A stretch of DNA of 64,000 bases, taken from assembly GCF_016433145.1 (NCBI RefSeq), contig NC_058133.1, positions 307,123,572 to 307,187,571 of the forward strand, read 5' to 3'. Shown one piece after another: positions 1 through 64,000 of this stretch. Origin of the DNA: Gracilinanus agilis. Its lineage: Eukaryota. Below the pieces are notes generated by a model. The model made no database searches, was not told the origin of the DNA, and was given only the letters and a program-made list of their open reading frames with translations. A program made the position numbers and the translations under genes. The stretch's first letter is position 1, and every line of letters begins with the position of its first letter.

Positions 1-357
1 TATAATGGCAAGAATCCATGGAAATCAATCAGGTTTTCAGAACTAAATGCATTAATGAGCCTTCCCATCTAAGTCAAGGTTTGTTGTAGTATAGTGTACT
101 TGAGGACAACAAACTGCTGCACTGAGAACAATAGAAGCCTTTAATCGAACAAATCTGATTAAGACATTTTTCAGGAACACAAACAAGGCAACCCTTGTCA
201 TGTAACTGTGTAATGATATTTAAATAACAAAGTATGCATTCTATGATCACACAGTCTTTGGCAGTTTGTTGGGCACTTTATGGGTGGAGTGAGATGGTTC
301 TAACTTAATTGGGGATCATTTCCCATATTAAATAGATTTGACATTACACATAGAAAG

Positions 358-545
358 GGAGGCAGTGTGGAAGGAATATTGGCTTTAGAGTCAAGAGAAC
401 CCATGTTCAAAGTTTGCCTCTATTATTTAATATGTGTTTGACCTCAGGCAAGTAAAGATTCTTAAATACTCTAGCTCTCAGTATCATTTTCCATAAATTA
501 AAGGGGTTGAACTTGGAGATCACCAAAGTCTCTTTAACCTAGAAA
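358..545 (+). mobile_element. MIR/MIR3-type core SINE remnant
   Basis: GAGGCAGTGTGG...GGCTTTAGAGTCAAGAGAACCCATGTTCAAA head, TGACCTCAGGCAAGT core, and GGGGTTGAACTTGGAGATCACCAAAGTC tail match the MIR layout. Confidence 0.7.
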
Positions 546-2359
546 CATATAATAACAAATCTTTATGCTTCAGTGATCTATGATATTTCATCATTGTCAT
601 GATTCCCTACACTAATACAGATGTCAACTTCTTTGATCCAGGCAGAGGTTTTTTAGAGTCATTGTGCTAACAGTATTCATCTTCTTCCAGCCAACTTAAC
701 AATAAATTTTTCTAAAGTTAGCTAGACCAGTCATAAGATAATAGAATGTATATAGTCTGTTACATGTGCCAGTATTTAATACAATTTTCACTTAATAGGA
801 CTTATGATATCTTATATTCCACTGGCCTAACTTTAGAAAATCTAGAGTTACTTCGATATCATGAATGGAGTACCTATACACACATATACTATCATCTTAT
901 TTAGAAGTTTGAGGATCAAGTGAAAAATGCATATAACGTGCTTTATAAACATAAAACTAACAAAAATGTGTTATTTTAATAAGAGATCCATTAAAAATTC
1001 CTATGAATTACATTTCCTATTAGATATGCTCAATGATATTAGTGCTTTATAGAAAATTTTCAAATGAATTTTATTTTTTCTATGAGCTATTGTCTATCAT
1101 TTCAGAAATGTCACTTGTCAACTATGCCATTTTTCTTTGGTAAATAAAAAGCAGAACACTTTAATGGAGACTTTAAACTTAGCTTCACCTAGGTTTTCTT
1201 ATGTTTCAAGATACTTTAGCAGTGGAAATGTACTTTTGTCTGATCAGTAACAGATGACAAATTCTTTTATGTTTTCTTTGATTTTATTTCCTTGTAGAAA
1301 CTGATTGAGTTATACATCATGTGTGTTACAATGGAGGCAGCTTCATTTCATCAAAGTAAAACCCATTCTTGCTATTGAAATACTCCATTTCCTTTCTCTG
1401 TTTTCTTTTGGTTGTCAGAGTTGAACAGTGTTCTTTTCATTTATTTAAATGTCAGCAATTCCATATTCATTACTAGGTAATGTGCTTAAAGCAAATGATG
1501 TGAATTGAGGGGAGTGGAAAAAATAGTTGAGTACATTAAGCTGTTGATTTTTAACAATACAAGCAGGGAAGAAACAATATTGTAATTCTCTAGAAGCATT
1601 AGAGCTTGATATTTTAATAGATTTGTGGTTCTATCAAAATATGACAGATCCTTAGTTACAGGTGATCCAAATAGTGTAGTAGCTTTCCTTTGATTTTCTC
1701 AGTTTCCACATTTGCTATTGTTTTTTCTGTGGAAACCATATTTGCTTTTTGTATGTAATATGCAAATATATATGATGGTTGTATCTTAAAAGTAAAGACT
1801 TAACTGTAAAGGCACATGTGGTTTGCTGAATGGAGTCAGATTTTTCCTGAGATGAAAATCTAAAATACAAGGAGAAGAGAAGAAGGTAAGGTTAAAAAAA
1901 AGGTTACCTGTGGAAAGCTATAGAAAGGGCTAGGATAAGATTAGGGCTTATGAGGCCAATTGAGTAACCAGGCCTGGTTCAAAACCAAGAATTTTAAACT
2001 TCATGAAAAGGCACATAAAGGTCTGATGGGGAAGATTAAGAAAGCAGTTAGTGGAATGACAGGTCAAGAATTTAAAAAATTTCCTTTCTTGGTGAGTTTC
2101 CTGTTCCAGCTTCCTAATGAGTATATGTTTGGTCCCCTTCTTTATTTCTGCCCATTAGTCCTCAGCAATATGCTATTGATGTTTCCAGGATCTAAATACA
2201 TGGAGGTGAATAAAGGAAAGAAGAAGATAGAAATAATCTATGATACTTTGGACCTAGGTAGGCAAATAAGAGTCAAAAGTCCAAGTAGATCAATAAAATT
2301 AACAAATCAGCTAAAGTGATCCAGAGATATGACTTATTTTAAAGCAGAAGCTGATGAAA

Positions 2360-2361
<2 letters not shown>

Positions 2362-2400
<39 letters not shown>
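2362..2400. repeat. (TA)n microsatellite
   Basis: Uninterrupted TA run. Confidence 0.98.
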
Positions 2401-2403
<3 letters not shown>

Positions 2404-4959
2404 AAGACCTGTATGTTTATAGCCAGGAAAAAAAAGCAGAGGCCCACTGGTTGAGTAGAATAGACTTTCTGGTGTATTTTTCTAATTCACAACTATTATA
2501 CTATTGAGGATTTATGATCTTTGAGGAATTATTATGATATAATAATATAGAGGAAGGTAGGATCCATAATAAACAGGTCAAAGTAGTGACATAGAAATTC
2601 AATGTGGCCTCCAGAAACAGAATCTAATAAGTTAAAGCATTTTAGGATTGGAAGAAATTCGAGAAGTTACTCTGGTGTAATCCCTTCTAAATTAAACATT
2701 TCTTTAACAAATTAAACTTTTCATTAAAATGAGTTTATTTCATTGCAAAATACCTTTAACTCTAAATGTTAGGAAGTTGGGTTTTGTTTTGTTTTGTTTT
2801 GGTTTTTTTTTTAGCTGAGTCTTGACCCAGATCCAATACGATCTCTTTATATTGTTCATGGAAAACATTGAGCCTCTAGAGTCCCAGATCTTGCTCTAAG
2901 CTAGAATTCTAAGCTTAGTAGTTAGAGCAACCTCTTAACCTGATCAGCTTTTGAGCAGCAGACAAGGAATTGCTAAGAGAATAGTCCATCAAGATGGCCA
3001 GGGAGAGGAGGACAAAAGGAGAGCCCTATTTGTGTTGGTCTTTAAAAAATTGTACCCTGGGGAATGCATTCCCTACTCCTCCCTGGCTTCCCTTTTCTGA
3101 TATCATGGCATGGGTTTGTACTTAAATAGGCTGATCCTTCGCCAGGGAAGGGGTTGTTGGGTGTTTGTTGGTGGAGGTGGTTGTTGTTTTTCTTTTTAGC
3201 TGGGGCTCAAGTAGGTTTCTCCTAGCACCCCGTTCTCTAGCTTTTACCCCTTTTCCCTTTTCTAAATGTGGAATAATCTCCTTGATTTATGTTTTACCTC
3301 AACCAGTAGAGGCTGTGTGATCTTGGACAAACCACTTATTATATTAATGAACCAGGAAACTTTCTCATGATAATTTGCAAAACATTTGCTGATCTACATT
3401 GGTTTCTACCAAATTCCAAATGCCAAATTCTTTGGGAATTTCTTCCACTAATGAACTCATAGATTTGGGAAAAATGACAAAAATAACCGCAAATGGAAAA
3501 AAATCTCAAATTTTATTTTCCCATAATAAAAAGGGAAACTACATTCTGGCTCCATTGTGAAGAGGGCAGGTTTCCAATGTTAATAGCTTTACTTAACATG
3601 ATATGGGAAAGTTTCAAGCCATGGTACCTAATCATAGAAACTCATTCAAAACGAATCCAAGAGAGACTAGACCAGAAAAACTGAAAGACTAAAGGAGTTT
3701 TTTTTAAAGAAGTTGAGGGGCATAGAGTGATGATGAAACCAATAATTAAATCTAGTTCTATTCTTTATAAACATTGACCTCATTAATTTATTTTAGGTGA
3801 CCTAGTTTAAAAAGAGTTACACTTTCTCCATCACTACTTAAGCTCTTCCAGAAATGAATTAGTCCTTTTCTTGTATGTACTTTTCAGGCTTCACTTCTTG
3901 AGCATTCTAAAAAGAAATCAAGTGTTACAGCAGTAATTTTCAAGCATCATAATTATTGCTAATACAGAAACTATATACAATCTAACACTAAGTGTTATTT
4001 AGAAAGTATTTTGAAGTTTCAAAATGTTTACATTCAGTGTACAAGTTCGACGACTCTTTGAAGTGTATGACTTTTGAGCTTTCAGTTATTCAGAGGTATT
4101 CGTTGACTTTGACAGTGACAGAAAGCCAATGTTTTAAACAGACTATAAATTTTCAGTGTCAACAAAAAAGTGATGAAAATAGAAATGCAAAGTTAGTTTT
4201 GATAATTTTGGATAAACAGATATATTCTAGAATGAACTTTAAGGCAATTGATTAAAAATTTCACAGAGATTAAAAAAATAAAGCAAAAGCTTTAAAAAGA
4301 AACTACAAAAGAAATTAGACAATTATAGTCACTTCAAATTTAAGGTACATAGCCTAGACCTTGATTGCTAGAACCACCCTCAGTACAGCTTGACAATCTT
4401 TTTAATCTCTATGTATCAACTTCCTATTCCATTCCCAAAATATTATAAATCTTTTCTTCTTTCCTCAAACCTTAAATGATATCTTTTTTCTTTTTATCTT
4501 ATAACAGATGATACCCTCCTACCTCTCTAAACCTCTCTAAGACTAAGGTCACTGGGTATGTTTCCTGAATTCACTTCTTATATTCTTCAAAACTTCTCAA
4601 CATATCATCAATTTCTTTTCTTTCTCTCTGCTCAAACAAGAAGTGGTATCTTTATAATTTACTATAGCTGATAGCTCTGATATTCTATTGTCTTCTTTAA
4701 GATCTGAGTCTGGCAGACTCTTCTTTTTTCCCCATATATCTTTAATACTTCTAAGTTATACTAGCATCCCATTCTCATCTTCTCAAAGACACATAAAGTC
4801 CTCATGCCTTCATTTAAAAAAAAGTCATTCCGTGGCACTTTTATTCCATCTAGAAATAAGGTATAAAGATGTAATGAGAAAATAAAAATTGTTAGTACCA
4901 CTGAATCTCAATATTGTTATTGTTGTTGTTAACAGGAGCAGCTAGTAGTAATAATAGTG

Positions 4960-5205
4960 AGGCAGAGGTGACACAGTGGAGAGTCTCAGGCCTTGAGTGA
5001 GGAAGATTTCAAATCTGACTTTCGATACTTTTTAGCTATATAACTCAGGCCAAGTGACTTAACCCCATTTGCCTCAGTTTCATCATCTGTAAAATGATCT
5101 GGAAAAGGAAGTAGCAGTGTCCAGCAATATTCAATATATTTGCCAAGAAAACCATAAACAGGGTCACAGAGTTGGATGTGATTGAAAAATGAGTGAACGA
5201 CAGAA
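4960..5205 (+). mobile_element. MAR1-type marsupial SINE (MIR core + RTE-like 3' tail)
   Basis: Core CAAGTGACTTAACCCCATTTGCCTCAGTTTCATCATCTGTAAAATGA followed by the RTE-like tail TTTGCCAAGAAAACC...GGGTCACAGAGTTGGATGTGATTGAA. Confidence 0.75.
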
Positions 5206-7759
5206 CCAAGAACTATAATAATGTCTAGAGTAATATAATAAGTCTAAGCTAGACTGAATAGTTTGAATCCACATATTTTTCTAAAAGTTAAATATAGCTT
5301 TACCTTCCTGACATAAGAATATCCAGAATGCTACTCTATACTGAGCCATACAGAGTGAGAATGTAACTCATGAGAAATAGCTCATGACTTCTCCCCAAAG
5401 CTTTTCTTTTACCCCTACACCAAGAGGGCACATAGTTCCAAGCAAACTTCATTTAACTATAAGGTATCCTTTGCACACTCAGAAGGATATTTGGTCTACA
5501 TCAGACTTAAAGGTAGAACACCTCAGTCCCATGCTGTATATTAGCCACCAGGCGACACTTTCATTCTGCATAGTTTGGCATATGTAAATTGTTCCTGGCA
5601 TTCTCAACCCTAAGCCTCCTTTTCTCTAACTCAGTGCACTTGCAAGCAGGGCCGCTATTTCTGAATCTCCCACTTGCTGTCTCCATCCCAGTGCTTTCCT
5701 AGATTCCTATGAAATCTAGGGGTGTGAATATTGTCAAAAATAACTTTAAATTTATCAAATGATAAAGTTCTCATCCCAAAGAATCTTAATCTCTTTTTCA
5801 ATTTGATATGACTCCTAAAAGATTCCTCCATGCCAATAACTTAAAGCCATGGGAAACCTGGCAGTTATGGGTCACTTGTCTATCTGTAGGGAGACACGAA
5901 GACTGCATAATATCCACTCTAGAAGAGAGATGGTCTGTGCATAGTAAGAACATTATTCTCTCCATAGTCAAAAAAATTCACTCGCCTTGAAAAAACTCAA
6001 TGAAGGTTTGCTTAATAATTGCAACCAGACATCACAAGAATAAAAAATGATTATGAACTTTAAAAAAATCGTTATCTAAACAAGTAAACATGCCATGATT
6101 CCGTTTATATTAAATCCACAGTGACCATTGCATGCAGTAGAGACCACAGTGTCAAGCATCTTTTGACCAACAATTTCAATGATTAAATGGCTAAATATAT
6201 TGAAATAGAAATTTCTTGAAACCTGAAATTTGTGAAAATTCTTAGATATACTGATTGCTTGACTGAGGGTAGAGTTTTCAGTCTTACCCTCCTTTGTCTA
6301 TCTGCCAGGTCACCCAACCTTCTCCTGTGAAGTCCCTTTCATCTCAAAAGATATGGGACTATAAGCATCTCTGGGTAACAATACCTGCTGCCTTGCAGGT
6401 AGACACCAAGTCTCCATGATAACTACTTTAGGATTGGGTTGATCTGTGCAGAGAAGACTATATAGTAATTCCTGTGGTCATCAACTTTGTACTCTCTTGA
6501 AAAATAAACTGAAGGTGTCATAAGTGTGAAAAAGAGATTAAATTATATAATTCCTAAATCACAATGAATCGCCTCATGGTATAATTTACCTCAATTTCAC
6601 ATTGGTTGTACATATCTTCAAAAGGACAATACAAAGTATTTTTGGCATATTATTTCATAAAATCTAAATCATATGGGAAATATGCTACTTCAAACTTAGA
6701 ATTTTGAGCATTCTGATTCATTCCTGAATGGTTATCTCTGTCTTATGTCTACTTAGTCATGTAGCCTTTCCCAGAAAATCCCACGAAGGAAAGAAAAACA
6801 AAACAAAACAGAGGAAGTCAGATATACATCCCTGAGTAATGGGACCCTGCCAGCATGTAAACAACAAATCTATAGTAACCACTCTAGGGCTAGGTTGATT
6901 ACAAGTAAGGACTGTTTTTCCTTAGAGTCGATTGTTATTCATTCCCTTGCATATATAGCAAAGTTATTTGTAATATCTGTGAAAGAGATGTCACACAAAG
7001 TAAAAAACAAAAACAGAAAAGGTAAAATAAGCAAGATAATATGCAGTTATTTATCCCATGGTACCACTTATTTTAAATATGTATTAACATTAAATTCACT
7101 AGACAACCCAATACAAAACATCACTTCATGGACTGTTTGGTGAAGATATGCAGATTAATTGAATTACTTGAACTTCATCACTTGAACTTCAGTAATGCTT
7201 GTCTGCCTATAGATAGATGTTTCCACGTCTCCCATTTTGCTGGTTGGCCTGGTCCACAGAGTTTCTCTTTGGAAGTAGATTTGAATTCAAAAGCCACAGG
7301 AGCTCTGGTGACAATAAGTAATACCTACATGTTTATATGGAGACAACAGATCACTATGGTAACTTTTATAGGAGTTATCAGATCGATCTGTATACAGGCA
7401 AGAAATTTATTTCTCCCCATGGCTAACAATTTTGTTCTCCTTTAAAAGATAAGTTAAGGAATATGAGAAATGCTCAAATAAGAGTCACACACACATATAT
7501 TTTAAATTGGCATTTAAAATAACAAGGATGATTGTACACACATCACAAATAAAATTAAAAAAAAAACAAAATTCAAAAAATTCAGATTCAGTGGTTCAGT
7601 ATCAGAATGAGAAGGAAAGGACAAAAGGACAGGCTGATTAAGTGCCTACTTTGTGCCAAGTGAACTCCCTCTTCTCAGTTCTTCCTAGTCTCTTATCACA
7701 GAATTGTGTTGTTACTTTCTCCTCTTTGATCGTTGTTCTACATGATGAGGTAGCCTTAT

Positions 7760-9130
7760 TTTTTATTAGGCTAACCCTTCTACTGGATCAAGAGATCCTA
7801 TTCCATCCCATCTCCTTCAATATATTGTCCCTCTGTCATCCCCATATACTAATTTACAATCTTTCTTTCTCGGCCAGTTCATTTCCGACTTTCTATAAAT
7901 ATGTACAACTTCCTCCTGAAAACAGAAAAACAACAAAACTCCTTACTTCATCCTTCCATCTCTGTTAACCATCACTCTGTATCTCCGCTGCCCTATGCAG
8001 TTAAACGTCTCAAAAAGTCTATATGTCTCTGTTTTTTTCTCTGCTCACCCTCAACATCTCTTCTTACAATCTGAGACCCAGCTGTTTTTAAGGACACTAA
8101 TACAATGCTAGTGAAACTGTCAATGGACCTAACCATTTTGGAGAGCAATTTGGAATTATACTCAAAGAGTTAAACAACTACTTACATTTTGACCCCGTAA
8201 TAATACTATTAGATTTATTTCCTAAGGTGATGCAAAAGGAAAATAAACTATATGTCCTAAAATATTTACAGAAATTCTTTTCATAATAGCAAATAACTAG
8301 AAACTAAAAAAATGTTCATCAATTGGGGAATGGCTAACCAAGTTATATGTAGTATATGGTTGTAATGGAATATTATTGTGCCATTATAAATGACAAACAA
8401 GATGACCACAAACTGTATGATGATCAACATTGTTAGTGATATATAGAATTATTGATAAATTGTGTGTGCTTATTTTATATGCAGTTACTTTTATACAGTT
8501 ATTGATAGTTTCAATAAATTTTAGTTGAATCTCTAGGATTTTCTGTGTATATCATTATATCATCTGAGAAAAGAGAATTTCTTGAATACACTTCCTTTGC
8601 TCTTCTGACACTGACTGTGCAGTTCTTAATCATCTTATCCTCTGATTAGTTCAATAGTCTACTTGTGGGCATGCCTGATTCATGTTTTTTTCCCTATTCC
8701 AAACCATTCTCCACTCAGCCATGAAACAGATTATACTAAATGCAGGTCCAGTCATGTCACCCCTCTACTCAAAAACCCCAGTGTCTTCCTTTTACCTCCA
8801 AGAACAAATATAAAATGATATCTTTGGTATTCAAATTTATTTAAATTCAGTAAACATTTATTAAGGCACCTACTATGATCCAGGTACTGTGCTAAGCCCT
8901 AATGATACAGAGACAAAATGAAATTCTTACCCCTCCTGGCCCCCTTTTTTCTTTCTAGTCTTTTTATATCTAGCTTATCAACATGTACTCTTTCATCCAG
9001 GGACACTGATCTCTTGGCTCTTTCACAATTGCAGTACTGCATCTCTTAACTCCTGCATTTTCTCTCTCTCTCACTGAACTCATGTCTTTCTGTCTCCATA
9101 TCCAGAGTCCTATCCATTCTGCTTAAGCTG
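7760..9130 (+). mobile_element. L2 LINE remnants (split by an L1 piece), inside the array gap
   Basis: Pyrimidine-rich L2 ORF2-like text at 7760-8100. L2 3'-region text CCAAACCATTCTCCACTCAGCC...CATGTCACCCCTCTACTCAAAAACC at ~8700-8780. An oppositely oriented L2 tail, AAACATTTATTAAGGCACCTACTATGATCCAGGTACTGTGCTAAG, at ~8852-8896. Confidence 0.65.
8100..8405 (+). mobile_element. L1 ORF2 C-terminal remnant
   Basis: AACCATTTTGGAGAGCAATTTGGAATTAT...CATCAATTGGGGAATGGCTAACCAAGTT...AATGGAATATTATTGTGCC is the L1 3' ORF2 region. Confidence 0.8.
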
Positions 9131-10857
9131 CCTCTTGCAGGATTTATTACTTGAAACTTGGAACTTGAGGAAATCTATATAGGCAACCTGCTTGCCTGTA
9201 AATAGGAATTTCTATTTTTTTCTACTTTTTCTATCTGCCTGGTCATGCAACATTTTTCAGATCAGTCTCTTTAAAGTTCAAAATCAACAACTTAGAAATC
9301 TCTAGGTAATACCTGCCTGTCTGAAGGTAGACACCAAATCTCCATGTTATCCGTCTCAGGACTAGGTTGATTTGTGCACAAATAAAAATCATTTCTCCAT
9401 GACAATTCAATAAAATACAGAATTTCTAAACTCAAAGAAGAGCAGTGACAAACCATTGAAATGTCTTCTGGCTTAAAGTTCTGCTTAAATGCTAAAATCA
9501 CTTCTTGCTATACTTGGGGAATACAATTGTACATTTAAATATGCAGTTGTCTTCCTTAGTACTTATGAAATACAAATTTCATGACCTAAATATTGTTATT
9601 AGTCTTAAACTCAGCTGGATGGCAACTATTGGACTTGAAGTCTGTCTTTATTTTACATTAACTCTTTTAGGTGAACTGTCATATTTCAAAATTCTAATAA
9701 ACAGAGAGTCTCTTACAAATAGTTGAAAAAGAAAGGGGGAAATTAATGTTTTTCAAGAATTTTCTAAATATGGAAATGAGTTCTAAAATAAGTATTGCTT
9801 TCAACTGTCTGTTATAGAGTAAATATACTGAATTGTATATTCCCTTTCAAAATAAACTGAAGTATAAACATTTGGTTTTAGGTGCCCAAAGAGTTAGAAA
9901 AAGAAGTTAATACTTACAAGTATGATTATTACATTACTACAGGTAGCATTTGATGCTGTTATTTAAAAATAATGTTTATACAAGCATCAGAAGTAATCAT
10001 TTTGAGATAAATTTTACCTTAAATTTATATTAATATTATATGTAAGAAAAAAACCAGTGCAAAACATTTCTTAACATACTGCTTCAATGGTTCAATACCA
10101 ATATCATATGCAGGGTATGTTACGTGATTAGGGAATTCTAACTAAATGCCTCTCTGTCCATGAGTACATGTTTTCAGGTCTCCCTTTTTTGTATGTCTAG
10201 CCATCCAGAATTTTTCTAGAATTGGTATTTCTAAGCTCAAAATTCACTAGATCTTAGGAATTTCTTGGTATTACTTACCTGTCTGCAGGTAAACATCAAG
10301 TCTCCATGGTAACTACTCTTGGGAAAGGTTGATCCATTCAGAAGCATGAATCTGTCCTCCTCCTAGACAAAAAAATGTTTCAATCTTTCCAAAAGCATGA
10401 AGATACAAAATAGGTATCACAAAAATATCAAAATGTAAATTCCAACAGTCAAAAAAAGGAATAATTATGCCAACATTAAAAGCAATCATCCCATGATATT
10501 CTTAATATCTAATTAACATTAATCACTGCTTGTGGCAGAGCAAAAAAGAAAACATTATTTGGCACGTTTTAAATGCTCATTGTCCATAACAATGCATAGC
10601 AAGCAGGATATATTGCTTGAAACATAATATTTGGGAAATTTTTATTAATGTCATCCTGCTGTAGGAATATCTCTTCGATACCGTTCTCAGTTTTTCTTCT
10701 CCTTGTCACCCTGACAATATAAACCTTTACTTGAAAGATGGCTTCAGTGTTTCAATACTGACATATGTTGTATCTGAGTTGAAATTTGGAAAATTCTACT
10801 TAAATGCCTTTGTGCCTGTGTGTATATGCATTTCCAAGTCTACTCTTTTGTCTACAT

Positions 10858-11049
10858 CAGTGGTTCCCAAACTTTTTTGGACTATCGCCCCCTTTCCAGA
10901 AAAAATATTACTTAGCCCCCTGGAAATTAATTTTTTTCAATTTTAATAGCAATAAATAGGAAAAATAAATGCACCTGTAGCAATCACCACCTCCCTGGAT
11001 CGCTGCAGCACCCACCAGGGGGTGGTAGCATCCACTTTGGAAATCACTG
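10858..11049 (+). mobile_element. hAT/Charlie-type MITE (family A), 192 bp
   Basis: TIRs CAGTGGTTCCCAAA / TTTGGAAATCACTG; 8-bp TSD GTCTACAT / GTCTATAT (one mismatch), resembling the NTCTAGAN target typical of Charlie elements. Confidence 0.92.
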
Positions 11050-11538
11050 GTCTATATGGACATTCAATCTTCTCTTTGAAAGATCTTTCAATGACCAAAA
11101 TCCAGAAGATTTTAGGAATGTTTAGTTATTACTTGCCTATCTGCAGGTAGATAGGAAGTTTCCATACTAACTAATCTTGGGGGAAATTTATTTATCTAGA
11201 AACATGGAATATCTTTCTTATGCGGAACAAACTATTATTGCTTCTTCCAAATGTATCTGAGATATGCTTGACTTTTGCAAGTTGATATCACACAACCAAA
11301 ATTCAAAATAATTATCAGCAGACAAAGTAATAGAAACAAATAGCTCAAAATCACAAATCATAATTCCAAGGAACTATTTTTACTAAATCCACATTAAGCA
11401 TTCCATGCCATGGACAACATGTTGCAAACTAGTCCTTGAAAGATTCTTTTAGTTGCCTAATGTATGTAACCTATGAAAGCTATATTACTTGAAACTTTGG
11501 CCCATTGGATCTGTAGGTAATGTACTCATGCTCTAGAG

Positions 11539-11709
11539 CAGTGATTCCAAAAGTGGGCACCACCGCCCCCTGGTGGGTGCTGCAGCAATCCAGGGGCACA
11601 GTGATGGCCACAAGTGCATTTGAGGGTGGTGATAGTATGTGACAGGGGGCGCTAAGTAATATTTTTTCTGGAAAGAAGGAGGCAGGCCAAAACAGTTTGG
11701 GAACCACTG
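11539..11709 (-). mobile_element. hAT/Charlie-type MITE (family A), 171 bp
   Basis: TIRs CAGTGATTCCAAAA / TTTGGGAACCACTG; perfect TSD CTCTAGAG; reverse-complement homologue of 10858-11049 with a different central segment. Confidence 0.94.
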
Positions 11710-14700
11710 CTCTAGAGGTATACTCATTTATACACCTTTGATTTTCCTTTCTCTGTGCTCATTTAGTTCTCTCCTTAGATATTTCCTCAGAGGTCAAAAG
11801 CTGCTCAATATCAGGAATCCTTGAGTGATTAATTTTTCCCCTTGCCTATAAGTTGACACTAGGTCTCCATGGAAACTAATCCAGGGCTGATTTGATCAGT
11901 AGACATGCAAAAACTATCATCCTCCTCATAACCAACAAATTTTTATTTCCTTGCAAAATATCTTGAGGTTTATGTGATATTTTTCAATAGGTGATACGAA
12001 CATTTTAAAGAAATAAACATTTAAAACAAGATTTGATGTACCAACACTGCAATTTTGAATTACTGGCTAATTTCTGCTTGCCTCTGGGTAGACTTTTCCA
12101 TGTCTCCCTTCTTTTTCTGTATGACTGGCCACCCTTCCTTCTTCTTGGAAGTCTCTTCAAAGGAAAAAAAGCTACTCTGCCTCTCTGAGTAAACCTTGCC
12201 TGCTTGCAGGTAGACACCAAGTCTCCATGATAACTACAATAGAGCTTTGATCTGTACAGAATCAAGGATCATATTTCTCCCTCAGGTCAATATTTTTTCA
12301 TTTCCTTGCCAAGTCAACTGAATTAAATTTGACATCTGCAAAAACATATCACAGACATTTAAAATTAAGCATCCACTTTTAACATAGCATAGATGATTAT
12401 CTCAACATCATAGGTAGTCATGACAGGGTACTGTATATATCAATTCTACATCAGCCATTGATTGAATTCACTAAACAACACAATGTAGAACATTTTTTGA
12501 CAAATTCTTTAAGTAAATAAATCAACATCACATGCAAAATGTACTGCTTCAAGAAGGGTGAATACTTCTGGATAATGCCTCCTTGCATCTGTATATATTT
12601 CCATTTCTCTTTGTCTTTCTCCTTAGCCAGTCTCCCATCACTGAAGAAATTTTCAAAGTTCTGCTTGCCCTCAGGTAGACACCAAGTCTTCTATGATAAC
12701 TACCATTTGACTGGGTTGATTCATGTAGACTATAGCCCTCTCTATGGCCAATAATTTTATAGTCCTGTGAAAAATGTGCTGAGCCTTATGTGACATTTTC
12801 AAATACGTGTCAACAGCATTAAAAGTGGGAAATAATATAATAAAGTTTATGATATGTAACTCTTTCCTTTTCCTTTTTGGCTCAAATTTGCATTAATATT
12901 GTATGCAGTAAAACAACAACTAAAAACTGTTCTTTGAAAGATTGTTTCTGTAGATGAATATAGCAATCATGTGGTTTTTACAGTTTGAAATAGGAACTAC
13001 ATGAACTCTGATTAATATTTGAGTGCTTGTGGGTAGGCCAGTAATTTTTCACTCCCTTACAAAACAAGTTGAGTAATGCATATTTTGAAGTCTCCTTAGC
13101 ATTTAAAAAAGAAAAAATCAATATTTAAAATAAAGATGCTTATGCTAACATTAGAAATAATCACTCCATACTACCTTTTACCTAAAATTTACATTAATAG
13201 CTCATGCAATAGAAAGCACAACTAAAATATTCTATTAAATTTGGTTTTAATGGCATAATATCTAAATCACATGCAAGCTATATTATTTGAAACTTGGAAT
13301 TTTGGAGCCTCAGTAACTTCAAGCCAATTCTGGGCAGACATTTTCATTTCTACCCCTTTTGTCTGGCTCCTTGGTCACTTCCTTGGAAATAAATTCAAGA
13401 TCAAAGGCAACTTAAATAATTCTAGTTAATTCTTACTTGCCTAATGGTAGAAATCAGGTCTCCATAGTTGCCACTAAAGGAGGGTTGATTTGTTCTAATG
13501 AAGAATTACTTTCCTCTACAGTTCTAATAACCTTGCAAAATCAGCTGAGGCATACTTGATGTGTGTAAAAGAGCAGTGTTGATATCAAAATAAATATCAA
13601 CATTTCAAATAAAGATTATCTTAGCTTCACAGGAGATTATGCTACAGTACCAGTTCTATGAAATCCACATGAACTGTGCCATGCAGTAGACAACACCACT
13701 GAAATTTCACTTGACTAAGTTTTCCAGTATTTAAATATATTTGGCCAAGGCAGGATGTGTTTCTTGGGTAATTTGGGAAACTCTGGGTAATGAATTCCTG
13801 CTCTGAAAAATGTTTGACATTTCTGTTTTTTCTGTCTCCTTGGCTACCCAACCTTCTTTTTTGGCAATCCTTTCAAAGGTAAAATATCATAAGACTTTAT
13901 AAAACTCTGGACAATACCCACCTGCCTTTGTATTGGTAAATACTCTCCATGGTATCTACTCCAAGTCTATATTGATCTGTACAGAATAGAGGACTACATT
14001 CTTCTCCCAAGCCAATGATTTTGCTCTACTATGGAAAATAGGCTTAGGCATATATCATATCTTCAGATTGGCTTCACAAGTATAAAAAAGTACAACATTT
14101 AATGAGTATGATTATGCCAAAATCAAAAGTAGTCATTTCATACTGCTGCTGTTTACCACAAATTAATGACATTGTAGCATATAGTAGATAACATAATAGA
14201 AAACACCAATTAAATTTTTTTCAGTGGCTAAATGCAGAAGTCATATGAGGGATTATTACTTGATATATCGAAATTGAGGGGCTTGAGAGAATACATTTCT
14301 GTTCTTTGGGAAGATTTCCATCCCACTCTTCTTTTTCTATCTTCCAGGTAACATTCTTTTATCTTTGGAAATCCCTTGAAACATTCCAATCTCCCAGAAG
14401 TTATGAATCTGGTTAATTCTTACCTGCCTTCATGTAGACATTAAACCTCCATGATAACTACTCTAGGTCTGAATTAATCTATTCAAAGTAAAGGACCAAA
14501 TTTTCCCCCCATATCCAACAATTTCACACTCTTTTGCTAAAAAAAAACTTGAGGCAAAATTATTGGATAGGTATCATACATATAGAAAAAAATGTTTACA
14601 TGATAAATGTTGAGGATGATTGTAGCAACTTCATAAGTAATAACCCCATCTTTCTCTTTGCCTCAGATTCATATTCTAATATGTTGTAGTAAACATATGT

Positions 14701-16419
14701 AGTGGAAGGCATAATGCAGAACCTTTCACAACAGCCTGCTTTACTTGGTCAGTATCTTTACCAAGTTCAAGATATATTACTAGAAACTTGAAACTTAGGT
14801 AGCTATGGGCATTCCCTGTCGGCTGTTGGATGGATACGTCCTTGTCTCCTTCCTTTATCTGTCTGTTGGGTCACCCAGTCTTCTTCATTTATGTACCCTC
14901 AAGATAAAAATCCCATTCTAAATTAGACATTTCTGTTAATGGGTAGAAAACAAATGTTCCTAATAACTACTTTTTGTCTGGGTTGATCTGGGCAGAGGTA
15001 AGGACTGCATCATTTTTCACTTCCTTGCAAAATCAGCTATCAATATCTGTTACTAGAGTAGCAAATATTCATATTTAAGATAACAAGGAAGAGTATTTCA
15101 ATATCACAAGTAATCATCCCATGGAAACATTTATATCTGCAGATATATAATTTGAAATGTGGGATTTAAGGAACTTTGGTTAGTTTCCATTTGACCTCAT
15201 ATAAACTCTTCTATGACTCTTATCTTTGTATATCTTGTGCATCACCCAGCTTTCTCCTTGGAAGGCCTTTCCTGTTTAAAGCCAAGGGAACTTAAGTGGT
15301 TCTGTGTAATCCTGGCTTGTTTAAAGGTAAACACCAAGGTTCCATGAAAACTACACAAGACTAGGTTTATCTACATAAAAGCAAAGACTCCATTTTTCCT
15401 CAGTAGCCAGTAAATTTTTACTCTTTTGTAAAATCTTTGGAGGCATACATGAATCTCCAAGTTTATGTCAAACATCACTAAAATAATTAACATGGAAAAT
15501 TAGTTGGATAATAATCCCAACTTCACAGATGACAATCCATGATACTACACATCTTAAATATATTAGTAATGAATGCAGTAGCCATCACACAATGGAAAAG
15601 AAAAAAATTACTTGATAGACTGACATACTGTTTTAATGTCTAAATATATGTTATATACATATAAACAATATACATTCATGTATACATACATAGCATATAC
15701 AAAAATGTATATGCAATTTTCATATTTGGTATATATATATGTACATATATATGCACACACATACTTTTCTGTGTGTATTTATTACTTTAAAATTGAATCA
15801 TGATGAACTTTGGGAAATATGTGCCAATTTATTTGCTTGTGGGTATACACTTCTGTGGCTCCATTCCCTTTCCTAGTCACTCAGGATTATCCATGGGCAT
15901 CTCTTTAAGATGAAAAGCCATAGGAATTTAGGAAGTTCTGTAATTTCTAGCTGCCTGTGGAATGTCATGAAATGTCAGTGTTAATTATCCAAAGTAAGGA
16001 GTGATCACTGATGAGATAAGGACTACATTTTTGCCCTTGGCTAACAATTTTGTTCTCTCTAGGAAATAAGATAAGTCTATCTTCAAATAGACTTCACATG
16101 TATTAGCAAAACTTAAAGTTAATACAAAAAAATTAATATAATCCACAGGATGATTATCTTAATATCAAATAATCACTATTCCTGGTTACTCTTTACCTCA
16201 ATTTCCATAAACATTTTTTAAAGTAAACATCCTAATACAAACCATTGCTTAATAGTCTATTTCAGTGGCCAAATGTCCGAGTTATTTGGTAAATATGCTT
16301 TAAGCACATATCATAATAAATACATGTATGCCCATTGTACTCAAATAAGTATAAACATAAAAATGAATTCAAAACTAATATAGGTAAAATATAACAAATA
16401 TACATAAGTATTGCTGTCA

Positions 16420-16610
16420 TTGTTGTTGAATTGTGTCCAGCTTTTTGTGATCCTGATTAAGATTTTCTTGACAAAGATATTATAGTGGTTTGCCATTTTC
16501 TTCTCCAGTGGATTGAAGTAAATAGAGGTTAAGTGAGTTGCCCAAGGTCTGAGACCGTATTTGAACCTGTCTTTCTGACTCCAGACCCAGCCCTCTAGCC
16601 ACTGATCTAC
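16420..16610 (-). mobile_element. MAR1-type SINE remnant
   Basis: TTCTTGACAAAGATATTATAGTGGTTTGCCATTTTCTTCTCCAG (RTE tail, reversed), then GGTTAAGTGAGTTGCCCAAGGTC and TTTGAACC...CTGACTCCAG (core and head, reversed). Confidence 0.75.
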
Positions 16611-17249
16611 CTGTGTATGTGTGTGTGTGTGTAAAATTTAAATAGCAAAATAATACATATGTAGCTAGAAGAAAATTGTGCATATATGGCTTGAACACAT
16701 AAGTAGGCATGAATATGTAGAGAGAGGTACTAAGACAAGGACACAACTCAGAAACAACAATATAAACCGTATATTTAGTTTTTTTTATTAAAAATATATA
16801 TATATATATATTATTTATCAGTATTGTCATCTGGATATATGTGCAACCAATTTCCACTTTTTTCTATAACACTGAAAGCTAGTTTGGTCATAGGTTGCAT
16901 TGATCCAGCTCTCTTATAAATTGTAGTGTTCCATCCCTATGCCCCTGTTGTTTTGTTTTATGGTCTGATCCTGATAATCTCCTTACCTATAGCTCTTCAG
17001 TATGAAATCTTACTGAGAGGACCCAAGCTATCATCATTTCTCTATGTATTATTGCTGATGTTTTTCTATAGTTGAATTTCTAGATGAAATATTTATTGCC
17101 TCTGAATTCATTCCATTTCCCTTTAGGATCTTTCTCCATTCAAGCAATGTCACAATAAACAGTCTTTGTCATTTGAAACCTAACTTTCTGAATCACTATC
17201 TACTTCAGATGGTCTTTTTATCACTGGTATTGGGTGTGCCACTCTCATC

Positions 17250-18600
17250 CTTCAGGTGGCTTATTCATTTTACTCAGAGAATGCCAAGTTAATTGTCCAT
17301 CATTTCTTACCAACTCATTAGTGTCTACCTAACTCTCCTATGAGTAATTGCAACAAATTCTGCTTACTGTACCTCCACTTTTTTCTGGGACTATTTTCTA
17401 AAAAAGGAAAGATGCATGGTCTCTAAGTAACTTGGAACACAGTAGCTTGCTATAGGTCTACTAACTTGTGTATCCTTTGCTCTTGAACACCAAGGTTTCT
17501 CTACAAAACTTTCTCCTTGCTGAAAGTTGACAGTGAGCATAGATATCGTAATGTTTCCATCTGAGTTCTTCTGAAGTGAGGGCATTGTTAACTTGCAGGC
17601 TTCTTTCTGATTCTAAATCATGAGATCAATGGGTTATGGGTATTTGCATCTTCTAAGTTGGCAGTCCAAAAATCAATGAATTTGTGTGGCTCTCATTCAA
17701 ATATAGCAAATATGATATAAAATCTATTACAACACTCCTGATAGTTATGAATGTGAACTAAAAATTCCAGATATTGAATCCATGGTTATTTTTATTCAAG
17801 GTCACAGTGTTCCTAATGTGTACATTAATGGACATTTGAAATGCTTGGTCCAAATCTCCCTCAGGATGTTAAAATTTAGCTCTAACCTTTTTGACACTTG
17901 CGAATACTACTATTTCTTTGAGGAGCTTGCTCTCAAAATCTGCCTTGATCAGAATAGATTCTTATAGGGAAACCAAACACTGAGAATTATTTTTCATACC
18001 ACATCTTACTAGTAATGGAAACTTTTTAGTTCTTTGTTGGGTATGGTTGGGCATACATGGCGAAGTAAAAACTCATCATTAAGATATAGATTATGGTCTT
18101 ACTTTCTTCTTCTAGGGACATTCAATCAATGTAGAACAGTTTCAAAAGTTTGCTCATGTATGCTTACATTTTGCACATAAGCAGTATGAGTTGGCAGTTT
18201 TTCTTTGAACACATCAAATATGTCACACACTTCTTGATGATATATGCTACAATACTGGACCAGTAAAATCTGTTTCTTACTACTTCTAGGTTTCTTTTAC
18301 CTAAAATTCTATAGTCACCATGTAGTGTATTCATGGTGCTGTTATAATATTCTGGAGTGAACCAGCTGCTTCTTAGTGCCCTATATAAGTAATAGTCTGA
18401 TGTTGCATTATGTTTCACAACTCTAATTTCTGTCTTTCTTAATAAACGACTGAATCCTAATACAAAATAAAGCAAAAGAGACAAAAATTGTAGATCTTGA
18501 AATTTCTTTGTAGATGGTCTATTCAGGACCATAGCAATCTTTCTTGAGTACTGGTTATCCCTTTGACATGACTTGAGAGAGTCTCTAAAACAAAAATTCA
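17250..18600 (-). mobile_element. Decayed Ty3/Gypsy LTR-retrotransposon pol fragment (integrase Zn finger, core and C-terminal domain)
   Basis: Minus-strand translation across stops and frameshifts gives LYR..QLV.PEYYNSTMNTLHGD..LGKRNLEVVRNRFYW; LKLFYID*MSLE..ILMM..FAMYAQPYPTKN*K..KMWYEK*FSVFGFPIRIYSDQGR/DFESKLLKEI; HPEGD; LVHIHN; and KVL*RNLGV..HKLVD. The motif order is that of a Gypsy integrase. Confidence 0.88.
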
Positions 18601-19179
18601 TCAGTTGATAGCTTCAGAACATCTGCCTTTAACCAGGCCTATTCTCCTGTTCTTCCTGTGTCCTTCCAAATGCAAAATCTAGAAATATAAATAATTTCAG
18701 GTAATTCATGTCTATGATCATTTTCTCTCTGTTCTGTAGATTGATGTTTAAGCTATATATTTTTTAGTTTTATTGACATTTTTACGTTACAAAAATTTGT
18801 AGATTACTCCTACTATCTGAGAGGTGTCTCAAAACAAAGTTCAGCAGTAAAGAAAATTAGTATTCAAGTGAACTTACCTAAAGTACAAGATTGCATCTGT
18901 ATCACCCACCTGACACCTATTTTTAAAATTTTTATTATTTTAAAAAAAGGACAGAAATCTATTTTCTCTCCCTACAATCCCAATAAAGAAAAGGAAAAAA
19001 ATAATTTCTAGTAAAAAATGAGCATATCTAAAATTTGTTTTCTAGTAACAAACATGCATATCTATCAGTACTAGGCTTCAAACTGCATTATAAATCAGTA
19101 ATTATTAAACCAGTTTGTACTGCTTCTAAATGTGTCCATCAGTGACATAGATTAGGGTACAACATACAGAAAAAAAGAA

Positions 19180-19810
19180 ATATAATAGCTTGGTATTTGG
19201 AAGACCTAGAGACCCCAGTTATTGGGTAGACTCCTTATATGACAAAAACTACTAGAAAAACTTGAAATCAGTTCAGTAGAAATTGGATGTAAATCAACAC
19301 TGTATACCAAGATAAGCTTCAAATAGATATATGACTTATACATAAAAGGTGATGTTATAAGCAAATTAGAGGAGCAAGGAAGAAATTACCTTTCATGTCT
19401 TTGGATAGGGAAGAATTTATGGCTAAAGTTCTACAGAGGATTTTTAAAATGAAGGATTTTGATTATAAAAATAGAAACATTTTAGCACAAATCAAATCTA
19501 ATCAAATTAAAATGAGAAGAGAAATACACAACTGGGGGGTAAATCTTTTATAGCAAAATATCATACCAAAGATATATAAAAATCATTCAAATTTATAAGA
19601 CTAAGATAGATTTCTCAATAGTAAATCAAAGAGTATGAATTGGTGGCCTTCAAAGGAAGAAATTTAAGCTATCAATAAACATGAAAAATGCTTCAAATAA
19701 CTAATAATTAGAGAAATATAAATTAAAACAACTATGAGATTCCTTCTCAAACTATCACATTGGTAGAATTATGAATTAGTCTAGCCATACTGGAAGCAAT
19801 TTAAAATGGT
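19180..19810 (+). mobile_element. L1 ORF2 3' remnant
   Basis: GACTCCTTATATGACAAAAACTACTAGAAAAACTTG..., AATTAGAGAAATATAAATTAAAACAACTATGAGATT. Confidence 0.8.
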
Positions 19811-22293
19811 GTGGGGAAAATATGCGTACCAAGCAAAACAAATCACCACAATGCCTGTATAGGGGTATGTATATGTGTGTAACATATATACATATATGGA
19901 ATCATGGGTGGGATCATGAGTATTTATTGTATTTATCATAGTCTTTATTTCCAAAGTGGTTTCTTCATACAGTGTTGTTGTCAGTATATAAGTAACTCAT
20001 TCTATTCCTCATTTTATAAAGGCAAAACTAAAACAATTTATATGACATCAATATTATAAAAATGAGAGGTTTCATAATCTTGAGTTTAGATTCTTTAATG
20101 CCTTTCTTTTAGCTCTTTGCCTGATTGACTAGCCTTCTTCTTGATAACTCCAAATTGTTTGAAGTAAATGGTCAAACTAGTAAAACCCAGTTTCACAGAT
20201 CTTTCTTCAACTATGTCAAAAGAATCCGGGAGCATATACAGTGTAATTCTTAAGATTGTAAGCAAATGACTGCCAGCCAGATATTCCAGCATATGTGAAA
20301 CTTTTGTGTTGATAAACTGATTGTCTTAGTTCTTTTATTCTAGATCTAGTGGACATATATTCCTAATATTCTATATTATTATTTTAGGTGATAAAAATGG
20401 TCTTCTATGCTCAATAATGTTGTTTTTGATGAGTAACTCTCACAAATGACTTCAAAGTTTTTTTTTCATAGATAAAGAAATATTCCAGAATATTCTTGTA
20501 ATGGTCAGGACTCTGTGAGGGGCTTTCTGTTGGTACCACCTTGAGAACACATCTACCCTACTACTAAGTATATCCTTCAACCAATCCTTCCATTCTTCAG
20601 GTGTTAGGGTATTCCTACTTGTTAATAGTAACTTTCTGGTACTTTAACTAGGCTAGAATTGGTAAGAGATAACATCTAGAGGGAAATCTTGAGACTATTT
20701 CCTGTGCACATATATAAAAGATAAAAAGGGATTACTTTGAAAAAAAATTAGATGCTTTATTGAGCACAGAAGGCTTGCTACGAGGAGAAAATAAAAACAA
20801 AAACTAATCCATATTTGAGTCAGAAAAAAAAAGCATCTGTTATCAGAAGGATATTAGAGGTCCAGAAATGGTTTTCTTAGAAATGGAACCATGCTCTCCC
20901 CAGGAAATAAATATGGAAAATTTGGGTCTTTGAAAAGAGATGTTATCTCTTACCAAAAATATATCAAGAATAATTGAGTTATCAAAAATGTCAACTAATT
21001 TATAAAACCCTATTTGAATAACATCATTGGATCTGATGTTGCTATGAATTATTTAAAAACATTTAAGTTATTTTACAACCCTTTTCAATGATTTTTAGGT
21101 TCCTTATTTTTTATAGTTGTGGCTACTAATATCAAGAGATCTCTGTTAACTCCTACATTCAAAACATCACCACTTATGCATTAAAGTCTATGTCCTTAAA
21201 ATAAACTGAACCATGCTTATAATTTTCTTCAAGGAAATGCTAAATTGTGGTACAGAGATGCAATGTTATACAGTAATCACACAATGAAGCAATAACTCCA
21301 TATAAGAAATGCATAGCAAGTAAAATAGTAAAGTATGTATGCAAATTAGTGGCAATGGAATGCATAAGATAATGGGAAAGCAATTACAGCAACTGCAGCC
21401 ATGTACCAACAATTAGCATATAAGTAAACAAATAGTACCCATTGTCAATACCACCTACTCATGCATGTAATCTCATCAAAACATATATTTAACACATTAA
21501 CCAGCAGCACCAACAGACACTTAAATTTAAAATCATTCTATTAATCAAATCATTCTATCATGGAACAGAGCTTTACCCATTGAAGACTTTAAAATTATTA
21601 GGATGCAACCATGTAACATCACACATTACCATTGCTTGCTATTGTTTACCTAAAATTCACATTACCTATTTTATATCATAGACAGTAAAAATAAAATATA
21701 ATTTGAAAGACTGTTTTGTTGTCACACTAAGGAGGTATAATTTGAAACTTGGTACATGGGAAACTCTGTAATGTCTGCCTGCTGTGTGAATATTCACTTC
21801 AGTGTCTCAATCCTTTGCCTTACAACCCAGGAAGTCTCTTCAAAGTAAAAATCCAACTGAATTCAAGAAAACTGTTTAAGTCACAAAGTCTCAATGGGAG
21901 ACTACCACACTGTGGGAGTACATTCAAGAACAAAGTTGCTCTCTATGGAGAATAACAGGAACAATAAGCGTAAAAGACCAATAGAGATCCCCCAAAATAT
22001 TAAATACTTAAAATAAACAGAATAACTGTGACAGCATTACAGATGCCTATCCTTTATCCTAAATCCAAATTAGTATTGAATTTATTACACAACATAATAT
22101 GAAACATTGCTCAATAATCTTGCAAGTAGATATTATTTAAATAACATGGTATATTCTTCTTGAAACTTGGAGAACTCTAGGTAATGCCTACCTCTTCTGT
22201 GGGTAGAAATTCTACTTAACACTTCTCTGGTTCTCTTTCTGGCCATTCTAACTTCTTAGTGGAAGTCCCTTGAAAGTCAAAACTTTTTAGAGA

Positions 22294-22475
22294 GGGGCAG
22301 CTGGGTAGCTCAGTGGAGTGAGAGTCAGGCCTAGAGACAGGAGGTCCTAGGTTCAAACCCGGCCTCAGCCACTTCCCAGCTGTGTGACCCTGGGCAAGTC
22401 ACTTGACCCCCATTGCCCACCCTTACCAACCTTCCACCTATGAGACAATACACCGAAGTACAAGGGTTTAAAAAA
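22294..22475 (+). mobile_element. Young full-length SINE1_Mdo-type tRNA-derived SINE
   Basis: GGGGCAGCTGGGTAGCTCAGTGG A box, GGTTCAAACCC B box, MIR core, AAGGGTTTAAAAAA tail; perfect 14-bp TSD AAAACTTTTTAGAG (22279-22292 and 22476-22489); inserted inside an array unit. Confidence 0.95.
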
Positions 22476-23778
22476 AAAACTTTTTAGAGGTAGAGAGCTC
22501 TGGATAATACTTTGTTAGCAAGTAGACACAAAGTCTCCATGGTAACCACCCTTTGGTCAGAAGTAAAGACTACACTATTCCTCATCACCAACAATTTGGT
22601 TCTCCCTTGAAAAATAAGGAGCAGTATACTACAAACAGTCCCCAAACAGATTCACACATAATCAATGCTATACAAAAAGATAGTTACACCAATACCAGAA
22701 GTAATAATCAGATGACATTTTCCCCTTAAATATTCATTTGCATTGCATGTAATTGGTGGTGCATGCTTGCAAACTCTAAGGCTGAAATTGGCATATATTT
22801 GGAGTTCTAGATAGTTCAGAAATTTGGCATTAGCCCAAGTTAGATGATAAATACTTTGAGTCTGCTAGTATTTACCACAGCCACCAAAATAATGATGGAA
22901 AATTAAAACAATAAGGCTAATTATTCTACCATCACTAAAAGTCACTGGATGATACTAATTACATCAAATCCATATTCACATGGAATCCTGGAGATAGCCC
23001 AATATAAAGCATGACTGGACAGACTGCTTCATTGAACAAATAAATGAAGGATATCACGAACTTGGAATCTGAGAAATCCTGATGCCTCTCTATCCTTGGC
23101 AGATACTTCCTTCTGCCTTTCTGTGGGATCAGATTTGTCAATGAAGGTCTCTTCAAGACAAAAATTTTGGTGAACTTATGCAACTCCATGTAATGCATGC
23201 TAATGTGAGAAGTTACTAAGTTCCCACCTTTACTACACAATGGAAAATATGATTTCTGGAAAGGCAAAGTCTACATTCCTCCTCACACTTAACAATTTTG
23301 ACTTTCTCCATAAACTCAACTGAGGTCTGTTAGATATCTGTAAATAGACCTCACAACTAATAGGAAAAACTACAGTTAAAGTAAAAAGGGTAATAAGCTA
23401 AAAATGACAGGTTATTATCCTTTGGTGTTGTTATCTTCAAATCCATTAACTTTTCGTGTAGGAGAAAACATATTACAAAACATCATTTAATAGACTGTTT
23501 CAGTGGCAAAATGTCTAAATAACATACAAAATGTATAACTTAAAAAGTTGGAACCTGGGAGACTTGGAGTAATGCTTACCTGCTCAGAAAAGAGATATTG
23601 TTTCCATGTTAACTAATGTAGAGTAGATAGGTGCCAAGACAAGAACTACATTCTTCCCTGTCACAATTTTCCACTCAGCAGAGAAGTCATGAGATTCTTG
23701 AAATCTACAAATAGACACCACATGAATCAGGATAAAAATCAAAATTTAAAACAAACAAGACAATTAATTATTCTACTG

Positions 23779-24131
23779 TATTAGTGTTTGATTCAGAACC
23801 ACATTAAAGTGGCATGTGATAGGAAAATAGAAATGGCAATACTTGACAAAATCAATGAATAAGTTAAATTAAATATATATTACTTAAACCTCAAATTAAG
23901 GAACTTTGGGCATTGTTTGGATTCCTGTCTTTAGAAAATTCATGTGCCTGTTCCTGATTATCTGGTCACTAAGCCTACTCACTAGAAATCCCTTTAAAAG
24001 AACAGTCTCAAGAATTTAGGCAATTCTTGATACCTGTGTGCTTTCAGGTAGACACCAAGTCTCCATGGTAACTACTTCAATGGGAGGCTGATCTATGAAG
24101 AATTAAAAAAAATACATTTGTCCATTTGGTA

Positions 24132-24194
<63 letters not shown>

Positions 24195-24548
24195 NTATTA
24201 GTGTTTGATTCAGAACCACATTAAAGTGGCATGTGATAGGAAAATAGAAATGGCAATACTTGACAAAATCAATGAATAAGTTAAATTAAATATATATTAC
24301 TTAAACCTCAAATTAAGGAACTTTGGGCATTGTTTGGATTCCTGTCTTTAGAAAATTCATGTGCCTGTTCCTGATTATCTGGTCACTAAGCCTACTCACT
24401 AGAAATCCCTTTAAAAGAACAGTCTCAAGAATTTAGGCAATTCTTGATACCTGTGTGCTTTCAGGTAGACACCAAGTCTCCATGGTAACTACTTCAATGG
24501 GAGGCTGATCTATGAAGAATTAAAAAAAATACATTTGTCCATTTGGTA

Positions 24549-24602
<54 letters not shown>
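23779..24602. repeat. Perfect 417-bp direct duplication flanking a single N (probable assembly artefact), each copy ending in (TG)n(TA)n
   Basis: 23779-24194 and 24196-~24602 read identically by eye; N at 24195; both copies terminate in a TA microsatellite. Confidence 0.9.
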
Positions 24603-24605
<3 letters not shown>

Positions 24606-25834
24606 GTATACATATACACACATATTGTGAATGTCTATGTTTGTATGTGTTTACTTCTATCTTCCTGGTTATATAAATTTCTCCACGGATGTTACATCAA
24701 GGTCTAAAGCCAAAATGGCTCAATTATGCCTGTTTTCTTGTAGCTTAACACTTGGTCTCTATGAAAACATGATAACTTTCTTCCCATACTTTACCAAAAA
24801 TTTTACCAAAATTTTGTACCCCTTTACCAAATCATCTAAGACATTTTCATCATCTGCAAATAGACACTAAATGCATCTCAACATTAATATATTTATTATC
24901 CCACTATAAAAAGTTCATTATCCTATATTTTTATTTCAAGTGCACATTAATTTTGCATTCAGTAAGCAACATTATGAAAAACAACTTTCTCAAAAGCTAT
25001 TTAGACAAGGAATTTCAGGGGCTAAATGTCTAAGTCACATGCAAGACTAGTTACCTGAATCTTTGAATTTCTGGAATTTTAGATAATTCATAAGAGCTCT
25101 GGGAGTAGACTTTTCTATAGCTAACTTTTTTGTCTTTCTTACTGGCCACTCAGGATTCTTCATGGAAATTATCTCAAGGTCAAAATCCACAGGGGTTCAG
25201 GTAACTCTGGGTAATGTCTTTTCAAATAAGGTAAACCCCCAAACTTCACAATAACTACTGTAGGAAGGAATTGACTTGTTTAAAGGAAAGGATTGCATTC
25301 TTCCCCACTGTCCAAAAAATGTGTTCTTCCTTGCTTGACAGCTTTGATATATTTGATATTTACAGAAATGCCATGTATGAGAATAAAGGACACCATTTAA
25401 AATTTAAACATGATTTTCCGGATATTAGAGGAAATCATTCAATTAGACTATTTTTATCAAATTCAAATTAACTTCCAAAGGAGCTGGCAGTTTCAGTCAT
25501 CTTTTCCCAGTCATTTCCTTCAGCAAATCTGAAACAGGTCTGATATTCATCTTCCCTCTCAAATTTGCAAGCCAGAAGTGCCAGCAGTAGCTTGAAGTTT
25601 GAAGAGTTCCAAAGAAAAGTTGAAATTGAAGTCTTCAGCTTCCTGCCTTTCACTATCTTTGTCCAACCCCTCCCTCAGGGCAGGTCATTCATTAATATCA
25701 ATAGAAAGAATTCCATAACAATGGGCTTTGGGACAGAGGTTATATATATTCAGACATATTACTTAAAACTTGGAATTTACAAAACTTTTAGATATGTATT
25801 TTTCCTTATGTTCTGTAGATTTCCATTTAACCTC

Positions 25835-25925
25835 TCCTTTCTTCCTTCCTTCCTTCCTTCCTACTTTCATTCCTCCCTCTCTGTTTCCCTCCATTCCTCC
25901 ATTCTTCCCTCTCTTCCTCCAGATT
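25835..25925. repeat. (TTCC)n-like pyrimidine low-complexity tract
   Basis: CTTCCTTCCTTCCTTCCTTCC and degenerate continuation. Confidence 0.85.
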
Positions 25926-26559
25926 CCCCCAGATTTTATATTGCTTTTTCGAAATTACTTGACATCTTCAAATAAACCTCAAAAGCATAAAAATAAACAA
26001 CAATGTTAAAAATAATAACAAGGATTATTATACCAACACTGAATATTATCACCCCATAGTATTTTTATATCAAGTTCACATTTACATTACATGAAGTAGA
26101 CAGCACAATGTAGACTGTCCTTTGGTGAACTATTTCATTTGCTAAATAGCTAGCAAAAATACTAGATATATTAATTGCAAATTGCAATTCATGAAATTTA
26201 GGATTATGCATACCTTTCCTTGAGGAGACATTTCAGGCCCATCAAGTATCATCAGTAAATCAACTATGAAAATGGAAATTTGTGCCAAGAAAAAAAAAAA
26301 CAAACTACATTTGATTAAGACCACTTTATGCTAAAGATCCTAAAATAAAGAGGGAAATTTGACCTCAAAAATATTAATGAGATATCTTAGCATTGGGCAC
26401 TTGACTGAGCATACTAATTGTATACTTTGTTCAAATGCATCAAAATAGGTAAAAGAAAGCAGAGATAAAACTAAAATAGCATTGAATATTATTAATAATA
26501 CATATTCAAGTGAGGAAATCTAGCAACCAAAGAAAGAAAGGATGTTTTGCTAATATTTG

Positions 26560-26930
26560 GGTAAATTTGGAGTTAGAAGCAGAATGGTTATCTTCATTAG
26601 AGTTTAATATAGTCATCCTGGATAGAAAGAGGAAATTGCTGAGGAGTTTGGGCAACAGATCATAAGCCTGCCATGAAGACCAGATGTAGGAGGAATTGGG
26701 TACTAAAATTATCTGGACATCTGCTGGAGCACTCTTTGCCAAAACCAGAACAGCTAATAATTTCCTGGTTTGCCTTAATAATAAGGCATCTCGTTTAGAT
26801 GAATTATGTTCTTTACTTATAAAAGAACTAGTAGATGTGATTGTTGAATCACTGTCAATGATCTTTGAAAATTCAGGGAAAACAGAAGAGGTACTACAAA
26901 CCTGGAAATGGCCAAATGCCCTGATTTAAA
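26560..26930 (+). mobile_element. L3/CR1 LINE ORF2 remnant
   Basis: The ORF at 26696 contains LIKELVDVIVESLSMIFENSGKTEEVLQTWKWPN, matching the CR1 motif LKELADVIAEPLSIIFENSWRTGEVPEDWKRAN. Confidence 0.88.
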
Positions 26931-28266
26931 ATATGTATATAATTGCCAAATAAAGATCATTAATTCACTCAGAATAATAAACATTCCTTAATGTTTATTA
27001 TTAGCCTACATCACCTCTATATTCCAGGCACTGTTTTAGGCATTAAATAGTCAGACAAAAGCGGAGCATTCATTCCTTATCTTTGAGAAGCTTTTATTCT
27101 ATTGTGGTATACAACCTCACTATAGATAAGAAAATACAGTTTATATAAATTTATTTTCTAAAGAAAACTTTTAGCAAGTGAATGGATCTGGATTGATCTT
27201 ATGTAGCAGGTGGTAGTTGATGGGAAACTTGAAGAGAGATAGGGAATTGATTCCTGGCAAGGGACATCTAGGAAACAGAGTAGTGATCACAAAACAACAA
27301 CAACAACAAAAAAAACCAACAGACTAAATTTATTTCCTGATTGTTGTGATTAATAAACTGGTAGATTATTGGAATGCTTTAGTCATAATTTTCTTTGTTT
27401 TAACAAAACAATGTTGAAATATTTCGTACTATTCTTACAGAAAAATAGAAATGACATTTAGATAATAGGAATAACAAGTGGATTTTAGGATATTTGATTA
27501 TTATACCCAATGAACAATCATTAATATTTAATAATAATTTATAAGGAAATCTTGAGGGAAATGAGTGCTCCACCAAATTATGTTTAAACCTCTTGTTTAA
27601 AATTTTACCAGTGATATTGAAAAGTTATAAATACCACTATTATATTAATAGCTGATTGTATTGGGTAATGACAGAAAATAAGGAGAAGGAGTTAACATAC
27701 TCTGATCAAGTTATAAAAAAAATCTCAACAGGCCATGGCATTGAACTAAATAATAATAATAATTTTAGTAATAATAACTAACATTCATATAGCACTTATT
27801 TTTTGCTGGCACTGTTCAAAGCATTTTAGAGTTATTATTTTATTTTATCTTCATGACAACAGGCAAGGAAAGTATTATTATTGTCCCTATTTTGATGAGG
27901 AAGCTGAAACTGATAGAGTTTAAGTGATTTGACCAGGGTGTTTGTGTCTATGACTAGTTGTAAACTCAAGTCTTCCTCACTCCAAGCCAGATTCCATCTT
28001 TTGGGCGTGAGGAATATACATTTTTAATACAGGGTTCAAAAAATCAATCCTTAAATTTAAGATGAGTAAGTTATAGCTAGATAGCAGTTTCATTTGAAAT
28101 AGAACTCATAATTTTATTGTATTTTAAACTCAATATATGTCAACAGTATGATAAGGAATCTTCACATACAAGAATAAAGAAGAGAGAAACCTGTTTGTAC
28201 TATGTTCTGGTCAGACCAAATTTCAAGTATTTTTCAAATGCTAAATCCACATTTTCAGAAAGATAT

Positions 28267-29039
28267 TATAAGAGTTAAAATAGGGGTTTGACAAAATAAG
28301 AGAGCAGCTTTTAATAATTTAAGTTTTAATGAGAATATAGTAGAGTTGTAAATTAATATTATCCCTTTAAGTCAGAGAAAAGAAAACTTCTAACAGCTTT
28401 TAACAATTAACAATTTAGTTTTATTAAAGTAGAGATAGTAAAAGAATATAGAAAAAGAGGGATATATAGGAAATAGATAGAGAAAGAAAATTTCCTAATG
28501 TCTATACTAGTTATCTTAAAACTACCTATAAATACCTATAATTGCTACCTAAAACTGCCTATATCTACCTATAACTGCCTATCACTAACACTAATAATAA
28601 CCACCCCACAAAATTCCAACCTAATCCAGTTGAATCAAAACCAACCCAATCAGTGTTTAATCCAAACTCAATTAGGTATGTCAATGAAGACCACCTATCT
28701 CCCAACCCAGAAAAGGTCAAAAAGCCCGCTAAAAGGCTAAAGCGTTTTTCAGTAAATTCAGGCCCGCCTTTATATTACAGTAACTAAATGCCAATCACCA
28801 ACCCAACACACTCCCTGCATCCAGCTTCCCCACAACTGCCAGCCCTCATTGTCCGCAACTGACAGCCCCCTTTCTACCCTTTTCCTACCTCACTTCCTAT
28901 CTCTATGGTTCCTCCTCCTTCCTGTCTCTATGGTTTCTCCTTGTCTCTGTGGGCTGATTAATCCCTATACATCTCTATGGTAAGAGGACCTCCAGGTCCC
29001 CCATTAAATTAAAAAAGGAATAAAGAATTCCTTTATACA
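28267..29039 (-). mobile_element. Solo LTR-like element (ERV)
   Basis: Ends T(A)...CA with a 4-bp TSD ATAT. The minus strand has a TATA-like CTGTAATATAAAGG upstream of AATAAA (plus-strand TTTATT at ~28420), plus internal short tandem repeats (TACCTATA). The left boundary is approximate. Confidence 0.6.
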
Positions 29040-29099
29040 ATATATTAAACTAGAGAGGTTCCAGAGTAGGCCCATAAGAATGATTAACAGCCTTATATT

Positions 29100-30370
29100 T
29101 ATTTCATCTGAGTATCAGTTGAGAAACTGAGGACATTTATCAAGAGAAGAGAAGAACATGAGAGCTATAAAATCAAGTTTTCAAAGGGTATTATAAGAAA
29201 TTATATTTCACTACTACTGCTTGATCTCAGAAGGTAGTACTGAGTCATTGAAGTTGTACAAAGATAAATTTAGATTTGATATCAGAAATATACTTTCTAT
29301 AGAACTACATAAGAGAATTAATTGCAGTAGGCTGACCCTCATTAGAAGTCTATAAGAAGAGAGTAGATGACCATTTCCTGGCTTTTTTGAAGAGATGTTT
29401 TTCAAGAATAATTTGGACTAGATAATACTTAAAATGAACTAAATGGCTTTAAATTTTGAAATTCTATTAATATATCATAATTTGACCCTATAAAAGGCGA
29501 AGGAGACAACAGTAATTGATTTTCTATAAGCGATTATCACAGACAAGAAGAAAGCAAGTGCTAAAGTAGAAATAAGGGGAAACATCAGGAATTTACTGTC
29601 ATTTCAGAATTTATGAGAGAAGTGAGGAAAGACAGGTATGATTTCATATACATCTTTAATCTTGGGAGAGTAGATTTACAAAGGCTTCAGAGAACAGTTA
29701 GGTAAGATATGTGGACTAAAATTTGATAGATGAAATCAGTTTATGAGAACTGGGAAGCTCTTGGGAATGATATTCTGAAAGAAGAAAATAAAATCTGCCC
29801 AATGAAGAGAAAAAGGGAAGTTGAAAGAAAGGATAGCTGTAATGTTCTGGGTTGATGCGAATAACAAATGGTAAAGAGAAAGATGAGATGCTTAATTTTT
29901 TTTTCAGTTTTTCCTGCCAGTACTAGAAATCACAGAATTAAAATGGCTAATAGATAGTTGGAAACCATTCTGAGTAAAGAGTTGGAAAAAGAATAATTAA
30001 TTGCTTTTAAAAAGAGCATGAGAAAGATATTCCACTAGTAATCCCAATTTTCAGAAACAGAATGAGAGTAGATCCTGCAATAATGGCCACTGGGGGGGGA
30101 TTATAGAATGTTCTATTAAAGGAATATTTACTGGACATCTAAAATGGAAAGTGGTGTTTATAAGAAGCCAACATGACTTCATAAAGTATTATTTATTCAA
30201 GACTAATTTCACTTCCTTTTTTTGGACTGGGTCAACCATCAAATATATTTGACCTATATTTTGTCAGTCATTTGACAGTTTTACATGGCATTTTTTGTGG
30301 ACAACAGGATGATCTAGGCTAGACAAAACATACTTTGGAATATTTATAGCTGGTTTGGGAGATTAATAGG
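29100..30370 (+). mobile_element. L3/CR1 remnants (3' end piece, then ORF2 pieces)
   Basis: AAATTTAGATTTGATATCAGAAA...AGTAGATGACCATTTCCTGG (L3 3' end) and AGAAGCCAACATGACTTCATAAAG...AAGACTAATTTCACTTCCTTTTTTTG (RT region). Confidence 0.7.
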
Positions 30371-30407
30371 TTGATTTATTAAAGGGTGATGTATGGTAGT
30401 AGGATGA

Positions 30408-31281
30408 AGAAATGCAAATCAAAACAACTCTGAGATACCACCTCACACCTAGCAGATTGGCTAAAATGAAAGAAGGGGGGAGAGTAATGAATGCTGGAGG
30501 GGATGTGGCAAAATTGGGACATTAATGCATTGCTGGTGGAGTTGTGAACTGATCCAACCATTCTGGCTGGCAATTTGTAACTATGTTCAAAGGGCTATAA
30601 AAGAATGCCTACCCTTTGATCTAGCCATACCATTGTTGGGTTTGTACCCCAAAGTGATCATAGATAAACAGATTTGTACGAAAATATAGCTGCGTTTTTT
30701 GTGGTGGCAAAGAACTAGAAAAGGAGGGTATGTCCTTCAATTGGGGAATGGCTGAACAAACTGTGGTATATGCTGGTGATGGAATACTATTGTGCTAAAA
30801 GGAATAATAAACTGGAGGAGTTCCAGGTGAACTGGAAAGACCTGCAGGAACTGATACAGAGCGAAAGGAGCAGAGCCAGAAGAACACTGTACACAGAGAC
30901 TGATATACTATGGTAAAATTCGAATACAATGGACTTCTGTACCAGCAGAAAGCAATGACCCAGGACAGCTCTGAGGGATTTATGGTAAAGAACGCTACCC
31001 AGGTTCAGAGGAAGAACTACAGGAGAGGAAACATATAAGAAAAACAAATGCTTGAAAGCATGGGCTGAGGAGGACATGATTGGGGATGTGGACTCGAAAC
31101 TACCACACCAATGCAAATATCAACAATTTGTAAATAGGTCTTGAACAAGGACACATGTTAAAACCAGTGGAAATGTGCATCGACTATGGCTGGGGGGGAC
31201 AGCGGGGGGTGAAGGGGAAAGTAGGAGCTTGAATCATGTAACCATGTTAAAAATGAATATTAATAAATGATTTAAAAAAAA
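30408..31281 (+). mobile_element. 5'-truncated relatively young L1 (ORF2 end + 3' UTR + polyA)
   Basis: AGAAATGCAAATCAAAACAACTCTGAGATACCACCTCACACC start, marsupial-type L1 3' UTR, AATAAA and an A-tail at 31262-31281; several CpGs are retained. Confidence 0.93.
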
Positions 31282-32550
31282 CAGATCAACTTAAGAAGGA
31301 AGCAAAGAATGAAAGAGCCATGATTTCAAAAACAGGGAAGGAACTGAAGGACTATGTGGAAGTTCATGCTGGATATGACTCCCTTCTTAAAGGCATCAAT
31401 GAAGACAAAAATCCCTTTAAGGAGAAGGGTGGTTGTATGATAAGCTGACCACCTTTTTCCACAAACTTGATCCTCATCTCAAGGGTCAGCTTTTCTAGTC
31501 TCCTAGCTGATTATCTGTAGACCCTAATTCCAGGTAACCAAATACCATTCTACACTACCCTGAAATTTTTGTCCACTCTCTTCCAGGGTTATAGCCATTC
31601 TTTCCTAGGTAACTAATTGGGTGTTAAAGCCTAGTTGCACTGGGGCAGTGTAAACTTAGCCAGGAAAAATGCTGCCAGCTCAATCCAAATGGAAACAAAT
31701 TTATTGGTTTAGTCATATTATTTCCAGACCAGCTCCTCTTTAAATAATGGCAAAGGACACATTATAGTCCAGCCACATGGGTTTCCTTTCTCATTTCCTT
31801 CTTTATAAGATACTTACTTTACAAATACCAAATTATGTAAAATACAGAGAGAGCAAGAGTCATTGATGGCAGCCTCAGGTACATAGAAGAAAATTCTAGA
31901 TGAGGAGTAAAAAAAAGAAATAAAAGAAAGAACTGTCTTATCTCCCAAGGAAAGTTTTCAAAAGGACCATCATCATTTAATATTACTAAAATCTTCTCCT
32001 TCCTTATCTTAATGAATATCATTATGTGATGGTTAACTTTCACCATGATTTTTTTTAAAAATCATCTAAAAATTGAATGGCATTACTCATTTAAGATGCA
32101 CACTTTACATAAAATTTCTTTTAAGAAATTATTAATTTTGCTGTCCCATTACTTATTTTTGTTAATCCTAATAGTGATGATGATGACAATGATGATGATA
32201 ATACTAATGATGACACTGAACTTTAGTCATGCCATCAGTCTTGTCTGAAGCAGCACAATGATTTGTTGGAGATAGTACATATGAAGAACAGTTTGTAAAG
32301 AGGCACACAAAAAAAAATCTTCCATAATAACCATTGTTTAAATTTAGAAAGAAGAATTCCTTATATGCTACATTTATTCAACCAGATAATAACTGGTGTT
32401 TGCCTATTAGCAACAGTAAACTTTTTTTTTTATGTGTTACAACTGCCTAGATACTTAGTTTGCATACCTAAGGGTGACTTGAGTAAAAAACAAAACAAAA
32501 ACAAAACAAAAACAAAAAAAACAAAAAACTGTCCTACTAGGCTTGTAGAA

Positions 32551-32812
32551 GCCTCTAGTCCAGTGTTGGTGAACATTTTCAAATTCAAGTGCCCAGAGGG
32601 CAAATTCAAGCTGTCTGTAAGCCACCACCCCTCCACCACCCTGCCCCCAAGATTACAGATTACCCAAAAGAATGGAGGAAGTGCTTGCTTTGGATGGCTA
32701 GACCAAGGGGTGGAGCATGCAAGATATGCCCTTGGGCACTGGGAAGAGGGGGAATGGAGCAGCTCCCTGAGTGCCAGCTGGGCATGTGTGCCAATACTTT
32801 GCCAATGCTGCC
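32551..32812 (+). mobile_element. hAT-type MITE (family B)
   Basis: Left end CAGTGTTGGTGAAC, right end TTTGCCAATGCTG; internal TTGGGCACTGGGAAGAGGGGGAA..GCAGCTCCC shared with 63380-63610 and, reversed, 36570-36769. The TSD is not clean. Confidence 0.7.
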
Positions 32813-35599
32813 AGTATAGCCCAACAGAGCCAGTGATAATGAAAGATTGCTGTGCAGGAGAGTGTTTTGTGGAGGAATTTGCTATATGAGATGTCCCTCT
32901 CAGCTTTAATGCAATAAAAGATCTTTTTCTTCTGCTACATTATGGTTCTCTGTGTCCTAAGACTTTCAGATTTTCCTTGAGCAACATAATTTTTCCTCTG
33001 TTTCACTAGTTTCTTATTTTAAAAATAGCTTCCATTCATCACTTCCAACCATTTACTGCTACAATGGTTGGTTATAGTACTTATATTTTCCTTAGAAATG
33101 AATTTCACCATCATTTCCCTCCCTCCTATGCCTAATAACTATCACATGCCCGCCCATTATTCTAATTTCCATAGTGGGAAGTATTTTTCTGAAAGGTACA
33201 TTTTAATGTTAAAAAGCATTATTCAGTCATTTCAAGACTTAGCTTTTAAGTCAAAGGGAGAAAAGTGTAGTCACAATTAAGAATGAACCAATTAAATGGA
33301 CAATTAATTCAAAAAATAACCCAGCTACCTAGTACTCAGTTCCATCCTACATAGTGCTACAAGATTAATATTTCTTAGGCACATATCTGATCATGTTACC
33401 TTTTCTTATTTGGTGGCTTTCCATGCCCTATGGAATTATGCTGAAACAAGTTAGTTTCTGAGTCACAATGGGTTTTCTATGCCCAGATACCTCCATTTTT
33501 CTTCAATCATCTATCCATAGTACTTGACTTATTATTGGTAATTCTTTCCATTCCTTTATCTTTATAGCCTCTCCTTTTAAATGAGATAACCCATTACCTG
33601 AGGGAGGAGGCATAGAATTTTTTTTTTTCCTTTCTTGGCCCTATCAACTAACATACATATACCTCTAATTTTAGGAATATTAAAGGGTACTTCAGCTTTA
33701 GGACAATTTTAAGTGATGGGTGTGGAGGGACAGTGGAAGTAGGAATGTGATAACACTATAAATTTACAAAACTAAACAGTTTTTTAAAAATGATTCCTGA
33801 TCTTTTTCTATGTGAATATAAATGGTATAAGGATTTGTCCATTTTGAGTTTCTCTCCATTTCCTGACTTTTTTTTTTTTTTCATTTCCTGACTTTTTAAC
33901 CTAATCACACAGTTATGTCTGGGAATGATAATTGATTGAGTTCTAGCTTCAAAATTGATATAAATTTGTTTTGATAAAACTAATAGGCTAATTGTTGTCT
34001 TAGTCTTTTTTTCTAAGCATAGCTAGGGACCCCACGCCTGTAAAAGGTATCTCATTGAATGATCCTACAAATCAATTCTCTGTCTCCACTTAAGAAGTAG
34101 GTTGACATCACTTCCGTTTAATTCTGATAGAATTTAGTGGCTTCTGCCCTAAAAGCTTTCCACTTTAACCTTTCTTTTCTGTGGAAAATAAATTCATTTC
34201 ATAAAATGTAAGATTTCTGCTTTTTAGGTAAATCTTTGACCAAAGACACCAAGGACAATCTACCTTTTGTTCTCTACTGGTATTAGGGATCTCTCAATTT
34301 TGAAACATTAGATGAGTAATAATGCGATTCATATCTCCTTGAATGTTTCTCTCAGCCTAAAATTGGCCTGTAAAAATCACTCCATATTGACTTTATTTTC
34401 TTTCCCTTCCTGATGACATTTCCACAACATACCCTTTTTAAAGACTCAGATGACTTCCAATTCATTGTCAATTCATATAATTTGCAGAATCTGAAGCCAT
34501 TGCCTGTTGTCTACTTTCCTTGAACAAATTGCATGTTTTAATCAGTCTTACTTTCTTGAGTACTAATTTCTGAATTATCTACACTTTCTCCTGCCTGTTA
34601 TGGGGAAATTTCACTAGAATTGTTCTTTAATAAATGATTATAACCAGAAATAAATTACATATAAATTAATAAAAATAGAACATCTGTCTCTCAGTAGACA
34701 CAGGATACAACAGGCTCCTATTCAGTATCATCCATAATTGATCCCAATGTAACTCTTCTAATATTACTTCTCACCCCTCCTCATCATATATAGTTGAAGG
34801 TTTAACAAATGTAGAACATTCAACATTCCCTCAACATACTTTTTCAGCAAAATCCTTTTTCGATGTTGATTTGTTACACTACAGAATCACCTTGATTTCT
34901 GTTCTGCATAAGATAATTATCTCCTGAATACTTCCAAGAAATGCTATATTTATTCTAATACTATTTCATGAATTCAATACTTCCATTACTTTTATCAATT
35001 TAAAGACCTTCTGTAGTCTAAAAATGCACAATGATATTTTATATTCTTTGCATCTTTTCTTAAAGTTATCAAACTGTAAATTGGGCAAAGTTGAATGTCC
35101 TAGATAAAAGTCTACCTATTTCTATTTCTAAATATTGTATCTCATCATTGAGTCAAGAAGTCAATATATGTCTCAGAGTTACCGAGCTTTAAATTAATAT
35201 GCCAAGAACCTGGCAAATGTTGGACTTGGTTTTCCTAAAGTGTTTTTATAAGAGACAGTTCCTAAGGGGAGGAAAATATCTAGAAATATTTCAATACAAA
35301 TAAAAAGGCATAAAGATTCAACTAATTAAATAAATATTATTATTTTATTTTTTTGGAAGTTCCTTCCAGCAATAAAAATGGCAACTTATTTATGTCTTTC
35401 AAAATCTTCACCATATGGGGTCAAACTAGCATTCTAAGTATCCACTACCATTGCCTTGACATATGACCAACCCATCTTTTCTTCTCTTCCAAACATACAA
35501 TTCCTTAATAACTGTTTTACTCCTTTTTTAAAAAGTTCCTCAGTAATTATATGTTGACATTCCTCTACTTGGAATTTATATAATTATATTTACCACAAT

Positions 35600-36370
35600 A
35601 TCCATTACACCTAACCCAACTCTACTAGAGAACATTGAAAAGAGAGGGGGAAAAAGTTCAGATAATCTAGCCAACATAAAGAATGTCTCATTATAAACAA
35701 TATTTCATTAACTTCATCAATCTCTGCAGAGAAAGGAGAGGGGGAGCTTCTGTTTCATTATTCCTCCTTGGAGCTAAGTTCAGTTATATATATTTTTGCA
35801 CACAGTTTGAATTGTTTTCCATTGTAATTCCATTAATATTGCTGTAGTCATTGCATATGTTACTTTCTACTTTACTTCATTTTACATCAGTTCATATATT
35901 TTATCATTTTGTCCATATTCTTTATATTTAATATTTCTTAAAGAGCAGTATTTTTTCATTATATTCATCTGCCCAAGGTTGTCTAGCCATTTCCCAAAGT
36001 GATGGACATCTTTGCTACTACAAATAAATATTGCCACAAATATTTATAAGTATATGCAGGCTTTCATTCCATCATTGATGTCCTTGTGGTAAATCCCTAG
36101 TAGTAGATACTGTTGCCAAATGGTACTGTTATTTTATAATTCCAAATTGCTTCCAAAAATATTTAGAAATATGTACAGTTCCACCAAATGTGGATTAATG
36201 TGCTTTTCTTTCCACATTGCTTGGAAAATGGACAATTGCAATCTTTTGTTATCTTTGCCAATTTGCAGAGTGCGAAATGAAAACAAGTGTTTTTTAAATA
36301 TTTTAGTTATCTTATTATTAAAGATTTAGACCATTAATTAATATGGTTGTTAATCATTTAGAATTCTTTT
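35600..36370 (-). mobile_element. Old L1 3' region remnant
   Basis: GTCTAGCCATTTCCCAAAGTGATGGACATC..., GGTAAATCCCTAGTAGTAG..., CCAAATTGCTTCCAAAA are antisense L1 ORF2-end text. Confidence 0.7.
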
Positions 36371-36569
36371 CAAAGCAGCCAGGTGGTATAGTATAAAGAT
36401 GGGAAAACAGAAAGGCCCAAGTTTGAATCTGGTCTCAGATCTATGAGCCTGAGCAAATCAATTAACAGTTTTTTCATCTATATAATGATGGTATTAGCAT
36501 GTAATTTCCAGATATGTTATGAGAATCAATTAAGATGGCATAAGTAAAGTACTTTGCAAACCTCTGAGC

Positions 36570-36769
36570 TATGTTGGTAAAACTATGGCACCTGTGCCAG
36601 AAAGAGCTGCTCCCTTCCCCCTCTCCACCCACATCTGAAGATATTTCTCTCATCACTTGCTTCTCTACCCAGCAGCCCAGTGGGAGCACAATGGAATAAA
36701 ATAGGGGGCTCACATATGGCATGAGGGTTGCGGTTTGGGTACTCAGTCTCTAAAGGTTTGCCATCACTG
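36570..36769 (-). mobile_element. hAT-type MITE (family B)
   Basis: CTATGTTGGTAAAACTATGGCACCTGTGCC ... GGGTACTCAGTCTCTAAAGGTTTGCCATCACTG. Confidence 0.7.
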
Positions 36770-37099
36770 CAAAAGAGTGTTATATGAAAAATAGCTATCA
36801 TTAATTGTAAATCATATCCTTTACAACTTATCTATTAGGATATAGCTTTTGATTTTATATATTTCTATTAGGTACTTGATAGATTCTGTCTCCAAAACAA
36901 GTCTGATTCTCCTGTCCTGATACATGGCTGTTGTTGATATATTGATCTTTCTATTTTTTGTAATCAAAATTATCTATTTTATTATTTGTATTTGTAATTA
37001 CTTCTGTTTCTTCATTGGATGGGATCCACTCTGTGACTATAAGTGTAAAGGTGAGACGATGCTCTTAAAATGTTTTGAGAAGTATGATTTTAATATTTA

Positions 37100-37900
37100 A
37101 CATATATCTATTTTTAATTTATTGAGGCATAGTTAAGTTTAATGAGACGATTTCTACTGGACTGCTTCCCAATTTTCTAGAAATTCCTGTCAAAAAGGAA
37201 ATTCAGGTTTAATGAAAAGGTCTAATGAGTTCAATCAATTCTAATTCTTCCTTGTCTTATCTGTTCATAGATCTATTTTTCTATTTATTTAAAAGATGCC
37301 AATACTTTTGATGATAACTCCTACTTTGAGATCCGGAAGTACAATTGTCCATATCATTTCTAAATTTTCCCCATTATTTCACTTAAAATTCTCATAAATT
37401 TTTTTTTATATAAAAGAAGTTTGCTTTTTTGTTTAGGTCTATAAAGTGTCCCTTTTTAGTTTGACTGATATATAACCCTGAATATATAAATTAGTTTTTA
37501 TCATTTTTATATTACCATATCTCAAACATTTTTTCAAAGTTAATAAGTTCTGAAACTTTTTTCACATCTTTGTCATCTCCCCTTCCTAAGATACCTATAG
37601 TATCAATCTTTTAATGCCTTCACAACTTTATGTAAAGTCCATTAGCCTTCTCTTCTATATAAACTTGGTTTGATAGTTGCTTTTCAAATTTTTTTTCCTC
37701 TTTACTGCTATTTCTATATTACATAAAAATATGTCTCTACTGGCATATCTAGAATTTGATATTAGGATATATATAGTTCTATTCTTGATGAAGAGAAGCT
37801 ATTATAAATATTTTTAATAAATCTTTTCTACTTTTTGTTAAATAATTCATACATTTTCATGCTTAGATGCTCTTAGAAAACTGTGTGGTTAAATATCTTG
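37100..37900 (-). mobile_element. Very old L1 ORF2 remnant
   Basis: Minus strand GTACTTCCGGATCTCAAA..ATCATCAAAAGTATTGGCAT..ATAGATCTATGAACAGATAAG resembles the L1 LPD.K.YYKA..IKT.W / IDQWNRI segment. Confidence 0.55.
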
Positions 37901-40900
37901 ACTTTTTAACATTTGTTTCAATTCATTTGATAAAGTAATAAAAAAGCATTAGTAAAGCTGTAAAAATAAAATAAAACTATAAAATACAGAAGCAGCATTC
38001 AACTAAACAACAATATTAAGCACAAAAATATGTTAAATACCATGGAAGAGAGAAAGATGAATAGAAAATGTTCTTGCTCTCAGAGCTTAAGAAAAGAGTC
38101 TGAGTTTAAGAAAAGTGTATGAAAATAATGTAACAAATTATAATGTAAAAGCACAATAAGAGTAATAAAAAGTGATTATATTTATGTATATGTATAAGTG
38201 TGTGGTACACACATATATTTAGAGGAGGTTACTTCAGCCATGATGGTAAGGGAAGAATGAAAGGCAAGGAGGTATTTTATCTTTACTTTAAATCCCCAGA
38301 GTTTGGTAGAAATGAGAGAGTCTGAATGATATGACTTTCCAGGTAGAGAAAAGTAAATAGGCAAAGATATGGAAGCAGAAAAGAACAAAGTTATGTTGGG
38401 GGAATTTTGAGTGTTCTATATTGGCTAACCCTTAAATTATTTAATGAGGAAGAGTGAGAAATAATATAAGAAAGGATAGATTTAGACCAATTATGAAAAA
38501 GATTGAATAAACAACCTCTTGTATCACACTTTATTGTGGGACAAATGTTCTATTTGTATTAATTTATATGTTAATCTTTTTTCTATTGTAATCATTTACT
38601 GAAGGGCAATTCTATTGAAAATAATTTCCTTCATGATGGGCCAGGAGAAAGCTTATGTAATTTGGAAAAGAGTACCCAAGAAAGTGACACTGGTAAAAAA
38701 AAAAAAATCCAACTTGTTCAGGAAAAGTGGACAATGGGCAGTGACCTCAGATTATGCATATTATATCAATTTTGTCAATGAGTTGAAAGTCATCTAAGTA
38801 TTGAAAGAGGAATGTTGTTGGAAAATACTATTCTATGATTCCTTGTAATGATAGTTCTAATCTTTTGGCTCTTAAAAAAGGCATTTTGGTTGAAGGCGAA
38901 CACCAATTTGATTTACTATTTGCATATAATTCTGTCTTGATTATAAGTTACAGTCCAAAACAAATGAAATATGAGTTATCTACAGAGAAAAATTTATACA
39001 TATACACACACAAACACACACATACATACATATGTATATACATATACACTGATCCTGTGATATATTAAATGAACAATGTCAATCAGGATATAGCACATAG
39101 AACAAATTTAATAAAAGGGTTGTGCAATGTCCTTTGCACCAGTTCTGACAACATAACATTAGTATAGTTACAAAGCAGCCTGGATTGGTTTCAGTTGCAG
39201 CTTATACTATGACCAACCTATGGATATTTATAAAATAAGAGCAAAACTAATTATCCCCACAATATATCTCTTAGAGATAGATAGATTAGATGAATGAATC
39301 ATAAGAAAACAGAGCAAAAGTTAACAGTCAACCAGAGGATAATGGAAATATAAAGACCGGGAGAGTGATCAGAACTGAGATTCCATTGGTATTGGGAACC
39401 AGGATCAGAAAATTCCATTGCAACATATCATCACATATTCTGCAACTTAAAACCTTAAAATTCTTACTTTATGGGAAGGACAGTGTATAAAATAACCCTG
39501 TTAGAGCCACATTACAAAAGAGGGTCTCCAATGAAGGAAGAGTTAGGGGTATGTGGCAGATATATTAGAGGCTATTTATCATGAAACATGACACTGAAAA
39601 CAGCATATATCTAGTGTGACAGAAAATAAATGGACCACTGATGGTACAGATTGGTTCTCCCAGCTGATTAGGAAGTTATTGGGCCCCAAGTTTTTGAACA
39701 AAGATGGAAACAGTGAATGCCTGATTGTCTTTTGTGGTATTTGATGAATTTGTGTTCAAAACATGAGCAAAGATAATAGAGCCAAATGAAAAATGAATAT
39801 GAATAAAAGGAACTCAAAGATATAAGATTGCCTATAGGAAATTCATAGGAGCTTTATAATACATTTGGTTCACTGCTTCAAATTGAGTAACAACTGAACT
39901 GAATCTAAAGGCATTTGGTACTCTTTCAGCTAGATGTGTGGATCATTTTCATTTTTATTTGGAAGTGGAAGAACACTATGTGATGATAAGTAAACACTAT
40001 ACTAGGCATATGTGTTAAAACTTACTAAGTATCAAAGAAAATAAGAATTTATCATTTTTTCACTCTTCTGTTCTTATATCTTCAGAATTTGACGTAAGGA
40101 GAATTATAAAGGTTGATATCAAAGGCTGAGCAGGTGTTTAATAAATTTTTGCTGATGATATTAAATTTAGGGGTCATTACTCTTTCTATACAGAGTCAAA
40201 TGTAACAGGTCATTGGTAAAACAACTAGTTTCTTCAGTGGAAATTCTGTTCAGTTATTTCTCTGGCATTTATTAAGCTACTTCTAAATGCATGACACACT
40301 GGTGAAAATAGAAAAACGAAAATGAAATAGTTCCTGCCCAGTTAGGCAATATTATGTCTAGAATTCAGAATAAAAACAAATTAAGTCATAATACAGTAAT
40401 TTGATGATGGATAGGTAAGTTAAAATCTAGGAGGAGCCATGGAGTAGAAAAAGGATGAAGGAGGTACCAAATGTATTGTCATAAAGAAAAAAAGAGTTTT
40501 GAGTCAAAATTGAAAAAAGAGTGTGTTGTAGTCTTGTGAGATCTGGGACTGACCTGGACAGGAAAGAGTAAAAGAAGAGACAAAAAGGGCAGATTATACT
40601 CTATTTAGTGGACATCCACTACCCATAAGACAGAGATGAAGTACCAGTTGTTTGGATAGTCAAAGGCAGTATGACGTATTGGATCCTATCCCAGGTATTC
40701 AGTAACTTTGTGATCCTTTACAAATTAGTTCAGTGTCTTTAGTTATTTTCTCCCTAGAATAATGATAATGATAATCATAATTATTATGATAATAATAGCT
40801 AGCTTTCATAGAATACATTTAAGTTTACAAAATGCTGAACATATTATCTCATTTGATCCTCAGACAATTGTGTTTTAGGTTTTATTATTTTTTTATAACT

Positions 40901-41102
40901 TAGAGTCATATATTATTTGAACTCATGCTTTATTGCATTTAACATACTTTTCCATCTTGAAAATGAAAGATTTGGACTTGATGGCCCTTAAGGTCCCTTC
41001 TAGTTTTAATATTTGATCCTATGATCATTTAATTAGAATGGAGGATGGGAGGATCAATGGGAATGTTAGTTATGGATGTTGTTTGATGAAAAAGTTCACT
41101 AA

Positions 41103-41295
41103 GGGACAACTAGGTGGCTCATTGAATAGAGAGCCAGGTTTAGAGATGAGAGGTTTTGAGTTCAAATCTAGCCTCAGACACTTCCTAGCTCTGTGACCCT
41201 GGGCAAGTCACTTAACCTCCATTGCCTAGCCCTTACCACTCTTCTGCCTTGGGACTAATATACAGTACTGATTCTAAGATGGAAGGTAAGGGTTT
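41103..41295 (+). mobile_element. SINE1_Mdo-type SINE (older copy)
   Basis: GGGACAACTAGGTGGCTCA.., GAGTTCAAATCTAGCCTCAGACACTTCCTAGC.., CCCTTACCACTCTTCTGCCTTGG..GATTCTAAGATGGAAGGTAAGGGTTT. Confidence 0.9.
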
Positions 41296-41969
41296 TTGTT
41301 TTGTTTTGTTTTGTTTTTAAAAGGTTACTATTTCATGGTAGTATTAGGCCTCAACATACTAGTTAGTAGCCCTTGAGAGATGCCACTGTTGCAGCAAGGT
41401 GGACCAGGAACCCTTCAGTCAATGTTAATGGCAGTTGGGATTGTGGGTTGTGGTGGTTAAGGAGGACTCTAGTCCCAAGCACCAGGTTTCACTCTAACAC
41501 AGGGTGAGTCATGGTCAAAGCTATAGCTGAAGTCAGGCTCCTCACCTTGTCAATCCACTGGTGGTGATAGAGAGTAAAAAAGGTGCTAAAATAGTAGTGG
41601 TGACAGGAAAGTGTTCCCAAGAGGAGAAGGAGTGCTGCCTTCACTGATGGCATGTAAGAGAACCTAAAGGAGGTTATTCTAGAGACATCCAAATTCAGTT
41701 CCTGAAGGCAACTGCATGTCTGATGCATAAGCAGTATCTGAAAGGGCTGTGTGGCTGTTTGAGCAGTTCCTCCTCTCTCTTCTTCAGCAGTGTCTCCACC
41801 TACCCAGCTTTTTATAGTAAAGAAAGGTTGATTCCAGGTTCTACCAGTAAATTCAATTTTTTAAAAAATGTAGCAGTTTTATACAGATTTCACTCACTTG
41901 TTAATTTTTTATATTTAAAGAATGAATGTTATCAGGAATTACTGAGGTTTAGTTTCTCAGATGAGATTA

Positions 41970-42170
41970 ATAATAATAGCTAATATTTGCATAGGACTTT
42001 AAGATTTTTGAAGAGATTTACATAAATTATCCCACTTGATCCTTATAACTATCCTATGAGGTACTATTATTATCTCAACTTTAGAGATAAGGAGATTGAG
42101 TCTGAGGGGAGGCTAAGTGATTTGCCCAGGGTCTCCCAGCTAGTAAGGGACTAAGGCAGAATTGAAACTC
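41970..42170 (-). mobile_element. MIR remnant
   Basis: AATAATAGCTAATATTTGCATAGGACTTT...GGCTAAGTGATTTGCCCAGGGTC. Confidence 0.75.
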
Positions 42171-43734
42171 CAATATCAAGATAATACTGAGTTGACAGCT
42201 TAAAATTGTATTGAATGTATAATTTTTATTACACAGACCACCAAAAATGTAAACAAGAAGATCATTTCATGCTAGATCTAATGGGAAGATACTGCTCAAG
42301 CTGTCTTGGTCACAATAAATTTATGTGCTTGAAATATGTTGATAATAATTGGCCTGGGGATTCCAATATTATGGAATTCATGAAGAAGAAAAATAAGAAA
42401 TTTTAGAAAAAAATTGAGAAAATTAAAACATTTAATAATAAAAATTGTAACATATTAATCAATTTATTTTTCTCTGTACATTAATTTCACATGTAATATA
42501 TTAAAAGAAAATATATCCAACATTATATTTGTTTCACCATTCTTTTGTTCACAAAACATATTCAGCTTTGGTGTTATCTTGAATAGTTTGGGAGATGCTA
42601 GAGTCTAATGGATTATGATTTCTATCTTCTCTGATGAAAAACAGCAAGACTTTTAATGTGGTGTCATGGAAACCCCGTGAAAATTCAATGAATTGTGATG
42701 TGACAGGTTAAGGAAAATTGCTAAGGAGTGAAACATGTTAAGCTTTGAAATATAGAATCAAGGAAAGTGAAGATTCTGTATGACAGAATTCCAGACAATA
42801 TGATTTCCTAAAGGTCATTTTTGGTTTTAGTAACATGAGTTGTACTTCATATGTATGCATTTGCAATATTCCCCATTAGTATTTTAAAAAACCAATAAGG
42901 ATGCTTCATGAAAACAAGGTAAATATTAGTAGATGAACAGATATTTATAAAGGACAACATACTTTCCATTGAATTATAAGGGTATGAGAAGGGAGAACAG
43001 ATAAATAAATACAAAAAGAAATGACTTAAACCTTGTCCATAAGGAATTGATAAGGAATTAAGTAATTAAACAATTTCAAAACAAGACAATTTTTGGTATT
43101 AAATGGTTGCTTGTTGTAGAAGAAGGAAGGTGAAAAACTCTGGTCTCTGAATCAGATCTAATAAAATCATGAAAATATTACCTTTTCCTATCTTGTTTCT
43201 CTCCCCTCTACACTCTGTGGACTGTGTGATTTCAAAAGTCTCCTATAGTTATAAAATTCTATGATTCCACAATTGAAGCACTAAATCATGTAGTAAAACT
43301 CAATAAAAAATAAATAATAGGATGAAAGAGCTCACATTTCTATAATATTTTATAGCCATAAATCACTTTCCTTACTGGAACTCTGTGAAATAAATAATAG
43401 GAATGTTTTTGTTTAACCTATGATACCAAAGAGAAAACTAATGCACAAGGTCAAATGGTTTGCCTAAGCAACAAATTGAGTTGGTGCCCATCAGGTCTGG
43501 GTTTCAAACCTAGATCTATTAAAGCTGAATTCAGTGCTTATTAGAAAACACTAAAGATCTAATAATAGTAAGTCAAAATATAAAGAAGAAGGAAGACTAA
43601 TAAATTATAGATTGGCAAAATGAGTCATATAGTAAAAGAAAAGAAACTGCAAAGTGTGCCAGGCTCTTTTTTTTTTCTTACCTATTTCTTAACTATTTTT
43701 TTTATATCTTTACTGAACCTCACTTTTGGACTTC

Positions 43735-43925
43735 ATCATGCAATTTAGAGTTGTAAGGGACTTTAGCAGTTGCCTGAACAAATCCCTCATTTTATAGATG
43801 AAACTGAGGACTAGGAAGGTTGAGTGATTTCCTCAAGGTTACACAAGTAATAGATGTCAAAGGTGAGAAATGAACCCAAGTCATCTCTCTCCAAAACCAG
43901 TGCTTTTTATACTGTCTCACGCAAC
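43735..43925 (-). mobile_element. MIR remnant
   Basis: CTCATTTTATAGATGAAACTGAGG..AAGTGATT-like core, GAACCCAAGTC. Confidence 0.75.
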
Positions 43926-44519
43926 CATCCAGCAATGTTTTCTGTTATTTTTATTGAGCTATTAGGGTGCAAAATTCTGGTTATGTTCAGGATGAAGGGA
44001 TTATTGTATCCTAATTTAGTTCAGGGTGATTACAAACCCTTAGCTAGAATTAATGAAATAATTTTATTGGGAGCTTGTCTTTCATAATCTCTCTGACTGT
44101 TTTCATATTCATCCCAAATAACTTTAAAGTTCGGCTGGCTAGACAAGGGTCCAGAAAGGACCATTAGAAATTAAGAAGAATGATTCAAGCAGAACCAAAA
44201 GAACACTCTATACAGCAACAGAAATATTGTTGGAACCCTGTAAATAATAAAAGGGAATAAATAAGACATAATTTTACATATGCCTATATCTTTTTTGTTA
44301 AATGCTGCCTTCTTTAATGTCAGGGAAGGAGAGAGTTACCTGGGAAATTTAATGTAACAAACAAACAAAAAAATAATGAGTTTAATAGGAAAAAAGAAAA
44401 CCTATGGCCATTGAGAATGGTACCTTTGTGTAGTCTGCTTATCAAGAGTAATCTCAATGGAAACTCAAAATAAGATTCAATATGGCTTTTGCACTTTTAA
44501 TCATTTATATTGTTATTCT

Positions 44520-44745
44520 ATAAAGCATAATAATAGAGTACTGGATTTGGAGTTAGAAAACATGGGTTCAAATCCTGATTCAGACATGATTATTTTTATG
44601 ACCCTGAGTAAATCATATATTCTCCCTGAGATTCCATATCTCTACTTTAAAAGCAAAGTAATAAAATACCTACTTTGGAGAATTATTATGAGGATCATAT
44701 GAGACAATGTAGGTAAAATGTTTTGTAATTCTTAAAGTACCAACA
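44520..44745 (+). mobile_element. MIR remnant
   Basis: GAGTACTGGATTTGGAGTTAGAAAACATGGGTTCAAATCCTGATTC...TGAGGATCATATGAGACAATGTAGGTAAA. Confidence 0.75.
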
Positions 44746-44934
44746 AACTACAGAGTCCTTCCCTCTTCCAAATTTCCCTTTTCTGTTGAAGTTAGCATCC
44801 CCCCCTTTTATTCCTCCACATTATCCTCAAAGCCTCATTTTCATTCACTGATGAATATGCTGACAACTCTTGCAATATCTTCATATTCTCATCAAACTCC
44901 TCTCTACTCACCCAGCTGCCATTTAGGTTCAGGT

Positions 44935-45118
44935 CCTTATCTCAAAATCAATACTGTGTATGGATTCCAATGCAAAAGAGCAGTAAATGCTAGGTGAAGG
45001 GGGGGATTAAGTAACTTGCCCAGGGCCACACAGCTGGGAAGTGGCTGAGGCCAGAGTTGAGCCCAGGACCTCCTTTTTCTGGGCCTGATTCTCAATTCAC
45101 TGACCCACCTAGCTGCCC
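44935..45118 (-). mobile_element. SINE1_Mdo-type SINE
   Basis: Reverse complement of GGGCAGCTAGGTGGGTCAGTG...GGCCTCAGCCACTTCCCAGCTGTGTGGCCCTGGGCAAGT. Confidence 0.88.
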
Positions 45119-45149
45119 ACCAAACCCTTATCATTTCTTGCCTAGATTA

Positions 45150-46120
45150 TTGAAATGTCTTCCCAATTGTCTGTCTCTCAAAAATATGGCCACTGCAGAC
45201 ATTCTACATGTTGCAGCCAAAGTAACTTTTGTAACTACAGATCTGACTAAAAAATAATATACTCAGCCCTACTCAACTCAAGCCATTGTAGTGACTTCCT
45301 TTTGCCTTTAGTATAAAATATAAACTTTTTGGTTTGGCTTTTAAAGCTTTCCTGCTCTGTCTCTTACTAATTTTCCAAACTCATTGGATATTCTCCACCC
45401 AAGATAGCCCATACTTTGTGATCTATCTAAACTGACTTTTATTACTTTCCTCATTAATAGCACTCATCACTTCCTGCTTGGCCAAACCCCATAGAATTCA
45501 TCTCTTCCATTAGTACAAAGCTTAGGCGCCATATTCTGAATGAAGCCTTTCCTATTTCCTCTCCAACTGCTACTGTCTTCCCTCTTATAGAATTTCATAT
45601 TTGACTTTTTTATTATATTTGACCTAAACATTTATTATTTTTTTAATTATTGAATTTATTAATTGTATTCATTCATTCATTTCATTTTTTTGAATTTTGA
45701 ATATTTTCTCCTAGTTACACATTTCATGTTCTTTCCCTCTCCCCCAAACCAAGCTTAGCCAATGCACAATTCCTATAGGTTTTACATGTATCATTGATCA
45801 AGACCTAATTCCATATTATTGACAGTTGGACTAGAGTTATCATTTAGTGTCTGCATCCCCAATAATAAGAAAACTAGCCACATACAGAGGAAGAACTGTG
45901 GGAGGAGAAACACAAAAGAAAAACAACTGCTTGAACACATGGGCTGTTGGGGATATTAACTGTATTTAGATTATATATCTTATTTGTGTTTGTGTTCCTC
46001 ATTAAAGTATATTCTTGTTGTTAGTAGGGATTATTTCATTATTTCTATTTGTATCCCTAGTGTCTGTCATAGTGATTAGATTATATGTGTGTGTTTGATA
46101 AATATTTGCTAGATAAGATT
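45150..46120 (+). mobile_element. L2 3' remnant interrupted by an L1 insertion
   Basis: GTGACTTCCTTTGCCTTTAGTATAAAATATAAACTTTTTGGTTTGGCTTTTAAAGC and, after the L1, ATTTGTATCCCTAGTGTCTGTCATAGTG..AATATTTGC. Confidence 0.65.
45670..45954 (-). mobile_element. Short L1 insertion with twin-priming-type 5' inversion
   Basis: The minus-strand 3' UTR end (45680-45860) abuts a plus-strand piece of the immediately upstream 3' UTR (45873-45954); TSD ATTAATTGTATT (45658-45669) / ATTAACTGTATT (45955-45966). Confidence 0.75.
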
Positions 46121-48499
46121 TATTAGACTCCAATTATGATAGACATTATTAGATATCAGCAAAAAATTTGTGTTTCATACAGCTAGTATATATACATTAG
46201 GAGTATGACTAGTACCAAGTCTTTTGATTGAAGGGCTGGACTTCTTTCTATTATATAGTATCACAGTTTGGATTTTAACTAAATGAATGAATATATGTGT
46301 ATATATCTACAGATATAAAAACATGCAAATATAAGTGTACATCTAAACATAGAAAAATGCACATTGATATATATATTATAGGTACATATGTATGCATACA
46401 TGTAAACGTCATTAAACTAATTGAGAATAATAATTAACATTACAAAATTTTTGTGGAGCAGTAAAGAAGATGTGCTAGAGTAAAACAGTAAGAGAAGAGT
46501 TGAGCAGTTAATGCTGTTCAATGTATTATTTATTCAACAGCTGCTTATGTCTGGTGGAATTGTTATTGGTCGTATGCATCATTGTCAACTCCCTATATAT
46601 TGTGACTCTATTGAATATTAAATTCTCTAAGTAAATCATCATATCAATTGCAAATGGAAATAATTTTACTTCTTCTTTGTCTTAGTGTATTCTCTTATTA
46701 CCTTTTTTTTCTAATTAGTATAGCTAGCATTTCTAGAGCAATAGAGAGTGACAAGTGACTTGCCTTGCCCTTTACTGTACTGGAAGACTTTCTAGTATTT
46801 CTTCATTACAAATAATACTTCTTCATTTTAGATATTTTTACTCATAATAATGAAAGTCTTTTTTGTTTTTATTCTTTGCCATGTTAACCTAAATTTGTGG
46901 CATATTTTGATAAAGGACTTTTCTGAACCTATTGATAAAGTCTTGATTTTTCCCCCCTTATTTCCCTTTTCATATTCCTGTAATTCTACTATACCTTGCT
47001 GAACATGAATTCCCTGAAAATCATTTTTTTAAAATGTGGGTAGTACCTTTATAGGATAGTCATGAAATATTCTGTAACATATTCGACAGGGGAATTAAAA
47101 TATAAATCTCATGTATCTTTATATTCCAGAGAATAATAAAATAATAAACACTATACAAAGTAATTAAAAGAGCAGAAAATACATTTTGTAATAATAAGTT
47201 GTGGTGAAATAACATAAAAGCATAAAATAAAAGTATCAGTGCATGAACTCCATTAATTTCAAATAATTATTAAAAGATTTGTAAGGCAAATTGGAAAGTG
47301 AGCACACTTGGCATCTATGGAAAAATGTTTTCTCTACTTGCCCTTAGAATGCAGTTTGGCCCTATATGTAAAACCTTAGTGAGACTTTTATGGGAACATT
47401 TCCTTCCCTGAACAATATACATAAACGTATGTGTGTGTATATATGTACATATACGTGTATATGTATATATATATACACATACTTGGTTTTAAAAATGTTT
47501 TTATTTATTAATTGGTTGGTTGGTTTTACTATCATAGTTCTGAGCACTGTTTTTTGGTTGCCACTTTTTAATGCAGATATGGAGAAATAGTGGAATATAT
47601 TATTTGACTTTTTTGACAATTTTTTGAGAATTTTAAGCAGAACGGAAGTATGATTATAGTCTAACCTTTTGTATCAATTATAAGCAACTTTATCCATATG
47701 TAGGTATTGTCTCCCATAATACCATAGCTTAGGGCTTTTCCCCCTCACCACCACCCTTAGAAATTTCAAGTGCTAGCATTTGAATACCAAATTCTAGTTA
47801 TATTTCAATAGATTTCATTGTAAATCATTTCAACACTAGACTGACATTGAAGCACGATATTGCTCATAATAATTTTCTGAATACTGGCTAAATTATATGT
47901 AATGATGACTGATTATTGTTAATGATTACCCTTTTGTTAAAAATAGTGGGGTGGGGGTGGATAAATGTCTTAATTATGGCAGTAAAATGTATAAAACTCA
48001 TTTTTATAATTTTTGCAATTTAAACTATTTTCCACTATCAAAAAAGAAAATCTAGAATTAAAAAAATAAGAGATCTATTAATGGTCCCAAAGGTCATGAG
48101 CTAGTTCTGTATTTTCCTCCATTTAAACATTTTTTTCTAACACTTGGGTCCATGATTATTGATTAATAAGGAAAAAGCCATGTGGAATAGAGCTCATTTT
48201 GACATGGGCATTTATATTTTGGGTTTAAAACACATTAGTCTCTGCCTCTCTCTCCTTCAGAATTTGGAGTTGAATCTCAACACAAGCATATTATGCAAAT
48301 CAGGTCAATTCTTTCCAAGCACTGAAAAATCTAATGTCAAAAAATACATATTTTAGCATATATTATATAAGGAAAAGTTCATTTTTATTTTTCAGTAGCA
48401 GAGCCTTAGGCATCAGAGTGAGGAGGGGATTTTATCCCTAGTTATTTTGTCCCTAGCATATGTACAAGAGGATTTAGCACTCACATAGATAGTCTGTGA

Positions 48500-48690
48500 G
48501 AGAGGCAGTATTTTGTAATGGATTGAGAACTAGTCTTGAAATCACAAAGACCCTGTGTTTAAGTCCTTCCTCTCACATTTGTGATCCTAGATAAGTCATT
48601 TAAACTTAGTGCCCTTGGCAACTTTCTAAGATGAGAAGTTGAAGAGAAGATGACGGACCACATTCATAGAGGATGTTTCCTCAACTAGGC
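48500..48690 (+). mobile_element. Marsupial core-SINE with non-MIR tail (subfamily not assigned)
   Basis: MIR-like head, then GGCAACTTTCTAAGATGAGAAGTTGAAGAGAAG..GGATGTTTCCTCAACT; an antisense relative lies at ~59385-59580. Confidence 0.6.
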
Positions 48691-49029
48691 ATACTTTATA
48701 TCATGAAATCAAGGATCTGTTTCCTGTCCCTCTCCATAAAGGTCCTATAATACTCTAGATACTTTCCCTTTCTTTGAGGTGCCATGTGAGCAGGAGGGAG
48801 GTCAACTGTTAGGTTGGGATTTTTTTTAGTCTTTATATGTTTTTTCACAAATTTTACCTTCACAAGAATATTGAATATGAGAGTTGGGAGAGACCTTAGC
48901 AACCACCTAGTCCAACAGAACCCGCTACCATTTTACTTTGGTAAAGCTATTAATTGTTAGGAAGTTTTCCCTCATATCATGCCTAAATTACTTCTTAATA
49001 AGTATCACACTCTTCTCTGGGGCTGAATA

Positions 49030-49897
49030 TACACTGGAGACTTTAAGGGGGTGTCACTTTGAAACTGGGTGACCTGGATGGTCATGCCTCACCACAAGAG
49101 TTGGGGGCAAGGCTTTCCTATAAGAGGAGGTATGTGGTACCCCAATCCAATCCTGAATAAGGATGGGGTTCAACCAAACCTCCCCCCAATCAGTTAAATT
49201 CATAGTGGGTGATCCAGCTGCAAGATGGAGGCAGCCAGACGAAGCCGTGGTTCCCTTCTCCCTTGTTGTCTCTCAGGAACTCTGGAACTCTATCTGACTG
49301 TTGAATGGCTTTTTATTATTCACAAATCAGGGATTGGGGAAAGGGGTGAAAGGCAGAGGGATTTGGGGTGCCCTCTTTGCTATTCTTATGGTGTCCCTCA
49401 CTTAGGTGGGAACCCTATTGCTTTCCACTCCTGAGCTTCTCTCCTCGCCCCTTTTCCATCTATTTCTATTTCTATTTTTCTGTTTCTATCCTTTTTTATA
49501 GTTGTAAATTTTGACTGAAAGAGATCTCTCAGCAAGGTTGGGTAATGGGGGAAGGAGATTAAGAGATTGCTCCCAATATGGAGTCCAAAAACTTAGCTGA
49601 CTCTATGGGTGAAGTCTTGATGGGTGAGATATGATGGAATGGCTTTGACCAGGGAATCAGAGTTTTAATTTCCAAAGAAAGATCCTTAGGAAGCCCTCAG
49701 GACTGGATCCAAGCTGGGATTTCCAGCTCCTCCCTTTTCCCAGTCCTCCGCCAGAAGCCCTCTCCTCTCCTCTCTTCCTCGGAGAAATTCCCAGAATCCT
49801 CTCTGTTGGCAACTGTCAGCAACTGTCAGCAACTGTCCACAACAGCTTTCTCTGGCTCCTTTTGTCCCATCCCCCTTGCACAAATCCCATCCTTACA
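49030..49897 (-). mobile_element. LTR-like element (possibly composite)
   Basis: GC-richer block ending CCTTACA; CAACTGTCAG repeats resemble those in the 28.8 kb LTR; minus-strand AATAAA-like signal near 49315. Boundaries and TSD are uncertain. Confidence 0.5.
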
Positions 49898-49909
49898 GAA
49901 TCAAAAGAG

Positions 49910-51010
49910 AGATTAATAAAATTGGAAGTAAAAAATTGAACTAATAAGACAAAAATCATGTTTTATGAAAAAATAAAATAGATAAGTCATTGATTAATCT
50001 GACAAAAAGAAAGAAAAAAACCTGAAAGGTAAAGATACTATATACACTATTTGTAAATATGGCTAAGGAAGGAACTCTACCAAACTAAATTCCTTTTATG
50101 ACACAAATATGGTTTTGATACCTAAACTAGGAAAAACAGAAACAGCTTAAGAAAAATTACAAACCAATATCCCAAATGAATGTTGATGCAAAAATCTTAA
50201 AATACTAGCAATGAGATTACAATAAAATATTATACATTGTGGATCATATTAAGGATCTTGTGTTGTAATCAGGTGAGTTTTATAACAGGAATTCAGAATT
50301 AGTTCACTATTAGGAAAAAAAAATTAGTTCACTATTAGCAGTGTAATTGATCATATCAATAAGAAAACCAGCCAAGATCATGATATTATTTCAACAGATA
50401 CATAAAAATCTTCTGATAAAATATAATACCCATTTCCATTAAAGATACTAGAGAACATTAGAATAAGTGGAACATTCTTCAAAATGATAAATAACATCTA
50501 TCTAAAACCATAAACAAATATTATCTATAATAGGAATGAACTATAAGCCTTCCCAATAAGATCAGGAGTGAAACAGGGATGCTCATTATCACTACTCTTC
50601 AATATTGTACTAGAAATGCTAGCTATAGCAGTAAGAGAAAAATAATAAATCAAAGGAATTAGAACAGACTATGAGGAAATAAAGCTATTACTCTTTGCAG
50701 ATAATATGATGGCATATGTAGAGAATTCATCAAAAGACCAATCAAAACAATTAAATCTTAGCAAAGTCGTAAGGTATAAAATAAACCCACATAAGTCATC
50801 AGCATTTCTTTTTACTACCAATTGAGCCCAACAGAAAGAGAAAGAGAAATTTCATCTAGAATAACTGTAGACAATATAAAATATCTGTGAGTCTATCAAT
50901 CAAGATAAAACCAGGAACTATATGATTACAACTGCAAAACACTTTTCACACAAAGTCAGATCCAAGCAATTGGGAAAGCATTAATTGGTCATGGATAGTC
51001 TGAACCAATA
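49910..51010 (+). mobile_element. Old L1 ORF2 (RT region) remnant
   Basis: AATTACAAACCAATATCCCAAATGAATGTTGATGCAAAAATCTTAAAA, TCAGGAGTGAAACAGGGATGCTCATTATC, TTACTCTTTGCAGATAATATGAT (degenerate LFADDM). Confidence 0.88.
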
Positions 51011-51044
51011 TATTATTATGCTATAAGAAATGACAAACAATATT

Positions 51045-51142
51045 CTTTCTCCGTCTCTGTTTCTGTCTCTGTGTCTCTCTCTCTCTGTCTGTCTCTCTGT
51101 GTCTCTCTCTCTGTGTCTCTCTGTCTCCTTCTCTGTCTCTCT
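51045..51142. repeat. (TC)n/(TCTG)n simple repeat
   Basis: Direct reading. Confidence 0.92.
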
Positions 51143-53224
51143 GAAGTATTAGTTCTCAGATGGAAGTTGAGGTTGTTTTTTTTTAAACCTCCAGGTTATT
51201 CTAAAATAAGAGATTTATGTGAAATGATTTTTCAGGTCCCTTCAAGCTACAAAATCCCATGCATGATGAATACTAAGTATACTTGATAAGTGCTCCTTTC
51301 CATTAACTATTAAATTTCAGGTACCAATCCCACCCAGATATTTATATCATAAAAACAGTTACTTTCTTCCATTTTTTTGAAAAACCACTTCATAGTATAG
51401 AAGCATCTTTTTTATAAAAGATGCCAAAGCAACTTGTGAACTTCCATCACCAGTGAAAAATAGCTTTAAAAAGGCTGCAGTTTTTGGGATGGGGAGAATA
51501 GACATTTCTGTTGTTTGCTGTTTTCTATCAACAATTAGTCTTTAATCAGCAATATTTTTAAGTGTTTGGGTATTTTTTCTTCATTTTTCAGTCCTATAGG
51601 ATCCAGGTGACTGTCAACATTATCTCTAATTTTCATAAGTAAAAGATATTGTGGTCCAAATAGCACAATATGCCATAACCCCTAATTTCAGGATTAAAGT
51701 TGTGTGGGAGTAAACAGTAGAGAAGATGATTTGATTTGATTATATTACCATTGAAAAAGTCATTGAAATTCTGAAAATATAGGATTAAGATTTTCTTTTT
51801 TTTAATGGAATAAAACAAAATACAGTAAACTATAAGCTATTAGCAGGCAGAAATTTTATATCCTCAGTGACCATCCTAAAAGCAATTCCTTGTGGATTGG
51901 TTGATAAATGATGTTTATCATTTATATTCCTATATTTTCGTATGAATGAGGTAACTTCTATGAATAATATTTACTAGGAATGTGGAGAATTTGTATGACT
52001 TCATGGAATTCACATAGTTAAATTTTTGGTCCCTTAAACAAATGATTTTTATGATTATAGAGAGAATTAACATGTATTGTGTCTAAGTACACTTAGAACT
52101 TAGTTATAAACTTTGTTTAAAATTATAATAAAATAAAAATTAAAAAAGGTTAAGGTATACTGTCTAACCTCAAGAATGTTGTAACTGATTAAGAAAGATA
52201 AAATTCAGCTACATGAAACCTTAAAAAACACATTAGGCAATGTGGAATCAAATGCAAATTGCAAGATGCAGATATGTCCTCTCACATATCATTTATGCAA
52301 TTTGAATTTTTAAGACTACGTGAGTATGACAAAATCCCTTTCATACCATATATGTTGGAAAAGTTTTGAATACTAACCACTACAATCAGTTCCATGATGC
52401 ACAAGTAAAGCATTCATGTTTATAATGTTTTATGAGTCTAGCACCTGTCAAGTAATCAGTATGCTTAATAAATGCTCTTTGTCATTCATTACAAAATTTC
52501 AGGCTCCACTCTCACCTAGATATTATTATAGACAGTTTTTTAATGTTTTTTCATCATATTTTTTCAAAAATTGATATTTATTATGGAATATTACTTTTTT
52601 TGTCAAATGTTCAATAAGAATTCCTGGAGGCATTTTAGTTTGTATATTACCTAAATCTGCTGAGAAACTGGTTTATAATAATTAGATTAGGTGATCATTG
52701 ACTAACAACTTAACAACTTAATATGTGAAAGGCATTGTATTAAGCCTTTGAGATGCAAAGAAATCATTTTTATTATTCTTATTTTATGGTTGAGGAAACT
52801 GTGGCAAAAATGACTTGCTAATACAGGCCTACAATCATATTTAAACTGAGATGTTCCTTATTACTCAGATCCATTGATTTATCTATCTACTGAGTCACCA
52901 GCTGCCTCTGACACTAAGAAGAGTCTCAAAATTCAATGGATAAAGGAATGTCTAGTAACTATTGTAGTGGGGATAATTTGAGGAAAGGTGTGTGGTAGAA
53001 GGGGATTTTGAAAGGAGGTTGTCAGGGACTTGCTAAGTAGGAAATCTAGGTTACAGGTAGGCTGGAATAAGGAGATTCAGGATATAATATGGCTGAAGTC
53101 AGGAGTATAACACTGGAAGGGAAACAAAGATCTTCAGGGAAAGGAGGAATTAATCTAATCAGGCAAAGATAGCAGGCTTTACAGACTGGGACTTAGACTC
53201 AGAGACAAATTAAGAGAAATATAC

Positions 53225-53668
53225 TGAACTGAAATTAACCACAAGCTTTAGTTAATTTCACAGGAAGGGACTTGTTTTGAAGTTACACCTTCCTTCAAGA
53301 TGGATACCCCAGCTTCCCTTCAAGCCCAGAGTATGTTGGTTCTTTCTTCTTTCCTCTTTTAATAACTAACTGACAATTAACTAATAGCTGTTGAACTCAA
53401 AAGGATTTATTATCTTCAAGGATGATTTGTCAGGAAAGTGGATTAAAGGAAGCCCTAACCTTTGTCTCAGGAACCTCAGGTGGGGGAAGGGAGGCAGAGA
53501 TGGAGTCTGAGTAAGGACCTGCCTTTAACTCAGCTTAAAAAATGCTCTTGATAACTAAAGGGAATAAATGATGACTGACTAGTTTCTTTATATCTAATAA
53601 TGTCAAATAATAATTAACCCCTCACAAATTTGAACTCCTCTCTAATTACTGTCCTTATTAACTCCACA
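53225..53668 (-). mobile_element. LTR-like element
   Basis: TG...CA ends; minus-strand TATA-like (plus TTTATATC ~53588) upstream of AATAAA-like (plus TTTATT ~53406); no TSD found. Confidence 0.4.
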
Positions 53669-54149
53669 GACATGTAAGGAAAGGGAGGGAAGGTAGGAAA
53701 TAAAATAGGGAAGGAAGATACAAAGGGTTTATCTAAAATAACAATTTCTTAAATAAATATTTCAAAGCTAGGCTAAATTTCAATTCTACAGATAGGTAAG
53801 AAAGCCCTCAGCTGGTCTGAACCCTCTCCACGAGAAACCCAAAACCAACTGACTTTTCTCCCTCAAGATTCCAAACCCCTAACTGATTTCAGAACTCAGC
53901 CAAAGCTAGAAAAAACTGTCATGACCCCCTCTCTCTATACTACACTTTTGATCATTGATAGAAGCAGGAAAGAACTAGGGAAGATGAAAACTATTAAAAC
54001 ACTATCAGAATTATCAGAGATCTATGAGATCTTATCTATGAGATCATAGATAAGAATTGTTTCAGTCAATTAGTGGGTTCACTAAATTCAAGATCAAACA
54101 TTATATGTAATGGAGAAAAGTGAAGCTTTTATAGTAAGATAATTGGTAA

Positions 54150-54540
54150 ATTGAAAATGCCCATTATTACTATGTTATTAGAAGTATTACTTACGGCAAT
54201 ATAAAAAAAATTTTAAAAATAAGAATTGACAAAATGAAAATGAAATTATCACTTTTGGGTGAAATGCTATAGTGGTGTACTTACAAAACCCTAGAAAATC
54301 TATTAAAATCATTAGTTTCAACCAAAGTTGAAGAATATAAAATAAAACCACATAAATCATCAACATTTTTGTATATGACCCACAGAACTCAACAGGAAGA
54401 GTTAAAAAGAGAAACTTAATTCAGGGTAAGTGTAGAATCTATAAAATATCTGGAACTCTATTTATCAAGATACATATTTATCTAGGAAGTTTGAGTCCAA
54501 CAGTTTACAGAAATAAGGGCAGACTTAAATAGTTAAAGGA
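54150..54540 (+). mobile_element. L1 ORF2 remnant
   Basis: TACTTACAAAACCCTAGAAAATC..GAATATAAAATAAAACCACATAAATCATCAACATTTTTGTAT. Confidence 0.75.
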
Positions 54541-56289
54541 AGTTGTGATAGGAACTCATACTCATTATGCTGATTTCTCTTCCAATCTAATGTGTCTTCT
54601 TATTTATGAAACACGGAATATCCAAATATAGAAACGGTGGCAAAGTACATATTCTCAAATAAAGTACAAAGTTTCTATGGGTTCAAGAAGATGGAAAGTC
54701 TGGAAAAAGAATATACAATCTAGAATGAAAAGAAGTTTGAAAAAAAGTTATTTAATGGGATAGAGAGAGTGATTCGGAAAGGCAGGGCAGAGGAGGGAAG
54801 AGGCAGGATTGAACTCCCTTGGGTCTCTTGAGTATAAGGAAGGGTGACAGAGAAAGAGGAATTTCCCTCAAGTAATAGTATTTCTGAATTACTTGGTTTT
54901 GGAGAACAGGAGTGGATACACATTTGGTAGCCATGGGTCCCTCTTGGTTAAATTTATCTTTCAGAATTGTGTGATAATGGAGAGTAACATCAGAACAGCA
55001 TTCCCTCTCAACTCCAGAGAATTAGTGGTGATCATCAAAGGGAATTATTTTGAAGTCTCGTTCCTCAGAAATTGGACTAAGTTAACATGTAACACCAGCT
55101 TAGGAGTTAGTTGTATGCCAAAATGGGAATATATGAGACTTGGAAAACAGCCCACATGTGGAATAATCACTCAGTTCTTTTAAAGAGACCCCATTCTCTT
55201 CACTATCTAATTGGGAGTTTGAAACTTTATTATTTCTTTTCCTGAGGCTCCCATCATTCTGTCATCAAGTACAGTGCCTGAGGCTTATTGCACTCAGTAT
55301 AGCACTAGGTCTATATCTAAGGTCCCAATCTGGCCAGACCCTTGTGTGTTTTCTGAGGATGTATCAAGGCACCATTAGACCTTTAGTTAAGACCCGAGGC
55401 TTTCCGAATCCATGTTTAATCTCTTCAGAGCTAGAAGCAGCCAAAGAAAATCCACAGAACAGAACAAGCTTAAAACTAACCACATTTATTTTATAGGCCT
55501 TTCAAGTAGTACAGAACTAAAAAAAATTCACAAAATAATTGGTTCAGAGGGAAAAGTTGTCAAGGGAATGAACATTTAGAAATCATGTATTCCCCTGAGA
55601 TTATCTGGTCCAATATTCTCATTTTGCAAATTGGGGAAATTGAGCTTTAACTAAGTAAAGCAATCTGGTTAGTTCACACAGGTGGGTAGATGCTAGTGCT
55701 GGGATGTGAATTCATTTCCTTTAATTATAATACAATCCTTTTTTCTTCTTTACTGATGACCTTTGTAATGTTTCTTGATTAAAAAAATAGATTTAATTTT
55801 CAAGACTCTCAATTAATCTACTCTACTAACAATATTAAAATAATAATTAAACAAATAAATAACAAATTATTAAGTATTTACTACATATAAAGCATTATGA
55901 TAATGTGTTAGAGAGAGGAATAGAAAAGTAGAGTGCCCCAACTCTCAAGGTGCTCAGAGTGTCCCTGGCCAGTTGGGAGCAATGGGGTATCCCTGATCTC
56001 AAAAACTTATATTTTAGTGCATAACTACAAGTCAGATGGAATGATCCTATGGTCTTTAGGATGCAGCAGCAAAGCAAATGGTCATGATTCTTCTTTAATG
56101 TCATTTCTTGTGATAAAACCACATTTGCTTTAGATGGTGGAATATTTGACAGTGCCAAGGAATTTAGCAATAAGAACTTTCTTTGCTTGATGAGAAGCTC
56201 TCATTGATAAAACGTCAGGAACATAAGCATCTACAGAAACTTTTGATAGGTGAAATCTCTGTGGGTGCAGTTTCTTTTCTTTTTTCCAG

Positions 56290-56780
56290 ATTACATGATG
56301 ATACAATTTTTAATATACTTTTTCTGATATTTTAAGACCCTCTTTTCCCCTTCCATAAAAGACAGGTAACGTGGTATAGTTTGCATGTATATTATTTTAT
56401 GAAACATATTTCCATGTTCATCCTGTTGTCAAATGACATATATTACACTAGAAATAAATTCGTGGAGGAAATGAAGTGAAGAATGGTATGCTCCAATTTA
56501 CATTCAGGCTCAGCCAGTTCATTTTTATGGTGGTAGATATCTTTTTTCATCAAGAGTCTCTTAGAGTTGTCTCGAATCCTTTCCTTATTGATAATAAAGA
56601 AATTCACAGTTAATCAAAATATACAATTGTATTTGCAGTGCACAACACTCTCCTGGTTCTGCTCATTTCCTTTTCATCACTTCATACATGTCTGTCCAGC
56701 TTGTTTTGTGATCATCTCATTGGTATGGGTGTGGTTTCATTGGCCGATGCTCACAGTATCTAGGCTAAAAGCAGGATCCT
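56290..56780 (-). mobile_element. Marsupial-type L1 3' UTR remnant
   Basis: CAACACTCTCCTGGTTCTGCTCATTTCCTTTTCATCACTTCATACATGTC is the characteristic antisense L1 3' UTR text. Confidence 0.75.
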
Positions 56781-57574
56781 GCTTCCTCCTGGAAATTGGT
56801 CTTGAGAGTCACCCCCTTCACTCATCCAAATCAAAAAGCAGAAATAAAATAGATCTATTCATGCAAAAAATTCTGTTCCCAGGCTTCTTTGACTCAGAAT
56901 CTTGCCTGTTCTTCATTGAGCTCTGAATGGAAGTTTTGTTCAAGGTCTTGGTAATGATTTAACCTTGTTATATGCAGCTCCCTGTATCTCCCTCATGGTG
57001 CCTTGCCTCCTATGAGACTGGCTTGTCTGCCTAGTAGGTAAAGCTGATTACCTCCATTTTATGTCTTTTATTCTACTTAATATTCAAACTTATTTTAATC
57101 CTAAATATTATTTTATGATTCTTTCACTAAAAAGCATCATACCTTGAATAAATTTATAATTTTGTTTTAAACTCAAAAGTCATAGTTTAAGGCAGTAAAT
57201 AATAAATCCCAAATGAAAACTCTAGATTTTTTAAATGCTGTAGAAATTTGGAAGGAGTGACTTCAGAATCTTCAGGCTAAAGTGAGTAAGGAAGACTTCA
57301 TGAAGGTGAGATTCAAATTTGGCTTTCAAGGGTGGAAAGAATTTGGATAGCTAGAAAAGATAAGGCTGCCTCTCCAAGGGTATAGTGATGGGTTAGGGAA
57401 TAATGGTATGCCTGAGACATGAAAATGGGAGAGCATGGAGTTTATTTAGAGAGTTAGTAGTTTCCTTGGGTGAACACAAAAGGCTGTTTTTGTAAAGGAA
57501 TAATAATAAGTAAGGCTAGAACAATTTAAGTAAAGACTATATTGTTTAAATACTGGAATGTCAGATTAAGGGGG

Positions 57575-57780
57575 AGGAAGTATGGTGTAGTAACAGAGTT
57601 CTACATTAAATATGAAATCAGAAAACCTGGAATCAAATTACACCTTAGAAAACTAGTCTCTCTTTGCGTTTGAGACAGTCAATTTGCACCCTGGATTCTG
57701 ATTCCTCTTCTATAAAATTAAGGTTTTGGTTTGAATGGCTTCGAAGGCCTTTTCCAGCTCTAGGCTTATAATTCTATGAC
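57575..57780 (+). mobile_element. MIR3-type remnant
   Basis: GGAAGTATGGTGTAGTAACAGAG..., tail GAAGGCCTTTTCCAGCTCTAGG..ATTCTATGA. Confidence 0.65.
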
Positions 57781-59124
57781 TTTTACCTATAAGTAGTAAG
57801 AACATAATGAGATCCTGATCCAGGAACTAACATAAGTAAAAAGGATGTTTTTAAAATACTCACTTTATTTATTTTTGGGGTAGAAAAGATTAATTTCTTT
57901 CATAATTTGTAATTAATGGCTTTTTGAAACACCTTTTATGAGTAAGTTTATTTTGGAGAGATTTTAATACATGTTCACATTACATGATGATGCTAATTGC
58001 CTATGGGAACAGAGGAATCTTAAATATGTTGAAATACTTGGGATATGTTAGTAGTACTATTGTTGTTATTTATGTACAGTGCTTCTCTTAAAGGAAACAA
58101 CCCCTGCAGAAATGTTTCTACAAATAGCACCTGTAATTCTTTTATTTGCCACATGGATTTTGTAAATCCTTGACTAAACTGTCACAGTATAATAGAATGA
58201 GCCCATAAGATGTGGAATGAGAAGACATCACACTTAGTAGTTGGATTATCTTGGGCAAGTCATTTATTTGATCTCACTAAGAGTATAAATTGGAAACCCC
58301 AATATTTATTGTATTTAACAGAAAAACACTTTTTAAATCATAAAGTTATACATAAACATGAGCAGTTGTTTTTCTTTCCTACTTTATTCCCACTTAAATG
58401 GTCACTACAGTGGTGCTAGGTAAAATTAATGACAGAACATAATAGGATAAAAAGATATTAGAACTGTTTTTAGGTATTACAAATAAAAATAGATCAGTAA
58501 AATGGCCAAGTTACCACGTGTAATATTTCCACTGTAGTTACCGACCAGCTCCAACATGTCAATGCTAGCCCACAGGGGAAAAAAAAGGAAAACATAAAGA
58601 AATCTGGGATGCATTGTCATCCTGATTTGGTGTAAGGAATCATTCTTTGCTTCATTTTCATAGTTTCATGTATCCTTTGGTCACTCAGTACCCCATTATT
58701 CTTCTACTTTTAATAAATAGTAACTTTATAGTAAGATTCAGATTCATAACATTCATTATCTCTTTCTTTCCAACTTCAGACGTACCCCCAAAGGATTTGT
58801 TATTCTATAACCTAGATTGGATTTATTTTGGTGTAAAGAATGGGTAACACATAATTTGTTAGGTAGCTTAACATGTTAGCATTAAGAGGTATTGTCTCAT
58901 TTCTGCAAAAGGATCTTAATAACATTATAGATTTTTAATAATTTATAAAAAAGAATGTTTTATCAGACCATTCTACTCAGTTTCCACAGACATTAATCCT
59001 TTTCCTTACTATATTTTTTTGTCAAGTATCATCTATTGCACAGAGTGGTTATGAGGATCAAATGAATTTATTTTGTAAAGCACTCTGTAAATTTTAAAGC
59101 ACAATATTAGCTATTATTATCTTT

Positions 59125-59363
59125 ATGGCACCTGGATGGCACTGTGGATAAAATTCTGGGCCTAAAATCAGGAAGAATTGAGTTCAAATTTTCTTAGTCT
59201 CTTACTAGCTGTATGACCCTGAGCAAATCACTTAATCCTTTTTGCTTCAATTCCTTCATCTGTAAAATGAGCTGGAGAAGGAAAGAGCAAACCACTCCAG
59301 TATCTTTGCCAAGAAAACTCAAATGGGGTCATGAAGAGCAGGACATGACTGAAGCAACTGAAC
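59125..59363 (+). mobile_element. MAR1-type SINE
   Basis: Core plus tail CCACTCCAGTATCTTTGCCAAGAAAACTCAAATGGGGTCATGAAGAGCAGGACATGACTGAA. Confidence 0.88.
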
Positions 59364-61779
59364 ATTATTACTATTAGGGATATGTCCCAGACCTATGATT
59401 TCATGGGTTTGGGGAATTCTTGGGTGAGGAAACTTCTTCTACCTATGAATATCAATATCTCATCTGCAATTCATATTCTTAAGGAGTTGTCTAGAACATT
59501 AAAAGGTTAAGGAACTTGGCCAGAATCACAAAGCCTGTATTTGTCAGTGGCACAACGTGAATGCAGGTGGTCCTGAACACATATATCCACTGTGCCAAGA
59601 TACTTCTCCGTTGTTGTTTGTCATTCTTGTTATGGCATAGCCTATTCTCCAAACATTAACCTCAGAATATAGCTAGAAATGGAAAAAATTTGAACATAAA
59701 AATGATTTAAATACAAAATAATGTAGCTTTTTGATATAACAAATCTGTGAATAGCTTTTATAACTCATGATTCCTTAAATTGAAAAAAAGGAAATGAAGT
59801 AAAATTAAGTTAAATCTGAATTAATCTGCAATGACCTTGAATGTTTCATGTGAATATATTAACATATTTTTAAACATGTTTCTGTAAAGAAATATAGGCC
59901 AAATTTTAAATATAGTTTCTAATGCCTATATATTGCATGTGTTTACTGCATTGAATTAAACTGTAATCTTACTATTTGGCATATGTTTTTCTTTATTTTA
60001 TGATAATAAAGTTTCTCTTTTCTTGATATTTTACCAGATTCTCAGTGAATTTAATTCTTGTCCATAGTTTTCCCAAAATTTGCCATTGCATGAATACCAG
60101 TTTAGCATGCAAGCCATCATTGGTAATCCCTTAAACTTGTTTTTTTTAAGTTTGGCTAATATTTTTGATTGCATTTTATTGATACTTTTAAAACATATTA
60201 CCATAATTTTTATACACATTGATACAAACACATACATAATTGGAAGTGAGCTTTCTCTTGTAGCAAAGAGAAAAGAAAGTTATTATACAACACCAAAGGA
60301 CATATCTCTAATTTCTGACAATATTTATTATCACATCCTATACTGAAAGTCTCTCATTTCTCCACTAAAAAGAAGGTATATTCCCTCATCTCTTCCCCGG
60401 GGCAAAAATTAGATCTTATACTTGCCTAACTGTATAAAATTTGGTGTCATTTTGTTATTCATTTCATCTACATTGTAGTTATTGTATATCTTGTTTACTT
60501 TTTTTTGCTGGTTACTTTATTCAGTATAAGTTTATAAAAGTCTCCCCAAATTTCCTTGAATTTCTTCAGTCAGATTTTTCCACTAAAACAATGATGAACC
60601 ATTGCTCTCATATACCATGATTTGTGCAAAAATTCTTTATTCCATGATCATCCATGTCTTTTTCTAGTTCTTTAATATAATTATCTTTTTTTTCTTTTCT
60701 CCATACTATTTTTACCATCAAAGCTTCCAGGGTTTCTGTCCTTCTAGGTTCTGCTTTGTGGGTGCTTTCTGCCAGTGCCTCACTCCATAGATTCCCCTTT
60801 TCCTATGTCTCACTCTCAGAACAATTCCAATTATTACAAGTGTCAGAGAGACATTGCTTTGTGGTAGGATCCTCTTCCTCCTCATGATTTGAACCTCTCT
60901 TGTTGACTTCTTTTATTCTTATATTTACCTGGAAATTTCCTCACTGTGTATATGCTCTCCCACCCTTCTTGGTTCCAGTTGCCAACTTCCTCCCTCTCAG
61001 ACTAAGTAGTAGACTTTTCAAACACCTAATCCAGGTCTCATCCAATATGAGGTTCTTATCTCCCTTCACTCAAAGGAGCTATTATTGGAACCCCTTCCCT
61101 CCTCCAAAATAAGGTCTGCTTCTTCCTCCTTACATTTGCAATTTTTGCCCACTCTTCTGTATGATCCTATCCTTCTGAGACCACAAGAACAGTTTTCCCT
61201 TCATATCCTCTCTCGAATTGACCTAGCATATATATCACTCTCTCCTCTTTATCTCTCTTATTAGATTAAAATTAATATATCCAAGTTCTTATTTTCCATA
61301 AAATTTATTACTATTCACTTGAAATAGAGAAAGCAGATAAGCATAGATTTAAAGTCTCTCTTATTTTAAGTCTGACCACATGCAGCTCATCCTGCAGGAT
61401 TCTCCGTCTGTCTCACCTGCCTGCACAGGGAAGTAGAGAGCCCCATGGGGTCCACCCACACCCTTTTATTTAGATTCATGGATGCAATGCTGGCATGTAA
61501 AAAACGGGATGAACTGAGCAGGCAATCCAGGAGAAGGAGGGAATGAAACTCCCTCTACACACTCTTCCTTTTAATACATTCTTCTGTCTGGGAATGTAAT
61601 CCCACAAAAGAAGCATTTATCTGTAGGCAAGATATTACCATGTTCTCTCCATAATGCCCTCTGTCTACCTCTTCATGTTACCTCACTCTCATTTTTGCCT
61701 CTTCCTCTGTCTCCTTGTTTATCTTTAGGAAGAATTATCTTACTGACTTTTCTGTTGTCACTATCACTGTTGCTTTTGC

Positions 61780-62760
61780 TATGTGAATTTATTCACTTGT
61801 CCTGTAAATCTGTTGTTTGGGGGTTTTGAGAATCAAATAATCTATTCAGTTCTGATTTTCTTTCTAAAAATGTTTTAAACTCTTCTTTATTATTGAATGT
61901 TCTCTTTTTTTCCTTGTATAATTAAGGTCAGATTTGCAGAATAGGTCATGCTGTGCTGCATCCTGAGCTTAACTTCAAAACATATTATTCAATCCCTTTC
62001 TCCTCTTTTTTTTAACTACGTGCAGAGAAGTCTTGAGTTATTCAAATATTTTTTCCTTTATATTTGAAGATCTTTCTCCAGATGGCTTACAGAACTTGTT
62101 GTTTCTAAATTGAATTAATAGATGACACCACTACATGTGAAATCTTGGGGTTTTTGTTGTGGTTATTTTGTATTTGTTTTGCTTTTTCCTGTAAGAATCT
62201 GTGAATTCGTTCATTGAGATTTCATTTTTTGTCTTAAGAAGTTCTGAACAGTTCTATTCCATTATTTCCCTTATGATGGTATTAAAGTTTTTTGTTCTGT
62301 CATGTTCTTCTGGGAGACTTTTGAACCTTAAGTTATCTCTACACATCTGGTCTGGAAGACCTGTATGTTTTATTGCATAGTGAGCACATTTTTTTTAATG
62401 TTTTTGTTTTTTGCTTCTCTTTTAAGGTTGTCCTTCACTTCCGTGCATTTGCATTTTATTCTCTCATTTATTTTTTAGGGATATTGCCATGGCAGATTTA
62501 AATTTTTCTATTCTGCTTATTATTTTTACTGTGTAGGATAGAAATTCTGCTCTCATAATTCTCCTGTTTATTTTTCAAACCACCCAGGAACAACATATTC
62601 TGGTTCCATGTTCTCCTCAAATACCATAGGGTCCTCTGTCTCATCAAGTGTTGGGTCATTTCCCTTGATTTTTCTTTATTTATGCAAAGATGCCTAAACT
62701 AGTCTACTAGATCTTGAGGCCCTATTTTCTTGTGTTACATTTTTTCCTATTGATTTATCT
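61780..62760 (-). mobile_element. Old L1 ORF1-region remnant
   Basis: TTGTATAATTAAGGTCAGATTTGCAGAATAGG.., TGTTCTTCTGGGAGACTTTTGAACCTTAAGTTATCTC resemble antisense L1 ORF1. Confidence 0.7.
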
Positions 62761-62782
62761 GTTCTATTTTAAAGTCTTAGAG

Positions 62783-62974
62783 CAGTGGTTCCCAAACTTT
62801 TTTGGCCTACCACCCCCTTTCCTGAAAAAATATTACTTGGCCCCCTGGAAATTATTTTTTTTTAATTTTAATAGCAATTAATAGGAAAGATAAATGCACC
62901 TGTGGCCATCACCACTCCTCTGGATCATTGCAGCACCCACCAGGTGGCAGTGGCGCCCACTTTGGGAATCAGTG
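62783..62974 (+). mobile_element. hAT/Charlie-type MITE (family A), 192 bp
   Basis: TIR CAGTGGTTCCCAAA; perfect TSD TCTTAGAG (62775-62782 and 62975-62982); colinear with 10858-11049. Confidence 0.93.
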
Positions 62975-63379
62975 TCTTAGAGATTGTTTCTTCCTGAAAT
63001 ATTTGATACTTCAAATCTTCGCCCCCAATCCCTACTTATTTTCATTATCACTCACTTTCTGACTTCCTCTCTACTGATTCTTGCAGGGCTGGATCTCAAG
63101 TTGTCTTGGACTTCTCCCACACTGGGCAATTCATGGTCCAACACATGAGTCTCTGTTCCAGTGGACTTTTGGTGGTCAAAAATTACCCCAGCAGAATCCT
63201 ATGCTCTTTCCCTTAGGCTTGTTGGAGTATTGCAAAGCTCCCCATGTAAATGGTATTCTATCCTGGTAACTTTTGTCATTCCCTCTCTTATTAGTTTCCT
63301 GCTTTCCTATGTGTAGTTAAGAGATTTATAGTACTGGATTTTCCATACTGTAGCACCTAGCAGGTTTTTTTTTTTTTCC

Positions 63380-63610
63380 TAGCCTTGTTGTGGAATCTTT
63401 TCTGAATTTGAATGCCAAGATGGAAAATCCATCCAGTCTCTGAGCCCTCTGATTACTGGAGAGAGTTGAGGGAGAAAGTATTTGCTTTAGACAGCTGGAT
63501 AGAGGGGTGGAACATGCAAAAAAATGTCTTTGGGCACTGGGAAGAGGGGGAACTGAGCAGCTCCCCAAGTGCTGGCTCTGCACATGTGCCTTGTCTTCAC
63601 CAACTCTGCT
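63380..63610 (+). mobile_element. hAT-type MITE (family B), diverged
   Basis: Shares GGGGTGGAACATGCAA..TTTGGGCACTGGGAAGAGGGGGAACTGAGCAGCTCCCC..CATGTGCC with 32551-32812. Confidence 0.7.
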
Positions 63611-63679
63611 ATAGGGCTTTGGATAAGTTGGCTGTTGAGACCAGTGCAAATTTCTGCAGCCTGGAATCAGGGTCTATAT

Positions 63680-63881
63680 CAGTGATTCCCAAAGGGGGCA
63701 CTACCACCCCCTGGTGGGTGCTGCAGCGATCCGGAGAGGTGGTGATGGCCATGTTTTTTTTTTTTTTTTTGCATTACATTCTATTCTGAGTTCAATAAAT
63801 AGTTTCATAATTTCCAGGGGGCCCTAAGTAATATTTTTTCTGGAAAGGAGGCGGTAGGCCAAAAAAGTTTGGGAACCACTG
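63680..63881 (-). mobile_element. hAT/Charlie-type MITE (family A), 202 bp
   Basis: TIRs CAGTGATTCCCAAA / TTTGGGAACCACTG; perfect TSD GTCTATAT. Confidence 0.94.
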
Positions 63882-64000
63882 GTCTATATGATTCTAGAAA
63901 GAGGGAGACAAGAACAGGATACAGGAGTGGGTTTTAATGTAAAGCCTTTGTTACGTGCTTTAGTTTGCTGGTACTGTCTTATTACCCATAGAAAGGGAGG

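What the first reader, a model, noticed from the sequence alone, without database searches (positions are those of the whole stretch)
5450..26300. ~21-kb ancient tandem array of ~470-bp units: candidate undescribed small-RNA or repeated-exon locus
Seen: about 25 or more head-to-tail copies of one ~460-500 bp unit. Uninterrupted core spacings include 12207 to 12672 (465), ~13444 to ~13930 (~485) and ~24740 to 25228 (~485). Copies are heavily diverged with many indels, so this is not a homogenised satellite, yet motif order is kept throughout and conservation is uneven along the unit. Established: tandem exon/intron units carrying one small RNA each are the architecture of the eutherian SNORD115/116 (SNHG14), SNORD113/114 (MEG8), C19MC and Sfmbt2 clusters; I know of no described marsupial orthologues of these arrays. 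Inference: this may be an independent marsupial array of that kind (miRNA or snoRNA host, or repeat-rich lncRNA). I do not recognise the unit as a known TE or RNA family.
Basis: partly seen in the sequence, partly recalled or inferred. Interest (0 to 1): 0.88.

Follow-up and report, generated by a model that had tools for sequence, protein, structure and literature searches.

The report
Ancient tandem array with conserved core
A roughly 21-kb stretch of this marsupial chromosome is a very old, mostly decayed head-to-tail repeat of a ~470-bp unit. It carries no recognisable small-RNA genes, but a sharply bounded 31-base motif has stayed almost untouched in a few units, which suggests a still-unknown function.

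Summary
A profile built from one unit finds 33 distinct full or partial copies. All are on the + strand and all lie within 5859-26238, with none elsewhere in the 64 kb. Units are ~430-510 bp and 21 distinct cores are recognisable.

Copies are about equally distant from each other (56% identity, K80 0.69, 31% from consensus). I found no higher-order repeat. This fits one ancient amplification burst followed by independent decay. Later transposon insertions and a 5.3-kb foreign block interrupt the array. One extra 417-bp copy abuts a single N and is probably an assembly artefact.

The small-RNA reading fails. There is no Rfam match, no hairpin in each unit, no C/D boxes, no consensus structure, no ORF and no CpG island.

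One signal is not neutral. The 31-mer CAGGTAGACACCAAGTCTCCATGRTAACTAC is exact in three units and nearly exact in a fourth. Those units are 30% diverged everywhere else. None of 87 coverage-matched neutral simulations came close. Upstream of these cores lies a variable pyrimidine/G tract with almost no A, ending in CAG.

My best reading is a fossil tandem array with a few cores kept by selection at the nucleotide level. They are most likely splice-acceptor/exon-start modules of a + strand non-coding transcript, or protein-binding sites. Other first-stage notes in this scan cover this same stretch.

The parts
5859..16300 (+). Array block 1: about 22 full or partial units of ~430-510 bp, head to tail
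   Evidence: nhmmer profile hits; core starts at 5890, 6399, 6857, 7339, 9327, 10289, 11147, 11852, 12210, 12675, 13447, 13936, 14434, 14943, 15327, 15961
16301..21587 (.). 5.3-kb block with no unit homology that splits the array. The unit phase is not continuous across it. Its identity is unknown.
   Evidence: No profile hit even at E<=10; no Pfam hit for its ORFs
21588..26238 (+). Array block 2: about 10 full or partial units
   Evidence: nhmmer hits; cores at 22522, 23209, 24048, (24465 duplicate), 24740, 25231
6396..6426 (+). Exact 31-nt conserved core, preceded by a pyrimidine/G tract (one A, at its 5' end) and CAG
   Evidence: the DNA search, 0 mismatches; 4-way alignment A2; tract composition
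12207..12237 (+). Exact 31-nt conserved core
12672..12703 (+). Near-exact core, with a 1-nt insertion plus one substitution in the middle
24045..24075 (+). Exact 31-nt conserved core (G at the R position). The copy at 24462-24492 belongs to the probable assembly duplicate.
10286..10316 (+). Core with 2 mismatches and an intact CAG (intermediate state)
22519..22549 (+). Core with 3 mismatches (intermediate state)
10858..11049 (+). Later insertion: a MITE-like element starting CAGTGGTTCCCAAAC and flanked by GTCTACAT/GTCTATAT. By recollection this resembles hAT-type terminal repeats and an 8-bp target-site duplication.
   Evidence: 87.5% identical to 62783-62974; sequence read
11526..11714 (-). 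Later insertion: second copy of the same element family, in inverted orientation
22293..22453 (.). Later insertion: interspersed repeat also present at 41102-41263 and 45002-45118
7553..9131 (.). Non-unit stretch inside block 1. It includes an interspersed repeat at 8092-8381 that is also present at 30517-30795.
24196..24612 (+). 417-bp copy identical to 23779-24195, joined at the single N (24195) within a (TA)n run: a probable assembly-join duplicate

Best explanation
This is a fossil tandem array. A ~470-bp AT-rich unit, which already held two copies of a ~40-nt motif 113 bp apart, was amplified about 30-fold in one ancient burst. The copies have since decayed independently without homogenisation, and transposons have inserted into the array. 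Most of it is neutral DNA, and it does not encode one snoRNA or miRNA per unit.

Within it, one 31-nt core (CAGGTAGACACCAAGTCTCCATGRTAACTAC) has been held almost unchanged in 3-4 units by selection acting on the nucleotides themselves, not on a protein. The other units lost the core at different times.

The conserved block starts exactly at a CAG. That CAG follows a tract that varies in sequence but stays nearly free of A and free of AG. I therefore read these cores as splice-acceptor plus exon-start modules of a long + strand non-coding transcript, where the 28 nt after the AG would be an RNA-level binding or enhancer motif.

Shown: the array, its age structure, the absence of small-RNA features, and the non-neutral preservation of the core. 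Inferred: selection rather than gene conversion, the strand, and the splice-site role.
For: Array and burst. All profile hits are on the + strand within 5859-26238. Pairwise identity is 0.559 with sd 0.032, which is about the sampling noise I estimated by hand, and it does not depend on distance or on a 4-7-unit phase. K80 is 0.69 and divergence from consensus is 31%. Interspersed repeats sit inside units.

Core not neutral:
- The composition-corrected 30-nt conservation peak is 0.135. In 83 coverage-matched neutral simulations run through the same pipeline the mean was 0.077, sd 0.017, and 1 of 83 reached the observed value.
- Four units have 0-1 mismatch in the 30-nt core, where I expected about 9. 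In 87 neutral simulations the largest such count was 0 in 63, 1 in 23 and 2 in 1. The core is the most over-dispersed window of the unit (ratio 3.98, simulation maximum 3.64).
- These four units are as diverged as the others outside the core (30.5% against 31.8%; Spearman rho 0.04).
- The 4-way alignment shows about 31 of 33 core columns invariant, with ordinary diverged flanks. Exact 31-mers lie at 6396, 12207 and 24045.

Constraint on nucleotides, not codons. By my reading there are no changes at third-codon positions in any frame, and unit 12675 carries a frame-shifting 1-nt insertion.

Splice-acceptor context. All four conserved cores have YCAG|G. Their 13-nt upstream tracts differ at about 27% of sites (my hand count), yet none of those changes created an A. 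Using the substitution rates, I estimated this by hand at about p=0.002. The test was chosen after seeing the data. Acceptor-like sites are denser on the + strand of the array (2.99 per kb against about 1.6 per kb in the flanks) and cluster at the core.
Against: - No transcript evidence of any kind is available.
- No + strand donor recurs downstream of the core, and donor density is below that of the flanks. The exon's other end is therefore undefined.
- There is no CpG island or other promoter-like feature in the 64 kb.
- Substitution asymmetry is weak. If anything it leans toward minus-strand transcription.
- Only 3-4 of 21 cores are intact, so any function does not need the array as such.
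- The selection inference rests on paralogues within one genome. The neutral model assumes uniform rates and a star-shaped tree.
- The splice-like signals read equally well in mirror image on the minus strand.
Confidence: 0.4

Rival explanations
1. DNA-level reading. The array is the same fossil repeat, but the 31-nt core is a composite protein-binding site, for example for a zinc-finger protein or a cluster of transcription factors. It would be kept in a few units as an enhancer, silencer or architectural element. This resembles DXZ4 or ICCE, where only the CTCF motifs survive monomer divergence.
For: The block is sharply bounded and conserved at every nucleotide, with no coding or RNA-structure signal. 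No transcript features such as a promoter, CpG island or donor sites were found. Diverged tandem arrays that retain only protein-binding motifs are documented (PMC3491370, PMC6125249).
Against: 31 nt is long for one ordinary site. I see no CTCF-like consensus in the core, but that rests on my recollection of the motif and no motif library was available. A DNA site does not explain the strand-specific purine/A avoidance just upstream, unless that tract is part of the site.
Confidence: 0.2
2. Purely neutral relic. The array has no function. The few intact cores come from short-patch gene conversion, local rate heterogeneity, or alignment and ascertainment effects.
For: Averaged over all units, the excess conservation is modest: raw 30-nt peak 0.674 against 0.55 overall, permutation p=0.07. 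The permutation test is anti-conservative on neutral simulations. Most units carry 3-14 core mismatches, close to the neutral expectation. The region is CpG-poor, AT-rich and without ORFs. First-stage notes report other old arrays in this genome.
Against: Four units with at most 1 mismatch never occurred in 87 neutral simulations run through the same pipeline. Their flanks are about 58% identical, too low for homology-driven conversion in my judgement. The conserved block has the same edges in all four. These units are not younger than the rest.
Confidence: 0.22
3. Small-RNA host array. Each unit would carry a snoRNA or miRNA, as in SNORD116, C19MC or Sfmbt2.
For: Only the tandem unit architecture with one conserved short block per unit.
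Against: No Rfam hit. No hairpin in each unit, and mean folding energy equals the control. No C/D box pairs. RNAalifold gives 0 pairs. The 8-bp stem-loop shows no covariation: 72.5% paired against 68.3% in shuffles, and 7.5% of shuffles reach the observed value. A conserved block of 31 nt is too short for a pre-miRNA or a snoRNA.
Confidence: 0.04
4. Coding mini-exons. One version is + strand terminal exons encoding a short tail (frame 0 reads VDTKSP then stop; frame 2 reads RHQVSMITT...). The other is minus-strand first exons with a Kozak-type ATG (METWCLP...).
For: Stops fall at the same place in several units in frames 0 and 2. PAS-like hexamers lie 50-170 nt downstream in all four conserved units. 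On the minus strand, A at -3 and G at +4 flank the ATG, and by my reading AG|GT follows 14 nt later in 3 of the 4.
Against: Conservation is complete at synonymous positions. Unit 12675 has a frame-shifting insertion inside the block. Consensus ORFs reach at most 72 aa, and ORF density equals the flanks. There are no Pfam or protein-database relatives. PAS hexamers occur at 2.9 per kb by chance here. The four residues after METWCLP are not conserved.
Confidence: 0.05

Closest known systems
ICCE and DXZ4 macrosatellites (PMC6125249, PMC3491370)
   Same: These are tandem arrays of non-coding monomers whose sequence diverges while a short motif is retained. ICCE is described as about ten diverged monomers or fragments with related motifs.
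   Different: Those motifs bind CTCF and the loci are X-linked with 3-5-kb monomers. Here the unit is ~470 bp. The locus appears to be autosomal by its neighbours: MHC-region genes lie 51 Mb away according to a scan note. The core shows no CTCF-like consensus by my recollection, only 3-4 of 21 cores are kept, and no binding data exist.
Repeat-exon small-RNA host genes (SNHG14 with SNORD115/116, MEG8, C19MC, Sfmbt2 cluster)
   Same: Head-to-tail units, each with a splice-site-like element and one better-conserved short block.
   Different: No snoRNA or miRNA features appear in any unit. Units are 4-5 times shorter. Copies are far more diverged, with no concerted evolution.
lncRNA repeat modules such as the Xist A-repeat or Firre RRD
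   Same: A short conserved core is separated by variable spacers, here pyrimidine-rich. The function would lie in the RNA motif rather than in a structure spanning the whole unit.
   Different: No transcript has been demonstrated. Spacers are about 440 nt rather than tens of nt. Most cores are decayed.
Opossum 528-bp centromeric satellite (reported in PMC4053949, citing Alkan et al. 2011)
   Same: A long-monomer tandem repeat of similar unit length in the presumed species.
   Different: Centromeric satellites are homogenised and megabase-scale. This array is 21 kb with 56% identity between copies. I could not compare the sequences because that paper and its consensus are not held.

Membership tests
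C/D-box snoRNA host array (SNORD115/116 type) | C box (RUGAUGA) and D box (CUGA) 60-150 nt apart with a terminal stem, once per unit | tested here: not met
   One C..D pair per strand in 20 kb, none with a stem of 4 bp or more. C-box words are rarer than in the flanks.
C/D-box snoRNA host array (SNORD115/116 type) | Match to a curated snoRNA covariance model | tested here: not met
   0 hits at gathering score. One snoR101 hit at E=0.031 lies in the non-unit block.
miRNA cluster (C19MC / Sfmbt2 type) | A stable hairpin of about 60-80 nt at a fixed position in each unit | tested here: not met
   Mean 90-nt MFE is -12.3 in the array against -12.5 in the control. Strong hairpins occur only at microsatellites and inserted elements. 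The mir-297/466 matches are (TG)n(TA)n.
Conserved structured RNA | Consensus secondary structure supported by covariation | tested here: not met
   RNAalifold gives 0 pairs on 20 core-centred segments. The 8-bp stem shows no excess pairing over row shuffles.
Tandem repeat / satellite DNA | Head-to-tail copies of one unit in a single orientation | tested here: met
   33 distinct profile hits, all on the + strand and contiguous.
Tandem repeat / satellite DNA | Homogenisation of copies (concerted evolution) or a higher-order repeat | tested here: not met
   Identity is 0.56 for all pairs, with no dependence on distance or phase.
Tandem repeat / satellite DNA | Match to a catalogued satellite or TE consensus (Dfam/Repbase) | not testable with these tools
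   No repeat library was available. Metagenome scan for the core: 0 hits. Literature string search: 0 papers.
Macrosatellite with a retained binding motif (DXZ4/ICCE type) | A short motif conserved amid diverged monomers | tested here: met
   The 31-nt block is exact or near-exact in 4 units whose non-core divergence is 30%.
Macrosatellite with a retained binding motif (DXZ4/ICCE type) | Demonstrated protein (CTCF) occupancy of the motif | not testable with these tools
   No ChIP data or motif library. No CTCF-like consensus by my recollection.
Repeated cassette exons | A 3' splice site (branch point, pyrimidine tract, AG) at a fixed position in the unit | tested here: inconclusive
   9 of about 21 cores score at least 8 bits at the core. 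AG is present in 66-71% of units. All four conserved cores have YCAG|G and a tract nearly free of A.
Repeated cassette exons | A 5' splice site at a fixed distance downstream | tested here: not met
   Only 3 donor-like sites between +30 and +50 across all units. + strand donor density is 0.74 per kb, below the flanks.
Repeated coding exons | An open reading frame kept in phase, with relaxed third-codon positions | tested here: not met
   Consensus ORF is at most 72 aa and ORF density equals the flanks. The core is invariant at all codon positions, and one conserved unit has a frameshift.

The most novel reading that the evidence does not exclude
The locus is a marsupial long non-coding gene, or a long-range regulatory platform, more than about 100 million years old by my rough estimate. 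Its working parts would be a handful of 31-nt modules, each with a splice-acceptor-like context, that survive inside an otherwise dead tandem array. That would make it an independently evolved repeat-module RNA or DNA scaffold, comparable in logic to the Xist/Firre repeats or to DXZ4/ICCE, but unrelated in sequence and lying on what appears to be an autosome.
Probability: 0.3. Interest if true: 0.65.

Novelty: new member of a known kind. Interest (0 to 1): 0.45.

Why it matters
If the 31-nt cores are truly constrained, this gives a clean natural experiment. About thirty equally old paralogous copies sit in one place, most decaying neutrally, and a few hold one short motif fixed. The motif's boundaries are defined to the base without any cross-species data. 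That makes an otherwise anonymous marsupial non-coding element directly testable, by checking splice junctions, protein binding or deletion. It also shows how function can persist in a small subset of an old tandem array.

If the cores turn out to be conversion artefacts, the locus is an ordinary fossil repeat, of a kind other first-stage notes also report in this genome.

Tried and rejected
- TRF on the array: too diverged, nothing found except the 417-bp duplicate.
- Higher-order repeat of about 2.9 kb, suggested by recurring spacings in the repeat finder and BLAST offsets. Rejected: identity in phase is 0.566 against 0.557 out of phase.
- Four-fold sub-repeat of about 118 bp within the unit. 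Only segments 2 and 3 share a significant ~39-nt motif (z=11.8); the other pairs are not significant. The upstream copy of the motif (core A) is not conserved above background.
- Plain column-permutation test for clustered conservation. It proved anti-conservative on neutral simulations (9 of 14 gave p<0.05), so I replaced it with simulation-calibrated statistics.
- Stem-loop GATGATTA/TAATCATT with 'compensatory changes', from an earlier first-stage note. No covariation found.
- Transcription-coupled substitution asymmetry. Weak and inconclusive: A>G/T>C ratio 0.88, not significant; C>T over G>A p=0.02.
- Pfam on 18 ORFs, including those in the 5.3-kb block: nothing. My impressions of an integrase or an L1 ORF2 tail were not supported.
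- Protein database search with a 105-aa ORF that spans a unit: no candidate.
- Metagenome scan for the core: 0 hits.
- tRNA scan: 0 hits.
- The paper with the opossum 528-bp satellite is not held.
- Recursive splice site, U12 intron, CTCF site, GRE and SMAD-element readings of the core. I considered these from memory only. None fitted well and none was formally tested.
Full report
**1. Is the array there?**

Tandem Repeats Finder does not see it. It reports only microsatellites and one 417-bp, 99% two-copy repeat. Gap-free repeat finding already showed about 10-14 copies of several motifs in a fixed order, spaced about 460-510 bp apart.

A single unit (12196-12660) used as an nhmmer query found 26 + strand matches. 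Iterating to a profile gave 34-36 matches with E-values down to 1e-95. All are on the + strand and all lie between 5859 and 26238. With filters off and E<=10, nothing significant appears elsewhere in the 64 kb, nor inside 16301-21587.

- The array starts at 5859, not 5450.
- It lies in two blocks separated by 5.3 kb of unrelated sequence.
- One 'unit' (24196-24612) is a 100% copy of 23779-24195, joined at the window's only N inside a (TA)n run. It is probably an assembly-join artefact. I excluded it from all statistics.

**2. History of the array.**

- All unit pairs are about equally distant. Mean identity is 0.559 with sd 0.032, which is about the sampling noise I estimated for ~300 columns.
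- Identity does not fall with distance and shows no 4-7-unit phase. The ~2.9-kb spacings seen are therefore not a higher-order repeat.
- K80 distance is 0.69 and divergence from the majority consensus is 26-35%. From general knowledge, that is in the range of the oldest recognisable mammalian repeats. An age of the order of 100 million years is my inference, not a measurement.
- The pattern fits one amplification burst followed by independent decay, with no concerted evolution.
- Later events are visible. A MITE-like element at 10858-11049 starts CAGTGGTTCCCAAAC and is flanked by GTCTACAT/GTCTATAT. By recollection this resembles hAT-type ends and an 8-bp target duplication. It is 87.5% identical to a copy at 62783-62974. 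An inverted second copy lies at 11526-11714, and two other interspersed repeats lie at 8092-8381 and 22293-22453.
- The unit itself holds two copies of a ~39-nt motif 113 bp apart (z=11.8).

**3. Tests of the small-RNA and exon readings.**

- Rfam: no family reaches its gathering score in the window. The permissive scan returns only mir-297/466-type matches on (TG)n(TA)n runs and a few scattered hits at E near 1.
- Hairpins: 90-nt windows fold no better than a flank control (-12.3 against -12.5 kcal/mol). The few strong hairpins are microsatellites or inserted elements, not a fixed position in the unit.
- C/D boxes: one C..D combination per strand in 20 kb, none with a terminal stem.
- Consensus structure: RNAalifold on 20 core-centred segments predicts no pair.
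- The 8-bp stem-loop noted by another first-stage reader pairs in 72.5% of cells against 68.3% in row shuffles, and 7.5% of shuffles reach the observed value. It looks like a decaying ancestral inverted repeat without covariation.
- Coding: the consensus has no ORF above 72 aa, and ORF density equals the flanks. Pfam and the protein database give nothing.
- Splice signals: acceptor-like sites are enriched on the + strand (2.99 per kb against about 1.6 per kb) and cluster at the core in about 9 units. Donor-like sites do not recur downstream.
- No CpG island exists anywhere in the window; CpG observed/expected is about 0.08.
- Substitution asymmetry relative to the consensus is weak.

**4. Is conservation uneven?**

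Averaged over units, the core window AGGTAGACACCAAGTCTCCATGATAACTAC has pairwise identity 0.674 against 0.55 overall. A plain permutation test over columns gives p=0.07.

G/C columns decay faster than A/T columns (0.43-0.45 against 0.61-0.62). After correcting for this, the core stands out at +0.135, permutation p=0.005.

I then ran neutral simulated arrays through the same nhmmer pipeline. These showed that the permutation p-values are anti-conservative: 9 of 14 neutral arrays gave p<0.05. I therefore calibrated directly against simulation. None of 79 full-coverage simulations and 1 of 83 coverage-matched simulations reached 0.135 (mean 0.077-0.079, sd 0.017-0.019). A real but modest excess remains.

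**5. Where the excess comes from.**

The excess is not spread over the units. Mismatches to the 30-nt core per unit are 0, 0, 1, 1, then 3, 4, 4, 5, 6, 7, 7, 7, 7, 8, 9, 10, 12, 14.
- The core is the most over-dispersed 30-nt window of the whole unit (variance ratio 3.98 against a median of 1.37). It is the only window where three or more units have at most 2 mismatches.
- In 87 coverage-matched neutral simulations, the largest number of units with at most 1 mismatch in any window was 0 (63 simulations), 1 (23) or 2 (1). The largest dispersion ratio was 3.64.
- The four units are not younger. Outside the core they are 30.5% diverged from consensus against 31.8% for the rest (rho=0.04), and they are 58% identical to one another.
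- Their 4-way alignment shows about 31 of 33 core columns invariant, from CAG to CTAC, with ordinary divergence beginning at once on both sides.
- The exact 31-mer occurs at 6396, 12207 and 24045. Copies with 2 and 3 mismatches lie at 10286 and 22519. The copy at 12672 has a small internal indel.

Homology-driven gene conversion is hard to reconcile with flanks that are only about 58% identical and with identical block edges. I therefore favour purifying selection on a subset of cores, with the other units released from constraint at various times. This is an inference from paralogues within one genome.

**6. What kind of function?**

Constraint covers every position, including those that would be synonymous in any frame. 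One conserved unit carries a 1-nt insertion. A peptide-coding role is therefore unlikely. The 31 nt are too short for a snoRNA or pre-miRNA, and they lack structural support.

The block begins exactly at a CAG. In all four conserved units the 13 nt upstream differ at about 27% of sites, which is roughly neutral (my hand count). Yet none of those changes created an A, and no AG occurs for 20-36 nt upstream. Decayed units have 2-4 A's in the same tract. Using the substitution spectrum measured, I estimated by hand that this has a probability of about 0.002. I chose the test after seeing the data.

A tract held in composition but free in sequence, ending in YAG, is what a working 3' splice site looks like. 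My preferred mechanism is therefore a + strand non-coding transcript that uses a few of these acceptors, with the following 28 nt acting as an RNA-level motif.

Several points count against this reading:
- There is no recurrent donor site and no promoter in the window.
- No expression data are available.
- The signals have a mirror-image reading on the minus strand: a Kozak-type ATG giving METWCLP, with AG|GT 14 nt later in 3 of the 4. Another first-stage note raised this reading.

A DNA-level protein-binding site is the main functional rival. Its precedent is ICCE/DXZ4, where diverged monomers keep only their CTCF motifs (PMC6125249, PMC3491370).

**7. Context and limits.**

Scan notes place MHC-region genes (PRR3/ABCF1) 51 Mb upstream and ORC1 280 Mb upstream on the same piece. 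A follow-up report on another locus calls the genome marsupial. That is consistent with a very large marsupial autosome, but I did not verify the species.

The opossum centromeric satellite is reported to have a 528-bp monomer (PMC4053949, citing Alkan et al. 2011). I could not obtain its sequence, so a relationship is untested. No repeat library, other marsupial genome or expression data were within reach. A metagenome scan and a literature string search for the core were both blank.

**8. Verdict.**

The array is real and very old. The reading of one small RNA per unit is not supported. Most of the array looks like neutral relic DNA. It does, however, hold a sharply bounded 31-nt element preserved in 3-4 units well beyond the neutral expectation, with a splice-acceptor-like context.

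My estimates are about 0.65-0.7 that this constraint is real, and about 0.4 for the full preferred explanation including the + strand splice-acceptor role. I rate interest as moderate, at 0.45. The locus is a candidate new member of the class of tandem-repeat loci that retain a short functional core, pending cross-species and transcript evidence.

Noticed in passing
window 23779-24612 (N at 24195): A 417-bp segment is repeated with 100% identity. The junction falls exactly on the window's only N, inside a (TA)n run. It looks like an unmerged assembly overlap rather than a recent duplication.
   Followed up: partly
window 10858-11049, 11526-11714 (-), 62778-62974, 63680-63886 (-): Four copies of a ~190-bp MITE-like element that starts CAGTGGTTCCCAAAC. 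The copy at 10858 has GTCTACAT/GTCTATAT flanks, which look like an 8-bp target-site duplication. Each copy folds into a strong hairpin (about -33 to -40 kcal/mol).
   Followed up: partly
window 22293-22453, 41102-41280, 44939-45118 (-): A second interspersed repeat family of about 160-180 bp (75-85% identity between copies). One copy sits inside the array and forms a strong local hairpin.
   Followed up: no
window 24120-24193 and 24547-24624: Sub-threshold Rfam matches to mir-297/mir-466 (49 bits against a gathering score of 90) are simply (TG)n(TA)n microsatellites. They are false leads for a 'Sfmbt2-like' cluster.
   Followed up: yes
window 34419-34842 vs 38387-38824: An inverted pair of ~440-bp segments at 75% identity, 3.5 kb apart. 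Probably two old copies of one transposon in opposite orientation.
   Followed up: no
window 32365-32889 (+) and 63412-63789 (+): An unusually long 174-aa ORF for this AT-rich DNA. It shares a ~120-bp repeat-derived segment (78% identity) with an ORF near the window's end. There is no Pfam match, so it is probably a GC-richer interspersed repeat lacking stops rather than a gene.
   Followed up: partly
window 16301-21587: A 5.3-kb block inside the array with no unit homology and no Pfam-detectable ORFs. The unit phase does not continue across it, so it is more than a simple insertion. Its identity is unknown.
   Followed up: partly
whole window 1-64000: No CpG island anywhere (at most 6 CpG per 500 bp; observed/expected about 0.08) and ORF lengths near random expectation. 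The window looks like gene-poor intergenic or deep intronic DNA.
   Followed up: yes
unit positions about -135..-95 relative to each core (e.g. window 12069-12110): Each unit contains an older second copy of the core motif (AATGCCTGCCTGCCTGTGGGTAGACATTTCCATGTCTCC) 113 bp upstream of the main core. This copy is not conserved above background.
   Followed up: yes

Follow-up and report, generated by a model that had tools for sequence, protein, structure and literature searches.

The window, that is, the whole stretch of 64,000 nucleotides analysed here from the opossum Gracilinanus agilis, harbours a tandem array of approximately 20 kb, in which an iterated nhmmer profile search identified about 39 full or partial units of approximately 488 bp each, every one of them in the same (+) orientation.

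5788 to 26237, plus strand: ancient tandem array, delimited by the nhmmer profile, with direct-repeat families at a spacing of approximately 470–510 bp

Unrelated sequence breaks the array at 7552–9131 and 16300–21587. In an independent DNA run, the segment 9101–15100 was covered at a depth of approximately 30, and it behaves as single-copy. GC content is 33%. Global alignment of units against each other gave an identity of 0.65, barely higher than the 0.62 obtained with shuffled controls, and the unit flanks are diverged to near saturation. As for genes in the vicinity, neither lists of ORFs nor a Pfam search with four of them provided anything informative, and no tRNA was found with ARAGORN.

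Within these units, a short core stands out. The 23-mer CAGGTAGACACCAAGTCTCCATG, which lacks CpG like the rest of the core, is present in exact form at 6396, 12207, 24045 and 24462, with a chance expectation of zero, and all copies of the core occupy the same position within the approximately 488-bp unit. The first three of these identities had been reported in an earlier note on this DNA and were confirmed, while the exact copy at 24462 is an addition to that list. The 34-nt identity reported there between the units at 6.4 and 12.2 kb also exists, although the real run is 35 nt long (6392–6426 equals 12203–12237). The exact and near-perfect copies, to which no strand is assigned, are the following.

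6392 to 6426: perfect core, copy 1; 35-nt block equal to 12203–12237, with the 23-mer at 6396–6418
12203 to 12237: perfect core, copy 2; flanks just 62–63% identical to those of copy 1
24045 to 24075: perfect core, copy 3, carrying the G variant CCATGGTAAC; 30 of 31 positions equal to copies 1 and 2
24462 to 24492: fourth exact core copy, within a 417-bp near-100% duplicate of 23779–24195
9324 to 9346: near-perfect core with 2 mismatches; left half kept, X-box-like right half lost
10286 to 10316: near-perfect core; left half with 2 mismatches, X-box-like right half intact
12672 to 12702: near-perfect core with a 1-nt insertion and one change in the right half; left half perfect
22519 to 22549: near-perfect core; left half with 2 mismatches, X-box-like right half intact

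The copy at 24462 probably reflects a duplication in the assembly instead of an independent copy, because it lies in a segment approximately 99–100% identical to its neighbour (23779–24610, TRF) which begins directly after a single N at 24195. The copies at 9324, 10286 and 22519 differ from the core by two mismatches each, exactly as claimed previously, and the one at 12672 represents an eighth near-copy. Among the near-perfect copies, the two halves of the core decay independently of each other, which is expected of a composite site.

The earlier note had also described poor alignment of the flanks, and this proved to be correct, as the seven units with a good core share only 51–65% pairwise identity outside the core, compared to 83–100% inside it. 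When 466 sliding windows of 23 columns were inspected along the unit of 488 columns, five to seven units with no more than two mismatches from the consensus were seen solely in the windows at columns 430–441. Likewise, the longest identical runs between pairs of units (35, 23, 23, 21, 20, 19 and 19 nt) are all located within columns 429–464. Under a neutral model, the identity of individual flanks to the consensus (0.59–0.74 per unit) leads to an expectation of 0.006 perfect 23-mers per window, and in 2,000,000 simulated neutral windows three perfect copies never occurred, nor did seven copies within 2 mismatches. Simulation, sliding windows and pairwise flanks thus all place the core identity far above the unit background, the comparison that the earlier note had proposed. 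Heterogeneity in the age of the units is excluded as a cause, since flank identity and core identity are uncorrelated (Spearman 0.12, p = 0.6) and the flanks of the good-core units have diverged to the pairwise level given above, so that these units are not younger than the others. The consensus of the family is itself the perfect core, and the perfect copies therefore retain the ancestral state. It is probably selection that holds the core.

One rival explanation does without any function, in that the core could be shared through short-tract gene conversion, or could have survived by chance in a neutrally evolving array. Tandem arrays do exchange sequence, the copies at 6.4 and 12.2 kb have an uninterrupted 35-nt run in common, and the number of core mismatches over the units forms a continuum from 0 to 12. 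Nevertheless, chance is excluded by the neutral simulation, and according to our calculation a 35-nt run in the 6.4/12.2 kb pair has a probability of roughly 1e-5 at their background identity of 63%. Conversion requires homology, which flanks as diverged as these scarcely offer, and it would leave tracts at varied positions, whereas every long identical run is found in the same stretch of approximately 35 columns. Moreover, what is shared is the ancestral consensus and not a derived variant. Confinement of the runs to columns 429–464, together with the identity of core and consensus, indicates ancestral retention at a fixed site and not scattered conversion tracts. Selection is accordingly a more likely cause than gene conversion, and we consider an origin without function improbable.

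In regard to what may be selected, the right (3′) half of the core, GTCTCCATGRTAAC, agrees in full with the restricted X-box consensus, a match that was recognised post hoc by comparison with known motifs. That consensus, defined in Drosophila, reads GYTRYY-N1-3-RRHRAC (PMC2375033).

6410 to 6423, minus strand: X-box-like palindrome GTTATCATGGAGAC, the 3′ half of the core, found by a pattern scan with GYTRYYNNRRHRAC
10300 to 10313, 12221 to 12234, 22533 to 22546, 24059 to 24072 and 24476 to 24489: homologous X-box-like matches

The pattern GYTRYYNNRRHRAC has 8 matches in the window, compared to 2.0 expected, and six of the eight are core copies; being homologous, these six do not represent independent events. 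The sole difference among the three perfect copies, G or A at CCATGRTAAC, corresponds to the degenerate Y position of the restricted consensus. By our reading of the sequence, the insertion at 12672 falls within the variable spacer, where the pattern still fits as N3. Agreement with the mammalian consensus GTNRCC(N0-3)RGYAAC (PMC5752003) is less complete. The G variant agrees with it at 10 of its 12 specified positions, compared to 9 for the A variant, which two of the three perfect copies carry. In GTTACC-AT-GGAGAC, the first half-site is exact, the spacing is correct and the second half matches at four of six positions, while GTTATC of the A variant matches at one position fewer.

These features lead us to favour, tentatively and at somewhat less than an even chance, the view that the core serves as a DNA element bound by protein in a sequence-specific manner, kept by purifying selection in a subset of about seven array units. 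It would be a composite element, with the right half GTCTCCATGRTAAC as an X-box-type palindrome and RFX winged-helix factors as its putative binders, while the left half CAGGTAGACACCAA would bind an unnamed partner. Taken together, the good-core units would form a homotypic cluster of candidate binding sites over about 18 kb. Under this explanation, the very old array would be decaying neutrally outside the core. From sequence, we infer that the constraint may act on the DNA and not on a transcript, that RFX may be the factor concerned, and that the role might be regulatory, in the form of clustered enhancer or tethering sites. Further observations count against a binding site: 31–35 invariant bases are long for a single factor, and the single orientation, together with exon-like signals on either strand in the ancestral unit, makes a function at the RNA level possible.

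Among known systems, RFX X-box sites are close in that the 14-bp palindromic half GTTAYC-AT-GGAGAC fits the restricted Drosophila consensus completely, and the G variant contains one exact mammalian half-site (GTTACC / GGTAAC). On the other hand, the second half-site of the core departs from the mammalian consensus, the block conserved here has twice the length of an X-box, and X-boxes of RFX are mostly known as single, promoter-proximal sites, while the putative sites here would lie in a 20-kb tandem array. A short core kept better than the rest of the unit is also a feature of arrays built around a factor site, such as macrosatellite or imprinting-control repeats with CTCF or YY1. Arrays of the latter type are GC- and CpG-rich and usually homogenised, in contrast to the array described above with its 33% GC, its CpG-free core and its nearly saturated units, and no CTCF- or YY1-type motif was seen in them by eye.

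Instead of binding a factor on DNA, the core could act as an RNA-level module within a long transcript, composed of duplicated exon–intron units or transcribed as one unspliced lncRNA, where it would serve as a repeated protein- or RNA-binding motif in the manner of Firre, NORAD or the exons of snoRNA host genes. By our reading, the plus strand of the ancestral unit contains TACTTAC, a pyrimidine tract and CAG/ at the start of the core, followed approximately 55 nt later by AG/GTAAGG, and the minus strand contains YAG/ATCAACC, the core and CAG/GTAAGT. The uniform orientation of the units agrees with transcription, and each of the three perfect copies has kept an AG and a GT or GC donor on the minus strand. 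Yet donor scoring on both strands speaks against an exon model, as the scores are not associated with core conservation (rho −0.32, p = 0.16, and −0.02, p = 0.94). Minus-strand donors of the perfect copies are mediocre (3.7–4.7 bits) and the strongest ones belong to units with decayed cores, while the plus-strand GTAAGG donor is, by our reading, gone in six of the seven good copies, in which the best plus-strand donor scores low. Neither a reading frame nor a structure is preserved. A run search with a 6-kb stretch returned one DNA-like run and no RNA run containing at least 5% of that stretch, which is a weak point against the model, as spliced 55-nt exons would escape. On balance, we hold an RNA-level module in a long transcript to be rather unlikely. 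Coding exons were considered as well: counts of open frames over 21 units were 11, 10 and 3, with no frame preferred. A coding exon with a Kozak ATG (METWCLP...) is rejected on account of these counts and of a conservation pattern that is not codon-like, and alternative or mutually exclusive coding exons because the perfect copies have no synonymous differences and the conservation reaches upstream of the ATG. Immune-receptor J or V segments were discarded as well, since inspection by eye of the sequence at the core revealed no FGXG-type frame and no heptamer or nonamer, and a V gene would not fit into a unit of this length. With the selector and docking sequences of Dscam-type clusters of mutually exclusive exons, the array shares a near-invariant core of approximately 25–30 nt beside each of many diverged, exon-like tandem units. 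Unlike in those clusters, the exon-like pieces here are without a preserved frame, and a complementarity scan detected no separate complementary site, hence no single docking site, in the window, where complementarity is highest in the upstream blocks of the units themselves; the docking model was therefore rejected.

Alternatively, each unit could be processed into a mature small RNA that corresponds to the core, either a microRNA or some other short species. The conserved block has the length of a small RNA, and a block just upstream repeats the core in imperfect inverted form, as recognised by consensus self-comparison, the complementarity scan and the folds.

6365 to 6388, no strand assigned: upstream block, imperfect inverted repeat of the core, at unit columns ~403–424

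The two can pair into an imperfect hairpin of approximately 65–70 nt at 9324, 6396 and 10286 on the minus strand, but this hairpin is weak (−15 to −23 kcal/mol, z-scores −1.4 to −1.9) and missing from two of the three perfect copies (12207 and 24045). Its partner arm is not conserved, both flanks of the core diverge and the core alone is kept; the short hairpin that the upstream block gives with TACCTGC/GCAGGTA is inconsistent. The fold-back of approximately 85 nt that the earlier note proposed on the plus strand did not withstand folding, with MFE z-scores from −1.0 to +0.5 per copy and structures that vary between copies. Per-copy folding of both strands in two window placements produced no stable precursor-like hairpin either: folds of 81–97 nt reach about −12 to −24 kcal/mol, z-scores lie mostly between −2 and +0.7, and the lone value of −3.2 belongs to an unrelated hairpin. 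RNAalifold on 12 full units predicted 0 pairs and no consensus structure. Rfam searches of the array and of one unit alone, with the gathering threshold as well as E <= 10, left the cores without a match; microRNA-family matches were below threshold and restricted to (TG)n(TA)n microsatellites. A canonical microRNA gene or cluster is rejected on these grounds, having neither a stable precursor hairpin nor conserved paired arms, as is an array of C/D or H/ACA snoRNAs, for which the cores again gave no Rfam match and the unit consensus, examined by eye, has no RUGAUGA...CUGA order. The array does resemble SNORD115/116, C19MC, miR-379/410 and repeated host-gene exons in having units of one orientation with a short conserved piece in diverged spacer and exon-like framing around it. 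It differs in the lack of C/D or H/ACA boxes, a stable hairpin, an Rfam match and conserved structure, and in a conserved piece of 31–35 nt that only about a third of the units have kept. A mature small RNA thus appears very improbable, and of the functional element that the earlier note had proposed from the conserved window, the functional part is supported, the small-RNA or microRNA half is not, and the protein-binding site is the alternative that remains and that we favour. A further RNA reading, which takes the units for remnants of a U1-like gene of the snRNA type, came from comparing the unit consensus with features of U1 and of snRNA promoters. By our reading, the plus strand carries ATACTTACCTG on the upstream side of the core and, with CCATGATAAC, a sequence similar to stem-loop I of U1; an octamer-like CATGCAAG lies approximately 175 nt upstream, a TCACC... 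box approximately 65 nt upstream, and AATTTTGT with a 3′-box-like stretch downstream. These resemblances are colinear in the consensus and constitute a lead only. The Rfam U1 covariance model gave no match at E <= 10 over 10.7 kb or on a single 201-nt unit, the alignment to U1 requires two indels of approximately 10 nt with stem-loops III and IV absent, and the core is better conserved than the U1-like 5′ end, which equals the complement of a consensus splice donor. We regard such an origin as highly improbable.

Looking across the RNA readings, it is unlikely, judging from sequence, that this would be a marsupial locus expressing the core as RNA, whether as an orphan short RNA without a canonical hairpin or as an lncRNA with about seven 31-nt modules. 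Under that equally doubtful joint reading, the orphan short RNA might be snRNA-like or cut from a long precursor. A rough estimate from unit divergence suggests that the 31-nt module may have persisted for about 100 million years during the decay of the remaining unit sequence. The core string was found neither in scans of metagenome and viral sequences nor in the literature searched. Expression would make the core an RNA element not described so far; if it is a factor-binding site, the locus would constitute an unusual ancient homotypic cluster in a gene-poor, AT-rich marsupial region. The sequence is short and exactly defined, and it is directly testable in both cases. A block of 31–35 bases that stays letter-perfect amid near-random repeats amounts to a clean natural experiment, in which the decayed sister units serve as internal neutral controls and constraint can be read in one genome.

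Two minor observations concern individual parts of the units. The upstream block is present twice per unit, with its second occurrence at columns 270–302, and in the unit at 22519 the upstream part appears, judged by eye, to be replaced by a SINE-like element.

The window is AT-rich (GC about 33%) and holds an ancient tandem array of a unit of about 488 bp, in which the core, the 23-mer CAGGTAGACACCAAGTCTCCATG, lies within a conserved block of 31-35 nt. The features on which the analysis is based are the following.

5788-26237, plus strand: about 39 full or partial copies of the unit (iterated nhmmer profile search)
7552-9131 and 16300-21587: unrelated sequence breaking the array
6396, 12207, 24045 and 24462, plus strand: exact copies of the core (motif search of the window)
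9324, 10286 and 22519, plus strand: core copies with two mismatches each (same search)
23779-24610: pair of 417-bp repeats, the first at 23779-24195, the second holding the core at 24462

Chance would produce none of these core matches. The three identical 23-mers and the three copies about two substitutions away that the earlier note had described were thus recovered, with 24462 in addition, while the 34-nt identity reported between the 6.4 kb and 12.2 kb copies holds but extends in fact over 35 nt (6392-6426 and 12203-12237). The two 417-bp copies are about 99-100% identical, each has a (TG)n(TA)n microsatellite at its end, and the second begins at the base that follows the window's single N (24195). 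This repeat is a probable assembly or gap-closing duplicate, without which there would be three exact cores instead of four, and 24462 is left out of all counts of perfect cores. The core region is kept in 22 units: three are perfect, the one at 12672 carries a 1-nt insertion and one change, three have two mismatches, and the others have 4-12.

In one independent DNA run, contigs span 9101-15100 and their depth stays even, near 30, except at two high-copy repeat insertions, so that the array is real and single-copy in the genome. Word depths at these insertions (10701-11100 and 11501-11900) reach millions, which marks them as dispersed repeats of very high copy number that have entered units. 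Here the contigs also have joints unlike those of the window, which suggests that individuals differ in structure or in assembly. Within the unit, about 60 nt are directly duplicated (columns 270-328 and 396-452 of the unit alignment), and the block that immediately precedes the core (columns ~403-424) repeats it imperfectly in inverted orientation. Outside the core there is only one long identical run, 20 nt at columns 7-26 (TGGCTAACAATTTTGTTCTC), shared by the unit starts at 7400-7439 and 16018-16057 (83% identity over 40 nt), each directly preceding one of the two large interruptions.

Whole-unit global alignments reach 0.65 against 0.62 for shuffled units, so the duplications must be very old. 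Against this background no other 23-column window of the unit is as well conserved as the core (mean majority fraction 0.81 vs 0.69, z = 3.2). Any two of the units with the seven best-preserved core copies (the three perfect ones, 9324, 10286, 12672 and 22519) are 83-100% identical within the core and 51-65% elsewhere, in agreement with the poorly aligning flanks noted before. Five to seven units lie within two mismatches of the consensus only at columns 430-441 of 466 sliding windows, and columns 429-464 hold all of the longest runs (35, 23, 23, 21, 20, 19 and 19 nt) in which two units are identical. Under a binomial neutral model, set unit by unit to the identity of the flank to the consensus (0.59-0.74), 0.006 perfect 23-mers are expected per window, and neither three perfect cores nor seven within two mismatches occurred in two million trials. 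The comparison with unit background that had been proposed thus places the core above it by a wide margin, and core quality is not tied to unit preservation (Spearman 0.12, p = 0.6). As the family consensus and the perfect core are one and the same, the units bearing that core have retained the ancestral sequence. The core is therefore a real observation, and the constraint on it is very likely selective. That it arose by gene conversion or chance, with no function, is improbable; conversion in particular is a poor alternative to selection, because homology is lacking in the flanks, the shared block begins and ends at the same positions in all pairs, and no derived variant is common to the copies.

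Of the two roles suggested earlier, a small RNA or a protein-binding site, the former is very unlikely. The proposed plus-strand fold-back of about 85 nt gave z-values of -1.0 to +0.5 and differing structures in seven copies, minus-strand folds were no better, and RNAalifold predicted zero pairs over twelve full units. Shifting the window onto the upstream inverted-repeat block does give an imperfect hairpin in 6396, 9324 and 10286 (-15 to -23 kcal/mol, z about -1.4 to -1.9), which is however missing from two of the three perfect copies. Rfam had no matches in the whole window at gathering thresholds and none on the cores at permissive ones, including one unit searched alone. The only microRNA-family matches, below threshold, are to mir-297, mir-466 and similar families on TG/TA microsatellites (24120-24200, 24545-24630 and 15630-15770); these are artefacts of low-complexity sequence rather than microRNA genes. 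Another motif of moderate conservation, GGATGATTA...TAATCATTCC (columns ~105-142, e.g., 12380-12420 and 14110-14150), can pair as a 7-9-bp stem with a loop of about 17 nt; RNAalifold drops it, and it has no Rfam match. On the plus strand the units may also resemble U1 snRNA, in ATACTTACCTG, CCATGATAAC and octamer-like and PSE-like boxes. This is a lead only, and an snRNA-like relic is the least probable origin, the Rfam U1 model finding no match.

The core could also act at the RNA level, as a module within a long transcript, although this is unlikely. Read by eye, both strands of the ancestral unit bear exon-like signals. On the plus strand TACTTAC, which resembles a branch point, is followed by a pyrimidine tract, CAG| where the core begins and AG|GTAAGG about 55 nt downstream; the minus strand has YAG|ATCAACC, the core and CAG|GTAAGT in that order. 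Such signals are not preferentially retained where the core is. On neither strand do splice-donor scores correlate with core mismatches; some of the strongest minus-strand donors lie in units with decayed cores, those of the perfect copies are mediocre, and the plus-strand donor, also by eye, is lost in six of the seven best copies. A minus-strand coding cassette exon (about 55 nt, Kozak ATG) was rejected, its frames being open in 11, 10 and 3 of 21 units with none outstanding; since, moreover, the perfect copies show zero synonymous differences and conservation extends upstream of the ATG, the constraint is on nucleic-acid sequence and not on a peptide. A complementarity scan of the window found no Dscam-like docking site for the core.

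The reading we tentatively favour is that the core may be a composite protein-binding DNA element, retained in a subset of units. Its halves decay independently in the near-perfect copies (left kept in 9324 and 12672, right in 10286 and 22519), which suggests the composite nature. Read on the minus strand as GTTAYC-AT-GGAGAC, the right half (GTCTCCATGRTAAC) fits GYTRYY-N1-3-RRHRAC, the restricted X-box consensus used for RFX targets (PMC2375033), which is a Drosophila and not a mammalian consensus. This pattern has 8 matches in the window against 2.0 expected; six of the matches are cores and are homologous copies. Compared with the mammalian GTNRCC(N0-3)RGYAAC (PMC5752003), the two forms of the right half, differing at one base, agree at 10 (G variant, with one exact half-site) and 9 (A variant) of 12 specified positions. 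The sole difference among the three perfect copies falls on a degenerate position of the X-box consensus, and the insertion in 12672, judged by eye, sits in its variable spacer. As it is post hoc and its six core matches are homologous copies, the X-box assignment is treated as a testable lead, not a result.

Elsewhere, the core was not found in the literature searched, in metagenome scans or in a viral scan. Outside the array, two plus-strand ORFs at 32365-32889 (174 aa) and 63412-63789 (125 aa), with no Pfam match, have a common GHWEEGE(W/L)SSS...SA...VP motif and are probably two copies of one dispersed repeat.
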